A stretch of 64,000 nucleotides of DNA from a virus, in the IMG/VR virus record IMGVR_UViG_3300047551_001153, positions 1-64,000 of that record; one strand, written 5' to 3'. The notes beneath the pieces are model-generated. The model did no database searches, was not told the DNA's origin, and worked only from the letters and a program-made list of their open reading frames with translations. The stretch's first letter is position 1. The number at the start of each line of letters is the position of its first letter. Below are positions 1 through 64,000 of this stretch, piece after piece. A program made the position numbers and the translations under genes.

Positions 1-1469
1 TCAAGAAGGTCATCCACGGTGGAGGTATGAACGGCGTATGTGGGGCCGTCACAAACTTTAGCACCAGGACATTCAATCCAAGGAATGCAGGCGGTGGGAT
101 TGTTCACGGTCAACGAGCGAACACGCTGTTTCAGGAAGTTGCGGTAGATGTCTGCGCTTGTGGTTCCGAATGGGTGGCCCATCATCGGAGTGGACGGGTT
201 TTGTTTGTACTGAGTGGCGAAGTTAGCGTTGAACTGAGATGGGTCGTATCGGTAGATGGTCTGAGTTCCCGTCTTCAACACGGGCGAATAGCACACGGGC
301 GAAGAGAAGTCTCCACGGAAGTGACGCTTGCCCGCTGGGTTCTTGTCGGTGAAAGTCTTGCTTGGCTGATACATCCAGTTGTTCATGATGTCAAAGTAGA
401 TGTTGGCGGGGTCGCTTGATGTGGGAATCACGGTGTTGTAGTTGCCACACTTGATGTTCGGGAAGACCTTCTTGATAGGCTCATACAGCATCTTGTTGAG
501 ACCGTAGTCAGCGATTTTCGCCATGTAGGGGGCCATCTTGCGGGTGAAGTCATTGTTGGTGAACGAGACGAAGAACTCGTCATTCTTGAACACGGGCAGA
601 CCCGCTTCGGTGTAGGCATCTTTGAGTGTCTTGCCCACCCATTGAGTGCCGTCCCAGTCCTCATAGACCACTTCCGTTGAGTATCGTGGGTCGGCCATCG
701 CCGCACGCCACGGTGAGGATGCCCACTCTTTCGGGAACTCGGATGCGAGAGCGGATGTCGTGGCGGGCTTGCGTGAGAAGCCTACCAACTTGAACAGATA
801 AGGCTCAAAGTTCTCAAGGTCTTGTGCGAGGTAGAGAGGGTAGCAAAGGTTACGAGCATCGCACTCGGCCTTCATGCTCCACATCGCCGTCTCCATCCAC
901 TTGCTGATGCCGAGAATCGTTTTGCCGTTTACCACGGTTTCGGATGTTGATTTGGCTACGGCGTTCTTGCTGAATCCAACGCTGTACTTCATGCCAGAGC
1001 GAAGAGCGAGTGCTTCGGCGGCGTTCGTGTATCCTGCGAAGTCATTGAGAGTGAGGCAATCGGAAGCGAGGTCTTCGGTCTCTCTGAAAAGCGTGGGGCC
1101 TTCGTCGGCGCATCCCCAGTTGTGAATGAAGATTGCGCCACCATATGTGCCCTTGTGCGCCTGACCCTTACCTTTGTAGAGGCTCTGATACTCAAACCAA
1201 TCGGCCAGACGCTTGCCCACCTTGATGGCGTTTGCTTTGGTGTAGAACTCACGGTCCCATCCGTTGGGGTTGGTGGTGGCATTGAACTCGCCATACTTGC
1301 CGTATGTGTCGCTTGGAATGTCGGAGTCGAGTGCCCATCCAGAGCGTGTACGGGCGATGACATTTACATTTCCCGACTTGTTCATCGGGTGGTCCACGGG
1401 GGGTTTGTCCCAAAGGAGCCAGAGGAATGTGCCGTCAAAATCATCCTTGGGAAGTACCAATTTGGCCAT
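1..1469 (-). CDS. Hypothetical protein (>489 aa, 3' end runs off the window), possibly glycoside-hydrolase-like TIM barrel
   Basis: Not in the ORF track because it has no stop in the window. Hand translation from ATG at 1469 (after AAGGAAAC) gives MAKLVLPKDDFDGTFLWLLWDKPP...EPIKKVFPNIKCGNYN...DFSSPVCYSP...HTSTVDDLL, open to position 3. Codon style matches neighbouring phage genes; a late-like box CATAGATA lies upstream. Function is a weak guess. Confidence 0.8.
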   Translation of the reverse strand, partial: MAKLVLPKDDFDGTFLWLLWDKPPVDHPMNKSGNVNVIARTRSGWALDSDIPSDTYGKYGEFNATTNPNGWDREFYTKANAIKVGKRLADWFEYQSLYKGKGQAHKGTYGGAIFIHNWGCADEGPTLFRETEDLASDCLTLNDFAGYTNAAEALALRSGMKYSVGFSKNAVAKSTSETVVNGKTILGISKWMETAMWSMKAECDARNLCYPLYLAQDLENFEPYLFKLVGFSRKPATTSALASEFPKEWASSPWRAAMADPRYSTEVVYEDWDGTQWVGKTLKDAYTEAGLPVFKNDEFFVSFTNNDFTRKMAPYMAKIADYGLNKMLYEPIKKVFPNIKCGNYNTVIPTSSDPANIYFDIMNNWMYQPSKTFTDKNPAGKRHFRGDFSSPVCYSPVLKTGTQTIYRYDPSQFNANFATQYKQNPSTPMMGHPFGTTSADIYRNFLKQRVRSLTVNNPTACIPWIECPGAKVCDGPTYAVHTSTVDDLL

Positions 1470-1503
1470 ATGAGTTTCCTTATAGAAGGTTATTGTGACC
1501 TTG

Positions 1504-1511
1504 TATCTATG
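1504..1511 (-). promoter_or_regulatory. Variant late promoter box CATAGATA
   Basis: Variant of the TATAAATA late consensus just past the gp23 terminator and about 35 nt upstream of the 1469 ATG. Confidence 0.45.
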
Positions 1512-1513
1512 CC

Positions 1514-1548
1514 AAAAAGAAAAGGTGGGGCCTTTCAGCCCCACCCTT
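1514..1548 (-). terminator. Rho-independent terminator after gp23
   Basis: Minus strand GGTGGGGC-TGAAAG-GCCCCACC followed by TTTTCTTTTT. Confidence 0.85.
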
Positions 1549-1580
1549 CGGATAAACTTTCAGACTACCAACCAGTTCTA

Positions 1581-2972
1581 TTAGAACAGGTTCGTGACCT
1601 TCACGATGCGGTAGTAGATGTTCGCACGACGAGATGCCGAAGCATACGGGTCTTGCGAGACAGCACCTGCCGAAATCGTAGCGAAGGGGTTGTTCACGAG
1701 GCCGTAGCGAGTCTTGAAGCCGATCTTCGGCTGGAAGGACTGCTCACCGACCGCACGAACCATCTGGAGCGGCACATACGGGCAGTAGAACATACCTGCA
1801 TCGTACGCCGAGGAACCCTTATAGCCAGCCATGAAGAAGTCGTGAGAAGTCGTCATGGAAGCGTAGGGGTCGATGTACACACGGAGGCGACCGTTGAGAA
1901 CACCTGCGAAGGTGTTGCCCGTGTCATCCACATTGAGGTTCGTGGAGAGAGCAGGGGCGTAGTCAAGGATGCCAGCCATGCTGAGGGCCGAGGCGACATC
2001 CGCCGAGCAGAGGATAAAGTTACCCTTGCCACGACGAGTTTCCTTGGCGATCATGTTACATTCACGCTCGATTTGGTAGAGCAAGCCCTTGAACTTCTCG
2101 ACCGACCAACGACCGTTGGAGTCAACATTCAAGTCAAACACGCCAGAGGTCTGGGTCGTGCCTGTTCTTGCACCGAGTTTGGCGTTCTGATAGAGAACAC
2201 GGACAACCTCACGGTTGATTTCGGCGAGGATTTCGCTCGACAGGATGTTAGCGAGTTCGGTTTCGGCATCGAGACCGTGAATCGCCTTCAAGTCCTGAGC
2301 GAGTTCCATCGTGTACTCAGCCTTGAGCGCACGAGTCTTCGCTTCGACCGTGGTCTTCTCAATCGAGAAGGCCATCTGGGGGAATTGATTGTTGGTAGAA
2401 TCACCGAGGGCTTCACCATCAATTGTACGGCGAGCAATACCACCGTTCTGAGCGGAGTTAGCGGCGGGATCGAGACCGTTTGGCTTACGGGGGCCGTTGT
2501 CAGTCTCAAACGGATCAACACCAGCGGCGTTCTCGAAGGTGCTTGTGGTGTACACACCTGCGGCGGTTGCACCAGTAGAACCCGAACCACCGAAAGCGGT
2601 ATCGGCTTCCTGATACAGAGCCTCAGGACCAGTCTGGTTGATGTAACGGCTACGCATGGCGAAGATAAGTCCCGTAGGACCGCTCATCGGCTGAACGCCG
2701 CAGATATCGTAGGCGATGAGGTTAGGCATCGCACGACGAACAAGCGAGATAAGAATGGGGTCCCAACGAGCGACATTACCGCCGCCGTCTTGACCGCCAA
2801 TCGTTGCGCCGCTGAAGTTGGTAGGAGCGGCTTCCTTGAGGTACTGCTCCTGATTCTCCAAGAGCATAGTTGTTACGGCTCTCTTGTACGCATCCTTAAT
2901 TTCGGGAAGTTCCGAGTGTTCCAGAATCGGCTTCCACTTACGCTGAAGTGCTTCAGAAATGGTCAGATCCAT
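1581..2972 (-). CDS. gp23: Major capsid protein
   Basis: T4 gp23 motifs: LISLVRRAMPNLIAYDICGVQPMSGPTGLIFAMRSRY, KTRALKAEYTMELAQDLKAIHGLDAETELANIL, FYCPYVPL, FQPKIGFKTRYG; AAGGAG RBS. Confidence 0.99.
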   Translation of the reverse strand: MDLTISEALQRKWKPILEHSELPEIKDAYKRAVTTMLLENQEQYLKEAAPTNFSGATIGGQDGGGNVARWDPILISLVRRAMPNLIAYDICGVQPMSGPTGLIFAMRSRYINQTGPEALYQEADTAFGGSGSTGATAAGVYTTSTFENAAGVDPFETDNGPRKPNGLDPAANSAQNGGIARRTIDGEALGDSTNNQFPQMAFSIEKTTVEAKTRALKAEYTMELAQDLKAIHGLDAETELANILSSEILAEINREVVRVLYQNAKLGARTGTTQTSGVFDLNVDSNGRWSVEKFKGLLYQIERECNMIAKETRRGKGNFILCSADVASALSMAGILDYAPALSTNLNVDDTGNTFAGVLNGRLRVYIDPYASMTTSHDFFMAGYKGSSAYDAGMFYCPYVPLQMVRAVGEQSFQPKIGFKTRYGLVNNPFATISAGAVSQDPYASASRRANIYYRIVKVTNLF

Positions 2973-2997
2973 TGATTTTTCTCCTTTTGGATATGGT

Positions 2998-3005
2998 TAT
3001 TTATG
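2998..3005 (-). promoter_or_regulatory. T4-type late promoter (CATAAATA) for gp23
   Basis: Intergenic box about 25 nt upstream of the gp23 ATG. Confidence 0.75.
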
Positions 3006-3021
3006 GGATCTAAGTGTTAGA

Positions 3022-4140
3022 TTACCGACGATTCAGTCGGGAAATCATTTCGGTATAGGAACTCATTGATTCGGTGAGATTAGCAGGGACTTCTCCACCC
3101 TCAACGGCATCGGTCGGGTCTTCATGAGAGACAAAGTTCTCTTCACGAATCACGGCCTTCTTGCCACCGAAGTAGGACTCCTTGATAATCTGCACCTTGT
3201 TGCGGAGTTCATCTTCGTCGTCAAACGAGATGTCCTCGGTGAGAACAGCGAAACGCTCCTTCTCGGTTTCAGCGAGGTCAGAGGTGGCCTCGCTCAAAAT
3301 CGCCGCCTTGCGGTATTCAGCGATTTCAGCCTTGAGAGCGATGTTGCGGTTCATCTCTTCATCCAACTGAACCTTGAGACCGTCAACGGCTTCCGCCATC
3401 TGGTCAGCAATGTCCACCTTGGATTCGGGGACTTGAATGTTATGCTCAAGGAAGAGACCACGGAGACCGCTCATGAATTCTTCGGCGATCTCAGTACGGA
3501 TGCCCTTCTCCACGGCAATCTTGTTCTCTTCCATCCACTCCTCAACGACATATGAGAGGTATGAGTCAAGTTGCTCGGAGAGACCCTTCTTGATGGAGTC
3601 CACTTCGTCAACCAGACGGTTGTTGTATTCCTCTTCCAGTTCGGTCTGGATGGCCTGTACACGCTCGTTGAGAGCGGTCTCAAAGATGGTGGAAGCCTTG
3701 GTACGGAAGGTCTCAGAGAGTTCCTCGCCGTCAAACATGGCGTTCATGTGAGTGTCAATCTCCTCACGCATGGCCTTCTTAGCGGCCACATTCGCCTTGA
3801 GTTTCTTCTGCGACTCACCCTTCTCAGGTTGCTCAACATCGGTGGGTTCAGGGATAACAGCACCCTTACCAGTGCCATCCTTGTAAAGGCCGACATATTT
3901 GCCCTTACCAGCCTTGACCTGAGGATTGGCGTTCGCCGCACCCTCGTCAAGTTCCTCTTCCTCTTCTTCCTCTTCCTCCTCTTTCATCTTCATCGGAGGC
4001 TTGGTCTTCTTGCCAACGGCTTTGAGGTTAGCGGCTTGTGTGATTTTGCTATCCTGCTCGTCAAGAGTGTCATCAGTTTCCGTGACTTCCTCTTCAACTT
4101 CAAGGATTTCTTCAACTTCGTTATCGTGGATGGAATCCAT
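3022..4140 (-). CDS. gp22: Prohead core scaffolding protein
   Basis: Acidic coiled coil, LSETFRTKASTIFETAL, LDSYLSYVVEEWMEENKIAVEKGIRTEIAEEF; lies between gp21 and gp23. Confidence 0.96.
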   Translation of the reverse strand: MDSIHDNEVEEILEVEEEVTETDDTLDEQDSKITQAANLKAVGKKTKPPMKMKEEEEEEEEEELDEGAANANPQVKAGKGKYVGLYKDGTGKGAVIPEPTDVEQPEKGESQKKLKANVAAKKAMREEIDTHMNAMFDGEELSETFRTKASTIFETALNERVQAIQTELEEEYNNRLVDEVDSIKKGLSEQLDSYLSYVVEEWMEENKIAVEKGIRTEIAEEFMSGLRGLFLEHNIQVPESKVDIADQMAEAVDGLKVQLDEEMNRNIALKAEIAEYRKAAILSEATSDLAETEKERFAVLTEDISFDDEDELRNKVQIIKESYFGGKKAVIREENFVSHEDPTDAVEGGEVPANLTESMSSYTEMISRLNRR

Positions 4141-4162
4141 CAGTTATCTCCTTCGTATTGGT

Positions 4163-4180
4163 TATTTATGCTTATTTAGA
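4163..4180 (-). promoter_or_regulatory. Tandem late promoter boxes (TCTAAATA, CATAAATA) for gp22
   Basis: Two boxes 10 nt apart overlapping the gp21 stop. Confidence 0.65.
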
Positions 4181-4823
4181 GTTTAGTTACGAACTTCTCA
4201 AATGCTTTCAAGTAAGCCTCTTCCAGTCTTCGGGAAGAGGTCTTACTGATGGTTTTCTTGATTTCTTCAATGTCCCTCTCTTTCAGAAGGCCATTTTCGT
4301 ATACCCATTCTCTACCCTCCATAACGCCTCGCACGAACGCCGCAGGAGCCGAAGGGTCGGCTACGATATCAGCGGCTGTAGCGAGACGGAAGTCATCCTT
4401 TACAACATTTACGCCATTCTTCTCTTCAATGGAGCCGATTCCACGACTGGACACGCCCAACTTGGCTCCTTCGTCAATCAGATTCTTGACGATTTTGCCA
4501 TAGGGGGTATCCATGATTTTAGCCTTGCCCTCAAAGTCCTTGCCCGACTGCTTGAGTTCGGTAATCATATGGGACACACGCTCAAGGTTGATGGTGGGGC
4601 CGTCTGGGTGGCCGAGTTCGCCGAAGGCACGCTTCTGTTCCACAAACTCCTTGATATAACTGTGAACCTTCTCCTTGAGCATCTCCATCGGATACCGCCG
4701 CTTATTGCGGTTGGTGATGTCGCCCTGAAGGAAGATGCCTTCAATGAAGTACTTCTTCTCGCCATTGGCGGCGGCTTCGGTGACGATTTCAATGCCCTCG
4801 TTGACCTCTGTGATGAGTTTCAT
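4176..4823 (-). CDS. gp21: Prohead protease
   Basis: MKLITE start, IEGIFLQ..NRNKRRYP, GELGHP, GVSSRGIGS, DIVADPSAPAAFV. Confidence 0.98.
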   Translation of the reverse strand: MKLITEVNEGIEIVTEAAANGEKKYFIEGIFLQGDITNRNKRRYPMEMLKEKVHSYIKEFVEQKRAFGELGHPDGPTINLERVSHMITELKQSGKDFEGKAKIMDTPYGKIVKNLIDEGAKLGVSSRGIGSIEEKNGVNVVKDDFRLATAADIVADPSAPAAFVRGVMEGREWVYENGLLKERDIEEIKKTISKTSSRRLEEAYLKAFEKFVTKL

Positions 4824-4837
4824 TTGTTTCCTTTTAC

Positions 4838-5236
4838 TTACAGGACGAATTCAAGGATGACGGTTCCCGTGACAACCGCAGTGGGTTTCACATGGAAAAA
4901 TCCATCAGGAGTAGGAGCGGTGTTTTTGATTGTCATGCGCTCAAAAGCAAACTCTCCATTCGCTCCAAATACCGACATGGCGGTCATTCCGCTATTATTA
5001 TCTGGACCGAACTTCAAGTGATAGCCGAATGTTGAGCCGTTTGAAGTCCAAATAATTCTTGAAAGCGAGGGGGTTTGCGCCGTAATACCCGCAATAAACG
5101 GGACACCATCCGCACCACCAATCGCATCAAAAACAGAACCCGTCAATCCGAAAGACATACCTGCGGATTCAGCGACAAAGTTTACTTTTGCCACATGACG
5201 GCGTTGGGTGGTTACAAGATTCTGTTTAGTTGCCAT
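4838..5236 (-). CDS. Putative head/prohead-associated protein (paralog of 5274-5789)
   Basis: 132-aa ORF with GAGG RBS in the head cluster; aligns end to end with the neighbouring ORF. Confidence 0.75.
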   Translation of the reverse strand: MATKQNLVTTQRRHVAKVNFVAESAGMSFGLTGSVFDAIGGADGVPFIAGITAQTPSLSRIIWTSNGSTFGYHLKFGPDNNSGMTAMSVFGANGEFAFERMTIKNTAPTPDGFFHVKPTAVVTGTVILEFVL

Positions 5237-5258
5237 GCTATCCTCTTAGATATGATAT

Positions 5259-5266
5259 TATTTAGC
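5259..5266 (-). promoter_or_regulatory. Late promoter box GCTAAATA
   Basis: Intergenic, about 22 nt upstream of the 5236 ATG. Confidence 0.6.
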
Positions 5267-5273
5267 ATTTTCT

Positions 5274-5789
5274 TCAAAGCACGAATTCAACTGTCATAGT
5301 GCCAGTCACGGTTCCAACTGGTATAAAGCCATCGTATCTGGAATCACTCAAATAAAGAAAGCCCGTGGGTGTGGTGGCGGAATTTTTGATGCTAAAACTT
5401 TCAAACGAAAAATCCCCGTCAGTTCCATTTAGAACTATCGCATTCTGATACGAATATGCGGTCTCATTCGGTGGATGAAGAAGTCTGTCTTCACTTTCCG
5501 AGCCTTGTCCATCATGAAAAATCAAAGCCATTGAAGGTGATGATGTGTTATTTTGCCAACTCCATCTGACTCGTGAGATTTTTGGTGACCCCGCCGTAAT
5601 ACCAGAAATAAATGGCAAACCGTTTGCCCCGCCTATTGCGTCAAAGGATGACCCAGTAATTCCGATTCTATATGCAAGTGCTATCACATCGTCAAGCGGT
5701 GTATCAAACTCATAGTTACTAAGCGTGATGTGCTTAACACATCTTTTCTGTGTCTTAACTATGTCTCTGATGGTTATTGTTCCTGCCAT
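5274..5789 (-). CDS. Putative head/prohead-associated protein (paralog of 4838-5236)
   Basis: 171-aa ORF translationally coupled (TGATG) to the upstream gene; shares TGSxFDAIGGAxGxPFIxGITA and VTGTxxxEFVL. Confidence 0.75.
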   Translation of the reverse strand: MAGTITIRDIVKTQKRCVKHITLSNYEFDTPLDDVIALAYRIGITGSSFDAIGGANGLPFISGITAGSPKISRVRWSWQNNTSSPSMALIFHDGQGSESEDRLLHPPNETAYSYQNAIVLNGTDGDFSFESFSIKNSATTPTGFLYLSDSRYDGFIPVGTVTGTMTVEFVL

Positions 5790-6214
5790 CAGTCCCTCCC
5801 CATCACAAAGTCAACCGCTTTAGAGTGGCTGTCCTTGCCTTGAATTGTGATGAAGCACATATTTCTACGGGCCTCGTCACCCAACTTCTCATGGAGCATC
5901 AGGAACCTTTTGGCAAAGGTGGATTCCATCCGAACCAATGAACCATCAAGAAGTTTCAAGTCAACACCATCTCCGCTCATCGCTGATGCTTTGGTCATTC
6001 GGAGGAACACGCTGATGTATTGGTCAGCACGACCATCTCCACGAATGTCCTCGGCCATGCTCTTGATGAAGCGAACGGACTTATCGTCTGGGGTGGTCAC
6101 AACAACGGAACGGCCCTCTTGAACAGCGGTGGCACGAATGCCAACGATGCCAAAATGGTCGGCGAATTGCTTCGCTTTCTCTGGGCTACCGAAGTTGAGA
6201 CGAACCTTTGGCAT
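5789..6214 (-). CDS. Hypothetical protein in prohead cluster
   Basis: 141-aa ORF coupled to both neighbours; C-terminal half (LKLLDGSLVRME...LHEKL) resembles small T4-like prohead-region proteins. Confidence 0.7.
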   Translation of the reverse strand: MPKVRLNFGSPEKAKQFADHFGIVGIRATAVQEGRSVVVTTPDDKSVRFIKSMAEDIRGDGRADQYISVFLRMTKASAMSGDGVDLKLLDGSLVRMESTFAKRFLMLHEKLGDEARRNMCFITIQGKDSHSKAVDFVMGRD

Positions 6215-6915
6215 TACTTGTGCTTGGCGACAATCTTGTCCAGTTCGGCCTTCTTCTTGGCGATCTTGCGGGCATCGTCGGCAGGAATCTTATCAGGGTC
6301 CACGCCGATATCCTTAGCCGCCTTAGCCGCATCACCCTCATAGTTCTTCTTGATGTAGTTGAAGAACTTCTTCTTCTTGGCATCGTCAAGGTCGGCGGGT
6401 GACTTCGCACCGAACTTCTCCAGAGCCTTCTGGAAGAACTCACGGTACTTCTTCTGGGCGGGAGAGAGTTCCTCCTCACGCACGACCCAACCACGACCAT
6501 TGCGGTCGGAAGCGTCAAGCATTTGGCCTTTGGTAAGACCCGTGGCCTCTTGAAGGCTTACTTCTTTGCCCTCGGTTTCCGTGACCTCAGTCTCCTCTTT
6601 CCAAGCACTCATAAGGGTCTTCTTCTTTTTCTCCTCACGGAGTTTGCGATACATCTCTACACGCTTCATTGCCTCACGGAGGCCCTTGATACGACCGTCG
6701 ATTTCCACGGATAACCTCTGACTTTCTTTTTTAAGGTTGATGGGATTCGGAACCGATGCTCCACGACCGCTTCCGTCATTGTAAAGACCTGCATACTTAT
6801 CAATCTTGCCTTCACGCTTGAGACGATTCTGCTCAAGGCGAGTCAGCGTGCGCTTGAAAATACCTGTGCGGGCATCTACATCTACTGCTTCGTTAACTGG
6901 TTCTTCGTGGTTCAT
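6214..6915 (-). CDS. Prohead core protein (gp68/internal core-like)
   Basis: Highly charged, with xxE cleavage-like sites, a repeated VD(A/G)R...KR segment and KFGAKSPADLDDAKKKKFFNYI; lies between gp20 and gp21. Confidence 0.7.
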   Translation of the reverse strand: MNHEEPVNEAVDVDARTGIFKRTLTRLEQNRLKREGKIDKYAGLYNDGSGRGASVPNPINLKKESQRLSVEIDGRIKGLREAMKRVEMYRKLREEKKKKTLMSAWKEETEVTETEGKEVSLQEATGLTKGQMLDASDRNGRGWVVREEELSPAQKKYREFFQKALEKFGAKSPADLDDAKKKKFFNYIKKNYEGDAAKAAKDIGVDPDKIPADDARKIAKKKAELDKIVAKHK

Positions 6916-6924
6916 GGCTTCCTC

Positions 6925-7557
6925 TTACTTCTTAGGTTTTGGGGCTTCTTCCTTAGCCGCATCAGCCTGCGGTGGGGCGGCGGCGACACCCGCCTTCTTA
7001 TCGGCCTTGACCTTATTGGTCATGCTTGCGGCCAGTTCGGGATCTTTCTTAGCGGACTTAACCATGGAGTCAATGTACTGCTTGGTTGCTTTCTCTGCGG
7101 TCTTCGGGCCAGGGAAGAACTCCCATCGGCGGTCGTTGATATACACACGAACGGGCTTGCCGAAACCTATACCAACTTGCTTGACAATAATACTCTGGCC
7201 TTTGTACTCATACGCCTTGTAGAAGTATTCCTTCTCAAAGTTGGGGTCAAGCGAAACATCGTCCTTGTTCGCACCTGCGGCTGTGGGTACGATTTTTAGG
7301 TCTCCTGTTTTCACGGGTGCTACGGCAGGAGGAGCGGATGGAGCCATACCTGATGGAACAGGGCCGCCAATCTCATTAACTGTTGTGGGCCTTTCTTGTG
7401 TCAACACCTGACCAGACAGAGCCTTTTTCAGTTCTTCGATTTTGGAGTGAACTTTCGATGCGAGTTCCTTCTGAATGAGGCCACGAAACTTCGAAGCCTC
7501 CTTCTTCATGAGAGTCTCGATAACCGTCTTGAGGATGTCTTCTGTGTCCTTTTCCAT
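6925..7557 (-). CDS. Prohead core protein (gp67-like N-terminus)
   Basis: Directly downstream of portal; N-terminal helical segment (IETLMKKEASKF..ELASKVHSKIEELKK) as in gp67-position proteins. Confidence 0.6.
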   Translation of the reverse strand: MEKDTEDILKTVIETLMKKEASKFRGLIQKELASKVHSKIEELKKALSGQVLTQERPTTVNEIGGPVPSGMAPSAPPAVAPVKTGDLKIVPTAAGANKDDVSLDPNFEKEYFYKAYEYKGQSIIVKQVGIGFGKPVRVYINDRRWEFFPGPKTAEKATKQYIDSMVKSAKKDPELAASMTNKVKADKKAGVAAAPPQADAAKEEAPKPKK

Positions 7558-7566
7558 CCTGTGTCC

Positions 7567-9072
7567 TTACATGAGACCGAACGAACTCGTATCAGCCTCA
7601 ATCTTACCTTGGTTACGCTCACGCTCAATCTGCCTATCCATATCCCGAATCTCGGACTCGGATTGGCCAAGCACATTCTTACGAACCCAATCGTGAGAAT
7701 AGTACTTACCTATGTATGGTTTAATATTACCTAACTCGGCCACCTGACGCTCACGAACCTCGGCGTTTTTGAGTTCCGTGAAAAGGTTGTCTTTGATGAA
7801 GTCAAAATAGATGGCCTCACGGAAGTGGGGCCAATCATCCTGCGTGATGATCTTCTTGAGAATCAATTGCTTCTTGAGAAGGTCATAGAACAATTCAGCA
7901 AACCGTGTGCGAAGACGATGAATGAACTTGGAGAACCGAACTTCATCACGGGTGATTTCAGTTGACCGACCCAACATGAACTGTTTGTCCTGCTCCAGAC
8001 GGCTAACGGGAACCGAAAGGGCACGGTAGAGTTTCTTCTGGAAGTAAACCACATCGGTCAGTTCGCCAAGGTTCGCACCACCCTGTAAGGTAGTGATTTC
8101 CGTACCCTTGGAACCTTCACGACGAGGAAGCCAGTAGTCCTCAAGCATCGACATGAACTTGCGGTCATCACGAATTTCACCAGAACCTGCATCATAAACC
8201 AGACGGTTACGGTACTGATTCATCAGGCCCTTGACATATTGTTCGGCTTTTGTTTTGGGTAAGTTACCGACATCAATGTAGAATATGCGGCGTTCGGGCG
8301 CACGGGAGATGCGGTAGATGACTACGGCATCTTCCAACATTCGGAGTTGGTTAAGGGGCTTGATGGCCTTGTGGAGAAAACCTACAATACGCTTGTAGCG
8401 GCTGTCCATCAAGCCTGATGAGCAGAATGCGATTGCGTCATCGCTGATTTTTGTACCTGAGATATTACCACCCTGACGGGCAGTATCCTTGTTGTAAATG
8501 TAGAAGTCCCGATAACCTGCGATGACCTTCGTGCCATCCTTCAGGGTCTCTTTCTTGAACTCACGAATTTTCGTGATGGTCATGGGGTCAATATAACGAA
8601 GTTCAAGGATGCCCTTCTGAGGGTTCTCTTCGTCAATGATGACATGAAAGTAGACACGGCTGTCCACATACCAACGACGAAAGATGTCAGCACCCTTAGT
8701 CTCAAATTGAAGAACACGGAGGAGGTTTCGGAACTCCTCGTGTATCCTCTCTTTGATATTATCGGGTTGCTTGAGGCGGTCAAGGATGATCTTGACGGGT
8801 GACTTTTTTTCTCCCAGAACAATTCCTTCGTTGACAATATCATCAATCGCAATTTCCGTAATTGGGTCCATTGCCATTTCACGATATTTCATGACAAGTT
8901 CAAAGTCATTACGGACAGTTCCATCAAGGTCGATGTACTGCCCGTAAAAACCACCCGCTTCTACAGGAATAGCACCATCGTCCGTGGTGGGAACCACGAA
9001 CGATTTCAGTGCTTTCATCTCCTGCTTCTGCTTTTTAGTGCGCTCTAATTTGAACCCAAATAGTTCTGCCAT
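7567..9072 (-). CDS. gp20: Portal vertex protein
   Basis: LFGF start, RRWYVDSR, LHKAIKPLNQLRMLEDAVVIYRISRAPERRIFYIDVGNLPK, EDYWLPRREG. Confidence 0.99.
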   Translation of the reverse strand: MAELFGFKLERTKKQKQEMKALKSFVVPTTDDGAIPVEAGGFYGQYIDLDGTVRNDFELVMKYREMAMDPITEIAIDDIVNEGIVLGEKKSPVKIILDRLKQPDNIKERIHEEFRNLLRVLQFETKGADIFRRWYVDSRVYFHVIIDEENPQKGILELRYIDPMTITKIREFKKETLKDGTKVIAGYRDFYIYNKDTARQGGNISGTKISDDAIAFCSSGLMDSRYKRIVGFLHKAIKPLNQLRMLEDAVVIYRISRAPERRIFYIDVGNLPKTKAEQYVKGLMNQYRNRLVYDAGSGEIRDDRKFMSMLEDYWLPRREGSKGTEITTLQGGANLGELTDVVYFQKKLYRALSVPVSRLEQDKQFMLGRSTEITRDEVRFSKFIHRLRTRFAELFYDLLKKQLILKKIITQDDWPHFREAIYFDFIKDNLFTELKNAEVRERQVAELGNIKPYIGKYYSHDWVRKNVLGQSESEIRDMDRQIERERNQGKIEADTSSFGLM

Positions 9073-9095
9073 TACAAATCCTTATTCAAATTTAC

Positions 9096-9722
9096 TTAGG
9101 TTGTGATGTTCGCAATTTCATGGTACTGGTAAGCAATCGTCGCTTGGAATGTCGATGGGTTGGCATCAGGTTGCATGTTCATGCCGATGTTTCCGATAAT
9201 AGTCGGCCAACAGCCAACCAGTTTATATGTCGTGATTGCATTTCCTTCACGAGTAAGCGGGGAAATAAACCAATCCGTCATATATGCGTTCATGGCATTC
9301 GGACCAATGTTGGTCTTACCCGAGTTGATAAGATTCATCCACTTCTCAAAAGCCTTGCGAAGGGTATAATCACCATCGTTATATACGGTTATTGGCCAAT
9401 CAGCATAACTGCGGTCGCCAGGGAATTGAAACTGACGGCCCATATAGTTGATTGCGCCCTTGGCGATGGTTGACTGTGGGATGTCGGCGGATTGTACAAG
9501 AAATGAAACTCTGGAGTTGTCATTTGTACCTGCGGCCAATGCGCCCACAGCACCAACGGCGGCTCCTGCCGCCGCACCAAGCAGAGATCCTGCGGCGGCG
9601 GCGGCGAAGTTCACCGCACCCAAACTTGCACCTGGGAAATTACCCTGAACGAGGAACAGGTTGTTACGAGCAATACCGTTGAGAAGATTTGCTCTGAAAG
9701 CGTCGATACTGAACTGACTCAT
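9096..9722 (-). CDS. gp19: Tail tube protein
   Basis: ARNNLF, YMGRQFQFPGDRSYADWPITVYND, LRKAFEKWMN, GCWPT; lies between gp18 and gp20. Confidence 0.95.
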   Translation of the reverse strand: MSQFSIDAFRANLLNGIARNNLFLVQGNFPGASLGAVNFAAAAAGSLLGAAAGAAVGAVGALAAGTNDNSRVSFLVQSADIPQSTIAKGAINYMGRQFQFPGDRSYADWPITVYNDGDYTLRKAFEKWMNLINSGKTNIGPNAMNAYMTDWFISPLTREGNAITTYKLVGCWPTIIGNIGMNMQPDANPSTFQATIAYQYHEIANITT

Positions 9723-9742
9723 TTGTGATGTTCTCCTTATTC

Positions 9743-9750
9743 TATTTAGA
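9743..9750 (-). promoter_or_regulatory. Late promoter box TCTAAATA for gp19
   Basis: Intergenic, just upstream of the AAGGAG RBS. Confidence 0.65.
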
Positions 9751-9757
9751 GACTAAA

Positions 9758-11575
9758 TTAGGCTCCGACCTCAGAGAACGACACACCCGTTCTCGTAGCG
9801 ATGAAGTTCAACTGAATGAAGTTGATGCTACGGGCGGGTTTGATATAGATGTCAGCGACAAAGCGGTTGCCGTCGATGACCTCTGGGGTGTTGTTCTTTT
9901 CATCGCAAACGACCTTGAAGTCATAAAGACCACGGCGAGACTGGACATCACGCAGGAACGGCTCAACGAGTGAGCGGAACTGCGCTCTGGTAAACGCATC
10001 ATTGAATTCGAACAGGCTGTATTTCGAAGCCGTTGCAATCGCCTTCTCAAGCACGATGAAGAGGCGACGAACATTGATGCGGTCGAACGCCGAGGGCTTG
10101 GCCTGAGCGGTCTTATCACCATAAAGAACCGTGCCTTCACCTGGGAAGGTTACTACGGGATTGATGTTGTTCTTGTACAACTCGTCACGGAATGTCAGGG
10201 TTGGGTTGAAGGCCAATTTGACTACGCCCTTGACCTGACCACGATTGAAGCCTGCGGGTGACCACCAAGGATCATTAGTGACATCTGTGCGGGCGCAGAG
10301 ACCTGCAATATCACCGCACAATGGAACCCAACGATACTTGTCGTTGTAGATGTCGTACATATACTTGTAACCGCTGTCGATCACCACATAAGAAGAAGAG
10401 CCGATGTTATTTCTATAAGCGATTGCGATGTCCTTCTTCTGTGTCTCCGTCAATGCGGGGTTTGAGATCGGGGCCGAGCAGAACAACACGCAATCTTTAC
10501 GAACATCGGTAATACGATCTTTGATAAGTTTAGCGACAGTTGTTCCTGATGGAGAGGAGTTTTGGTATTCTGGACCACCGATGATAAGATTTACATCAAT
10601 CAATTCAGGGTCTTTGAACATATCGTATCCACCAGATGCACTTGCCTCACCGAAAGCAATGTCGGCGTAGTTGATTTCTTCAGTTGGAGCAGTTTCTCCA
10701 ATACCACCAGCCAAATCGTATCTAAGTTTTCCGAAAGTGATCCATGCTCCAGTAGCACCAGCCCATGTAAGCCCTGTGTTTATAGTAAGATCAAAATCAG
10801 CCGTTCCGACAGCCGCACCTGCTGACATACCCATCATACTTAATGTATCAACAATTCTTGGAGTTTCTGGGCAAAAGATGTAAGTTGAATCCTCATTGAT
10901 TCTGTTTCTGAAATATCGGGATACTCCATTTGCGTCATAAGCATCTTCGTACAAAGAGAGATTTTCAAAACGCTCAAGAACAGTTAAAGGTGTTCCTGTC
11001 CACAAACCAGTCTTGTCAACAACGACAAGATTCATTCCATCTCCAGAGCCTCCAAGAGCGGCAAGCGTTTCACTTGTGCCTGGTTTCTTATCAAATTCAT
11101 CCGAGTAATCCCAATCGCTATAGCCAGCCGCTCCACTCTTCGTACCGAATGCTTCAACACGAAGAGAATTTCCCAACTCGCCCGGATATCGGGCAACGAA
11201 AGCACCATGCCCAGTCATGTTTGCATTGCCATAATAATCTTCGTTTCTAAAAAGATTTGGATTAGCAGTTGTGCCTGTCAATCCGTTTGGTGTGGCATTT
11301 CTCGCCTTCGTTTTATTTCTAAGGGAACGAACAACCGAGAGGTTGTTTCCATAAGAGAGGAAGTTTGCGGCAGAGAAGAAGTACTGATAGTTGTCATTAT
11401 TAGGAAGACCAAATGTTTTGACAAGATTATTTTCGCTGTCAATCAATACAACCTTATCAACTGGACCCCAGTTGAAAAGACCCGCAAAAGCGGCATTAGT
11501 GGTGGCTACGGCAGGGACAATCGTTGTAAGATCCCGCTCCGTAACATTTACGCCTGGTGAAAGTTGAAATGCCAT
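9758..11575 (-). CDS. gp18: Tail sheath protein
   Basis: MAFQLSPGV, FNWGP, PWWSPAGFNRG, SAFDRINVRRLF, FEFNDAFTR, KPARSINFIQLNF. Confidence 0.99.
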   Translation of the reverse strand: MAFQLSPGVNVTERDLTTIVPAVATTNAAFAGLFNWGPVDKVVLIDSENNLVKTFGLPNNDNYQYFFSAANFLSYGNNLSVVRSLRNKTKARNATPNGLTGTTANPNLFRNEDYYGNANMTGHGAFVARYPGELGNSLRVEAFGTKSGAAGYSDWDYSDEFDKKPGTSETLAALGGSGDGMNLVVVDKTGLWTGTPLTVLERFENLSLYEDAYDANGVSRYFRNRINEDSTYIFCPETPRIVDTLSMMGMSAGAAVGTADFDLTINTGLTWAGATGAWITFGKLRYDLAGGIGETAPTEEINYADIAFGEASASGGYDMFKDPELIDVNLIIGGPEYQNSSPSGTTVAKLIKDRITDVRKDCVLFCSAPISNPALTETQKKDIAIAYRNNIGSSSYVVIDSGYKYMYDIYNDKYRWVPLCGDIAGLCARTDVTNDPWWSPAGFNRGQVKGVVKLAFNPTLTFRDELYKNNINPVVTFPGEGTVLYGDKTAQAKPSAFDRINVRRLFIVLEKAIATASKYSLFEFNDAFTRAQFRSLVEPFLRDVQSRRGLYDFKVVCDEKNNTPEVIDGNRFVADIYIKPARSINFIQLNFIATRTGVSFSEVGA

Positions 11576-11617
11576 TTAGTCATCTCCTTGATAATCTGGG
11601 ACTTTTATATCAAAGGA

Positions 11618-11625
11618 TATTTATA
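11618..11625 (-). promoter_or_regulatory. Late promoter TATAAATA for gp18
   Basis: Perfect T4 late consensus in the intergenic gap. Confidence 0.8.
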
Positions 11626-11637
11626 CCTTTGATTATT

Positions 11638-13311
11638 TCAGAGAATGTCCTCTGCATCGGCCATCCATGATGTATCCTTGCGGTTTATGCTCTTCTTTCG
11701 ACCCTCTTCCGCAAGTGCCCTAATTGTTTCGGCTTCGTCATCCGTTTCGTCGGAAAAGAACCCAAAGGGAGTTAGATCGTCCTCAATCTTCTTCAGTTTC
11801 TCTTCATAGAGTCGCCTACGAATATCTATGTCCACCAAATCTTTGTAGTACGGCTGAGTGGTCATCCACCCGAACATGACAAGGGTGGACACAAGGTCAT
11901 CGTGGTAACCCGTGCTTGCCTCATAAGAGTTCGCCTTGGAGATGTAGGTGCTGAACTCCGAGATAATATCGTAATCATTCAGGATAAGTTTGTCCCCTTC
12001 AATCATTTCTTTTAGGGCCATGCACCCGATTTTTTTGATACTGGAGGACATCTTGATGCCGTTGTATGTTCTTGCTCCGCCGAAGGCTACACCGAGTTTC
12101 TGACCTTTTTTACCCTTAACGACAACCTCAATCATGTTGTCGTATTCCAGTTCGTCACGGAGGATGTCGGCCACCTGCTGTCCGATGTCGTTGATCTCAA
12201 CCAACACATACGCCGAGTTATACTTAGTGGCGATGTTCATGATGACATTCGGGTAGATGGCGGCGGGGAGTTGGTTGTTGCGGTACTTGGCGACAACCTT
12301 ATAGGGCAGTTCGGTCACATCCACGACCGTCATGGCGTGGTAGTCCTGTCCTATTGCCCTGCTTGTATCCACGAGGGTCATATAAAGGTGGTTCGGTTTG
12401 GGGTTTTCATAGACAGTCAAACCATCGGGACTCTGAGCAATTGGTTCGGAAAATGATAGGGATGCAATCTTGGATGCCTTGATGAGTGTGTCCTGAGAGC
12501 CGAGGAACTCGCATTCGTATTCCGAAGTCCAGTGGCGTTCCGAGGTGTTCTTGATGGTCTCCCGCTTGAACTTCTCATCCCTACCAGGAACCTGCCACCA
12601 GTGGGCCTCCACAGGAACAAAGTCCGAACGACCATTCTTGGCGTTCGTCCACAACTTGTGGAACAGGTTCATACCGTTCGGGGTGGACACGATGACCGTC
12701 TTGGTGGTCGTGCCTGCCGTGATGGTGGGGTAGACCGAGGCGAAGAAGTCTTCGGCAATCTGGTCGGGCACGAAGGCGAACTCGTCCAGAAGCAGGAAGT
12801 TATAGGACGAACCACGGACGGCACTGGACGAGGTGGATGCGGCCACGACCTTGGAACCGTTCTCCAAGGCGATGCTTGTCTTGTTCCATTCCACCACGCC
12901 CTGTTGCATCCACCTCGGCAGGTTCTCGTAAACCAGTTTCACACGGTCCATGATGTCCGTGGCGGTCTTGAGTTTGTTGGCGAGGATGGCGACCTTGTAG
13001 TTCGGGTTGAAGACAATCTGGTGGACAACTTCTCCGATGAGGACCGTGGTCTTTCCTGACTGACGGGGAATCTTGCAGATGGTGAATCGGTTGCTGTGGA
13101 CGGTTCTAACGATGTCTCTCTGGAAGTCATATAACTTGATCTGGGTCAGGCCGTGATCCAAAGTCACGATCTTCATGTATTTTTCCATGAAGTACACGGG
13201 GTCTTGGGAGCAAAGGATGTACTCCTTGAGTTGGTCTTCCGTGAACTCAATCTGAATGCCGCTCCCCTTGATGAGGGGATTGCCCAAATAAGTGTCATCT
13301 GTCTTCTTCAT
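11638..13311 (-). CDS. gp17: Terminase large subunit
   Basis: YLGNP, Walker A PRQSGKTT, Walker B LLLDEFAF, STPNG, nuclease HDDLV; no intein. Confidence 0.99.
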   Translation of the reverse strand: MKKTDDTYLGNPLIKGSGIQIEFTEDQLKEYILCSQDPVYFMEKYMKIVTLDHGLTQIKLYDFQRDIVRTVHSNRFTICKIPRQSGKTTVLIGEVVHQIVFNPNYKVAILANKLKTATDIMDRVKLVYENLPRWMQQGVVEWNKTSIALENGSKVVAASTSSSAVRGSSYNFLLLDEFAFVPDQIAEDFFASVYPTITAGTTTKTVIVSTPNGMNLFHKLWTNAKNGRSDFVPVEAHWWQVPGRDEKFKRETIKNTSERHWTSEYECEFLGSQDTLIKASKIASLSFSEPIAQSPDGLTVYENPKPNHLYMTLVDTSRAIGQDYHAMTVVDVTELPYKVVAKYRNNQLPAAIYPNVIMNIATKYNSAYVLVEINDIGQQVADILRDELEYDNMIEVVVKGKKGQKLGVAFGGARTYNGIKMSSSIKKIGCMALKEMIEGDKLILNDYDIISEFSTYISKANSYEASTGYHDDLVSTLVMFGWMTTQPYYKDLVDIDIRRRLYEEKLKKIEDDLTPFGFFSDETDDEAETIRALAEEGRKKSINRKDTSWMADAEDIL

Positions 13312-13766
13312 TGCTTACCTTCGGCCTCATTGTCAACCTTCTTGCGTGCGTCACGGAGCATCTTCTGAAGTTCGTTGGTAGAACCGACGAAGATGCTGTT
13401 GTTGGTCACATTGGTTTGCTTGACCGCCTCGGTCTTCTTGATGTCCTTCATGCGCCTGTGCAGGTCAATCAGTTTGGTGTTGGCTTCCAATGTCTGTCCG
13501 ATGAGTTGGGCAACGACCTCGTACGCACGGGGCTGTTGGCTGTCTTCGGCCAGTTCCAGTATGCCTTGGATGGCACTGTTGGATTGCTCAATAACCACCT
13601 TCAGATTGCGCCTGACCTCTTCGTAGTCCTTGTCGGCATCCTGAGACTGGTACTCGCCCGTGAGGGCTTTGGGAGGCTCTACGGGGGCGAGTGGCTTCTC
13701 CTCAACGACCTCTGGGAGGTTGATGTCGAGAGCCTTCGCAATATTCATATCAGACTTGTTGTTCAT
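13308..13766 (-). CDS. gp16: Terminase small subunit
   Basis: DYEEVRRNL, PRAYEV, NNSIFVGSTNELQKML; ATGA overlap with gp17. Confidence 0.95.
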   Translation of the reverse strand: MNNKSDMNIAKALDINLPEVVEEKPLAPVEPPKALTGEYQSQDADKDYEEVRRNLKVVIEQSNSAIQGILELAEDSQQPRAYEVVAQLIGQTLEANTKLIDLHRRMKDIKKTEAVKQTNVTNNSIFVGSTNELQKMLRDARKKVDNEAEGKQ

Positions 13767-13772
13767 GGTTCA

Positions 13773-14600
13773 CTATCCGTTCGGGTATTCCGTGATCGTT
13801 ATGGTAGCCTTGTCGCCTGTTCCGCCTGTTGGCCCCGGCCCTGTCACCGAAATAAAGTAACTTCCCGCCGTAACGCCTGCCTTTGGAACAGCATTGATAT
13901 TGGCGTATGTCGGACCAGTCGCATTGAGCCACTTGGTATCGAATATATTGACATTCGATGCCGTAATAACACGCTGAGTTTTCACAGGTCCGTATAGATA
14001 AACTTTAGCGACAAATTGCATATTTGCTAAAGTAACTTTTCTGCTCGCATAATCACCATAACTTCCGTCATCACCATCGTTCAATGTGGCGGATGAAAAT
14101 ACGATTGGAATATCCACATCTTGATCCGTATTGTCAACCGCCTTTATGGTGAATGTATACTCTGGACCAAAGTAGGGCAAAATCTGCTCCATTATTTGGA
14201 GAGCATCATCCATCGTCTTACTCATGACACTGACCGTAAATGTCAAGTTATAGGGAACACGCTCATATCTCTTGTACAACTTATCACGACTGGATGAATA
14301 GTAGGCCGCAGTCTGTTGAATGGTATTTAATTTGCGAGTTGAGTCATATTGAAAATTTGTTATCTCAAATGCGATGCGGGGAAGGTAGGTTTCCAATCGA
14401 ATTTGATTTTTGTCAAAATCATCACCGATGCGATCTAAGCGACGAAGAAATTTTTGCTGTGGGCCATATGCAACTGGAACCTTAAATCTCTCGATTTCGA
14501 CCCCGTTTTCGTCCTTACGAGAGATGTATATCTCGTTGAATAGCGATGCAAACGCTATTACAACTTTTCTGATAGTTCCGTGATAGAAATATTCAAACAT
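13773..14600 (-). CDS. gp15: Tail sheath stabiliser / terminator
   Basis: YFYHGTIRK..AF.SLFN, VPVAYGP..KF, LPRIAFE, VPYNL, QIMEQILPYF.P. Confidence 0.96.
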   Translation of the reverse strand: MFEYFYHGTIRKVVIAFASLFNEIYISRKDENGVEIERFKVPVAYGPQQKFLRRLDRIGDDFDKNQIRLETYLPRIAFEITNFQYDSTRKLNTIQQTAAYYSSSRDKLYKRYERVPYNLTFTVSVMSKTMDDALQIMEQILPYFGPEYTFTIKAVDNTDQDVDIPIVFSSATLNDGDDGSYGDYASRKVTLANMQFVAKVYLYGPVKTQRVITASNVNIFDTKWLNATGPTYANINAVPKAGVTAGSYFISVTGPGPTGGTGDKATITITEYPNG

Positions 14601-14603
14601 TTA

Positions 14604-15506
14604 TCAGGGGTCTCCAAACGGGTTCTTCTCACTGAAGTTGATGATCTGATCTGCTTCTGATTCAATTTCATCGTTCTTCGACTCGCTAAGTATTCCCATC
14701 TTGTCATCCGCTGTAGATACACTTGCCCAAATGCTTTGGTCAGATTTAGTTATGTAGGAGGTCGCCGCTCCGCCTGTGACCCAAAGGCCAGATAGGTCGG
14801 CAACAGAAAGTACTTGCGGAGATTGTTTGTTGTCAACCGAGATGACTGTCCCGCTTGCGGTTTTCGTCCTTTGAGTCGCACCCGAAAGTCCTCCCGTAAA
14901 CGATCCATTCTCGTATTGATGTACGATATCACCCTTCGCAAAAGTTCCTGTTCCATATGTTTGCCCCAGAGTAACGAGCAACTTGTAGCCCGTCTCCTGA
15001 TTGATGACATCAATCTCGGGAACGCCCGTAGCGAACTTCTCCTCGCTGTACTGGAAGAGTTCACAGGTCAACTGGTACGAAAACAACTTGCCCAGTTGAT
15101 AGAAGGGGTTCTCATGCTCCACGAACTTGATCTCGAACAATCCTCTATTGAGGGGCAGGTACAACAGGTCTCCTTCCAAGGGTCTCTGTTTTCCTGTCTC
15201 TCGTGTAAACCGCTTGCGGGACACGGTGAACTTCACGCTGTCCCGAATCTCAAATCCGAACTTCGTAAATGTGTCGCCACCCTCGAACGCCGTGGTGGTG
15301 TCCATGTACATCTCGATCATCTTGAACTTGGTGAAACGGGAGTAGCGAGACTCACCGAAGAAATCGTCACGCTTCACCAACTCACGAGGAATGTAAAACA
15401 TCTCCTGCCCGTGAATCTTGATGGCTTCAATCGTCAAGTCCTCCACCAGATTACGCTCTGGGAAGTAGGTCTTGTCATTCACCCGAATGTATGGATTGAG
15501 TGCCAA
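14604..15506 (-). CDS. gp14: Neck protein
   Basis: EAIKIHG..YIPR, RPLEGDLLYLP, FEIKFVEHENPFYQLGK, FSEKNPFG; TTG start after an AAGGAG RBS. Confidence 0.96.
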   Translation of the reverse strand: MALNPYIRVNDKTYFPERNLVEDLTIEAIKIHGQEMFYIPRELVKRDDFFGESRYSRFTKFKMIEMYMDTTTAFEGGDTFTKFGFEIRDSVKFTVSRKRFTRETGKQRPLEGDLLYLPLNRGLFEIKFVEHENPFYQLGKLFSYQLTCELFQYSEEKFATGVPEIDVINQETGYKLLVTLGQTYGTGTFAKGDIVHQYENGSFTGGLSGATQRTKTASGTVISVDNKQSPQVLSVADLSGLWVTGGAATSYITKSDQSIWASVSTADDKMGILSESKNDEIESEADQIINFSEKNPFGDP

Positions 15507-15516
15507 ATGATTCTCC

Positions 15517-16326
15517 TTATCCCATCATGAAGTCGGCGGGAAGTTCATACTTGTTGATAATGTCTTTTTCAATTGTATCAATTTCAGCCACAGCCTCCGT
15601 GTACATAGTCTTGCCATCAAGAGTGATGTCGCCTGGTAGTTTGATTCCCGAATATTTTGACAGATTCTGACCCCACTGTCGCTTGAAAAGGGCAACAGCA
15701 TATTTCTTGAGAAGACGATCCTCATAAATTTCGGGGTAGATACGGGGGTCAAGAATACGATAGCATTCTATGATGAGATACATACCCGCCGAAACACTTG
15801 ATGCCCATTGCATATCAATATAGAGCCTGTTTTGAACACGATTGAATCTGACGCTCTTGTCAGGACTCAAATATTGACGAAGCAGAGTAAGGTATTGCTG
15901 AGTGAGGTCATACTGAACAAGGTCAATGGTTCCGAAGGTATACAAGTCGTTCAATGCGTATTGATAGCGAATGTCAAACATACCGACTGATTGCTGAGTA
16001 AACGGGAAGATACGGGTCACGCTTGTGACCAAATCTTCCAAATAAACATTCTCACCGTCAACCGATGTGAACTGTCGCTCGGATGCGGAGAAACCTGTAT
16101 TGTCCGCCTTCATCTCAATGTAGCCGTTTGAGATGTCCTGAGCGGTGACCTGATACTTCAGGTAGACCTTTTCCACGCCGTCGAAGTGATATTCAGAGAA
16201 GAATCGCAGGGCATCATCAAGACGGTCTTCAACCTGTTCATCCGCTATGTTTACTTCGATTACGGGTTCGCCGAGTGCCCTTAGGCAGTACTGTCTCAGT
16301 CCTTCCCTTGACCTTATCTGCGCCAT
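15517..16326 (-). CDS. gp13: Neck protein
   Basis: LRQYCLRALGEPVIEVN, YHFDG, KRQWGQNLSKY.G..LPG, YELP..FMMG. Confidence 0.97.
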   Translation of the reverse strand: MAQIRSREGLRQYCLRALGEPVIEVNIADEQVEDRLDDALRFFSEYHFDGVEKVYLKYQVTAQDISNGYIEMKADNTGFSASERQFTSVDGENVYLEDLVTSVTRIFPFTQQSVGMFDIRYQYALNDLYTFGTIDLVQYDLTQQYLTLLRQYLSPDKSVRFNRVQNRLYIDMQWASSVSAGMYLIIECYRILDPRIYPEIYEDRLLKKYAVALFKRQWGQNLSKYSGIKLPGDITLDGKTMYTEAVAEIDTIEKDIINKYELPADFMMG

Positions 16327-16777
16327 CAGTGGTCTCCTTCAGGGGGTATTTATTCTTTATTTCAACCCTCTTGGCCTGAAGGTCCTCCACACCCGAATCT
16401 TTGGGATCTTTACCCTCAACAATGTGTTCCCAAAGGGCTACAATCAAGTCATTATATGATGGATATTCACCCATTCTGCATTCTTCGGGTCTGGCTATTT
16501 TACTGACCTCTTCATTGATCTCTTTGTCTTCTTTCTGCGTCAGCCGAATCAGGGTTGCGAAATCATTCTTTCTGGCGATATATCGGTCGCCATTCGGCCA
16601 GTTTGAGAGGGTGTTTGTGATACCATCAACACGAACTTTTAAAATTCCGTCTTTGTAGATAAGTGACTCCATACCCTTTGCGACTCCGTATTGCGGTTCC
16701 AATACGAGAAAGAGCGAAAGGGGGATTTCCAAATCATCAATATAAATCGTTTCGCCGATGTGTTTGAAAGTTGCCAT
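16238..16777 (-). CDS. Putative tail-fibre assembly chaperone-like protein
   Basis: Follows a fibre gene; EYPSYNDLIVALWE...KRVEIKNKYP resembles the YP..(D/E)QL.AL...IK.KYPK motif of phage fibre-associated proteins; its C-terminus overlaps gp13 by 89 nt. Confidence 0.6.
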   Translation of the reverse strand: MATFKHIGETIYIDDLEIPLSLFLVLEPQYGVAKGMESLIYKDGILKVRVDGITNTLSNWPNGDRYIARKNDFATLIRLTQKEDKEINEEVSKIARPEECRMGEYPSYNDLIVALWEHIVEGKDPKDSGVEDLQAKRVEIKNKYPLKETTDGADKVKGRTETVLPKGTRRTRNRSKHSG

Positions 16778-20233
<3,456 letters not shown>

Positions 20234-20256
20234 CTTTTATCCTCGAATGATAGGAT

Positions 20257-20264
20257 TATTTAGA
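20257..20264 (-). promoter_or_regulatory. Late promoter box TCTAAATA
   Basis: Intergenic, upstream of the 20233 fibre gene. Confidence 0.6.
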
Positions 20265-20281
20265 CAGCATTACACATCCCC

Positions 20282-21460
20282 TTATGCCTTTTCAGACAAC
20301 AAAGCCTCTGAAGCAAACTTGAGGTTTGCCTCAATCCTATCTTTCTGATCGGGTGGGAACTTATTGTCCTTGAGGAGTTGAATGGAAGCCATTCGGGATT
20401 CGTAGTAATGCTCTGTCCAGTAAGCCGAAATCGCAAATTCATCCAAAATAGCCCAATCGTAAATAGACTGTCCGACAAACAACGCACCTTCGGGGTATCT
20501 GATTTTTAGGGCTTGCTTGGCGAAGCGGTAAGCCTGATCCCAACGGCAGTAGTTTCGGCAGAGACGAGCCGCCGCCCAAAGGCTTTCGGCACGCCACGGG
20601 GCCACCTGATACGCTTGGAAGTACATACGGATGATCTCGTCAAACTCCTTCTTCAGGATTTCCATGATGCGACCCGCTTGGTAGTAGGAGTAGAACACTT
20701 CCTCGTTCCAACCGCCCAGTTCGGCTCGCTTGATATACGCATCAAGTGACTTCTCCCATTGCTGAGAATCACGATAGGACTGGGCGAGGTAGAAGTGATA
20801 ACGATTGAAGTCTTTCTCTTCGACCTTGCCAGAAGCAAGGGCGTTCTCAAAAGTCACGGCATCCTTGGCGTATTTGTCAGCCGACTTGGATCGGTTTCCG
20901 TCCTGAATAGGGGTATTGATGAACCCACGAGCGAAGTCACGAGTCTCGATGGGGTCGTGGCAGTCAACATATTCATGAAGAACACCACGATAGTAGAACT
21001 TCTTGTGGTTAGAGGTCAACTGAGGGCGGTGATACTTAGTCTGGCCGTATACCGCAAAAACATTGTAAAGGTCGGCGGTGAGACTTTCCTTGAACTTATC
21101 AGGATCAAATCCCGAATCATACACAAGAATTTCATCAGCATCAATCATCAGACTATAGTCATGTCCCGTCTTTTGGGCATAATTCAGAGCCTCAGAGCGA
21201 TTGGTTCCGAAGTCCGTCCAAGTGGACTGGTGAAGTTCTCCCTTGATGCCGTTACGGTCAAAGAAGTCCTTGATTTTTTGCTGAGTTCCGTCTGTCGAAC
21301 CCGTATCAACAATCACCCAATAATCAATAACTGGAAGAACGGATGAAAGACAACGCTCAATAACATGAGCCTCGTCCTTTACAATCATGCAGAGATTTAC
21401 CGTCTTTTTCTTTCCACTCACATTGATACTAAAATTATCATTCATCGCAAATTTCTCCAT
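20282..21460 (-). CDS. Glycosyltransferase family 2 with TPR repeats
   Basis: LCMIVKDEAHVIERCL.SV, VDTGSTDGT, DFGTNRSEAL, DxD motif IDADE, GVLHEY, then TPR helices (FYLAQSYRD, EEVFYSYY). Start may be 21445. Confidence 0.93.
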   Translation of the reverse strand: MEKFAMNDNFSINVSGKKKTVNLCMIVKDEAHVIERCLSSVLPVIDYWVIVDTGSTDGTQQKIKDFFDRNGIKGELHQSTWTDFGTNRSEALNYAQKTGHDYSLMIDADEILVYDSGFDPDKFKESLTADLYNVFAVYGQTKYHRPQLTSNHKKFYYRGVLHEYVDCHDPIETRDFARGFINTPIQDGNRSKSADKYAKDAVTFENALASGKVEEKDFNRYHFYLAQSYRDSQQWEKSLDAYIKRAELGGWNEEVFYSYYQAGRIMEILKKEFDEIIRMYFQAYQVAPWRAESLWAAARLCRNYCRWDQAYRFAKQALKIRYPEGALFVGQSIYDWAILDEFAISAYWTEHYYESRMASIQLLKDNKFPPDQKDRIEANLKFASEALLSEKA

Positions 21461-21521
21461 TTTGTTGTGCGATTGTGCAGATGTATATAGGCGGGAAGAA
21501 TCAAATGACTTTCAATTATCT

Positions 21522-21887
21522 TCAGATTTTTGTAACCTCTGGATAAACCGTAATCATTCCCTGAACCACTCGATATACTTTTGTTGGTGGGATTCCATTT
21601 CCTGCACCATCTTTGGGGGTGATGTGCAATTCAACATCATAAAAATAGACTCCACCTTTCACTCCAGAAGATCCTGTAGCACTCAAAGAAACAAGAATCT
21701 CTCCTGTACTACCTGTAATTGTAGTATTGAAAGTAACTGCTGATGTAGAGGAATAATGCTTCCTCATCTGACAAAAAGCAGTCGCACCGCCTGTAATAGC
21801 AACGGCAAAACCATCGCTGTCTTTGCGAGTTGCAACGAAACTGAAGTCAGTTCCTTGGTCAAGATCGTAGTTGATGCTAATTGCCAT
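21522..21887 (-). CDS. Conserved T4-like virion structural protein
   Basis: DQGTDFS, QMRKHYSS, G.YFYDVE, RVVQG.ITV.PEVT pattern typical of cyanophage-like hypothetical virion proteins. Confidence 0.7.
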   Translation of the reverse strand: MAISINYDLDQGTDFSFVATRKDSDGFAVAITGGATAFCQMRKHYSSTSAVTFNTTITGSTGEILVSLSATGSSGVKGGVYFYDVELHITPKDGAGNGIPPTKVYRVVQGMITVYPEVTKI

Positions 21888-21902
21888 TTTTCCTCTGATT
21901 AC

Positions 21903-24900
21903 TTAACTGATTCTGCTTATTGTTACAGAGCAACCATTACTCCTAAATCTTCTATTTCCAGTACCACCTGCAATACCCGCAGGAACGCCGTTGGATGCTT
22001 CCCCACGAAGTGCGTAAAGAGTAAATACAACAGGATATCCTTGCCCTTGTAGGGGATCGTTGGCAAGACGAGGAAGAACTTGAATTTCCGTCATATCAAC
22101 CGAACTTGATCCTGGCAAATATCCATAACCTGCACCGCCGAGGTTTTCGTTCATAAATCTCAACTTGAGTTCACCTTGTCCGCTCAAAAGCCCCCCTTCA
22201 GCCGCAACCCATTGTAAATGCTTAACAACACAACTTCTGGCCGAACCACCACCTTGTTGTGGGAAATATTGAACATGGCCCTCCATTTTAATATTATATG
22301 TCCCTGGATTAAGCGTTATTGTTTTTATAACATCAGCATCAGTTCCCGCATAGAACTGTGTAGTCATCTCTGCTGGGGGTGAACCAAACATATAAATATT
22401 ACTAATTCTCTGATCAACATAATCCTTGTTCGCCGCATCACATCCACTGGATGGTGCAGTCAGACCAGTGATTCTACCTCTGCATCCACCACGATTGTCA
22501 ACAAATTCCAAAGTTGGGGCGGGGGTGGCTCTTTCATTTGTGACTGTATATGAACCATTCACATAACCCGCTGTATATCCGCCCAGAATCGTAACTTTAT
22601 TCAAAACTGGATCAACCGCAAAGGACGCACTGCCGTGTGCAGATCGGTTGGAAGATCGACCGTAGGCATCTCCAAATACTGTAAAGTCTCCGTTTACAAA
22701 AATCTCATGAGCAGAATCATAAGAATTTATGGATCTCGGATCAGCATTTGCAAAGGCACTAAGAATTGTGCGAGTGGGTCTTCCCTGTCCAAGCAAATCT
22801 TGATTTGTACTGATGTTGAATCCTCTAACTCCATTAACAGCAGGAATTCTGCCTGTCGGGTATAGAGGCGGTTCTGGAAGGATTGAACCCGTAATAGCGA
22901 CACCAATATCAGTAATTGCACGACTTATGCTGACTCTACCGCTTGAGGAAACTTCAAAATCCTCTGAGTTGAACATCGCCACACCAGTGACGGAGTATCC
23001 AGCCAAAGGTATGATTAGTCTCTTCTTGGCAATTTCCTGATCAACATACCACTTGTTTGTGGCCTTGTCATCTCTATCTGGTGCGGTAAGACCCTCGATA
23101 ATACCGATTGGATCACCGCTTACAAAATCTCCCTGTCTTGGATTGCGATTCAACAAAGAAATGGTGGGAGGCTCAAGGAGATTTATAGCAGAAATATCTG
23201 TATTTGCGGTTCCTCCACCAATAACTCTGAATCGAGAAAGTAGAGTATCAAATGTAAATGTTCCTCTATTATGTGCAGGAAGGATTACATTTCCGTCTGA
23301 ACCCGTAAGGCCGTTTCCATAAATGCTCATGTCGCCACGGATGTGGACTTCCGTCTTTGCTCCAACTCCAGACGGTGTACTATCCGCAACAACGCTCAAT
23401 ATCGTCTTTTCAGTTGGTGCTATGACTCCCGTTGCGGCGATGACATTAAACTGACCTGTTGGTCGGTTTCTACTTGCAGAAAATTCACCCGCAGGTAAGG
23501 CGTTGTAAATAAACTTGGACGCTGTGTCTGTGTAGAATTTATTTGTAGCGTATGAGTCTTGACCATCTTTAGGAGCGGTTAGACCAATTATTTGACCGAT
23601 TGGGAATGTATCTACATTCGGGGCTTGAATATTGGTAAATTTGAGTTTTGGAGGCTGAAGATTATTGACTGTAGAGCCGTGAATCGAAACTTGAGATATC
23701 TTTGAATCAAGTTTGAATGCGACACCCGCATAGCCTCCACCCGTAAGGTTGTTTAGTGTAATTCCATCACTAAACACACTCAAATCACCATACATGAAAT
23801 TCTGCAAGACGCTATTAGATTCACTACCAATCAGACCTATATCCCAACGGCTGATAAACATTCCAGTAAATCCACCAGGTCTTCTCATTTGTGGATATGA
23901 GGATGGGATGTCGTGATAGACTCCCCAATCTCCATAGAATCCCGCCGAATATGGACTTACTTTGAAGTTTCCTTGGAGGGGATGGTAGCGATCATCATGA
24001 TTATGACCCGAAAGAATAAGAGCGGATAAACCACGCTTCGCACGGATAATCCAGTTAATCGTGGCATATGGTTGCATTACATCGAATGCTCTTCTGTTTA
24101 CACCACTGGCGAGTTGCGGTCCTAAATCGGTGTAGCGAACGGTTGACAGATTACTGGTTTCGCTGTTAGTAGCATTTCCGATTCCAACTATAGCACCAGA
24201 TCCGACAGAAACACCAGATGCTGTTCTGATTTCGTGTGAGTGGGCTGGGAGTTGATCAGCCGAAATGAACTTCAATCCTGCACCGCCGATGTCTCCCAAA
24301 GAAACATCCACACCAGCAAAAGACGCACCAGAATCCTTGGTTGAACCAATCAGGGTTCTGCTACGGAAATCTGGGAGGAAGAATATCGGATTACCCGTCT
24401 GACCCTGACCGGGAATGCGACCACGAAGTCTCAGAGTTCTTCCTGCGAGGGTTTGTGCGACATTGGAAACTACGATGCTGAATGAATTGACTGTTATGCG
24501 ACCGTAGTTCACTCCTGCACCAACAGAGGCTACGATGGTGTTGGCATTGTAATAAATTCCGTTGACATTTACTTCAACCTGCAAGCAATCACCGACCTGA
24601 ATATCATACGAATCGGTATTCGTAAGAACGATAGTCACGGGTCCAGTGGTGTAATCATTCGGAATTCGACCTTCAAGGTAGTAATTCTGACCAATGATCG
24701 CATACAACTCCGCCCATTCAGCCTTCAACAGTCTTGTACCGTCACACAACTTCCAACCATACGGTATGTCCGATATAGCACCAGAATATGGCATAACCAT
24801 ACCGATTGGTATGACACCTGCCGAATCAACTATATCTGTCTCTTCACCAGAAACGATACCGAGGTAGTTTGCAACATATCCCGTATATGCGCTGAGAGCC

Positions 24901-26759
24901 AAAAGCATCGGCTTTCTAATTTGGCCAAGCGTGATTGGAAGAGGACCATCTGGATCTTTGATTAGAGACCCGTAATCATTTGAACTAAGATAATACACAT
25001 TTCCCGTGACAAGAGGGAACACATCCCAAATGTTAGATGAGGAATTTCCCGTAAGGCTGATGAATCCCTTGGTCACAACACATACTTCATTACCTGTTAC
25101 AGAACTAACAATACCAAGTGCTTCGGCTCTTTCGAATGTGTCCGCTCTTGCGAATGTAAGACTTCCATTGTCTGGATTCACTCGGACAACATCTCCGATG
25201 ACAAGACCGCTTGATGCCTGCGTAAAGCATTTCGTGATCGCTTCTGTTCCTTCGGGGAGCCAATCCCGTGCGATCTTTCCATTGCTCATTGAAATCGGAA
25301 TGGAGAATGGTGTGGCCCATGTTGTTCCATGTGCGCCGTCCAAGAAATCGCTATTGAATCCCTGTGCAAAAGTTGTGGTTGTGTTTGTGCCCTGTCCTGT
25401 CACAAATGCAGAACCAAATGTCTGACCAGACGCACCAGAAGCAATTTTGAAAAGAACCGATTCACTATCCGTAGTGCTTTTCTTGAAAATAAAGTTCAAA
25501 GGTTGGTGAGTAGCACCAGTTATTCCTCTATTATCGTGCTGAATTGCCCAATAACCATGGTGGCCATATTGTTGTTGACCAGTTGATCCACCGATTATGA
25601 TTTTCGGCTTTCCATCATCGAATCCCATGAACTGGAATGTGTTATTGACAGACGAGTCGCTATAACCATACGAGCGGAATTTCGATGCAATTATTGAATT
25701 GCTACTTCCAGATACACCCAAATTGGATGTGGAAATGAAAGAGTTGTAAATGTCTTGATTGGGTCCCTCTTTGTAAACCCAAACTAACTCTTTGTCTCCA
25801 GACGCACCCTTAATCCTAATACCAGAAAAGTCTAAAAGATCATCGGTAAGGAACGCTGTCGTTGTAGTTGGGCCAGATACAACAGTAAAGTCCCACCTAC
25901 TACCCGGCCCATAAGGTCCAGTTACGCTCAGTTTTCCATCGGGTCTAATATCACCGACTCCGCCCTTCGTAAACTTGTGAAGTCGTATTTCGGTTTGATC
26001 ACCCGCAAAAGTAATCCCTTGAATTCTTGCGATTGATGAAGGAGTTGCAGTTCCACCCGATGTAGTATCATAATAGTAAAGAGTAAGACCGACTGCTGGA
26101 AAACCTAAATTATTTGGGGCAGTAATTCCAGTACAACCCACAGCAACGGTTTGTACATACGCCAACTCAATCAGAGAGTCCTCGACCGCCACCTCTCCTG
26201 AAGCAAGATTAGTTGCGTTTTCAACCGTCAAAGCACCGTTGATATACACATTACCATTAAACTCAAACCCATCTGGAAGGTAAACCTTCGGCGGAAGCAT
26301 TTGCTGTGCTTGTATTTTCTTCGGAGTTCCGCCGCCAACACCGAGAGTTCCATCGCTTACATCACTTACAATAAACCAGTCATTGAGTGCTGGGAAAGAT
26401 GAAGTTGGTCTTGTTCCAATAGCATCATCGTATCCGCTTCCTGCTTCCCAACCACTCAACCCCGTAACATCCAACATAATCGAGTTCAAATAATAGTTTG
26501 GTGTTGAGACACTTCCAAGTCCGATGCCTGGGCCAACCTGAGCCTTTATCGTAAGCAATCCACTATAGTTTCCATTCTGACAGGTGGACACACCAGTCAG
26601 ACCACTATTAGTAAGTCCGACTTGGACATCGTAAATGTTGACCTTATTCAGGCTTGTAATGACTTCATTCGTTCTATCGTACCAAGTGTGAAAGGTATCG
26701 GAAAGAGCGAGAGGATTGATATTGATGAGGTCGCAGTTACCTGTGCAGGAACAAGACAT
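21903..26759 (-). CDS. Long tail fibre protein (1618 aa) with tail-collar domain and repeated modules
   Basis: N-terminal LSDTFHTWYDRTNE anchor, VEDSLIEL, NSDFLDG, PIGMVMPYSG..IPYGWKLCDG collar, PDFRSRTLIG, three GLTAP...(A/T)NKxY(V/T)D modules. Confidence 0.88.
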   Translation of the reverse strand: MSCSCTGNCDLININPLALSDTFHTWYDRTNEVITSLNKVNIYDVQVGLTNSGLTGVSTCQNGNYSGLLTIKAQVGPGIGLGSVSTPNYYLNSIMLDVTGLSGWEAGSGYDDAIGTRPTSSFPALNDWFIVSDVSDGTLGVGGGTPKKIQAQQMLPPKVYLPDGFEFNGNVYINGALTVENATNLASGEVAVEDSLIELAYVQTVAVGCTGITAPNNLGFPAVGLTLYYYDTTSGGTATPSSIARIQGITFAGDQTEIRLHKFTKGGVGDIRPDGKLSVTGPYGPGSRWDFTVVSGPTTTTAFLTDDLLDFSGIRIKGASGDKELVWVYKEGPNQDIYNSFISTSNLGVSGSSNSIIASKFRSYGYSDSSVNNTFQFMGFDDGKPKIIIGGSTGQQQYGHHGYWAIQHDNRGITGATHQPLNFIFKKSTTDSESVLFKIASGASGQTFGSAFVTGQGTNTTTTFAQGFNSDFLDGAHGTTWATPFSIPISMSNGKIARDWLPEGTEAITKCFTQASSGLVIGDVVRVNPDNGSLTFARADTFERAEALGIVSSVTGNEVCVVTKGFISLTGNSSSNIWDVFPLVTGNVYYLSSNDYGSLIKDPDGPLPITLGQIRKPMLLALSAYTGYVANYLGIVSGEETDIVDSAGVIPIGMVMPYSGAISDIPYGWKLCDGTRLLKAEWAELYAIIGQNYYLEGRIPNDYTTGPVTIVLTNTDSYDIQVGDCLQVEVNVNGIYYNANTIVASVGAGVNYGRITVNSFSIVVSNVAQTLAGRTLRLRGRIPGQGQTGNPIFFLPDFRSRTLIGSTKDSGASFAGVDVSLGDIGGAGLKFISADQLPAHSHEIRTASGVSVGSGAIVGIGNATNSETSNLSTVRYTDLGPQLASGVNRRAFDVMQPYATINWIIRAKRGLSALILSGHNHDDRYHPLQGNFKVSPYSAGFYGDWGVYHDIPSSYPQMRRPGGFTGMFISRWDIGLIGSESNSVLQNFMYGDLSVFSDGITLNNLTGGGYAGVAFKLDSKISQVSIHGSTVNNLQPPKLKFTNIQAPNVDTFPIGQIIGLTAPKDGQDSYATNKFYTDTASKFIYNALPAGEFSASRNRPTGQFNVIAATGVIAPTEKTILSVVADSTPSGVGAKTEVHIRGDMSIYGNGLTGSDGNVILPAHNRGTFTFDTLLSRFRVIGGGTANTDISAINLLEPPTISLLNRNPRQGDFVSGDPIGIIEGLTAPDRDDKATNKWYVDQEIAKKRLIIPLAGYSVTGVAMFNSEDFEVSSSGRVSISRAITDIGVAITGSILPEPPLYPTGRIPAVNGVRGFNISTNQDLLGQGRPTRTILSAFANADPRSINSYDSAHEIFVNGDFTVFGDAYGRSSNRSAHGSASFAVDPVLNKVTILGGYTAGYVNGSYTVTNERATPAPTLEFVDNRGGCRGRITGLTAPSSGCDAANKDYVDQRISNIYMFGSPPAEMTTQFYAGTDADVIKTITLNPGTYNIKMEGHVQYFPQQGGGSARSCVVKHLQWVAAEGGLLSGQGELKLRFMNENLGGAGYGYLPGSSSVDMTEIQVLPRLANDPLQGQGYPVVFTLYALRGEASNGVPAGIAGGTGNRRFRSNGCSVTISRIS

Positions 26760-26762
26760 GGA

Positions 26763-26966
26763 TTACTTCTTCCTTATTTCTTCTATTAGTAAACGGAGTT
26801 CGGCCAGTTCATTTTCGAGTTTATTTAGTCGTTCTCTATCCGATTCAATCTTTTTTCGCCTGTTTTCATATATGCGTATCGCATCTCTATCAACTGATAA
26901 AATCGCCCCAGTTGACTTATCACGAACGAGTCCAGAGTTGTTTTTTACTGGTATCTTTTCACTCAT
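26763..26966 (-). CDS. Small conserved coiled-coil protein
   Basis: LVRDKSTGAILSVD plus coiled coil; this type of ORF usually follows the VrlC-like gene in T4-like phages. Confidence 0.75.
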   Translation of the reverse strand: MSEKIPVKNNSGLVRDKSTGAILSVDRDAIRIYENRRKKIESDRERLNKLENELAELRLLIEEIRKK

Positions 26967-29900
26967 ACGGCGATAATCCTAAGGTTCTTGATTTTCGGAA
27001 TGCTTCTTGGGTCTTTCCCTGTTGTCGTAGCATTTGATGAGTACATTACAATCTTTATCGAGAAGGCACGGAACTTCGAAAGGGATTGCTTTGAGAATGT
27101 TATTTCACGGAAGGTGTCTGGATTTGAAGAATATCCTATTGATGCGGCTGTGGTTGGGGACAATTGTTGATAACTGATATTTGTGAAATCAGACTCACCG
27201 ATGGGCATGGGTCTGACAAACACCTGTATTGTGGAATCGGGAGGATTGCTGAGTGCCATCTGGACATAGATGTCTGTGGCTTCAAAACCCTCTTCCAAGA
27301 TAACCTGCTTGGTGATATAACGAGCCGCACTTCTATTGTCAGCGGTCGCCCCAAGATTTGTCGGATTCAACTCATAGTTAAGATTCAAATCAGTATTATT
27401 GTTTATGTTATTTTTTACGATCAGGAAGTGTGAACTTTCAGAATCCACAACGGGTGACACATAAGCATTACCGTAAAGTTTCATCTTCAGATTTGTAAAG
27501 TTGGTCGATGCGGTTTTCTCTCGTGAGGCGGCGGCGATTGCGGGTCTATCGAAGTTCTTATTCGCCTGAACAAGGGTAGCCGATGTATTCAACAAGCCAT
27601 CTTCCTCAAAGATTATATTCGTGGAGGAGGGCAGAATATGATTGACATTGATTCTACCCACATCGAAGAAGGTGCTTCCCGCATAAGATCCTGCGTCATT
27701 TCGATATGTACACTCTCCGCTTTGTGGTGAGAATATGCAAACTCCGAGAGAGAATCTCAGGGATTCGTTGTCGTTCTTCTTAAGCGAACCAGTATTTTGA
27801 GGAGTAAACAAACTTCTGATTCCGGGTTGCTTTGTGGCTTTTCTGTCCGCAACGCCAGTTGTCAGGTTTATAATATTACTACCCACAACCGCCTTGTAAA
27901 CGGTAAACTCAGAACTATTCGTAACCAAACAGATTGCGTATTCGTTTCCGGGCAACAGATAGATTGGACTACTAAAGGTGAATGTCGTTTCGGTAGATCC
28001 GTCCGAACTTGTAGTAATATTGTCCGAATAGAGCGTCTTTTCACCGAATGGAATTATCTTCGATGGGTGTGGATATCCAGAAACGGTGGGTCTGATTTGA
28101 GCAGTTATTGGTATATTATTATCCGTACTCTTCGTTGCAAACGCAATACCCACATTCTTAATGAAAACTCCGTTTGGATACTTTACGGGATCAACAAAGA
28201 ATGTCTGACTCATCGGCTCGGTAAATCCGAAGAAGTCGGTCGATAAAAGTTCCGAAAGATTCGATTGAATCTTGTTGGACTTCACGGATCTTCTTCTCGT
28301 ATGGGTCGGTCTCGTTGAGAGGATTCCGTCCTCGTTGAGGGTGTCAACTGCTCCAATAGAATTATAAGTAGCGTCAGCCGCCATTGTGGACTGAGATACG
28401 GTATTCGTACTGCTGTCCGTGATTCTGAAATTTCTTCTTCCTGTGAGGAAGTTATTCACTGTATCGCCAGTAGCACCACGATATTGAACCGTGCAATACC
28501 CCTTAGAATCTGTCTTCTGTGAAGATCCCGTGCAATACGCTGTAATATCAATATTGTCAAGGAACACATAGAAAGTAGTGTTTGGCTTGAGTCCCGATGC
28601 CTCAAGCGTTACATTTTGCTTACGGGCATAAGGAATAATATCCTTCTTGATTGTTTTGGTGACAGATTTTCTCTTGATTCCCTCGGGAACACCTGACTTG
28701 TAGGTATTTCCGAGGCTTACTCCTTTATTCTTCGCAACAACGGAGTTCTGAACTGGGAGATTTGGCTTAGTGGTAGTTTCACTTGGAATGTCTCTACCAT
28801 ACCAATTTGACTCCCAGTCATTCCATTGAGAACCGAAACCTCCTCCAGAGAAACCCAGACCCTGACCAGAAGCCCATGCGTTATTTTCACCATCCACATT
28901 GACACGAACAACTGGATTCAGTGCATTACTGAACCAATAATCACCCGATGGTGTAAGTTTCAAGTTTCCAAGATAGTTGACAATAGATGAAGAGTTTACA
29001 AATTCAGTATCCGTGGCAAGAACTTGATTGATTTCTGAGCGCAATGTATATGGAAGAGTTATGATTCCGTCTTCGGAAACCGTAAGCGTGTTTGTTCTTG
29101 ATCCATATGGACCAGTAAATCCAAATACTCTATGCTCAAATGGCGGACGAAGTTCATTCTTTTCAAAGTCTATCGAGGCGGCATACATTAGATTGGTGAC
29201 ATCACCAATGTTGTGTCCTTTGAATTGATCAACCAAAATACCCTTTTTGGGCATTTCGATGCCATCGGAGTCAACAATAGAAAGTGTCTTTGCTTCTTGT
29301 TCAAGCAATGAAAGCGTAGTGTAATATTCAACTGCCTCGATACGCTTTTCCAACTCACCGATGTCACGCATCGTGTATCTACGATTGTCCACATATCTCA
29401 AAGATGTATCGTCTTTATCGTATGTGTATGGATTTAATGTAATATTATAAAGTGTCATCGCATTGGGATCGTCAGGGGGAGTTATTGCATCAAGGCTCGG
29501 AACTCCCTGTATGACCGAGAATGTTCTATCTCTCTTCAATACGATTTTATCTGTTCGTGGTAAATAATGAGTGTAAGAAAACTCATTATCGTTTGCTACG
29601 GTATTTGTCGGTATCCAAGGAACGCCTGTTGTTCCTGTGCTTCCGCTCGGGCCTCTATCGGGTCTGAAATCAATCACATCCGCCAAGTTATAAGTTTTTC
29701 CTGTAGTTCTGCTTGTGTAGTCTGGTATATCTGAGTAATTTACTCCAGAATATGAATCCACTGTAAATGGGCCGACTCCTGAGTGATTAAATCGCTTAAT
29801 AGTGGCCCAGTAAGGTCCCGTCACCGCAGTAATTCCTGCGTTCAAGACCATTCTCGACCAATCATAAATGTTGTCTCTTTGACCGCTGTCGAATGTAAAA

Positions 29901-31957
29901 TAATTTTTAACCTGTGTGGTGGTAGTGTCGTAAACTCCCGTAAGTGAAATTACCTCATAAACATCAGTTTTTCCACCGAAGTAAAGAACGCTGTTTCCGT
30001 ATTGATCACTCGTTAGACCTGAGAAAAATCCAGTAAAACCACCCGCATTTCCAGATAAACTCTCAGTCACGGAACTCTTGGATCGTTTGAATGTGGATAT
30101 ATCATTGATGTCTATACTTGTGGTAATGAAAATAGTGTTACTATGAGTCACACCTTTACCTCTAAGGGTGACATTAATTGTTCCATCTGCGGTTCTTATA
30201 GCGGTTCCGCCGACTGCTCCATTTCTATCAAAAGCCATCAAGTTGTCATCTGAGTTTATGGTCGTTATAACTGAGGGCGAAATAGAGAATCTTGATCCAG
30301 CATTAACCGTATATGTTTGTGCATACAAATCAAAGTTTGCGCTGACTATACCCCCAGATGATGTAAATTGAGAGGATGTTGGTGTTGTATTAAAAAACTT
30401 AAAGTGCCCCGCAACCGCATAATCTGCGCTTGTTATGGTTTTAACTCTACTACCAGATGGGACAATGTATAAAAGGTCTCCATCTTTTGTGTTTTGAAGT
30501 CCGACTGTTCCTGTTATAGAAAATGCGTGAGACGCTCCCGATGGTTCTGTAAAAATTCGTGTTGTGTCGTTGAAGGATGATGGGCCAGTCATTTCAACAT
30601 TGTAAAGATACAAATTAAATATGTTTCCAGTATCCCATTCTATACCACGAACTCTGGCCGTTCCTATTCTTTGTTGTGTGGATGCACTAAGTCCAGAACT
30701 AAGATAGACTAATTGCTGTTGATCAAATCCAGTAAAACTGTGTATTGATGCGGTAATGCCAGAAAACTCAACTTGACAGTATGGGCCGACACCACGATTG
30801 AAATCAACCGTTGTAAGAGTTCTTTCGTGTGTTGATGTTCTTGCGGCTTCCAATTCAAGTCGAGTGTTTGATTGCGTTTCAAACTCATACCCAAATACAT
30901 AAGCCTTACCCGGCTCAAGATCGGCGAAAATCGAGCCTGTCTCTCCGCTGTTAGTTATACCCACACCGTTCACGAGGTTCACTTCAAAAGGACGAACCGT
31001 GTAGTTTCCAGATTCATCGAATGTTCTTCTGGCAAGAGACTCTTCCAATACGGCATACTCTGGATACTTCTCAATCTTGATTGGAGAGCCATCAACCAAT
31101 CGAATAAATTCAATGAAATCGGTTCTTGAGAAGTTATCGACTGCGCTTGTGTTTGTTGCGGTATACCCAGATTGAGCGATATTCAAATCAATCTGGAATC
31201 TATCCGCACCCGGTGCATTATAGTTGTATGAGCCATATGCGGGATCTTTGAGGGTGGTATCCGTGTCGGCATCTACAAAACTCTTATCAACCGAGAACCC
31301 AATTCGTGTGTTTGGGCTGTCAAACCATCTGACTTGACTGCCGCCTGGCCCGCTAAGACCATATGCGCCGATCTTTTGAGCCTCATGATAAACAAAGAAG
31401 CCTTCAGCAAAGCGAACGCCCTCATCGACTGAAACAACCAGAGCGTTTCCGACAGGGGGTGGACTTGAATTTACCACAGAAGTTCCCGTTACGCTAAATG
31501 CAATCAGGGTGTCATTTGCGGCGGTTCCTTCGATTCTACTGCCATAAACGAAACCCGTGCCACCATCAAGGTAGTCAAAAAACACAACGGCAAAATTATC
31601 AACCGAGGATGTTGTCAACCCGTATTCAGCGTGTACGATTCTTGCTCTGGCGGTCGTAGCACCTCTGGCGACAACGCCGATAAAATCCTTGACATCGGTT
31701 GTTCCCGAGAGGCCCATGACACGGGCATATTTCAAACTGTTTACATTTATTTTTCCGCCACTTACAATACTTCCCTCTTCAAAAACATGGTCGCCGAATC
31801 GCTCAATTTGATTCTGGAGAATGGTTTGAACCTGAGTAAGTTCACGAGCCTGAACGCCATATCCAGGGCGGAACATGATACGCAGGAATTTCTTCTGTTC
31901 GTTGAAGTCATCGTAATACGGATCGGTATTGAAAAGTTCTGGTATATAAGATGGCAT
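26963..31957 (-). CDS. Large virion structural protein (VrlC / DUF4815-like)
   Basis: PYYDDF...FLRIMFRPGYGVQARELTQVQTILQNQI, NYNAPGADR, LARRTFDESGNY, RYTMRDIGELEKRI, ARYITK, F.IKIV. Start taken at MPSYIP (31957). Confidence 0.9.
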   Translation of the reverse strand: MPSYIPELFNTDPYYDDFNEQKKFLRIMFRPGYGVQARELTQVQTILQNQIERFGDHVFEEGSIVSGGKINVNSLKYARVMGLSGTTDVKDFIGVVARGATTARARIVHAEYGLTTSSVDNFAVVFFDYLDGGTGFVYGSRIEGTAANDTLIAFSVTGTSVVNSSPPPVGNALVVSVDEGVRFAEGFFVYHEAQKIGAYGLSGPGGSQVRWFDSPNTRIGFSVDKSFVDADTDTTLKDPAYGSYNYNAPGADRFQIDLNIAQSGYTATNTSAVDNFSRTDFIEFIRLVDGSPIKIEKYPEYAVLEESLARRTFDESGNYTVRPFEVNLVNGVGITNSGETGSIFADLEPGKAYVFGYEFETQSNTRLELEAARTSTHERTLTTVDFNRGVGPYCQVEFSGITASIHSFTGFDQQQLVYLSSGLSASTQQRIGTARVRGIEWDTGNIFNLYLYNVEMTGPSSFNDTTRIFTEPSGASHAFSITGTVGLQNTKDGDLLYIVPSGSRVKTITSADYAVAGHFKFFNTTPTSSQFTSSGGIVSANFDLYAQTYTVNAGSRFSISPSVITTINSDDNLMAFDRNGAVGGTAIRTADGTINVTLRGKGVTHSNTIFITTSIDINDISTFKRSKSSVTESLSGNAGGFTGFFSGLTSDQYGNSVLYFGGKTDVYEVISLTGVYDTTTTQVKNYFTFDSGQRDNIYDWSRMVLNAGITAVTGPYWATIKRFNHSGVGPFTVDSYSGVNYSDIPDYTSRTTGKTYNLADVIDFRPDRGPSGSTGTTGVPWIPTNTVANDNEFSYTHYLPRTDKIVLKRDRTFSVIQGVPSLDAITPPDDPNAMTLYNITLNPYTYDKDDTSLRYVDNRRYTMRDIGELEKRIEAVEYYTTLSLLEQEAKTLSIVDSDGIEMPKKGILVDQFKGHNIGDVTNLMYAASIDFEKNELRPPFEHRVFGFTGPYGSRTNTLTVSEDGIITLPYTLRSEINQVLATDTEFVNSSSIVNYLGNLKLTPSGDYWFSNALNPVVRVNVDGENNAWASGQGLGFSGGGFGSQWNDWESNWYGRDIPSETTTKPNLPVQNSVVAKNKGVSLGNTYKSGVPEGIKRKSVTKTIKKDIIPYARKQNVTLEASGLKPNTTFYVFLDNIDITAYCTGSSQKTDSKGYCTVQYRGATGDTVNNFLTGRRNFRITDSSTNTVSQSTMAADATYNSIGAVDTLNEDGILSTRPTHTRRRSVKSNKIQSNLSELLSTDFFGFTEPMSQTFFVDPVKYPNGVFIKNVGIAFATKSTDNNIPITAQIRPTVSGYPHPSKIIPFGEKTLYSDNITTSSDGSTETTFTFSSPIYLLPGNEYAICLVTNSSEFTVYKAVVGSNIINLTTGVADRKATKQPGIRSLFTPQNTGSLKKNDNESLRFSLGVCIFSPQSGECTYRNDAGSYAGSTFFDVGRINVNHILPSSTNIIFEEDGLLNTSATLVQANKNFDRPAIAAASREKTASTNFTNLKMKLYGNAYVSPVVDSESSHFLIVKNNINNNTDLNLNYELNPTNLGATADNRSAARYITKQVILEEGFEATDIYVQMALSNPPDSTIQVFVRPMPIGESDFTNISYQQLSPTTAASIGYSSNPDTFREITFSKQSLSKFRAFSIKIVMYSSNATTTGKDPRSIPKIKNLRIIAV

Positions 31958-31967
31958 TTTTTCTACC

Positions 31968-34310
31968 TTATAACTCAATTACGAGTTTAATTTCTTCTCT
32001 CTGTTCTAAATCTCTAAGAACTGGATTCATATTTTGTATGTATAGAATATCGCCAGACCTAAATTTCAACTCACCCTTATGGCTGATGGTTGTAATTTGA
32101 GCGTTTGTGGTTGATGTATTTCCTGATGGGCCTATTACGACATAATCAACATTTTGACCAACTGCGACATTTCCCTGCAATCCTGCGAGGCGAATATCGC
32201 CATAAGTTCCACCTGTTGACGGAACCCAGTCAATAATGTATCCATTCGCAATAGTCAATCCCGTTGAGAAATAAACCTGAGAGTCGGCGAGGAATGAATC
32301 TTCATCAAAATTCGTCCCACTGACTCTAACGGTTGTGGTTAGGTCGTAGACTGAGGGAACATTTTCAAGTTCCGTGGATATAGAGGTTATTCTCCCTGGC
32401 CCAGAAAATCCGTTCCCGACAACTTCAAACTTTGGAGTCATTTGGAGGACTGTTTCGTTGAGATCGAATCTGCCTTTCGGGAACTCCAGTGACAATATTC
32501 CCGATTTTCCAGACTCATCGGGAGACCAACCGCAAATCTGACCACTTGAATATGATTTTCCGACATTTAAAACTGTATTTCCTACGCCATGTGCGTAGTA
32601 ATTCTTGCTATAATCTGACCCATCGTCCGCAAAATCCGAGCCGACCGAGGCCAGTCTGAGATTGAGTAAATGCCTTCCCTCTTGTCCAGCCCGAGTTATT
32701 TCTCTTACATCAAAAATTTTGAAACCGGGGGCAAAGGTTGCACCCATGGCAAATGTGGGTCCAATTATGTTGTTCAAGACAAGTTCACTGGTTCCACTAA
32801 CACCATCCTTACCTTTACACCACTCTAATATTGTACCTATCGCACCCGTGCCTGTATTACCCCCGCCCGCAGTTCCGCCAACTGAGAAAGAACCAGTGAT
32901 ACCAGACTGATAGAATTTCAGTCTGAATTGCTTACTTTGCAATAAAGGATTTCTCAATATACCGAACTGCCTAAAGTCATTATCAGTGTCCACTTTACCC
33001 GATTCTTCACGATCATATTCGGCTACAATCATGTAAGCATTTGAACCGAGTTCCTTGACTGGGTTTGCACCGTGGCCACCTGGTGGGGGCATTACGGCAT
33101 GAATCAGATTTGCTATTTTTCGATATGTTGGTGGAGTGTAAGATAGAGCGGTTACGCCCTTGGGCACATCAAGGTTTGCAAACGAATAATCTTTTCCTCC
33201 ATTGATTATCTCTATTCCAGAGATCAATCTTGCCTCATAGGTATTGCACACATTTGTCGCCGCCGAATCCGCTGTTGATCCAAATTTCAAGGCTAAATCG
33301 GCTGTGGTAATATATGGATTTACGGTGCTTGTTCCAAATCCATCACCAGAAACCAAAACTCTGGGTTGAATGCTAAACAGGGATACATTACTTCCTGCTT
33401 CGGAACTGGAAAGACCTGTTGTTAATTCGTCTACATTGATTCTTCCATATCCACCGATAGAATTCCAAGTATAAGATTTGATAACTCGTCTTTGGCCCTG
33501 TCCCGCTCCGCTGTCAACACTAAAAATCATGTCCTTGTATTTTTCGGCTGTGGGCACTAAATCAGGAGATGATATGTCGATGTATGTTGCGCCCGCTGGA
33601 ACCGTAATAGCAACAAGATTCGTTCCACTTGGGAATATACAGTCGTCCGTGCTTACCCAGTAAATTTTTGCCGCATCGTCTGCGTATGCAAAATCAATTT
33701 TTCCATTTACTGCGTTTTGTTGAACAAGCCATTGCAGTCTTCGCTCATCGTTTGGCTGTAAGTATTCGATATATTCAACTGGCATATAACCGATGGCACG
33801 AGCATCGGATTTTGTCAAAAATTTTCTTTTGGTTTCAGTTATTTCGTATAAAAATTTCCAACGATATCCATCCGCCAGTTTTCGAACCAATGAATCGGTA
33901 TGGGTGGGTGGATACAGAGATTGGGAATTATTATTGTTGTCAATACAGATGTAAACTCGCTGATCATCAACTAAAGCGTAAAAATCGGCGGGTTTCAGAT
34001 CATCAAATAAGTCAACATCATCCCTATAGGCATCGAATACCTTACCTGGATTCCAATCAATTCTTCGAACAACAAGAGACACATCGTCTCTGTTGATTCT
34101 TTTGGCGGCAATCATGCCCCTCCAAAAATCAGTATCATCTTTGACCGAATCAATTGACGGTATTCTGTTGTCGTTTGTGACACCCCATTGAGTAATTTTT
34201 CCAATAGACAAATAGAGATTTTCTTCCGAAATATCGCTGTATTCGTCTAATAGCGTTTCCATGATGAAACGCTTGTGATTTTGTCGAAATGGGTCGCAAC
34301 TTCTGGGCAT
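31968..34310 (-). CDS. gp8: Baseplate wedge subunit
   Basis: W..MIAAKRI, VVRRIDW, VYICIDNN, DGYRWKFLY, PPGGHGANPVKELG, NDFRQFGILRNP, SGDILYI.N, QREEIKLVIE. Confidence 0.92.
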   Translation of the reverse strand: MPRSCDPFRQNHKRFIMETLLDEYSDISEENLYLSIGKITQWGVTNDNRIPSIDSVKDDTDFWRGMIAAKRINRDDVSLVVRRIDWNPGKVFDAYRDDVDLFDDLKPADFYALVDDQRVYICIDNNNNSQSLYPPTHTDSLVRKLADGYRWKFLYEITETKRKFLTKSDARAIGYMPVEYIEYLQPNDERRLQWLVQQNAVNGKIDFAYADDAAKIYWVSTDDCIFPSGTNLVAITVPAGATYIDISSPDLVPTAEKYKDMIFSVDSGAGQGQRRVIKSYTWNSIGGYGRINVDELTTGLSSSEAGSNVSLFSIQPRVLVSGDGFGTSTVNPYITTADLALKFGSTADSAATNVCNTYEARLISGIEIINGGKDYSFANLDVPKGVTALSYTPPTYRKIANLIHAVMPPPGGHGANPVKELGSNAYMIVAEYDREESGKVDTDNDFRQFGILRNPLLQSKQFRLKFYQSGITGSFSVGGTAGGGNTGTGAIGTILEWCKGKDGVSGTSELVLNNIIGPTFAMGATFAPGFKIFDVREITRAGQEGRHLLNLRLASVGSDFADDGSDYSKNYYAHGVGNTVLNVGKSYSSGQICGWSPDESGKSGILSLEFPKGRFDLNETVLQMTPKFEVVGNGFSGPGRITSISTELENVPSVYDLTTTVRVSGTNFDEDSFLADSQVYFSTGLTIANGYIIDWVPSTGGTYGDIRLAGLQGNVAVGQNVDYVVIGPSGNTSTTNAQITTISHKGELKFRSGDILYIQNMNPVLRDLEQREEIKLVIEL

Positions 34311-34320
34311 GGGTTTCTAC

Positions 34321-34328
34321 TATTTATA
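34321..34328 (-). promoter_or_regulatory. Late promoter TATAAATA for gp8
   Basis: Perfect consensus 10 nt upstream of the ATG. Confidence 0.75.
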
Positions 34329-34344
34329 GTGGGTTATGTGACTA

Positions 34345-36513
34345 TTACGGATCGGTATCAATGTAAAGAATCACAATCGAATCAGATGGAACTAAAGGTG
34401 TCTTTTTACCATTTTCTGTCAAAGCATTTATTTGTATTCTATGTAAACCATAACTGGGGCTGGCGAACCTGCCCGTTCTTTGCTCAAGTGTCATTTTGGG
34501 GCCGATATTCGTAGCAGGTCTTCCGTCAACTAAAACTTCAATTTCAACCACTTTATCAGATGCGGGTAAAACCCTATTGTTTTCTCCATTTTCAACCGAT
34601 ATGGTCACCACCAAATCGTCCGCAGTTACCACTTCTCCATTTTTGGGACTGGCAATGGATATTGATGGGGGACTGATGTCATTGAAGTCGTATCGGCAAT
34701 CAAAGGGAATACCCACGGGCATCTCAAAGAAACTTCTGGCCGTTATTTTTCTGAATTCGGATGTGGGGGAATACTTCAAGAATGTGTATTTACTATCGAC
34801 AGGTTCGGCGGAATAGAAGTCGGCAGTCCATCCAGTCGCACCGATTCCACCCGTAATCGTGCAGAATTCATCCCATTTCCATCCGAACTCTGGGTTTCCG
34901 ACAACCTGATTTTTCCATATTCTGGCCAAAACAGGTTCTGTAATTTTTCGATTTGGGTGTTCATAAATGATCCAGAAAGGATCAGCGTATTTTCTGGCAG
35001 GCTCGCCCAAAGGTCTGAACTGACCTCTGTCTTCGTAAATCGGTTGGCTCGGAATCGAAAAACTTGGTAATGTATTCGTCGGGAGCGAGAACGGTGGAAC
35101 TGAGAGGTATGATGCTCTTGAATCAAATATTCTGAAAGGAACACCGCTCGATATTGGATTTCCCGGTATTGAAATGTTTTGTATCAATTCGTTATGGAAG
35201 AAGGGCATATACCCTTCAGCCGTAAGTGATCCCGGAAGTCCATCGTAAAGTTCATCCTCGTAACGAGTGAACCAATCTTGTAAATTGTCGTATGTCTTGA
35301 ATGTATATGGCGCATAGTGTCCGATTATTGGAACTTCGTACCTAATCATTGCGGAGGCGTTACGAATATCGTCCTGAGCGCATCGTTTAATCAAGACTTG
35401 ACCGAACATCGCCATTCCTGCTGGGTGTGTAAGTCTTCTTATGATTTCACGATACTGATCAATTATAACCTCTGTTTTCAGAACATATGAATAATCCTGA
35501 TAGTAGTGATTATCCTGCAAGACCTTGTTTGTACTCAGTCTTCCGTCATAATTGAGGTAGTAACCTTCAGATTTGCATAATGAACCAAGAACTGCGGTTC
35601 CAGAAAAACCAGATCCGCCGATAGATTCCACACTAACCGTTGGAGCCAATGAATAATTGATTCCAAAATTTTCAATTCTAATTTTTCTGATTGCGCCCGT
35701 GCTTGATATTGCCGAGACGATTCCTGACGCATCAAAACCAGAATCTCCAGTTGCGGATGTAAATCGAACTGCATCTCCTATCGAATAACCCGATCCTCCG
35801 TTTGTAATACTAACTGAAGACACTACATTATAAATTTTTATTTCGTTGAATGTTTCGCCATCAACATCGAAAGATGCGCCTGAATTTGCAACGAAGTTTC
35901 CGTTTCGATTCGATATCGTGATTTCGGCTACTTCATAAATTCCTTGTTGATATATGTTTACATCAACAACTTTTGCGGATGCTGTAATTTTTCCTGCGGC
36001 GTTTCGTTGATAAACTATCCGTCCGACTGAATCATAGATTCTTTCGCCAAGGGATGTGGTTGTTTTCAGCGCATTCTTTTCATACCATTTACCATCGGAT
36101 GTTCTCAGAATGTCTTTCTTGGGGTAGTAAAACTCCACACCGACATCGTAAAGAATCCTGAACAAGAACTCATATGATTTTTCCGTTCCCTTGCTTCTAT
36201 AGAAAGATTTTATATTCTTTATGAGTCTTTTGATGTCAACAGGCTTTCCTGTCGCATCAGAGATGGCGAGTTTTTCTGGAAAATTGAAGAGATATTCTTT
36301 TTTGAAATGGTCTATGAACTGGTCGATTGTATTATCAACATCTATGACATCACCTAAAGACATCGGACTGAGCAGTTTTCCATCTCTGTCATTGTTCTGA
36401 AGCCACTCGTAATAAGTCTCAAGAAATGAGACAAGAGTTGGATTGTCTACCCGAACAAATTCGGGCAGTTGTGTGCTGACCAACTCTGAAATTTTTCTAT
36501 CTTTGTCAATCAT
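34345..36513 (-). CDS. gp7: Baseplate wedge subunit (gp7-like)
   Basis: QLPEFV, FLETYYEWL, IKSFYRSKGTEKSYEFLFRILY, LQDNHYYQDYSYVLK, HPAGMAMFG. Confidence 0.8.
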   Translation of the reverse strand: MIDKDRKISELVSTQLPEFVRVDNPTLVSFLETYYEWLQNNDRDGKLLSPMSLGDVIDVDNTIDQFIDHFKKEYLFNFPEKLAISDATGKPVDIKRLIKNIKSFYRSKGTEKSYEFLFRILYDVGVEFYYPKKDILRTSDGKWYEKNALKTTTSLGERIYDSVGRIVYQRNAAGKITASAKVVDVNIYQQGIYEVAEITISNRNGNFVANSGASFDVDGETFNEIKIYNVVSSVSITNGGSGYSIGDAVRFTSATGDSGFDASGIVSAISSTGAIRKIRIENFGINYSLAPTVSVESIGGSGFSGTAVLGSLCKSEGYYLNYDGRLSTNKVLQDNHYYQDYSYVLKTEVIIDQYREIIRRLTHPAGMAMFGQVLIKRCAQDDIRNASAMIRYEVPIIGHYAPYTFKTYDNLQDWFTRYEDELYDGLPGSLTAEGYMPFFHNELIQNISIPGNPISSGVPFRIFDSRASYLSVPPFSLPTNTLPSFSIPSQPIYEDRGQFRPLGEPARKYADPFWIIYEHPNRKITEPVLARIWKNQVVGNPEFGWKWDEFCTITGGIGATGWTADFYSAEPVDSKYTFLKYSPTSEFRKITARSFFEMPVGIPFDCRYDFNDISPPSISIASPKNGEVVTADDLVVTISVENGENNRVLPASDKVVEIEVLVDGRPATNIGPKMTLEQRTGRFASPSYGLHRIQINALTENGKKTPLVPSDSIVILYIDTDP

Positions 36514-36523
36514 GACTTATTAC

Positions 36524-38446
36524 TTATGTGTTGAAAGGAAACCCTCTGTCAGATGCGCCTCTATCAATAACAGTCTTTTCCTCATATACATCTACCTGAA
36601 TCTTGTCATCATTGAATTCCAACACCTGATTTCTTCTCACAAAAATGTCGTTTCTATTTGGAATTACGCTTATTCGAATTTCACTTGAACCATCCAAGAT
36701 TGAAATTGGAGCGAAGTTTTTGAGTGATATTTTTCCAGTTTCATAGTTGATTGTTCCCACATTATCAACCAAATAAACCTTATTTCCATTTACTAACTTG
36801 TATATTCGAACCTTTCCATATCCGTCATCATCAAAATACGCCACAACGCTGGGTTTATTTGCGCTCGTTGAGGCATAGTCTATGTAATAGAAAGCCGTGG
36901 ACTCAAGAATAGACGGATATCCATCAATCGGATGTTTAAGTGGATTGTCAAAGTTTATAGTGTATGGAAAACTTTGCCCAAGAACTGGCTCGATTACCTT
37001 TTCAAGAACTAAATCAACATTACTGCTGTTGATTGATGTATCCATTCTATCAATCGTTGCCAAAAACTTGGATGCTCTAAAATTAGATCCAAATTTGTTC
37101 AGATTTTCGTCGCCAAATTCTATCGTTCTATTTCTCAGGCTCGTTGACATTTCCGTGCTTGTTACAAATGTTTTTGAAGAATCAAAATAAACTTTTACTT
37201 TGGGCACGATATATGTTATGTCGGGGTCAACAACCTCTGGGGTTACAGTCAAAATACTTCTGTCTCTTAGGACTGTTCTTGCGATGGACTGCTTCTCGGT
37301 AATTGAAAGTTTCGGAGAATTTTTAGGTTTGATGCTTATGAACACTTTACCATATTGCGGGGGATCGTTTTCCTCTCCGCCCCAAACCAAGAAAGACTCG
37401 GATCTAAGGCTATAATCTCTTGCAAGAAGGGCAAGATAGTCATCTTTTGTCACCGCTCTATCTTGCGCCTGATACGATCTTGGTGCATAATACTTAACTG
37501 ATTCGACCTCTTCAGGGCTTTCTCCTCCATAAGATGGCTGAGGTTTTCCTTCATCGTTTACTACAACAGTTGCCTTGTATACCTCATCCACCACGCTAAA
37601 TGTTGGTGTGTTTTCAGAATCGGTTGATCCCACACCATTGCCTAAAGTTCCCTTGGATGAAAGATAAACTATAGTAATCAGATTTCCATTTTCTAATGCT
37701 CTTCCGATGATTCCATCACCAAAATAAATCTCCCATGTTTGATCTTCTGCTTCTTGTAAAAAGAATACAGTCGAATCACCACTTAGTTCCGTGATGTCAG
37801 TTGCCTTTTGCCAGACTTCATCAATGTTTGCTGTGTTTGATACTGATTTTGCAACACGAAGTAAAATAGTGTCCACATCGACATTTTTATCGGTTATTAA
37901 AAATCGTTGATTCGTATCTCGTGTGTTTACGATGTATGACTCTGATTTAAATGCACCCTCATAAATGGTGACATTTCTCGCAACAAACTGATTTCCAAAC
38001 ACTTCGACTCTATGGTCACTCAATGTATTGAATGTTACGGTGTCGCCGTTCTGCCCTCTGGTAGTGAACTTAGTTCCACGAGGAATTGTTAGCGAACCAG
38101 ACTTTGATCTCAGATTTGCGGTTCGAATATCTTCAGTATTGTTCACCAGATACTCAATATCGACATTTATTCTTGCTGACTTTGTTGATCTGGGGGTATA
38201 ATTTAGGTGCTTGGCGAGAGACACGACCGATGCTCGTTTTCGAGCAGAGTCAAGAAAAGCCTCATTTGCGACCATGTTGGCATAGAAAGCCTGATAGTGC
38301 GTGTTATATGCAAGCAAATCAAGAATGATGTTGAGTGTCGAACCTTCGAAATCGTAATCCTTGAAAGTTTCCTGACCTCTCAAGTAATCCCGAAGACTTT
38401 TCTTGATTAAGTCGAAATCAAGTTGGTCAACTGGTGTGTTAGCCAT
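36524..38446 (-). CDS. gp6: Baseplate wedge subunit
   Basis: LDFDLIK, DYDFEGS, LLAYNTHY..FYANM..NE.FLDSA, QDRAVT..DY, WGGEENDPPQYGKVFISIKP. Confidence 0.97.
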   Translation of the reverse strand: MANTPVDQLDFDLIKKSLRDYLRGQETFKDYDFEGSTLNIILDLLAYNTHYQAFYANMVANEAFLDSARKRASVVSLAKHLNYTPRSTKSARINVDIEYLVNNTEDIRTANLRSKSGSLTIPRGTKFTTRGQNGDTVTFNTLSDHRVEVFGNQFVARNVTIYEGAFKSESYIVNTRDTNQRFLITDKNVDVDTILLRVAKSVSNTANIDEVWQKATDITELSGDSTVFFLQEAEDQTWEIYFGDGIIGRALENGNLITIVYLSSKGTLGNGVGSTDSENTPTFSVVDEVYKATVVVNDEGKPQPSYGGESPEEVESVKYYAPRSYQAQDRAVTKDDYLALLARDYSLRSESFLVWGGEENDPPQYGKVFISIKPKNSPKLSITEKQSIARTVLRDRSILTVTPEVVDPDITYIVPKVKVYFDSSKTFVTSTEMSTSLRNRTIEFGDENLNKFGSNFRASKFLATIDRMDTSINSSNVDLVLEKVIEPVLGQSFPYTINFDNPLKHPIDGYPSILESTAFYYIDYASTSANKPSVVAYFDDDGYGKVRIYKLVNGNKVYLVDNVGTINYETGKISLKNFAPISILDGSSEIRISVIPNRNDIFVRRNQVLEFNDDKIQVDVYEEKTVIDRGASDRGFPFNT

Positions 38447-38838
38447 TAACGAGTCCTTTCAACGGATACTGTTGTGGTGAATACCTTTTGATGGTTATTC
38501 AAGGTGTATGTAACCTGAACTTTTAAACTATTCGTATCTTCGTCAAAAAATACATCAACTTTGCTTGATTTCACTCTTGGTTCATACTGAATAATCATTC
38601 TCTGTATTCTGTTTCTTATTTCACCCACCACAACTGATGTTGATGGTTCAAACAGCAAATCAACAACGCCCGCATTTATTTCGGGGTGAAATGGTTTTTC
38701 ATTCTTTTTTAATTGGAGGAGCGATCTTACTGCTCGTCTTATGGCGGCTTCACCTTCAATCAAAGAAACATCATTTGAGAATGGGTTTCTTGAAAAGGCC
38801 ATATCGAGGTCGGATGCGAAAACATTAACTTCAGGCAT
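38446..38838 (-). CDS. gp25: Baseplate wedge subunit
   Basis: SDLD..F..NP, AIRRAVRSL, EKPFHP, LLFEP, YEPRV. Confidence 0.93.
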   Translation of the reverse strand: MPEVNVFASDLDMAFSRNPFSNDVSLIEGEAAIRRAVRSLLQLKKNEKPFHPEINAGVVDLLFEPSTSVVVGEIRNRIQRMIIQYEPRVKSSKVDVFFDEDTNSLKVQVTYTLNNHQKVFTTTVSVERTR

Positions 38839-38850
38839 ATTACCCCCTTA

Positions 38851-39147
38851 TTAGCCTCCACAGAACACAGTCGGAGAACCCGTACCCGCCGCAGAGCCGC
38901 ATGAGACTGGATCTCCAATACGACCTGCATTCTTACTATTTACATACACATTTGATGACCCCATAGCAAGTTTACAGGGCGGATCGCAATGACACGAATC
39001 GCCACAGCAATGGCTCGCCCACTTATCACCCCTTCGATGCCAACCTTTACTATTAACAATCACATTCGATGAAGCCTGAATGTTCTTTCTGGGTGGGAAA
39101 CATCCATGACCCGTGCAAGCATCGCCTTTTCTATGTACTGCTGGCAT
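38851..39147 (-). CDS. gp5.4: PAAR spike-tip protein
   Basis: MPAVHRKGDACTGHGCFPP, S.NV.VN, GRIGDPVSCGS...GSPTVF; GGAG RBS supports the 39147 start. Confidence 0.92.
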   Translation of the reverse strand: MPAVHRKGDACTGHGCFPPRKNIQASSNVIVNSKGWHRRGDKWASHCCGDSCHCDPPCKLAMGSSNVYVNSKNAGRIGDPVSCGSAAGTGSPTVFCGG

Positions 39148-39155
39148 ACCGACTC

Positions 39156-39806
39156 CTATAACCGATACGGCGAACATTGACCCGGCCCCGGAAAATAACC
39201 CTTACGCTTCATACCTTTCAGATAAGTAACATTATCCACAGGTTTCGAATCAAGACTGAATGTATAACCCTCCCCAACAGGATAAGTCAGACCTTCTGGC
39301 GAACCTGTCAGGGGGTACTCGTTCTTTATATTTAGTATGAAATCGTCACGCCTTGAACTCCAATCAGTCAAGACATACATCTGAAATGCGGCATCGTAAG
39401 TGGTTGGAGAACCGACTGATCCAAAATAAGCACGGACTGTAAATACCGCATTCAATCCCAACTTGGCATAATCTAAGTAATTGGTCTGGTCATAAGGAGT
39501 GACTAAAGGGGGGTTTCCCATCTTTGAAGGAGATGTCAATCTGTTGTCTGAAACAACTCCATAGATTGCGCCATCATTCGATATTGTCAATCCCGCTGGC
39601 CACTCCCCAGAAACAACAGCGTATTTGAATGCTTCAGTCGATGTGGGCAAACTGGTTATTGGATCTGTTCCATCCAGATACGCATGGATGGACATTTGCC
39701 CCCGATTCATACACTGATGTTCAAGTATTGGTGTGGGGGAAAATCCAACAGATGGGTAAACTCTATTCGGCGGCTCCCACCGAATCGTAGATGGACTGGC
39801 GGGCAT
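39156..39806 (-). CDS. Hypothetical baseplate-associated protein (Ig-like)
   Basis: YAVVSGEWPAGLTI..DG.IYG and FTVRA resemble a putative Ig repeat; lies between gp5 and PAAR. Confidence 0.6.
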   Translation of the reverse strand: MPASPSTIRWEPPNRVYPSVGFSPTPILEHQCMNRGQMSIHAYLDGTDPITSLPTSTEAFKYAVVSGEWPAGLTISNDGAIYGVVSDNRLTSPSKMGNPPLVTPYDQTNYLDYAKLGLNAVFTVRAYFGSVGSPTTYDAAFQMYVLTDWSSRRDDFILNIKNEYPLTGSPEGLTYPVGEGYTFSLDSKPVDNVTYLKGMKRKGYFPGPGQCSPYRL

Positions 39807-40462
39807 TAAAAATCTCCTCCGTCAAGAAGTCCCACATCGAACGGAGGGGCTTCGCCGAAGTCAGTTGCGGGTTCGGTTTCCTCTGCGGGGACAGCCGCTT
39901 CCTGAGATACTCCTCCGCCTGGTAGTTTTTCACCCAATATCGAACCGATGGGTCTCTCTGTCTGTGAAAGAACTTGTTGCTCCCCATCGGCAAGAGAGGA
40001 TTCGGTTGTTTCTTCGACAACTTTTCCCAGTCCCCCAAAAGCGTTCACATCGGAAGAATTCAAGTCAACCACGCCCACAGCAATATTTGCAATGTTTGAT
40101 GTTTGGGGCAAAACATCCTCAATAGAACTGAATGGAGTGGGTGGTATGGACGAAGCAGAAAGCGTTTCTGGGACTTTAGAACCCAATACCGAACCCTCGG
40201 GAGCGGGTGGATCTTCCACTTTTACTGGAAACTTTTCAATTTCTTTTGTGATAATGTCATCGCTGTCTATTCCAAGTTTATCATTCAGTTCGCTATTTCT
40301 TACCGCATCATCAAACGATGAGGGAACATTTACCACAGGAACTTGTGCGATTCCTATTAGTTCGGGCGGTACAACACCAACCGAAGACACAATCTCGCTC
40401 GGTGCGATTCGTGGTGGTGTCTTTGGTGCTGATATTTTATATGGTGTAGGCCCAAGTCCCAT
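39806..40462 (-). CDS. Pro/Ser/Glu-rich hypothetical protein
   Basis: 218-aa ORF with GAGG RBS, low complexity, ends in the LDGGDF motif common in phage structural proteins. Confidence 0.6.
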   Translation of the reverse strand: MGLGPTPYKISAPKTPPRIAPSEIVSSVGVVPPELIGIAQVPVVNVPSSFDDAVRNSELNDKLGIDSDDIITKEIEKFPVKVEDPPAPEGSVLGSKVPETLSASSIPPTPFSSIEDVLPQTSNIANIAVGVVDLNSSDVNAFGGLGKVVEETTESSLADGEQQVLSQTERPIGSILGEKLPGGGVSQEAAVPAEETEPATDFGEAPPFDVGLLDGGDF

Positions 40463-40476
40463 ATCGTTTGTTTACC

Positions 40477-41577
40477 TCAACCAGATTTATTGGATTTTTT
40501 ATTATAGACTTTGCTGACGGTTTTACGAAGAGTCGTAAGAATAGTCTTGATACTCTTAGCGGAAAGCCCGCTCGGATTCAGGTCGATTCTGGGTGCTACA
40601 AGCAACATATTACCTTCTGACGCAAGCGTCATCTTTCCTTTGACTTTGTGAATCATGTTCCCCAGAGTTTCCATGATAGTGTTTCCTTTCACCAAAACTC
40701 TGAAGTCTCCATCAATTTCAAACTCTAAGTGTTCGCCAGTCTTTATTTTCATTATTTTTCCGACCGTGGTTGACGAGTTGCCTTTGACTAAAATCATATT
40801 GTCGCTGAGAGTTATGTCCCAAGCGTTTCCGACCACTTTATGCACTTCACTTCCCAAGGGGTGTGTTTCGGTAAAAGAACCAGACTTGTGGTATTCGTGA
40901 ATGCGCTCAGAGCCAGGTGTGTCATCTACTTCAAATATGTGTCCAGATTCCGTTTCGACAACATGGTTCTTTGGATATTTCGCCGCATAGGGCGTTTTTG
41001 GCTCTTCCCATGAGCCGTATAAAGCGGTGTCGCACTTGTTTCTGGAATCATCTTTTTTCTTAACAATCGTCCAATCCACATTCTCATTTCTCGCCAAACG
41101 ATTTGTATCTGGCTCACCCATTCTACCCTCTACGGGATAAATCTTTGATGGATCTCGGAAACCCAATTCGTAGTCCATGTAATTATTGGTACTTCTCTTT
41201 TTTCCCATGTCGTTATATGGGACTTTACCCTTTGATTTATCCACGAAGTCTGGCTTCTGTATTCCACCATAGGAGCCAATAACAAGCGGTTGTTGGGCAT
41301 TTGTGCCATCTAAGAAAAATCCGATCACCCAACAGCCTTGCAAAAGTCCCGTGGGCGAGTGTCCTAATCCAGACATGGCAGGGCTTGTGATTGGTTGCAT
41401 CACCTGCGCCCACGGGAGGTCGTTGGTGGGTATACCTTTCTCCGACTTCTCGTCCGTATGCCAACCAAGTATTCGGACCTTGACTCGACCGATTTTCATC
41501 GGATCGTTGATCTCCTCAACCACCCCAGTCCACCAAACAAATGTATCTAATCCTGCATAATCGGATCTGGTTGTCAT
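40477..41577 (-). CDS. gp5: Baseplate hub / central spike (lysozyme-less gp5)
   Basis: WWTGVVE..NDP..GRVKVR..G.H, LPWA, GFFLDG..QQP, YPKNHV.ETESGH..E.DDTPGSERIH.YH.SG, C-terminal beta-helix repeats. Confidence 0.95.
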   Translation of the reverse strand: MTTRSDYAGLDTFVWWTGVVEEINDPMKIGRVKVRILGWHTDEKSEKGIPTNDLPWAQVMQPITSPAMSGLGHSPTGLLQGCWVIGFFLDGTNAQQPLVIGSYGGIQKPDFVDKSKGKVPYNDMGKKRSTNNYMDYELGFRDPSKIYPVEGRMGEPDTNRLARNENVDWTIVKKKDDSRNKCDTALYGSWEEPKTPYAAKYPKNHVVETESGHIFEVDDTPGSERIHEYHKSGSFTETHPLGSEVHKVVGNAWDITLSDNMILVKGNSSTTVGKIMKIKTGEHLEFEIDGDFRVLVKGNTIMETLGNMIHKVKGKMTLASEGNMLLVAPRIDLNPSGLSAKSIKTILTTLRKTVSKVYNKKSNKSG

Positions 41578-42914
41578 AATATTTCCACTTCCTTTGGTTT
41601 CTTGTCAGGTGCGGGTTCGACAAGCGAGTCTTTTGCCAAAGTCACAGTCATTTCATGCAAGCCTGAAGTATATTCATGGGCAATCGCAATCACCATATAT
41701 TTACCTGAGAGATAGCGATCTGTTTCCTCTTTCGACTCGGAAACTTTCTCTGTTGCCATAATTTTAAGCCTGACAGTCTCTCCGACTCTGAGTGTGGAGT
41801 CACCAAAAACACGGATTGACATGATAAAAGAGTTCATCTGGTTCAACAGAGATTGTCGTTCCAGACTTCTATCCACGAAAGAACTATCGGCGATTTTGTC
41901 CCATGTATAATGAGGCTTTATATGATATTTCAGGTAAGCCGTATCGAATTTTGACAGAATATCATTTCGATTTATCAGCGGCTTGGAGTTCATTCCTGGG
42001 TTTCTATCAAAAAGATTATTATACAAATGCGTGTTGGCGTAATAAGATTTGGTGGTCATCTCAAAAACCAACTGACTTGCGCCATACATTCCTTCGGAAA
42101 CCTCTTTCAGGCGGTCGTGGGCATCATTAATGTTGTATCGTGTGATTGTCCGCAACTCAAGGACTGGGAGCCTGTCACCCGACTTTGACCGCTGACCCGC
42201 AGGAATATTGGTGTATTCCCGAACGGCCTCATTCACTTTCATTTTGCTGAGTGAGTGAAAATAGTATCCGTCAATAGTTTGATAAAACAAAAAGTCGCTC
42301 ATCCACTCGTTCTGTGAGGCGGTGGAGCGATATGACAACCAGTTCAAAGCATACAGGGGGGACCAATTAGTCAATATCAAATTTGTAGGAGTATTCTGTG
42401 ATTCGTGTGTACTCATAAACGGAGCATTGCTCCGAGTAGAGTCGGCAAGTGAAGGTTTGATGTCTTCAAAAACAGAAACCGCCATGTTTGAGTATGTCAT
42501 GTTTTTCAAAACACGATTCATCTTTACCAAACTTGAGATGGTCATGATGGGGGATATGAGTTCAAGGCGAATAACGGTCGTAGCCTGACCCTCCTCACCA
42601 CGAAGTTGGGATGAGACTTTATAAACATCCATCTCAACTTTTCTGAACTTATCGTCAACACCCGGTGTTTTGAACTTTATGAAAACCTTCTCACGACCTA
42701 TTATCGGTATGTGTTTGAGAAGGTTTAGCGAGTCCATAATAAGAATATTTCCAGACAACCCGTTTGAGTATATGTTTTCGAAAATAGTAAACGCACCGAC
42801 CATCTTGGTGATGTTCACCTGAAAACCTGTTTGCGTGGAAACAATAAGAACTTCATCGAGGAGAATGTCTCCTGCGTGATTAAGCGTATCGGATGATGAT
42901 AAAGAATCAGCCAA
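41574..42914 (-). CDS. Baseplate hub protein (gp27-like)
   Basis: IFENIYS..LSG.I.I.DS, PIIGRE, FLFYQT..GYYF.SL, GDSTLRVG, SGKYMV.AI.H; lies between gp53 and gp5. Confidence 0.7.
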   Translation of the reverse strand: MADSLSSSDTLNHAGDILLDEVLIVSTQTGFQVNITKMVGAFTIFENIYSNGLSGNILIMDSLNLLKHIPIIGREKVFIKFKTPGVDDKFRKVEMDVYKVSSQLRGEEGQATTVIRLELISPIMTISSLVKMNRVLKNMTYSNMAVSVFEDIKPSLADSTRSNAPFMSTHESQNTPTNLILTNWSPLYALNWLSYRSTASQNEWMSDFLFYQTIDGYYFHSLSKMKVNEAVREYTNIPAGQRSKSGDRLPVLELRTITRYNINDAHDRLKEVSEGMYGASQLVFEMTTKSYYANTHLYNNLFDRNPGMNSKPLINRNDILSKFDTAYLKYHIKPHYTWDKIADSSFVDRSLERQSLLNQMNSFIMSIRVFGDSTLRVGETVRLKIMATEKVSESKEETDRYLSGKYMVIAIAHEYTSGLHEMTVTLAKDSLVEPAPDKKPKEVEIL

Positions 42915-43812
42915 TGAAAATCTTCCTCAATTCCGTTGCGACAAATTCAGTAAATTCTGGGCGCAACATTTTTATAACTCTCTTCTTGTCGTTTTCCCTG
43001 ATTTCATAGTCGATGTTAATTATGGGTGTCACAAATGATCCGTCAGGCATTGGACGCAAATCATTTCCACGAATATATCGCTCAAGATTGCTTGACTTAT
43101 TTTTATCGGCGTTTACATATACGGGATTTATACCCAAATCTCTTCTTACCTGCTCTATACTTTCAACAAAATGATGGTCAACTATTTCTTCCGAGTCTAA
43201 CTTTTCGAAATGATGAACTGCGTAGCGATTGTCATCTACGATTCGATAGACTCTTGCGGTAAAGGACTTCCCATCCGATCTTTGATGATAAAGGATGTTC
43301 TGCGATATACCGAAGAAGTCCAAACTTTCAGGTATTGTGCTGACACTTGGTGAATTTTCATCTACTACGACTTTGTATAGGTTCGGTTCCCAAGCCAGAA
43401 TGGTCACATCATATCCATTGATTGTGGTGACGCTTCCTTCGGATGTGGGCTGAATCCAGAAATCGCTTTGGGTGGATGATGCCTCTTCTAAATCTATAAA
43501 GTACGCCCTTCCTGGATACTTTTGGCTCACGGATTTTTCCAACTCAACGCTTGATGATGGCCAATCAAAATATGGATTCAGTATCTCATTGAAAAGCAGT
43601 ATCGTCCAATGGAGTGTCGGTTTTCCGTAAACACGATAGGCTAATTGTTCGGGTCTTTCGCCATCTCTGATCGTATAATCCAAATAAGACACTTGAGTGT
43701 TGCTTACATAATCAAGTATTTTTGCACGCACGGTCAAATCGGTCGCCAACATCGGAGGTCTTCCGACATCATCGCTGTAATACGATACTGGGAAATACTT
43801 GAAGTATGACAT
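42907..43812 (-). CDS. gp53: Baseplate wedge protein
   Basis: YFKYFP, Y.IRDGERPEQLA..VYG...HWTILLFN...P..DWP, YE..EN..KR.I. Confidence 0.93.
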   Translation of the reverse strand: MSYFKYFPVSYYSDDVGRPPMLATDLTVRAKILDYVSNTQVSYLDYTIRDGERPEQLAYRVYGKPTLHWTILLFNEILNPYFDWPSSSVELEKSVSQKYPGRAYFIDLEEASSTQSDFWIQPTSEGSVTTINGYDVTILAWEPNLYKVVVDENSPSVSTIPESLDFFGISQNILYHQRSDGKSFTARVYRIVDDNRYAVHHFEKLDSEEIVDHHFVESIEQVRRDLGINPVYVNADKNKSSNLERYIRGNDLRPMPDGSFVTPIINIDYEIRENDKKRVIKMLRPEFTEFVATELRKIFIG

Positions 43813-45080
43813 CAATATCCTCTGTCAATTTCTTCTCTGGTGAGTATTGAGAGTTCTTCGAAATCAAGCGACATTCTTACGAGAGTGGGGTGAACAACGG
43901 TTGACTTTCCGTCAGTGCTTGCAAGTTTGAATCCACTGAAAAATTTTTGCTCTCCATACTTAACATCTATTCCCGTTAGAGCGCACTTTCTGATTTTTGG
44001 TACACGGATAATTTCTTCATTATTGAAAAGAAAGGTTATATCGAACTCTGCGGGAAAGTCAAGAAACCTACCATCTCGTGATCTTTTGGGGTGGCTATAT
44101 TGCCTGAATTTTCTCACAATCATGTCCACGGATTTCGCTTCCTGTGGAGAGCGAGGAGTAAAAGAGAATTCATATTTAAACTTTCTTCTCTGAACACCCT
44201 TGAACAAGTGAACAAGAAAGGGGTTTACAATCTCACGCTTGCTTGCTTTGTTGTAGTTTTGAAACAATTCTTTTCCACCTAAACTATCAGCAACTTCATC
44301 TGCTACACTTAGCATTTGCAAAGAAAGTTTTTTAGCAATCTCGCCCATCCCGTCTGGGTTGTCAATTCCTCCAAGTGCTTGGAGGGCTTTAACGATGTCA
44401 ATAGCACCAAGATCGGCTGATTCATAATCCATTTGAGAATTGAATGAAATATTCGAAGGAAGATACAAGTATATCGACTCTTTCTTCTCCGTCAGACCAA
44501 CTAAACCAGTCACTTCTTCTTCTTTACTATCACGCATGGTTCCTACGCCAGTTACATTTCCATTTGCATCTCTTTGAAAGTCACGCTTTTTGACCTGACT
44601 TCCCGTGACATTTGTAATCTGACTTATTTGTGTCTGCAAAGCGGCGTTTCCACCTTGCAATAAGGCTTTGCCATATGTTGTGGCCGAAACTCCGTTGCCT
44701 GCCTCTCGTTGTTGTTTTAACTCGGCGTAAGCCTTATCTAAAGATGCCATGGCATCGTTATTTCTTTTTCGGTTTGAGTCGAGAGTAGCACCACCAGTAT
44801 CAAATATATCAAATCTCATTCCAAATGCGTACTCTTTGGTCTGAAATAAATCCCTTGGAAAGTAAAGCAGTCGAGTATCTTTACTTAGATCATCACCATA
44901 AAGTTTCGATTCAAACTCATTTGAAACTGGTGGATTAGGCTCGGGCGTTGATTGAGTATCGAGCGAGCCTTTGAACACCGATGATTCATTATTAGTCTCA
45001 ACTACGGTGGTTCCGTCAGCAAGACGATATTTGTCATCTGCGCCGTTGTCTGATTTACCTAAGTATATTCTGTCTGGCAT
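43812..45080 (-). CDS. gp48: Baseplate tail-tube cap
   Basis: IYLYLP, NP...LFKG..RR.F.YEF.F.PRS..EA, P.EFDI.F, KCALT.IDV.Y, F.EL..LTR. Start taken at MPDRIY (45080); the track's extension to 45170 overlaps gp4. Confidence 0.85.
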   Translation of the reverse strand: MPDRIYLGKSDNGADDKYRLADGTTVVETNNESSVFKGSLDTQSTPEPNPPVSNEFESKLYGDDLSKDTRLLYFPRDLFQTKEYAFGMRFDIFDTGGATLDSNRKRNNDAMASLDKAYAELKQQREAGNGVSATTYGKALLQGGNAALQTQISQITNVTGSQVKKRDFQRDANGNVTGVGTMRDSKEEEVTGLVGLTEKKESIYLYLPSNISFNSQMDYESADLGAIDIVKALQALGGIDNPDGMGEIAKKLSLQMLSVADEVADSLGGKELFQNYNKASKREIVNPFLVHLFKGVQRRKFKYEFSFTPRSPQEAKSVDMIVRKFRQYSHPKRSRDGRFLDFPAEFDITFLFNNEEIIRVPKIRKCALTGIDVKYGEQKFFSGFKLASTDGKSTVVHPTLVRMSLDFEELSILTREEIDRGY

Positions 45081-45085
45081 AATAC

Positions 45086-45109
45086 TATTTAGTCCCTTTC
45101 CTATAAATA
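45086..45109. promoter_or_regulatory. Back-to-back divergent late promoters (ACTAAATA minus at 45086-45093; TATAAATA plus at 45102-45109)
   Basis: Both boxes sit in the 39-nt gap between divergent gp48 and gp4. Confidence 0.75.
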
Positions 45110-45119
45110 CATCCACATC

Positions 45120-45584
45120 ATGACACGGCGACCCAACGAGAGTTATAAGGGGAAGTACACTCCCCGACACCCCGAGAAGTACAAAGGCAATCCCGACCTT
45201 TGTATCTACCGCTCGCTCTGGGAACGAAAGTTCATGACATTCTGCGATGACACCCCGTCCGTCATTGAGTGGTCATCGGAGGAAATCGTCGTTCCCTACA
45301 TCTCGCCTCTGGACGGACGCAGACACCGCTACTTCGTGGACTTCTGGGTCAAGGTCAAGTCCAAGGACGAGACCATCAAGGAGTACCTGATTGAGGTCAA
45401 GCCGAAGTCCCAAACCGAGCCTCCCAAGCCCCCCAAAACCAAGCGGGTCTCCAAGTCCAAAATAACGGAAATGCGGAACTGGATGATTAACTCCGCCAAA
45501 TGGAACGCCGCCCGTAAGGTTTGCGAGGATAAGGGTTGGGAGTTCAAGATTCTGACCGAAGATAATCTTTTCTCCACCAGTTGA
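45120..45584 (+). CDS. gp4: Head completion protein / TnsA-like nuclease
   Basis: YKGKY.P..PEKYKG, YRSLWERKFM, WSSEE..VPY.SP, HRYFVDF, LIEVKP..QT, N.AKW.AA, F.ILTE. Confidence 0.95.
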   Translation: MTRRPNESYKGKYTPRHPEKYKGNPDLCIYRSLWERKFMTFCDDTPSVIEWSSEEIVVPYISPLDGRRHRYFVDFWVKVKSKDETIKEYLIEVKPKSQTEPPKPPKTKRVSKSKITEMRNWMINSAKWNAARKVCEDKGWEFKILTEDNLFSTS

Positions 45585-45614
45585 TTTTTGCCGATTCGGG
45601 AGTATACTGACCCC
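45581..45614 (+). promoter_or_regulatory. Sigma70-like early/middle promoter for primase
   Basis: TTGATT-16 nt-TATACT then GACCCC and the ATG; GTATACTGACCCCA is identical to the gp46 promoter. Confidence 0.7.
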
Positions 45615-46643
45615 ATGGCGATGTACTTAGATGCGAAGTTCATAAACCTGCTCTCCCCGAGGCTTGAGCGGTTCAAGTGGAAGAAGAGCAACCTTGCCAG
45701 TTGCCGTTGCCCCGTCTGTGGCGACTCAATCAAAAACAAGTCCAAGACCCGCTTCTATTTCTATGAAAAGAACGGCGACTATTTCGTCCGTTGCCATAAC
45801 TGCGACTACAGCACCACTCTGGGTGTATTCATTCGTTTCATGGACGAGGGGCTTTACCGACAATATTGTCTGGAAGCCTTTGCCGACAAGAAGGCGGCCT
45901 CGCCTACCCCCGAGCGCAAGCCCGAGCCTATAACGCCTCCTAAGCCAAAGAACGAGGCTTTACAGAGCATCCCGAGACTCGTTGACCTGCCCAAAGACCA
46001 CTGTGCCCTCGCATGGGCGGACACCCGAAGGATTCCCGAACAACGCCGACACCTCCTCTACTACGCCCCAAACTTCTGGGAGTTCGTCAATCAGATTGAC
46101 CCCGAAGCCAAGGTGGGTGATGACGAGCGTATCGTTATCCCTATCTTTGACCTAAAAGGTAATCTCACGGGCGTGCAGGGGCGACTTCTGAAATCGAATA
46201 ACCACAAGTGGAAAGAAATCCGATACATGACTATCAAGGTCAACCCGAACGGAGACCGACTCTGGTATGGTCTGGAGCGAGTCAAGACTGATGAGCCAAT
46301 CGTAGTTACGGAAGGGCCGATTGACAGCCTGTTCCTCCGTAATGGCGTGGCGATGCTTGGCTTGTCCGACCCACTCTATGTCCCCGAGGGTATCCCACCC
46401 GAGCGTCTCATCTACGCTCTGGACAATGAACCCCGTAACGAGCAGGTTGTTGAAGCCATGCTCAAACTTGTCGATGCGGGGCGTAAGGTTTGTGTCTGGG
46501 ACAGGAGCGTCAAGTCCATCAAGGACATCAATGATATGGTCATGCGAAACATCCGACCAGTTGAGATTGAGTCCATGATACGCACCTGTTCCTACAACGG
46601 ATTGTCTGGAATGTTGGCCGTGAATCGTTGGAAGCGAGTCTAA
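45615..46643 (+). CDS. gp61: DNA primase
   Basis: Zn finger CRCPVCGDS...CHNC, QGR, TOPRIM VTEGPIDSLF, DNEPRN, KDINDM. Start taken at ATG 45615. Confidence 0.97.
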   Translation: MAMYLDAKFINLLSPRLERFKWKKSNLASCRCPVCGDSIKNKSKTRFYFYEKNGDYFVRCHNCDYSTTLGVFIRFMDEGLYRQYCLEAFADKKAASPTPERKPEPITPPKPKNEALQSIPRLVDLPKDHCALAWADTRRIPEQRRHLLYYAPNFWEFVNQIDPEAKVGDDERIVIPIFDLKGNLTGVQGRLLKSNNHKWKEIRYMTIKVNPNGDRLWYGLERVKTDEPIVVTEGPIDSLFLRNGVAMLGLSDPLYVPEGIPPERLIYALDNEPRNEQVVEAMLKLVDAGRKVCVWDRSVKSIKDINDMVMRNIRPVEIESMIRTCSYNGLSGMLAVNRWKRV

Positions 46644-46646
46644 ATA
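46639..46646 (+). promoter_or_regulatory. Late promoter box TCTAAATA
   Basis: Overlaps the primase stop, upstream of the AAGGAG RBS of the next ORF. Confidence 0.5.
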
Positions 46647-46669
46647 GCGTACCTTATAAGGAGTCTTGT

Positions 46670-46969
46670 ATGAATGTGAAGTTAATTGGTTTGCCGAGCG
46701 GTGAGCAGTTGTTGGTGGATGTCGTGGGTGAAGATGGTCAGGGTCTTCATATCAAGTCCCCCGCCGTCCTTCTTCCTGCGGGTCAGGGGCGTTTGGCTCT
46801 TGTTCCGTGGCTCCCGTACGGCGAGACGGACAACATGGTTTTGAAGAATGTGTCGTTCATGATTGCGCCGAAGGTGGAACTCCTGAACGAGTACAACTCC
46901 ATGTTCGGTAGTGGTCTGGTGATTCCTCCCAAGGAACTCGCCACGCCGAAACTTGTCCTGACCGAATAG
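46670..46969 (+). CDS. Conserved small T4-like hypothetical protein (Sm-like fold candidate)
   Basis: MNVKLI.L.SGE.L, PWLPY, YNSMFGSGLV.P pattern; AAGGAG RBS before ATG 46670. Confidence 0.8.
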   Translation: MNVKLIGLPSGEQLLVDVVGEDGQGLHIKSPAVLLPAGQGRLALVPWLPYGETDNMVLKNVSFMIAPKVELLNEYNSMFGSGLVIPPKELATPKLVLTE

Positions 46970-46982
46970 TCTTACCTGTTCC

Positions 46983-47016
46983 AAAAGAAAGGCCCCCGAA
47001 AGGGGGCTTTTTCTTT
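46983..47016. terminator. Bidirectional rho-independent terminator
   Basis: AAAAGAAAGGCCCCC-GAAA-GGGGGCTTTTTCTTT between convergent genes, with U-tracts on both strands. Confidence 0.9.
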
Positions 47017-48721
47017 ATGCCATCTTACTGAAGTTGCCCTTCTTGACAACTTGGATATGCCTCTGGAACTTGTCCTGAAGCACTTCCTTGGACTTGTGGC
47101 TGATGACGAAGACATTCACCCCGCCGCCCTTCATGCTGTTGAGAATCTCAAGGAAGGCTTCGGTGGATGTATCATCAAGCGACCCGTCAAGCACCTCGTC
47201 CAGAATGAGAAGGTTCGTGGACAGGCTGTTCTTGACTTCGGCCATAGACCGCCATGCGAAGAGCAGGGCAAGGTCAATCTTACGCTTCTCTCCTTCGCTG
47301 AAGGATGCGTAGGTGAAGATGTCCCGATGGCGGGACTTGATGGTCTCGTTGAACTCATCGTCCAGTTGGAAGTTGACAAAGAAGTTCATCATGCTGAGAT
47401 ACTTGTTGATGATGAGATTGATGACTGGGATGTAGTTCTTGATGATTTTTTTCTTGATGCCGCCGTCACGAAGCAGGACGCTTGCGAGATTCATGTAGTG
47501 TTGCTCCTCCACAAGTTCCTTCTTGGAGTCAACCGCTTCGCTCTCCTCGTTGAGATATGTCTGGAGCGTATCCTCTTCCTTGCGAAGTTTCTCCGTGTCA
47601 ACGCCACGACTGCGAACCTTGCCGATGTACTCGTTCAGGTTCTCAATGTCATTGGTCTTGTTGGTCACGAGTGCCTGAAGACTGGCGACTTCATGAAGGA
47701 TGTCGGTGATTGCGTCATATCGGTCTTCGGCTTCCTTGAACTTCGCCGTCAGTTCCGACAAGGCGGTCTCTAACTCGTTCTTTCGGTTGGACTTTGACTC
47801 AATCGTCGCCTTCTTAAACTCGTCAGCAATCGCCTGTTGGCAGGAAGGACACTTATCATTCTTAGTGTAAAACTCAACCTCCTTGCGAATGGACGATATT
47901 TTCTTCTCAATCTGGGCCTTGAGTTCAAAGCACTTCTCCTTCTGCTTCTGGACGGTTTTCTTATCGGACACGGATGAAACCATGGTGTCTATGCGGGTCA
48001 CGAGGTCTGAGATTTCCGTCTGGATTTTGGCGATGGATTCAGAGGTCTTTTGAACTTCCGTCTCCTCCCACTCCCTGTCCTTCTGAGAACGATTGCGCTC
48101 GTCCTCAATGACCTTCTTCTGGCTTCGGACTCGCTCCTTGGCCACGGCGAGTTGGGTGTCCGTTTGGGCCATCTCCTCCTTGGTCTGACTGGCACGCTCC
48201 TTGAGAAGGGTGTTCATGATGGAGAACACGCCGATGTCCAGAACGCTTTCCACGATGGTTCGGCGTTCGGCGGCTGGTAGGCGCATGAACGGGACATAGT
48301 TGGCCGAGCCGAGGATGACCACCTGACAGAACGCACGGAAGTTCATGCGAAGGATTTGCTCCTCCAGAAACTTCTGGCCGTCCTTGGCCTTGGCCTCTTG
48401 GTCAAGGAACTTTCCGTCCTTCCAGATTTCAAAGACCTTGGGAGCCTGCCCACGCACGACCTTGTACTCATGCTTGCCGTCCGAGAACTCAATCTCAACC
48501 ACGCAGTCCTTCTCGTTGACCGTATTGACCAACTGAGGAAGATTGATGGCACGGTAGGGCTTGTTGAACAGGACGAAGGTCAGAGCATCCAATACGGTAC
48601 TCTTACCCGCCCCGTTCTCGCCGCTGATGAGGGTTGTATAGGTGTCGCACAGGGAGACCTCGTTGAAGGTGTTGCCTGTGGACAAGAAGTTTTTCCAACG
48701 GATTTTTGTGAATGTAATCAT
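47015..48721 (-). CDS. gp46: Recombination endonuclease ATPase subunit (Rad50/SbcC-like)
   Basis: WKNFLSTGN, Walker A GENGAGKST, zinc hook CPSC, signature FSEGEK, LILDEVLD, ISH. Start taken at MITFTK. Confidence 0.98.
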   Translation of the reverse strand: MITFTKIRWKNFLSTGNTFNEVSLCDTYTTLISGENGAGKSTVLDALTFVLFNKPYRAINLPQLVNTVNEKDCVVEIEFSDGKHEYKVVRGQAPKVFEIWKDGKFLDQEAKAKDGQKFLEEQILRMNFRAFCQVVILGSANYVPFMRLPAAERRTIVESVLDIGVFSIMNTLLKERASQTKEEMAQTDTQLAVAKERVRSQKKVIEDERNRSQKDREWEETEVQKTSESIAKIQTEISDLVTRIDTMVSSVSDKKTVQKQKEKCFELKAQIEKKISSIRKEVEFYTKNDKCPSCQQAIADEFKKATIESKSNRKNELETALSELTAKFKEAEDRYDAITDILHEVASLQALVTNKTNDIENLNEYIGKVRSRGVDTEKLRKEEDTLQTYLNEESEAVDSKKELVEEQHYMNLASVLLRDGGIKKKIIKNYIPVINLIINKYLSMMNFFVNFQLDDEFNETIKSRHRDIFTYASFSEGEKRKIDLALLFAWRSMAEVKNSLSTNLLILDEVLDGSLDDTSTEAFLEILNSMKGGGVNVFVISHKSKEVLQDKFQRHIQVVKKGNFSKMA

Positions 48722-48728
48722 AATGAAA

Positions 48729-48770
48729 TCGTCCGATGTACACCGATTGGGGTCAGTATACATCGGACGA
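48729..48770. repeat. 12-bp perfect inverted repeat TCGTCCGATGTA / TACATCGGACGA with 18-nt spacer
   Basis: Arms read directly at 48729-48740 and 48759-48770. Confidence 0.9.
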
Positions 48771-48782
48771 AATTTTTGTCAA
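48749..48782 (-). promoter_or_regulatory. Sigma70-like promoter for gp46
   Basis: TTGACA (48782-48777), 16-nt spacer, TATACT (48760-48755), then GACCCC. Confidence 0.75.
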
Positions 48783-48790
48783 GAGGTTCT

Positions 48791-48904
48791 TTACTGCTTG
48801 TTCCAAGGGAGTTTCGCCGATGCCCACTTCCATGCGGGACCGCCGATCAACGCACCTGCGACAAACATGAGAACGCTCCACCAGACTACGCTAAGACCAA
48901 ACAT
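48791..48904 (-). CDS. 37-aa single-pass membrane peptide
   Basis: Below the track cutoff; MFGLSVVWWSVLMFVAGALIGGPAWKWASAKLPWNKQ after a strong AAAGGAG RBS. Confidence 0.75.
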   Translation of the reverse strand: MFGLSVVWWSVLMFVAGALIGGPAWKWASAKLPWNKQ

Positions 48905-48916
48905 AAATGCTCCTTT

Positions 48917-51900
48917 CTATCGAGTTAGAATATTATATGTTATATCTACGGCTGATGTTGGAACATATCTGTGGTTTCTAAAGAACTGATCTGCACCATT
49001 CATCAACTTGATCTTATTTATAGTGTGAATATCCATTCTTCGATTTATTTCAGGAAATGATGCTCTGTTTATTTGCTGATTGTTTTCATTGTATAAACTA
49101 TTATAATATCTCCAATTTTGTGAAACTTTAGCGAGTGGCCTGATTGGATAGTCATTTCTCGTATAAAAGAATCTTTCAATATCCGCTACGGTTGTGATTC
49201 CTTGCGGGAATTCATTTACACCAAAGAATATATTCATCAATTCACCCTTATCTTGATTCGGAATCTCAGAACTCAGCAAAAACTCGGGAATGGTTCTGGT
49301 AGTGAGACTCATCGAATATTTCGGCCCACTTATATTGTTACTAATCGGAATATCCGTTCCAAATTGCGCCCTACAAGGCATAGGCGAATTTCCTAAACTT
49401 ATTCTTCTATATTGACAATTAAGCGGTGGTATAGGTATTCCTGTATTTGAACACACGCAAGCAGTTGCTCCAAATGATCGCTCAAGGTTCGTTATCGTAT
49501 CGTCTGGTATTTCTATACATTTTGATACAAATGAGGTTTCTTGTACATTTACAAGGCCAGCGGCTCCTCTATCACGAACAACCTGAGTTTGCGATACATC
49601 TCCAATAAAATTTGATCTGGATGAACACCCGCATCTACCGCCACTATACGATATTGCGGAAGGTCTTCTTGATGATGGAACGGGTGGTCCGCCCAATCCA
49701 ACTTCACTTCTGAATACACAACCGTTTGAACTTAGGCATTGATCACTACAGCATCCATTAAACATATTTCTTTTGATTTTGTGCGAATAAATCTTGAGGG
49801 GAACACCAACTTGACAAGTACAATCGGAACTCTCCCAAAGTATAGTGTCAATCGAAAAACACTCAAGGTGCGGAATAACTCCGCAATCGGAGCAATTTTG
49901 AGCGCATCTATCAAAATAAATGTCTGAAACAGCCGTAATTTTTATTGAATATAAAACACCGACCACGATAGTTGTGCCGTCATTTTTCACTACTTCTGAA
50001 ATTATGAAAAGATCATTTACATTTACATCATTTGTACTTGACACAGAACCTGGTGTGGGAATGACACCATTTACAAACACATTTAGGTGTCCCTCTTGTA
50101 TTGAACCTCTCGGCGGAAGCGGTGAATATCCCGTGGGATGAACTGTGTATATAATTTGAGCCTGAGTTGATGGATCATAAACTTTTATATATTTTACATC
50201 ATCAAAAAAGTCCGAAATGCTTGCTCCTTCAATGCGAAGTCTTAATCTCAATCCAAAATCAGCATACCATTCTCCACCAGCACGAATACAATCGCATTTT
50301 CCAACTATAACGGAAGAGCAGATATTGTTGATATAACAAGAGCCAGCCAAAGTATCATCCGCCAGACACTCCTCGCAAGTAGACACCCGAGTTCCACCCA
50401 TTCTTTCACATTGCGCTCTCTGTACAATTGAGCAAGACCCACGGCACTGGGTTCCCTCTGGAGACGGCAAACAGCAAAGAACGGGGACATAATCACAGCA
50501 ATTGTCAGCCAATGGGCTAAAGTCCGATAGTGTTGGAGGTGTGTCTTCCTGTCCTACACATTGGTACGAATTGTTCCAACGATTTGAAAGAACAAGTTCT
50601 GCCCCACTCACTCCCACACAGTTTCCATTAGAATTAAACATCAGAGTTTGATTTGAAGATCCAATCGGAACACTCTCAGAAAGGAATCTCATATAATCAG
50701 AAGCGTAAGTTTTCGAGTAAAATTCGTGTTGTTTATAGAGTTCAGATTCGGTTGGAAATAAATCATTTCCAGTAATAGTCATGGTTCTGATTTTAACATT
50801 TAATCCAGAAATATCTTCATCAGTGATTCGTGGCGGCTCTTCGAAAACAGTTGGTATATCAAGAAGGCGTGGAACAGATAATTTTGTCAGGCTACTACCA
50901 GTTACGGGCGGATTGTAAAACAAATCAAATTCAGGATTTCTTACTATTGTAAAATCCCATTTACTGTTTGGACCTATCGGACCCGTGATGCTGATTTTAC
51001 CATCCAAAATAATTTGATCACGAATATTCACATCTCGCTTAAACTTGAACAGCGATATGTAAGAAGTTTCTCCACCATATGAAACACCTGCAATTCTTCC
51101 GATATTATCAGGGTTTGCGAATCCGCCAGATGTTGTATTGTAGTAATAAAATGTCAGTCCTACACTTGGGAATCCTTCTCCAGTATTACCTGTCACTCCA
51201 ACTACAACACCCTCAGTATATGGACTGATCGTCAAAGTGCCACCCGTGAGTCTTTGATCTGGTTGTTTCCACCTCAATATTTCATAATTTGCCGTTTCTC
51301 CTGATCCTTTGACCATGACATATTTGTGTTCATTGAATGTATCCGTTGTAAGCCCGTTTCCCGAAACTGAAAGGACTACAATCTTATTCTGATCATATTC
51401 GAAAGAAATCGGTTGGTATTGAGCGTATGAATTATTTGACCAAATTGGTAAATTTTCGCTGGGCGGAGTTCCAAAAGACTCTCTTCCTATAAAGTTTCTC
51501 GATCTTCTTTGCAAATACTCCAAATTCCCCGACGATTGATCAGATGAAAATGCCGCAGTCAAAGCGAAAGGAATTTGATCCAAATAAACAAAACCATCGC
51601 AACCGTATATTGTGTTTATGGGAGTATTTGATAAGTACGGGCTTGCCGCAGGTTCAATCATCCCGCCCTTGAACATGGCTTCTGAAATAAACTTGTCTGT
51701 TGCATATGACTTATTACCAGTATAACCATCCAAGAAGGAAACTATGGAAGAGGTTCTGCTGTCCTCTATTTTTTTACCTCTGAGGAATCTTCCCGTTGGG
51801 TCATCATAGAACCCGATAAATCGAGATCGGTACATATTGTTCACAAGGGGAAGAACTTCTTTTCTTTCCGAGCCATTATTGATCACATCATTGTCAGCAT

Positions 51901-52768
51901 ATACTTTTGACAACCTGATCAAATCTTCGGTATGATTTCTCTTGCTTTCAATCGAATACCATTCTCTCGATTCTCCCTCATGGTCATACAATGGATTGAT
52001 GTCTGGACAAATCCAACCCGATTTTTCCAAAATTGTAGATACGCTGTCGGTGAAATTGGATAAATGCCAGTCCTTCAAATCCTGCGGAGCGTTTGCCCAA
52101 CTATACATTACCTCATCCAGATTTCCTATCTTGGGATGATTGTTGTCCCAATAGTTTGTGGACCCTACTCCTGTATTTGTTCCATAGCCACCCTCAGACA
52201 TAACCTGAGAAAATTGCCAAGTGAAAAAATCGTTTGTTTCTGGTGCGTAAATGACTGTCTGAGGAATGTAGGGAAGTCCCGCAAAACTAAATTTGATTTT
52301 TGGGAATGTGTTGTTCAAATGTTCAAGCATCGCTGTGGCGGCTGAGACCGTCTGCGTAAATATAGTCGAACTCTTGTTTGATTGTCCGATAATACCATCA
52401 CCCGTGATGATATTCCATGAGGGAGATCCTCTAAAGTCCAACAATATTTTGCCTGATATCTCATTATCAAAAACATAATTTGTGGCAATATAATCAGAGA
52501 AGTCGGTAAGACCAGTTTCTTCCATTCCCGTCATACTTGGACTTTGCCAAAATACGGGGATATATGCAACCAAGTTATCAGTACCGCTTGAGGGAGTTCC
52601 GTCAGATGGTGTTTCCTGAACTCTGTAATCAAAAATATCGTTCAACTGATCGCCGTGTGTATTTCCATAATTCGGAAACGGATTGGGATATGTATTTCCA
52701 TTCTTTGCCGTATATTCTTCAGTAAAGGATGGGAGTGCATTGAATAATTTGAAATATTTTATTGGCAT
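48917..52768 (-). CDS. Large mosaic protein (about 1283 aa): possible hydrolase-like N-terminus, fibre-derived domain, Cys-rich C-terminus
   Basis: Long ORF; start taken at MPIKYF just after a GATAAATA box; shares a domain with the 1618-aa fibre. Confidence 0.8.
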   Translation of the reverse strand: MPIKYFKLFNALPSFTEEYTAKNGNTYPNPFPNYGNTHGDQLNDIFDYRVQETPSDGTPSSGTDNLVAYIPVFWQSPSMTGMEETGLTDFSDYIATNYVFDNEISGKILLDFRGSPSWNIITGDGIIGQSNKSSTIFTQTVSAATAMLEHLNNTFPKIKFSFAGLPYIPQTVIYAPETNDFFTWQFSQVMSEGGYGTNTGVGSTNYWDNNHPKIGNLDEVMYSWANAPQDLKDWHLSNFTDSVSTILEKSGWICPDINPLYDHEGESREWYSIESKRNHTEDLIRLSKVYADNDVINNGSERKEVLPLVNNMYRSRFIGFYDDPTGRFLRGKKIEDSRTSSIVSFLDGYTGNKSYATDKFISEAMFKGGMIEPAASPYLSNTPINTIYGCDGFVYLDQIPFALTAAFSSDQSSGNLEYLQRRSRNFIGRESFGTPPSENLPIWSNNSYAQYQPISFEYDQNKIVVLSVSGNGLTTDTFNEHKYVMVKGSGETANYEILRWKQPDQRLTGGTLTISPYTEGVVVGVTGNTGEGFPSVGLTFYYYNTTSGGFANPDNIGRIAGVSYGGETSYISLFKFKRDVNIRDQIILDGKISITGPIGPNSKWDFTIVRNPEFDLFYNPPVTGSSLTKLSVPRLLDIPTVFEEPPRITDEDISGLNVKIRTMTITGNDLFPTESELYKQHEFYSKTYASDYMRFLSESVPIGSSNQTLMFNSNGNCVGVSGAELVLSNRWNNSYQCVGQEDTPPTLSDFSPLADNCCDYVPVLCCLPSPEGTQCRGSCSIVQRAQCERMGGTRVSTCEECLADDTLAGSCYINNICSSVIVGKCDCIRAGGEWYADFGLRLRLRIEGASISDFFDDVKYIKVYDPSTQAQIIYTVHPTGYSPLPPRGSIQEGHLNVFVNGVIPTPGSVSSTNDVNVNDLFIISEVVKNDGTTIVVGVLYSIKITAVSDIYFDRCAQNCSDCGVIPHLECFSIDTILWESSDCTCQVGVPLKIYSHKIKRNMFNGCCSDQCLSSNGCVFRSEVGLGGPPVPSSRRPSAISYSGGRCGCSSRSNFIGDVSQTQVVRDRGAAGLVNVQETSFVSKCIEIPDDTITNLERSFGATACVCSNTGIPIPPLNCQYRRISLGNSPMPCRAQFGTDIPISNNISGPKYSMSLTTRTIPEFLLSSEIPNQDKGELMNIFFGVNEFPQGITTVADIERFFYTRNDYPIRPLAKVSQNWRYYNSLYNENNQQINRASFPEINRRMDIHTINKIKLMNGADQFFRNHRYVPTSAVDITYNILTR

Positions 52769-52776
52769 GGCTTGCT

Positions 52777-52784
52777 TATTTATC
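52777..52784 (-). promoter_or_regulatory. Late promoter box GATAAATA
   Basis: 8 nt upstream of ATG 52768. Confidence 0.55.
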
Positions 52785-53376
52785 AGATACAACCAGAAAG
52801 AATATCTTCAACTGATTTTGGCATGAATTTATGTGATTGCGCTCGGAAAGAGGTGGGCATTTTTCTCAAAACCGAACTCGCATATGGATTCTTGCGAAAG
52901 TTTCTTATTTTTTGCTTTTCCATAAAATGGTACATATAGACATTGCAGTTTGCTTCTTGGGCATACCTTTCCATGTCGAAGTCTATTCCATGTTCAATCA
53001 TGAGTGAAACGGTAATCTTTTCGCACTCCCGTTCCATGGCTCTATATGTCTCAAAGGCCCGTTTGACTTTTGCCGATGAACACTTCTTCCCTCTTGTCCA
53101 GTCCTCAACGACCTCGGCATAATTGTTCAGAGGGCCGAAGCATTTGCGGTACAGGGGAGATCCGACTTTCCATTGAATGAAGTGGGAAAACTCGTGCGCC
53201 AAAACTTCAATCCATCTTGGATTTTTTAATGCTACACATACCTCTTCATCGGTGAAATATCCAAGGCATTTATAACCATCACCAACTAACCAATTTACTT
53301 TTTTCAAACGAAGTCTTATTCCTTCTTCTTTCAAAGAGGATCTGACAAGAGAAATAAATTTCTTCTTATTGTTCAT
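52783..53376 (-). CDS. Putative zinc metallopeptidase-like protein (HExxH)
   Basis: VLAHEFSHFIQW followed by a downstream ERECE glutamate (zincin pattern). Confidence 0.65.
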   Translation of the reverse strand: MNNKKKFISLVRSSLKEEGIRLRLKKVNWLVGDGYKCLGYFTDEEVCVALKNPRWIEVLAHEFSHFIQWKVGSPLYRKCFGPLNNYAEVVEDWTRGKKCSSAKVKRAFETYRAMERECEKITVSLMIEHGIDFDMERYAQEANCNVYMYHFMEKQKIRNFRKNPYASSVLRKMPTSFRAQSHKFMPKSVEDILSGCI

Positions 53377-53672
53377 TTGAGTCTGGCAATTTCGTGTCCG
53401 TCGATCTTAAACACTAAAATTCCATTACCCAACATCTCTTTAATTCTGGTGTAAAGTGGGTCGAATCTGACCTGAGAAGGAAGATTCATATACAACTTCT
53501 TTACAAACTCAACCTCATTTTTGCCTTTTTTACAACTGCATACATTCGGATCTTTTAAGAAGTTGGCTTTTGCATAGAAAACCGCAATAGGCCCGTCTTT
53601 CTCGGGATCAACTGATTGACCAGAAAGACGATAGTACAAATCATCAACGCCTTCAATTACAATTTCAATCAT
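53373..53672 (-). CDS. Hypothetical protein
   Basis: 99-aa ORF overlapping both neighbours; contains CSCKK. Confidence 0.7.
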   Translation of the reverse strand: MIEIVIEGVDDLYYRLSGQSVDPEKDGPIAVFYAKANFLKDPNVCSCKKGKNEVEFVKKLYMNLPSQVRFDPLYTRIKEMLGNGILVFKIDGHEIARLK

Positions 53673-54030
53673 GGCTCACCATCCAGTTGTTGACTTTTTT
53701 GAAACCCGAGCAAATCAATTGCCCGCCAAAATATACTGCGGGCAACCAAAAAATTTCACCAATAATATATGATGAAATAAGTGCCAACCAAAATCCAAAG
53801 CAATATCTACAACTAAACAATTTAACAAAGAAACCGCTATACTTTGTTTCCATGTATTCCGAATATTGAACACTGTATCCATTCTTCAGAGCGTTCTTGT
53901 ATTCATCAATTTTTGTAAAATAATTCAGGGGTTTTAAAACAGGGAGACTCAAGTATGAAAAGACGGCACTGGTCTCGTATAGCAGGAAGAGAGCCAGTGC
54001 CGTCCAGATTGTCGCAACGAGAATATCCAT
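53665..54030 (-). CDS. Membrane protein with CxxC (DUF1360-like)
   Basis: Hydrophobic segments and LFSCRYCFGFWLA; GGAG RBS. Confidence 0.65.
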   Translation of the reverse strand: MDILVATIWTALALFLLYETSAVFSYLSLPVLKPLNYFTKIDEYKNALKNGYSVQYSEYMETKYSGFFVKLFSCRYCFGFWLALISSYIIGEIFWLPAVYFGGQLICSGFKKVNNWMVSHD

Positions 54031-54049
54031 GATATAGACTCCTTGCGTG

Positions 54050-54057
54050 TATTTAGT
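54050..54057 (-). promoter_or_regulatory. Late promoter box ACTAAATA
   Basis: Intergenic between the nrdJ stop and the 54030 gene. Confidence 0.6.
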
Positions 54058-54063
54058 CGCCTA

Positions 54064-56022
54064 TCAAACCCTTACAGGCGGAGATTTGCGTTCAGGCTCC
54101 GAGGTCAGGTCAACCACCTCACAGACATTACCACTACAGGCATAGGTCTGAGAACCGACAGTCTTGTCCTCCTTCTCATAGTTGGACAGGAGCGACCAGT
54201 CAACCGTCTTGGGCATCTTCTCAAGGAACGCCTCGTACTCCTCTTTCGTGCAGTCCTGATATGGGGCCTGCTTGTAGGTATGGTCCGAATGAGGCAGGAA
54301 GGAAACGCCCGAAACCTCGTCAAAGTGCTTGTAGACCCATGCACCGACCTCCATCCACTCATGCTCCCGAACGGTGATGGTGATGGACGGCTTGTGTTCG
54401 CACCAGTGACGCTGATAGGTCAGCCACAGGTCAAGATGTTGGGTAGCCGTAAGGTCATTACGGGTGATGGCATGGTCAGGGGACTTCATCGGGAACGAGA
54501 AGACCGTGGTATGCTCAGGACGCATGACACACAGTTCGTGGGGGAATCCCGCCTCCTTCATCATCTGGCAGAGAGGGTCTTTGTTATCGGCTCTTACCGT
54601 ACGGATGTAGTACGGGTTGTGACGGGCGTGCATACCCGAGGCCGCATCCGTCAACTGGGACACCGTTCCCGAGGGCTTGACACAGGTGATGGCGGCGGCA
54701 GGGTTGATGCCCAAACGCTTCGCCCATTCCTTATTGGTCTCCACGGCATGGGCCTTGAGATGCTCAAGGACATTCGCAAGTTCATGATGTTCCCCGTGAA
54801 TGGTTCGCATCATGGTGTTATCCAACTGGCCTGTCATGGACACGCCGAGCAAAGCCTCCTCGTTGCAGTTCTTAGACCACTCCGATGAGATGTACTGGAA
54901 CTTGGTCAGACTGGCCTGCATCGTTCCAAGGATGGTGGCAAGGCGAACCTTGCGCTTGAGAGTGTCAACATTGTCATCAGGACGAACGACCACTTCGGTC
55001 AGGTTGCAGAACTCACGGTCACGGAGAATAATCTCCGAACAGGGATTACAACCGAAGTCTTGGTTGGGGTCACGGCGGTCACCCAACTTCGCCACGGTCT
55101 TCTTGGCGGCATCACGATTGAAGATGCCACGCTCGCCCGACTTGCTGTCATAGAGCGAGAGCCACTCCTTCATGAACACACCGATGTCGGGCTTTTCATG
55201 ATAAGCCACCGAGTTGTTGGCAAGGGCACGCTGAGGATTGGCCTCCCACCAAGCACCTGACTTGGCATCACGCATCCGAACATCGTTCAGGTCTGACAGG
55301 GAGATGAGAGCCGAGCGACGAACGCCGCCGACCACCACAATCTCAGCCGTCTTACACACGATGTCATGACACTCCACCGTGGTCAGTTTGCGACCTGCGG
55401 CTCTACGGAAGGTTTCAACCGTGAATTTGAACAGGTCATCAAGGGGAGCGGGGCCAGAGGCACGACCGCCGAAGGTCTTCAGGCGTGCGCCTGCGGGACG
55501 AACCTTGCTCAAGTCCCACTTCGGAATCTGTCCTGCTACCAAAAGGCTAACGAGTTCACGGAAGGCTCTCGCCCAACCCGCCTTGGAGTCGGCAACGACG
55601 ATGACCGTATCGCTGTCGGAGAACTCCTCCGAGATGGTCGGGAGTTTCTCCACGAACTTCTGCTCAACGCTGAAGCCCACGCCCGTGCCACACATGAGGA
55701 TGTAGAGGATTTCGTCAAAGGCACGAAGGCGATTGATGTGGACATAGGCGCAGTTGTAGCCCGCCACATTCTCACGCTCAAGAGCCTCGCCTGCCGTCAT
55801 GAGGCATCGCATGGAAGGAAGAACCTCAAGGTTCAGGACGGCCTGACGGAGTTCCTCACGCTCGCTCGCCTTCAGTTTTGACTTCGTATTCTCACCGAGG
55901 TGTTTATCAAAGAAGTCAAAATAGCGGTTCACGGTCTCTTCCCAAGTTTCTCTGCGACCTTCGTTCTCAAGCCAACGGGAGTAACGGGAGAGGTGAATGA
56001 ACTCGCTATAAAGGCTACGCAT
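54064..56022 (-). CDS. nrdJ: Class II (adenosylcobalamin-dependent) ribonucleotide reductase
   Basis: SRYSRW...RRETWEETV.RY, PSMR, YNC, VVVGGVRRSA, NPCSEI, TCVKPSGTVS, EHKPS.T, C-terminal ACSGNVC; AAAGGA RBS before ATG 56022. Confidence 0.96.
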   Translation of the reverse strand: MRSLYSEFIHLSRYSRWLENEGRRETWEETVNRYFDFFDKHLGENTKSKLKASEREELRQAVLNLEVLPSMRCLMTAGEALERENVAGYNCAYVHINRLRAFDEILYILMCGTGVGFSVEQKFVEKLPTISEEFSDSDTVIVVADSKAGWARAFRELVSLLVAGQIPKWDLSKVRPAGARLKTFGGRASGPAPLDDLFKFTVETFRRAAGRKLTTVECHDIVCKTAEIVVVGGVRRSALISLSDLNDVRMRDAKSGAWWEANPQRALANNSVAYHEKPDIGVFMKEWLSLYDSKSGERGIFNRDAAKKTVAKLGDRRDPNQDFGCNPCSEIILRDREFCNLTEVVVRPDDNVDTLKRKVRLATILGTMQASLTKFQYISSEWSKNCNEEALLGVSMTGQLDNTMMRTIHGEHHELANVLEHLKAHAVETNKEWAKRLGINPAAAITCVKPSGTVSQLTDAASGMHARHNPYYIRTVRADNKDPLCQMMKEAGFPHELCVMRPEHTTVFSFPMKSPDHAITRNDLTATQHLDLWLTYQRHWCEHKPSITITVREHEWMEVGAWVYKHFDEVSGVSFLPHSDHTYKQAPYQDCTKEEYEAFLEKMPKTVDWSLLSNYEKEDKTVGSQTYACSGNVCEVVDLTSEPERKSPPVRV

Positions 56023-56054
56023 ACAAATCCTTTCTTGTTGTCTAATCGTGGGGT

Positions 56055-56094
56055 TATTTAGAGGCCATAATACCCATGGGACAGCGAAAAGCAA
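56055..56094 (-). promoter_or_regulatory. Composite nrdJ promoter: sigma70-like TTGCTT-16-TATTAT plus late box TCTAAATA
   Basis: -35 at 56094-56089, -10 at 56072-56067, late box at 56062-56055. Confidence 0.55.
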
Positions 56095-56116
56095 TACGAT
56101 TGTTTGCTATTCGCAA

Positions 56117-56710
56117 TCAGATAAGATTGAGATTCACATAATGGCCATAGAATGCAGGGTTGGTTACGACCGTTGTAGTGACGGGAACCGAAAGAGTGCT
56201 TGGTCTGCCGCCTGTAGTAATGGTTTGAAACACGCCAGACTGTATTTCATCAGCACGACCATAACCATGGAACTGACACATGGTTGATGCGCTCATGCCG
56301 ACCGCAACCCAAAGTTGGTCACCAACTTTTATTGACTGGTCGAGCACAACATTTACTTTCTTTCGGTTTGCAATACCTGTTCCAACGCCATACACTTGCG
56401 CCGAAATGTCAGTATATCCGAGTCTCGTCAATGAAGCACCGCCGCCAAGTGTGAAATCTCCTCTGAATATTCCTATTTCAGCCCAACTGATTGATACGGC
56501 GGTTCCTGCATCAACGATGTATTGAACTTCGGCGTTTTCGCTGTTGATTCCTGCAACGCCCATGTAATAGAAATACGGTTGTTTTCCGTCAGCGGTTGTG
56601 GGCGAGCGATATGTTGCGCTACTGCTTGTTCCGTTGAAAACAGCCGTTGGAAAAAGAGCGTTGGTTGTATTATTTACGATATCATGAGGAACTGCGTAAT
56701 TGTGTGACAT
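56117..56710 (-). CDS. Putative virion appendage protein, paralog 1 of 3
   Basis: Start MSHNYA coupled by TAATG; WAEIGI..G, LTRLG, LWVAVG motif shared with neighbours. Confidence 0.7.
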   Translation of the reverse strand: MSHNYAVPHDIVNNTTNALFPTAVFNGTSSSATYRSPTTADGKQPYFYYMGVAGINSENAEVQYIVDAGTAVSISWAEIGIFRGDFTLGGGASLTRLGYTDISAQVYGVGTGIANRKKVNVVLDQSIKVGDQLWVAVGMSASTMCQFHGYGRADEIQSGVFQTITTGGRPSTLSVPVTTTVVTNPAFYGHYVNLNLI

Positions 56711-57378
56711 TATGCTCTCCCTGTATAATATTTCAACGAAAACCAAGGAAAGATGTTTGTCGGTGAATCAGGTATTACGGGGAAATGTGGTCCTGGTCCC
56801 ACGGTATTGGATATGGCAAGTGTGGATGCGCCCTGTGCGTTTGAAAGTATACCCGATGCATTTGTGTCAAATCCACCACCAGTTAAAACTGGAGCAACTG
56901 GGCTTGTGCCACCTGTTGCGTTGTATCCGAACACAATCCACAGCGGTGTTCCAACCGATATTGTTGTGCCCGTGATGGGTGACGCTGTATGTCCAAAAAC
57001 GATTCGTTTCAATCCTGCGGTAGCACCGTTAGTGGTGCTGTTGACGATCCCTTGAATGTTCACAGTTGATAAAACAGATAAAGTATTCACGCCGCTCATT
57101 TGAAAATTATATAATCCTTTACACAAACCGATTTCCATATAGTAGTTTGTGGGAGCGGATGCACCATAACTCGCAGGTGTCTTCAGGTGAAAGTTCATGG
57201 AAACAGCACCGACCGTAATCGGAGCATATCCCACAAACACGGCTCTCCATGTGGAAGACATGGTAAAACTGTTAGATACAATCGTTGCTAAACTTGTTCC
57301 GTCAACGCAAACTCTACCGCTTTGTCCAAAACGGGAGCCTACTACCAAAGGTGTTTTGTTGAGTGAATTATTAGCCAT
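56710..57378 (-). CDS. Putative virion appendage protein, paralog 2 of 3
   Basis: YMEIGLCKG...LKRI...VGTPLWIVFG. Confidence 0.7.
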   Translation of the reverse strand: MANNSLNKTPLVVGSRFGQSGRVCVDGTSLATIVSNSFTMSSTWRAVFVGYAPITVGAVSMNFHLKTPASYGASAPTNYYMEIGLCKGLYNFQMSGVNTLSVLSTVNIQGIVNSTTNGATAGLKRIVFGHTASPITGTTISVGTPLWIVFGYNATGGTSPVAPVLTGGGFDTNASGILSNAQGASTLAISNTVGPGPHFPVIPDSPTNIFPWFSLKYYTGRA

Positions 57379-57982
57379 TCAATTTCACCGTAATACGAGG
57401 AACATATGTCGCTGTCGCTCCATATGCAAAACTGGTCGCAGGATTGGTCATGTCGGACAATTTTTGATTGCTCAACGCCACGGTCAAATATCTGCCACTC
57501 TGAAGAAACTCGGGACTTGTCGCCCAAAGAGTGCTACAAACACTTGCCGAACAGCCGATGGCCACCCACAATTCCTCTCCCAAATCACAAGTAGAACCGT
57601 TGAATGAGCAATCAAATGCTTTGAATCCTGTGGTTCCGCTGACGATGCTGACGGTTCCCATTCTCGTAAGAGAGGAAGGAAGAGTTTCTACCTGAGCAAA
57701 CGGAGCGGCGGCGGTGGCAGGAACGCCCGCTGTTAATGACTCTGGATAAAAGCCTTTCCAAATACCCACTTCCGCCCATGTAACATTTGTTCCCGTCACC
57801 GACATATACATCGCAACACCACAACCAGTAAGAGAAGCGGATGGCGATGGGCCAAGATAGAAACAATGTGCGGATTGAGATGTCAGGCTGACCGTGGTGT
57901 TCACAACGCTGGAAAACCAGTTCGTACTAAGAACCGTATCGCCTCGCACAAGATATTCATTTGTTGTATAAGATTGACTCAT
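57371..57982 (-). CDS. Putative virion appendage protein, paralog 3 of 3
   Basis: WAEVGIWKG, LTRMG, LGEELWVAIG, LQSG. Confidence 0.7.
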   Translation of the reverse strand: MSQSYTTNEYLVRGDTVLSTNWFSSVVNTTVSLTSQSAHCFYLGPSPSASLTGCGVAMYMSVTGTNVTWAEVGIWKGFYPESLTAGVPATAAAPFAQVETLPSSLTRMGTVSIVSGTTGFKAFDCSFNGSTCDLGEELWVAIGCSASVCSTLWATSPEFLQSGRYLTVALSNQKLSDMTNPATSFAYGATATYVPRITVKLNG

Positions 57983-58185
57983 ATGGATGCAATGTAATTA
58001 TAAAAATCCTGAAAACTGAAAGTTCTGTCTAAGGTTGATGAACCGTTGAGTTGCACACGAATTTGCCCCGATTCTGTTGCGGTTAGGACAATACTGTCCA
58101 AACCCTCGCTCGCCGAAAGCGTATCCAAAGGAACCGAGATGTTTTCAGTCACTTGGTGGATGACTGTTTTTGCTCCGATTATCAT
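57979..58185 (-). CDS. Small hypothetical protein
   Basis: 68-aa ORF with ATGA overlaps on both sides. Confidence 0.65.
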   Translation of the reverse strand: MIIGAKTVIHQVTENISVPLDTLSASEGLDSIVLTATESGQIRVQLNGSSTLDRTFSFQDFYNYIASI

Positions 58186-58511
58186 GTGATTTCCACTCCA
58201 AAAGCGTTGAATGAAAGATTGGCGTTGCCTGCATACACCCGAATCTTGTCGGTTGTTGCAAGGCTGATGCCTATTGTGGCCACGAATGTGTCCATGCCGC
58301 CGATGGTAATATCGTCATACAAGTAGTCTTTGTTTGTAGTAGCCGCACCCGCTTGACTTACCGAGATGCGAAAGGTGGTGCTTGTGGTTCCACGATTGCA
58401 CACGACGATACTGCTCACAACCGCACTTGTGGCGGCGGGAACCGTATACAAGTCGGTTTCGGTTGTGGCGTTTGGAGCCGATTGACCTAAGATTTTTACC
58501 GTGTCTGGCAT
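58182..58511 (-). CDS. Conserved small phage structural protein
   Basis: KILGQSAP.ATT.TDLYTVP, VVSSIVVCN, D.IRVYA...SF.AFG.E pattern common in phage tail regions. Confidence 0.75.
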   Translation of the reverse strand: MPDTVKILGQSAPNATTETDLYTVPAATSAVVSSIVVCNRGTTSTTFRISVSQAGAATTNKDYLYDDITIGGMDTFVATIGISLATTDKIRVYAGNANLSFNAFGVEIT

Positions 58512-58514
58512 ATA

Positions 58515-59018
58515 TTACATTCCTGAAAACAAGAAAGGTCTTGATAGTGATGTTTGATATGAACCTGTGATGCTGACTGTTCCTGTTGCGCTGACCGAGA
58601 AGTGGTTCGGGTTGAATGACGCTACACCCGTCACGCCTGTGGTTGTTGCAAGGGGTGAAGAGCCACCACCACCTGCCGAGGATGAGATTGTGATTGTGCT
58701 TCCGACCGTGCTTACTGTAACATTTGAACCCTGAGCGATTGTTACTGGGCCAGTTATGCTGTTGACGGAGGTTACATAGTTGCTTGTAAGACTTACGGCT
58801 CCTGCGGCACTTACTACAAACTCATTACCGAACGAAGCAACACCCGTCACACTTGAAGTGGCAAGAGGCGGTGCGTATGTTACAGCACCCGTGGACCCAT
58901 TGAAACTATTGACAACATTGGACGACGAAACCGTGCCAACAATAGCACCGCTGGCGTTCACTACCGTTGTGCCGTTGACCGAGAATCCGTCCGTTGAGTC
59001 AAATTGTGTACCTGCCAT
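58515..59018 (-). CDS. Short fibre-like repeat protein
   Basis: Two PLAT..VTGVASF..F.VS..G.VS repeats plus V.SFNG.TG.V. Confidence 0.75.
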   Translation of the reverse strand: MAGTQFDSTDGFSVNGTTVVNASGAIVGTVSSSNVVNSFNGSTGAVTYAPPLATSSVTGVASFGNEFVVSAAGAVSLTSNYVTSVNSITGPVTIAQGSNVTVSTVGSTITISSSAGGGGSSPLATTTGVTGVASFNPNHFSVSATGTVSITGSYQTSLSRPFLFSGM

Positions 59019-59027
59019 ATCTTACCT

Positions 59028-59035
59028 TATTTAGA
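59028..59035 (-). promoter_or_regulatory. Late promoter box TCTAAATA
   Basis: Intergenic, 9 nt upstream of ATG 59018. Confidence 0.55.
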
Positions 59036-59037
59036 AG

Positions 59038-59913
59038 TTATGCCCCAGCCCCACCGACAATTGGTGACAATACAGCATATACTCTGAATATCGTGCTTGT
59101 TGCTGATGCGGGAGTCGCTCTTAGTCTCCATTCGTCACTCGAATAATCCACCGTAAATGTAGCAACCGTATTACCAACCGATACGGTTCCATATTGAGTA
59201 TGCGTAACCGTTGAGCCGTCAGCAAGAGCGACAATCATGAATCGTGTTGAGAGAACACCCAAAGTTCCCGATACTAAAGTTCCCTGTTCCGCTTGAACTA
59301 TAATATCAGCAGAAGCATATCCTTCTATAAGACTCAATGCCCCGCTACTTGCAAGCGTAAACTGAGATGTGCTTGTAGTGGTGCTTGTGTATGTCTTGAC
59401 AACCTGACCGCTTGGAAGCCTGATTATGTCGGATACAGCATCACCAACTGTCAGGTTTCCGTTGATGGCGACATTTCCGTTGAAGGTCGCACCTTGAGCA
59501 ACAAAGAGACTTTGAGTGGTAAGTCCGCTTGTGAAACTCGCTCGGCTGTTGAAGGTCGCACCCTGCGAAACTAACAGACTCTGGGTCGTGAGACCTGCGT
59601 TGAGCGTTTGAAGACCCGTGAAGGTGTTTGCCGAGTTGGTTCGGGCGACATTAGAGAGACTAACAGCACCCGACGAAACCGTGAAGTCGGACGAGTTGAA
59701 CGAGGCGACACCCGTGACGCTTGTGGTGGCGAGGGGTGGAGCATAAGTGACTGCACCCGTGGAACCGTTGAAACTGTTGACGATATTTGGTGCTGAAATA
59801 TTTCCGCTGAATGTAGCACCCAGACCGACAAAACCTCTTGCCGAGTCTATGACAACCGAGTTGCCCGTTCCTACGGAAAATCCGCCTACTGAATTGTATG
59901 GTTGGATAGACAT
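59038..59913 (-). CDS. Fibre-like protein
   Basis: One VTGVASF repeat, ANTFTG motif, duplicated GLTTQSL.V.QGATFN, C-terminal beta domain shared with 59925-61718. Confidence 0.75.
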   Translation of the reverse strand: MSIQPYNSVGGFSVGTGNSVVIDSARGFVGLGATFSGNISAPNIVNSFNGSTGAVTYAPPLATTSVTGVASFNSSDFTVSSGAVSLSNVARTNSANTFTGLQTLNAGLTTQSLLVSQGATFNSRASFTSGLTTQSLFVAQGATFNGNVAINGNLTVGDAVSDIIRLPSGQVVKTYTSTTTSTSQFTLASSGALSLIEGYASADIIVQAEQGTLVSGTLGVLSTRFMIVALADGSTVTHTQYGTVSVGNTVATFTVDYSSDEWRLRATPASATSTIFRVYAVLSPIVGGAGA

Positions 59914-59924
59914 GGGTTATATCG

Positions 59925-61718
59925 TTAGACTATTTGATTGAGTCCCTTATAGATGATGGTATTGATGTCAAAATATGTTTTTGCCGATGAACTGGGTGTA
60001 ACCACCAATCCCCAATAATCATTATAACCTGTCGCTTCAATAGCGAATGTTCCTAACTCCGTTCCTGTAGAAATGTTTGAATATTCCGTGAATTTTGCAC
60101 CAGAGCCGTTTTGATTGCCCAAAATCATGAATTTTCTTATGCTATAGTTAATTTGGTCATCTGTGTAGGCAAAAACCGTGACATCCGCCGCATGGTGATA
60201 TGATATGGATACGATGGATGCGGTGATTCCGCCCGTTGAACCTGAATCTGGTGTAAACGAATATTCGTTTGGCTCCGCACCCTGAACCAATAAAACTTTT
60301 GTCGTTGAATTAGTTATGACTTGCTTTCCGAGGTTGTCGGATATTGTGGTCGCTCCGCAGTCTGGATAAGAAAGCAGTCTGTACTTGTTTGTTTGGTACA
60401 TTACTTTCTGACATTCAATGTCGGAGCCATATACTGTTGGAGGTACAAATCCATCGGGCGGAACCGTAACATTATTTGGTCTAAACAGATTAACTTGACC
60501 GACATTTGTTACAAAAAACTGAACAGGATTGTAACTGTTAACACCCGTAATTGAAGTGGTTCCAAGCGGAACAGCATTTTCAATGCGAGCCAGATTTCCA
60601 GTTTTGGTTATGACTATCCTATTTCCCGCTGTAACCGAATCACCTGTCACCTGATATGATGGAGCAAGAGAGACAGCACCAAGACCACTTACTGAAAAAT
60701 AAGTTGAATCGAAAGATGCTACGCCCGTCAAACTTTGAGTCGCAACAGATGGAGCATATACTACTGATCCTGTAAAACCGTTGAAACTCTTGACATAATT
60801 TGCAGTAAGGCTCACACTGCCTAAATTACTGACCACAAACTCATCAGTAAAAGATGCTACACCCGTAACAGAACTTGTAGCCACAGGACTATTACTTCCA
60901 ATTGTTACAGTATTACCCGATCTTGATACTGAAATCCTTGAACCCGCTACAACTGTATCACCTGTTACTTGATATGTCGATGCTAAAGAAACAGCACCCA
61001 AGCCACTAACGGTAAAGTATGATGAGTTAAAGGATGCTACACCTGTCAAACTTTGTGTGGCAACGGGTGTGGCATACAAAACAGATCCTGTAAGGCCATT
61101 GAAACTCTTGACATGGTTGCTTGTTATACTTACTGCACCCAAAGCACTTACAATAAATTCGTTACCAAAAGATGCCACGCCTGTGACACTGGAGGAAGCG
61201 ATAGGAATTACTGCGGGGAGGCTACTAAGAGTAACATTACCTGTCTGTCCATTTATTGATTTTACAATACCTGCTGTTAGACTTACAGCACCGAGTGCCG
61301 ACACATTAAAATCAGTTGCATTAAAAGATGCCGCACCAGTAATACTGGATGATGCAATTGGAATATTGACAGAACCAGAACCAACAGGGACACCATTAGA
61401 ATATATGGTTCCCTGAACATATAAATCTTCTTGAATTCCAACACCACCATAAACAACTAAAGCACCAGTTGATACACTATTTGACGGGGTGGTGTTTTCA
61501 ATATTAACTACACCCTGAAATATATTTGTATCTGTAAATGTGTTGGGTAATGCGAGCAAAGCCGCACCAACTGGTGTTGAGCCTAATTCAACGATGCTTC
61601 CCGTGCTACCAACAAACAATCTTCCATCAGCCACATTTACAGCAAGTTCACCCAATGTCAAACCTGTGGGTTGAAAACCCGCAGTAAGACCACGCTTGAT
61701 TTTGATGATATTCGCCAT
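59925..61718 (-). CDS. Tail fibre-like protein with tandem repeats
   Basis: IKIKRG...GELAVN..DGRLF N-terminal fibre anchor, TGALVV.GGVGI, six P.AT.S.TGVASF-type repeats. Confidence 0.82.
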   Translation of the reverse strand: MANIIKIKRGLTAGFQPTGLTLGELAVNVADGRLFVGSTGSIVELGSTPVGAALLALPNTFTDTNIFQGVVNIENTTPSNSVSTGALVVYGGVGIQEDLYVQGTIYSNGVPVGSGSVNIPIASSSITGAASFNATDFNVSALGAVSLTAGIVKSINGQTGNVTLSSLPAVIPIASSSVTGVASFGNEFIVSALGAVSITSNHVKSFNGLTGSVLYATPVATQSLTGVASFNSSYFTVSGLGAVSLASTYQVTGDTVVAGSRISVSRSGNTVTIGSNSPVATSSVTGVASFTDEFVVSNLGSVSLTANYVKSFNGFTGSVVYAPSVATQSLTGVASFDSTYFSVSGLGAVSLAPSYQVTGDSVTAGNRIVITKTGNLARIENAVPLGTTSITGVNSYNPVQFFVTNVGQVNLFRPNNVTVPPDGFVPPTVYGSDIECQKVMYQTNKYRLLSYPDCGATTISDNLGKQVITNSTTKVLLVQGAEPNEYSFTPDSGSTGGITASIVSISYHHAADVTVFAYTDDQINYSIRKFMILGNQNGSGAKFTEYSNISTGTELGTFAIEATGYNDYWGLVVTPSSSAKTYFDINTIIYKGLNQIV

Positions 61719-61877
61719 TTAGAAGTTTCCGCCGTCAATATTTATAGAGAAAAGGTCATCTATGCTGATGGTGGTTACGGGGTACACCTGCCAAGCCTCT
61801 CCGTCCCAACGCCAACTGGAGTAATCATATGTATAGATTTGATTCAACGAAGGATTTGCAGGAAATGCGAGTGCCAT
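61719..61877 (-). CDS. 52-aa protein with FP.NP...W.WDG..W motif
   Basis: Below the track cutoff; MALAFPANPSLNQIYTYDYSSWRWDGEAWQ...IDGGNF after an AAGGA RBS. Confidence 0.75.
   Translation of the reverse strand: MALAFPANPSLNQIYTYDYSSWRWDGEAWQVYPVTTISIDDLFSINIDGGNF
61739..61746 (-). promoter_or_regulatory. Late promoter TATAAATA (inside the 52-aa ORF)
   Basis: Perfect consensus 20 nt upstream of the 61718 ATG. Confidence 0.6.
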
Positions 61878-61886
61878 GGTTGTTCC

Positions 61887-63170
61887 TTAGATGATATCAA
61901 ACCAACTCAAATCAATAGAAATGTTTGTGCTTGCCGCAAAAGCCCGAGCCGCAATCGTAACCGTATCACTTTTTCCAGTTGCGCCTGTTATGCTCGTTTG
62001 AGTGCGTCCAAGTTGAAAGTTAAAGTCGTTGATGGATGATATGTCAAGCACACCGCTCTCATCAAAGAAGCCGCCAATAATATCGGTTCCTGTGACCTCA
62101 ATGTGTGTGGGGGTAAAAGTATAATCAACATTTCCGTTTACATGGGTCGTCCATACCACATTTGGGCTACCTTGAGCCGACAAACCAGCATTAAGCAACA
62201 CACGATATTCAACGGCTCGTGTGCCTGCGGCTTGATTGCTTGTGGTAACTAATCCGTTTAGATTGGAGGGAACCACCACACTATCCAAACGATTTTCATT
62301 TAGTCGTATTGATACAAGCGGACGCAGGCGGTCGGTGGGTAAATTGGTTATAGGACTTCCGTCAGTACCAACATTCGCACGGCGACTGAAACCTTCGTAT
62401 CCACCTTCGCTAATTATGCTACTGCAAATCTGCTTCATGGTTGCGCCCGTGATACTCTGTCCGTTCAGTGTTCCAGTCACGCCAGTTCCGATGGACTCAA
62501 TCTCGTAACGAACAGGAAGCACCGCCGTGGTCATGTATGTGGTGGAATTGATGTTGTCGTTGTGAAATATGTGGGCAATCACAGGCTTGCCGTCTATGAA
62601 GAAACCCGTTCGCACATCGCCCACGCCAAGCCATTCAATGTCCGTCCAGAAAATGTTTGCGCCTGTGACACTCAACACACGACCGCTTGGTCCGTTGCCA
62701 TCGTATGTGTCATCGCTCCAACTTGATTGTGGAATGCGGCGAGTGGTGCTGTCCACGGTTCCAGTAACATTTGAGCGCAGAACCATGTATGCGGTCAAAC
62801 CATCTTGTTCAAAATACACGCCGTTTTTTTCGCCGAAGTATCCGACTCGTTGACGCAGATTTTGGTGCGGTTGGTTCATCACGAATGTGTTGAGACTCAA
62901 CAGCGACTTGCCGGGTTGATACGGAAACACACGCTTGGTTTCACGATACACTTTTGACCCCGTGGTCAAGCCGATGGTCATGTGAATCGTGCTTTCGTTG
63001 GGCATGTGATGGTGGGTTCCGCCAGTTGCGGTGATGGTACTCCACTTGTCGTTTTCTTGATAGCGGTGTTGCGAGTCGAACAGAGTGAAAGGATTGGCCA
63101 CACGCAGACGATTGAAAGCGTCAACCGTATCCTCTTTGAAACCCACCAAATCGTTGAACAAGTAACTCAT
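61887..63170 (-). CDS. Conserved phage structural protein
   Basis: DAFNRLRVANPFTLFDS, YQPGKS, WLGVG.VR.GF, LP.RYEI, QICSS.ISEGG; start MSYLFN via ATGA overlap. Confidence 0.75.
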   Translation of the reverse strand: MSYLFNDLVGFKEDTVDAFNRLRVANPFTLFDSQHRYQENDKWSTITATGGTHHHMPNESTIHMTIGLTTGSKVYRETKRVFPYQPGKSLLSLNTFVMNQPHQNLRQRVGYFGEKNGVYFEQDGLTAYMVLRSNVTGTVDSTTRRIPQSSWSDDTYDGNGPSGRVLSVTGANIFWTDIEWLGVGDVRTGFFIDGKPVIAHIFHNDNINSTTYMTTAVLPVRYEIESIGTGVTGTLNGQSITGATMKQICSSIISEGGYEGFSRRANVGTDGSPITNLPTDRLRPLVSIRLNENRLDSVVVPSNLNGLVTTSNQAAGTRAVEYRVLLNAGLSAQGSPNVVWTTHVNGNVDYTFTPTHIEVTGTDIIGGFFDESGVLDISSINDFNFQLGRTQTSITGATGKSDTVTIAARAFAASTNISIDLSWFDII

Positions 63171-64000
63171 ATGATTCTCCACCCCGCACGATAAATGAAC
63201 TGCAATGCACCATTATCTATCGCCAACACCGCTGAGTCTTGGTTGTCTATCTTATGGGACGCACTACCACCCACAATCGTGATTCGGTGGTTTACGCCCT
63301 TTCCACAGTTTCCAGACTCGTCCTTGATGGTGATTTGCCTACCCGTCTCTGGGCTTACAGGGAGAGTAATCGTCACGGGGCCGTCATAGTTCACGCCGAC
63401 ATAGTAATCGCTGTCCGTAACCTGATAGGATGAGGCGGTCACCGATGCGGTCGCCAAAATGGAGACCGTCATGTTGGGCATACTGGGCTGAAGCCAGACA
63501 TAGGCTCCACCCGCACCCGCAGGCGCATAGACATACTCAATACCCGTATCCGAGTCCATCCAACGGCTACCTGCCGTTATGCCTGTTGTTGGGGCAGTCG
63601 CCCTGTAGTTGTAGTCGCTTGAGCGAATCTTGAGGGTGTTCGTGGCGGAGTCTGTCGTGAGAAAGACATGATATCCCGCTTCAACGGTCAGGGTTTCTTT
63701 ATCGTACTGAACCGAAGTCAGGTCAGATTGACCCGAAACGCTGATGACCTTGAACGCTGTGTCCAGACCACCACCGCCGTCATACAGGACGGGCTTACCA
63801 CCACCGCTACCAGACCCGATAACCTTTTGAAGTTTCTTCAGGTCGATGCTGATGCGTTGGTCTTTGAGAACCAAGGGAGCCTGAGCCGACACGATGCCCA
63901 TCGGACCCGTATCGCCCTTCTCACCCCTATCGCCCTGAGGCCCTGCTAATCCTTGCTCTCCTTGTGGTCCTCGTAACCCAACAGGGCCTTGATTTCCTTG
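63167..64000 (-). CDS. Collagen-like repeat fibre protein (5' end outside the window)
   Basis: Frame stays open to 64000 (QGNQGPVGLRGPQGEQGLAGPQGDRGEKGDTGPMG...), then G.RW.DSDTG..Y and DYYVGV...TITLP...G...IKDE domains. Confidence 0.85.
   Translation of the reverse strand, partial: QGNQGPVGLRGPQGEQGLAGPQGDRGEKGDTGPMGIVSAQAPLVLKDQRISIDLKKLQKVIGSGSGGGKPVLYDGGGGLDTAFKVISVSGQSDLTSVQYDKETLTVEAGYHVFLTTDSATNTLKIRSSDYNYRATAPTTGITAGSRWMDSDTGIEYVYAPAGAGGAYVWLQPSMPNMTVSILATASVTASSYQVTDSDYYVGVNYDGPVTITLPVSPETGRQITIKDESGNCGKGVNHRITIVGGSASHKIDNQDSAVLAIDNGALQFIYRAGWRII

Follow-up and report, generated by a model that had tools for sequence, protein, structure and literature searches.

The DNA examined here (the window) comprises 64,000 nucleotides, positions 1 to 64,000 of IMGVR_UViG_3300047551_001153, and belongs to an uncultured freshwater T4-like phage; all coordinates given below lie on its minus strand. 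Within the fibre operon, a gene at 20282..21460 encodes a 392-aa glycosyltransferase that matches Pfam families PF00535 (E = 1.9e-8) and PF13704. The fibre gene located 48 nt downstream of it (16778..20233; 1151 aa) contains a collagen-like run (aa 446-508, 18710..18898) that includes a GxT block resembling BclA3 of Clostridioides difficile. The AF2 model of the enzyme (pLDDT 91.5) displays a GT-A domain of alpha/beta fold (aa 20-185), followed by a TPR-like domain of ten helices (aa 194-391, pLDDT above 90) for which Foldseek returned consensus TPR proteins and the TPR domain of OGT, while Pfam TPR matches remained below cut-off. A DADE sequence in the GT-A domain (aa 107-110, 21131..21142) is the predicted metal/nucleotide-sugar binding (DxD) motif; its residues D107 and D109 are invariant among 25 homologues and it aligns with the DADD of the C. 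difficile enzyme SgtA.

The closest characterised relatives of this enzyme are all protein or peptide glycosyltransferases. Foldseek placed SunS and ThuS first, with matches that span the entire model (E = 3e-14). Among PDB sequences, GmaR ranked first (E = 2.5e-8), with SunS (E = 0.008) and ThuS also detected. The enzyme is not a SunS orthologue, its score with the corresponding NCBIfam equivalog being 23 for a cut-off of 350. Homology to SgtA was found by BLASTP (E = 2e-22, 27% identity over 242 residues) and by hhalign (probability 99.3%), whose alignment spans the GT-A domain together with the first TPR.

The substrate of SgtA is BclA3, a collagen-like glycoprotein of the spore exosporium, and the enzyme attaches beta-O-GlcNAc to the Thr/Ser of G-P-T-G, G-A-T-G and G-A-S-G peptides; all peptides on which it was tested have Gly at the fourth position (P4) and a collagen-like context, and the assay succeeded with a MalE fusion acting on synthetic peptides (PMC7157674). 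The two enzymes are alike in size (about 360-390 aa), in domain order (GT-A at the N-terminus, TPRs at the C-terminus), and in being encoded directly upstream, and on the same strand, of a GPT/GAT-rich collagen-like gene, which is bclA3 in the case of sgtA. In collagen runs of the phage clade that carries the enzyme, 39% of Y positions are occupied by Thr, as compared to 71% in BclA3. Glycosylation of the fibre collagen is likely, and the GxT run of the 1151-aa fibre is most likely the primary substrate. The phage enzyme differs from SgtA in being encoded in a T4-like late structural module and in that its activity is predicted from sequence and model while that of SgtA has been shown. It also differs in its candidate acceptors, which include sites with Ala at P4 and sites dispersed beyond collagen in sheath, neck, baseplate and fibre proteins.

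The preliminary description had noted by eye that G-x-[TS]-[GA] tetrapeptides, the G-x-T/S-G form of which is the proven SgtA acceptor, recur well beyond the collagen stretches, and all the examples that it quoted are present in the window proteins. Over the whole window, G.[TS][GA] occurs 136 times in 50 called proteins. After masking of collagen runs of at least 4 triplets, 119 instances were observed when about 45 were expected (43.6 from whole-protein shuffles, 46.4 from 30-residue local shuffles; z about 11), a count reached in none of 1000 shuffles. Masking runs of at least 3 triplets left 103 instances for 41.9 expected (z = 10), so that the enrichment over composition-shuffled controls was found with either masking. 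The reverse motif [GA][TS].G and the permuted motif G[TS].[GA] occur at 0.92x and 0.89x of expectation, respectively, and an unbiased scan of all gapped words of 2-3 residues returned G.TA, GLT, S.TG, G.TG, TG.T and VTG as the top high-count words. A shuffle-free test gave the same picture: in window proteins, G/A comes next after 31% of the T/S residues that have G two positions before them and after 16% of the other T/S residues (Fisher odds ratio 2.34, p = 2.6e-10). The motif excess is order-dependent and not compositional. Because 96 of 103 instances occur in mutually unrelated sequence contexts, paralogous repeats do not explain the count. Preferences were observed at each position, with G (3.2x) and S (2.0x) at P1, I, L and A (6-7x each) at P2 where D, K and R are absent, T (3.2x) and S (1.6x) at P3, and A (3.4x) and G (3.0x) at P4, Ala being found at P4 in half of the motif excess. 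These preferences look like those of a recognition site.

The motif was further compared in T4-like phages that lack the glycosyltransferase. It occurs at 1.03x of expectation in T4, 1.26x and 0.91x in DLP6, 1.16x in HTVC008M and 1.29x in S-SM1, with odds ratios of 1.02-1.52 in the shuffle-free test. In 53 related loci bearing the enzyme, 1411 motifs were observed versus 660 expected (2.1x; odds ratio 1.93) with the reverse motif at 1.11x, and 18 enzyme-less relatives have the motif at about 1.1x, their odds ratio being 1.09. Only the enzyme-bearing clade shows the excess (2.1x versus 0.9-1.3x), an association which is essentially a single phylogenetic contrast of one clade with outgroups. The enzyme is present in every relative having at least 52% gp13 identity and enough flanking DNA, and is absent at 44% identity or below. 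In two huge phages with enzymes 28-30% identical to that of the window, nothing was found within 20 kb of the enzyme gene.

Within the window, the annotated outer proteins contain 75 motifs for 23.7 expected, and inner or non-virion proteins show no excess (4 observed, 5.4 expected). The scarcity that had been perceived in several of the latter is real, with no motif in TerL, portal, protease, gp46 and NrdJ and one in primase. The 1151-aa fibre has 22 motifs in total (10 versus 3.7 expected outside collagen runs) and a second fibre protein of 1618 aa (21903..26759) has 21 versus 6.7 expected. A VrlC-like structural protein of 1671 aa (26963..31978) has 13 motifs outside collagen for 3.5-3.8 expected, and its orthologues in DLP6, HTVC008M and S-SM1 have motif counts at expectation. 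In the baseplate, a gp8-like wedge protein (31968..34310; 780 aa) has 9 motifs for 1.8-2.3 expected and a gp7-like protein (34345..36513; 722 aa) has 6 for 1.0-1.7 expected, 4 of these 6 lying within short G-x-x triplet runs; gp6 has none. An LtfC-like small protein of 121 aa (21522..21887) carries 3 motifs and its clade orthologues are 6.9x enriched. The neck proteins gp14 and gp13 (14604..16326) have one motif each, and two small paralogues of 132 and 171 aa encoded between the protease and portal genes (4838..5789) have 3 and 2, respectively, at shared positions. The major capsid protein gp23 (1581..2972) has 5 motifs, 3 of which occur in the GGSGSTGATAAG loop (aa 128-139); the GSTGATA segment previously pointed out in gp23 does contain the motif, but the protein does not stand out once this loop is masked (2 versus 1.0 expected), and is not clearly above its orthologues, which have 4 motifs in DLP6 and 3 in S-SM1. 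Finally, an unannotated protein of 1291 aa (48917..52792) has 6 motifs for 2.1-2.3 expected, and a Gly/Thr/Ser-rich cluster of unannotated genes occupies 56710..64000, with products of 222, 203, 109, 167, 291, 597 and 431 aa together with a collagen-like protein that runs past the window edge. Several members of this cluster are 2.5-4x enriched, three share the repeat SFNGxTGxVxYAP, and its proteins are probably fibre-like.

Motifs had been described in loops and extensions of otherwise conserved T4 proteins; within outer proteins, the excess occurs in variable regions and is absent from conserved cores. In the sheath protein gp18, all 6 motifs fall in a variable region (aa 88-325, 10601..11314); among clade orthologues this region is enriched 2.7x, while the conserved cores have 0 and 10 motifs for 4.2 and 8.4 expected. 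The C-terminal extension of gp15 (aa 215-275, 13776..13958) contains 3 motifs and is enriched 5.4x in the clade, where the gp15 core has 2 for 3.6 expected. This extension is hypervariable, with 2-7 motifs kept by most members and 0-1 in few, and enzyme-less relatives have another gp15 C-terminus with 0 motifs. In clade gp14, enrichment is restricted to the part that follows the Hc2 core (66 observed, 28.5 expected). The six sheath sites are all in coil in an AF2 model of low confidence (mean pLDDT 61.9), which together with their position in variable regions suggests that the motif regions may face outward. Positional retention of motif sites in the clade is 32%, and the residues of the motif are conserved to no greater extent than G, T and S elsewhere, which counts against the proposed sequon. 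Sites turn over and density is maintained; this persistence of density despite positional turnover points to selection on the motif itself.

Taken together, a protein O-glycosyltransferase of the SgtA type acting both on collagen and on dispersed virion G-x-T/S-G/A sites stands at about even chances in our estimation, as does the existence of a virion-wide sequon, which is plausible from sequence. The strongest alternative, which we consider rather unlikely, is that the enzyme modifies GxT fibre runs only, as SgtA does with BclA3, and that the dispersed sites stay unmodified, their excess arising for instance from decayed collagen-like fragments or clade-specific loop preferences. The SgtA precedent is indeed limited to collagen-repeat peptides, and Tunturi_5, an unrelated jumbo phage, pairs a 37%-identical enzyme with a nearby GxT collagen tail fibre gene and shows no dispersed excess (16 motifs for 23 expected), although the pairing as such also favours the wider reading. 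Moreover, some dispersed motifs lie in short triplet runs (e.g. that of the gp23 loop, GPGPTGGTG and GASGASG), and the TG.T word and a T/S preference at P6 hint at leftover GxT periodicity. However, G..G is not enriched (1.04x), and enrichment is similar for G.TA (3.5x of expectation), in which the collagen periodicity is interrupted, and for G.TG (3.1x). The excess also extends to non-fibre proteins (sheath, gp15, VrlC-like, gp8-like and LtfC-like), in mostly unrelated contexts, and the maintenance of density in spite of turnover calls for selection at the level of the motif.

It is less probable still, and in our view improbable, that G-x-T-G/A is a turn or strand-cap element common in the outer protein folds of the clade, the enzyme having its target elsewhere, for instance in the host envelope or in a different phage product. 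Two sites, GG[ST]GD in the sheath and one in TerS, are ancestral among T4-like phages and occur with or without the enzyme; the site following GG[ST]GD is likewise conserved in enzyme-less phages. The fibre repeat of the 56710..64000 cluster includes the motif, and the coil or turn location of the sheath sites would also fit such an element. Yet enzyme-less homologues of VrlC, gp8, gp15 and sheath have motif counts at expectation, and the sites lack the positional conservation of a fold-defining element. The kinship of the enzyme with protein and peptide glycosyltransferases, and the place of its gene in the fibre operon beside a GxT collagen gene, equally speak against it. A last possibility is that the excess is an artefact, produced by composition, by a bias at the DNA level or by the gene calls. 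The use of the Thr codon ACT on this contig (44% inside the motif versus 23% where T[GA] occurs otherwise in these proteins, p = 6e-4) would speak for it, but it is already largely refuted and hardly conceivable given that composition was controlled by local shuffles and same-composition permuted motifs, 132 sites are encoded by 130 distinct 12-mers (i.e. no DNA repeat), the ACT bias is absent from clade relatives (28% versus 27%), the in-frame count is 132 versus 10-32 in the other five frames, and the Fisher test is independent of shuffling.

Returning to a sequon recognised on collagen and dispersed sites alike, the role of writer first proposed for the phage glycosyltransferase is credible given its predicted GT-A and TPR fold, its homology to SgtA and the clade-restricted motif excess. 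We infer catalysis, donor sugar, sites used and biological role from the sequence. The enzyme would be a soluble product of the late module in which the GT-A domain performs catalysis and the TPR domain binds the substrate. While particles are being assembled in the cytoplasm of the host, it would transfer sugar from a host nucleotide-sugar, UDP-GlcNAc by analogy with SgtA. The acceptor would be the hydroxyl of Thr, less often of Ser, in an extended, flexible G-x-T/S-G/A segment, chiefly in the GxT run of the fibre whose gene directly follows that of the enzyme. Repeated gain and loss of this minimal sequon would have spread it over the variable loops and extensions that the sheath, neck, baseplate and fibre proteins turn outward, and thus dispersed O-glycans on the virion might result. 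With a 2-3x motif excess in outward-facing proteins and an SgtA-related enzyme encoded, the particle is probably sugar-coated, and shielding, stability or adhesion are possible roles.

To our knowledge, virion glycosylation in tailed phages is experimentally established only for mycobacteriophages, and we know of no short sequon for any phage. Freeman and co-workers are said to have described, in Cell Host Microbe in 2023, mycobacteriophage-encoded glycosyltransferases that modify the phages' own virion proteins; the sugars reportedly lie on capsid and tail-tube subunits, in extensions at their C-termini, and the work is not known to describe a short sequon. Those phages are siphoviruses of actinobacteria, whereas in the present T4-like myovirus a defined tetrapeptide is distributed over many proteins. 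SunS, ThuS and GmaR share with the phage enzyme the GT2 (GT-A) plus TPR architecture and peptide or protein substrates, but the glycocin S-/O-glycosyltransferases SunS and ThuS each serve a single dedicated ribosomal peptide, which they modify at Cys/Ser, and Listeria GmaR is a flagellin O-GlcNAc transferase that doubles as an anti-repressor. The eukaryotic OGT (TPR + GT41) is likewise soluble and guided by its TPRs, and it acts on many substrates through a weak sequon; its catalytic fold is GT-B, unlike the GT-A of the phage enzyme. In envelope glycoproteins, sequons turn over and their density is kept, to which the behaviour of the phage motif may be likened. An OGT-like, sequon-directed self-glycosylation in an abundant freshwater T4-like lineage, covering collagen fibres and dozens of dispersed sites at maintained density, much like the glycan shields that eukaryotic viruses carry, is a tentative reading to which we give slightly less than even credence.

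If this reading holds, an abundant group of freshwater T4-like phages would carry sugars on host-recognition and tail surfaces, with a bearing on adsorption, resistance to proteases or grazing, aggregation, and antibody or lectin recognition, and a bacterial virus would offer a test case for the evolution of a glycan shield. The small soluble enzyme and its defined acceptor of four residues could then also serve as a glyco-engineering tool for O-glycosylation, and the assay format established for SgtA makes the hypothesis testable without a cultured host. Finally, a second glycosyltransferase (PF03407) was detected elsewhere on the contig and may extend any such glycans.

The uncultured T4-like myovirus from which the window derives (source contig of 77.6 kb) is represented here by its structural module, with nearly all genes on the minus strand. 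Head and tail genes (gp23, gp22, gp21, portal, tube, sheath, TerL, TerS, gp15, gp14 and gp13) are followed by a fibre region composed of a 1151-aa fibre with a collagen-like GxT run (16778-20233, -), a glycosyltransferase (20282-21460, -), a small LtfC-like protein and a 1618-aa fibre. The window also contains baseplate genes (VrlC-like, gp8-like, gp7-like, gp6, gp25, PAAR, gp5 and gp48), replication genes (primase, gp46 and NrdJ) and, at 56-64 kb, a cluster of small proteins rich in Gly, Thr and Ser. Metagenomes of several studies, sampled from freshwater, reservoir, lagoon, wastewater and estuary sites, contain near-identical DNA; sheath identity to the closest cultured relatives (Stenotrophomonas phage DLP6, Pelagibacter phage HTVC008M, Methylophilales phage Melnitz and cyanophages) is only 42-51%. 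At its start, the window carries an unannotated 514-aa ORF that extends past this edge (3-1544, -) and a 617-aa ORF antisense to gp23 (1122-2975, +) which is probably spurious.

The tetrapeptide G-x-[TS]-[GA] (positions P1 to P4) is over-represented on this contig, where it occurs 136 times in 50 proteins. When collagen runs were masked, 119 instances were left against 43.6 expected from whole-protein shuffles or 46.4 from 30-residue local shuffles, and the observed number was not attained in any of 1000 shuffles. Under stricter masking (runs of at least 3 triplets), 103 were observed for 41.9 expected (z = 10). The recurrence of the motif beyond the collagen stretches, noticed by eye in the preliminary description, thus withstands comparison with composition-shuffled controls, permuted motifs of the same composition being flat (reverse motif [GA][TS].G, 0.92x; G[TS].[GA], 0.89x; G..G, 1.04x) and G.[ND][GA], G.[VIL][GA] and G.A[GA] each reaching 1 at most. 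An unbiased scan of all 2-3-residue words returned G.TA, GLT, S.TG, G.TG, TG.T and VTG as the top gapped words with real counts. Preferences were for G (3.2x) and S (2.0x) at P1, for I, L and A (6-7x) at P2, from which D, K and R are absent, for T (3.2x) and S (1.6x) at P3, and for A (3.4x), G (3.0x) and F (2.6x) at P4. Independently of any shuffling, Thr or Ser is followed by Gly or Ala in 31% of cases when a Gly sits two residues before and in 16% otherwise (odds ratio 2.34, p = 2.6e-10).

The excess is located in outer virion proteins, with 75 instances observed for 23.7 expected (3.2x) among those annotated as such, as opposed to 4 for 5.4 in annotated inner or non-virion proteins; unannotated proteins account for 40 (17.2 expected). 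The contrast between surface proteins and inner or non-virion ones proposed from the sequence alone is borne out. In the relatives that carry the glycosyltransferase (hereafter the clade), variable regions alone account for the excess within single proteins: aa 88-325 of the sheath (2.7x; N-terminal core 0/4.2 and C-terminal core 10/8.4, observed/expected), the C-terminal extension of gp15 (5.4x; core 2/3.6) and the region past the Hc2 core of gp14 (2.3x; core 0/5.2). The part of T4 gp18 that matches the variable sheath insert presumably forms its outer domains, and all six sheath motifs fall in coil in a weak AF2 model (pLDDT 61.9).

The same pipeline gave observed/expected ratios of 2.28x for this contig, 1.03x for the T4 structural region, 1.26x and 0.91x for DLP6, 1.16x for HTVC008M and 1.29x for S-SM1, with shuffle-free odds ratios of 1.02-1.52 in these control phages (pooled 1.15, p = 0.12). 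The VrlC-like protein, the gp8-like protein, the sheath and gp15 all exceed their control counterparts, as expected from the preliminary description; gp23, which it had also listed, is not above its orthologues in the control phages, and gp6 has 0 motifs. A generic trait of T4-like structural proteins was rejected, since ratios stay near 1x both in the four control phages and in 18 relatives that lack the enzyme. A search of IMG/VR for the enzyme returned 77 loci (54-88% identity), and 6127 metagenomic homologues were found at E <= 0.001, the best 120 of which are all close clade members with at least 69% identity. In the 53 enzyme loci that span 9 kb or more, 1411 motifs were observed for 660 expected (2.14x), versus 1.11x for the reverse motif. 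Among loci found through gp13, the enzyme is present in every relative with gp13 identity of at least 52% and enough flanking DNA, its gene lying directly upstream of gp13 in one subclade, while relatives at 44% or less have no enzyme within 10 kb and show the motif at about 1.1x (odds ratio 1.09). Enrichment in the clade concerns the sheath (2.3x), gp15 (4.4x; outgroup 0/2.5), the LtfC-like protein (6.9x), the VrlC-like protein (2.6x) and the fibre (1.9x), but not portal (0/2.0), tube (0/6.1), TerL (0.45x) or the enzyme itself (0.58x). Avoidance of the motif in cytoplasmic proteins (portal, tube, TerL, enzyme and hyp179) was considered and not retained, since the 15 instances for ca. 38 expected come from sequences that are not independent; the TerL alignment revealed no systematic loss of ancestral motif sites.

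In silico analyses of the glycosyltransferase detected a Pfam GT2 domain at its N-terminus and sub-threshold TPRs, and its AF2 model (pLDDT 91.5) displays a GT-A domain (aa 20-185) followed by ten helices. Foldseek matched the full-length model best to SunS and ThuS, two peptide glycosyltransferases of glycocins (E = 3e-14), and its helical half to TPR proteins, among them the TPR domain of OGT; the best PDB sequence match was the Listeria flagellin O-GlcNAc transferase GmaR. A closer functional analogue is SgtA of C. difficile, a 358-aa protein with a GT-A domain and four TPRs whose gene lies immediately upstream of bclA3 (PMC7157674), in a locus that was located with a primer from the same study. 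Recombinant SgtA, produced as a MalE fusion, transfers GlcNAc from UDP-GlcNAc as beta-O-GlcNAc to Thr, and also Ser, of peptides such as AGLIGPTGATGV, as well as of single-site peptides that contain G-P-T-G, G-A-T-G or G-A-S-G (PMC7157674). The phage enzyme shares 27% identity with SgtA over 242 residues (E = 2e-22; family profile alignment, 99.3% probability), the alignment spanning the catalytic domain and the first TPR. As in sgtA-bclA3, the phage enzyme gene is followed by a gene whose product, here the fibre, has a collagen run; Thr occupies the collagen Y position in 39% of cases across the clade versus 71% in BclA3, and no such runs were found in the enzyme-less relatives and control phages. 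Homology, architecture and synteny thus lend good support to the view that the GxT run of the fibre is probably glycosylated by this SgtA-type enzyme. The sugar primed by it could be lengthened by a second glycosyltransferase (PF03407 Nucleotid_trans, E = 3.4e-12; contig 69934-70641, -), which is encoded between uvsY and uvsW, 5.9 kb past the window end.

Whether the dispersed sites are sequons of the same enzyme, as the preliminary description proposed for the virion as a whole, is in our opinion evenly balanced. The order-specific, clade-specific and outer-region-confined nature of the excess speaks for it, as does the match with the proven acceptor of SgtA, proven with Gly at P4; however, the link between enzyme and excess amounts to one phylogenetic contrast, an ancestral, structural nature is clear for a few sites, and the acidobacterial jumbo phage Tunturi_5 has no dispersed excess. 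In that phage (Tunturiibacter phage, 17179-58120), a 37%-identical enzyme occurs, independently, 3.7 kb from a tail fibre in which GAT/GPT repeats abound, and outside collagen runs the forward motif shows no excess (16 observed for 23 expected), a result in favour of the enzyme going with GxT collagen but not of a dispersed sequon; two huge phages included in the same test were uninformative. An enzyme that modifies collagen runs only agrees with this lineage, and we consider it a possible if rather less likely explanation of the clade. Tunturi_5 is also enriched in the reverse pattern outside collagen runs (38 observed for 23 expected, z about 3.3), and its enzyme homologue adjoins a nucleotidyltransferase gene.

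A purely structural motif, to which the enzyme would be unrelated, appears unlikely. One G.[TS][GA] site conserved in most TerS orthologues is of this kind, since it is present in clade and outgroup alike, whether or not the genome encodes the enzyme; the TerS of the window (13308-13766) lacks it. Elsewhere, positional conservation as a sign of selection was not found: retention at aligned positions is 32% for the motifs of the window versus 52% for the reverse pattern, and G, T/S and G/A are no better conserved inside motifs than elsewhere in the orthologue alignments. The C-terminal extension of gp15 is hypervariable in sequence and length, yet retains 2-7 motifs in most clade members (0-1 in a few), while in relatives lacking the enzyme the C-terminus is a different one, devoid of the motif; sheath motifs likewise occupy differing loop positions across orthologues. 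We read the low retention as site turnover which, given that density is kept up, is easier to reconcile with selection on the motif itself than with a fold-defining element.

That the excess is an artefact is highly improbable: collagen periodicity is discounted by the flat G..G, by G.TA being enriched as much as G.TG and by the z-score under strict masking, local compositional clustering by the 30-residue shuffles and permuted motifs, paralogous repeats by a shared context in only 11/103 instances (4 clusters; 96 distinct contexts), and a DNA repeat by the 130 different 12-mers that encode the sites. The Thr codon ACT is used in 44% of G.T[GA] versus 23% of the T[GA] found outside the motif in these proteins (p = 6e-4), a bias seen on this contig and not found in clade relatives.

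Several clade relatives (L084, 7224-9017 and 9056-10849; L103, L110, L112 and L113) carry two tandem full-length sheath paralogues whose differences lie chiefly in the variable region that bears the motifs. In one subclade, the short motif-rich extension of gp15 is replaced by a fused Cys/Pro/Trp-rich C-terminal domain of ca. 550-600 residues with few G-x-T-G/A sites, giving proteins of about 780-800 aa (L091:4335-6728, L092:2657-5050, L093:11732-14125 and L094:4192-6528). Finally, three unannotated proteins of the 56-64 kb cluster (58515-59018, 59038-59913 and 59925-61718, all -) have in common the repeat [VI][VK][NK]SFNG.TG.V.YAP, which we take to resemble tail-fibre repeats of other phages, suggesting that this cluster encodes further fibres.
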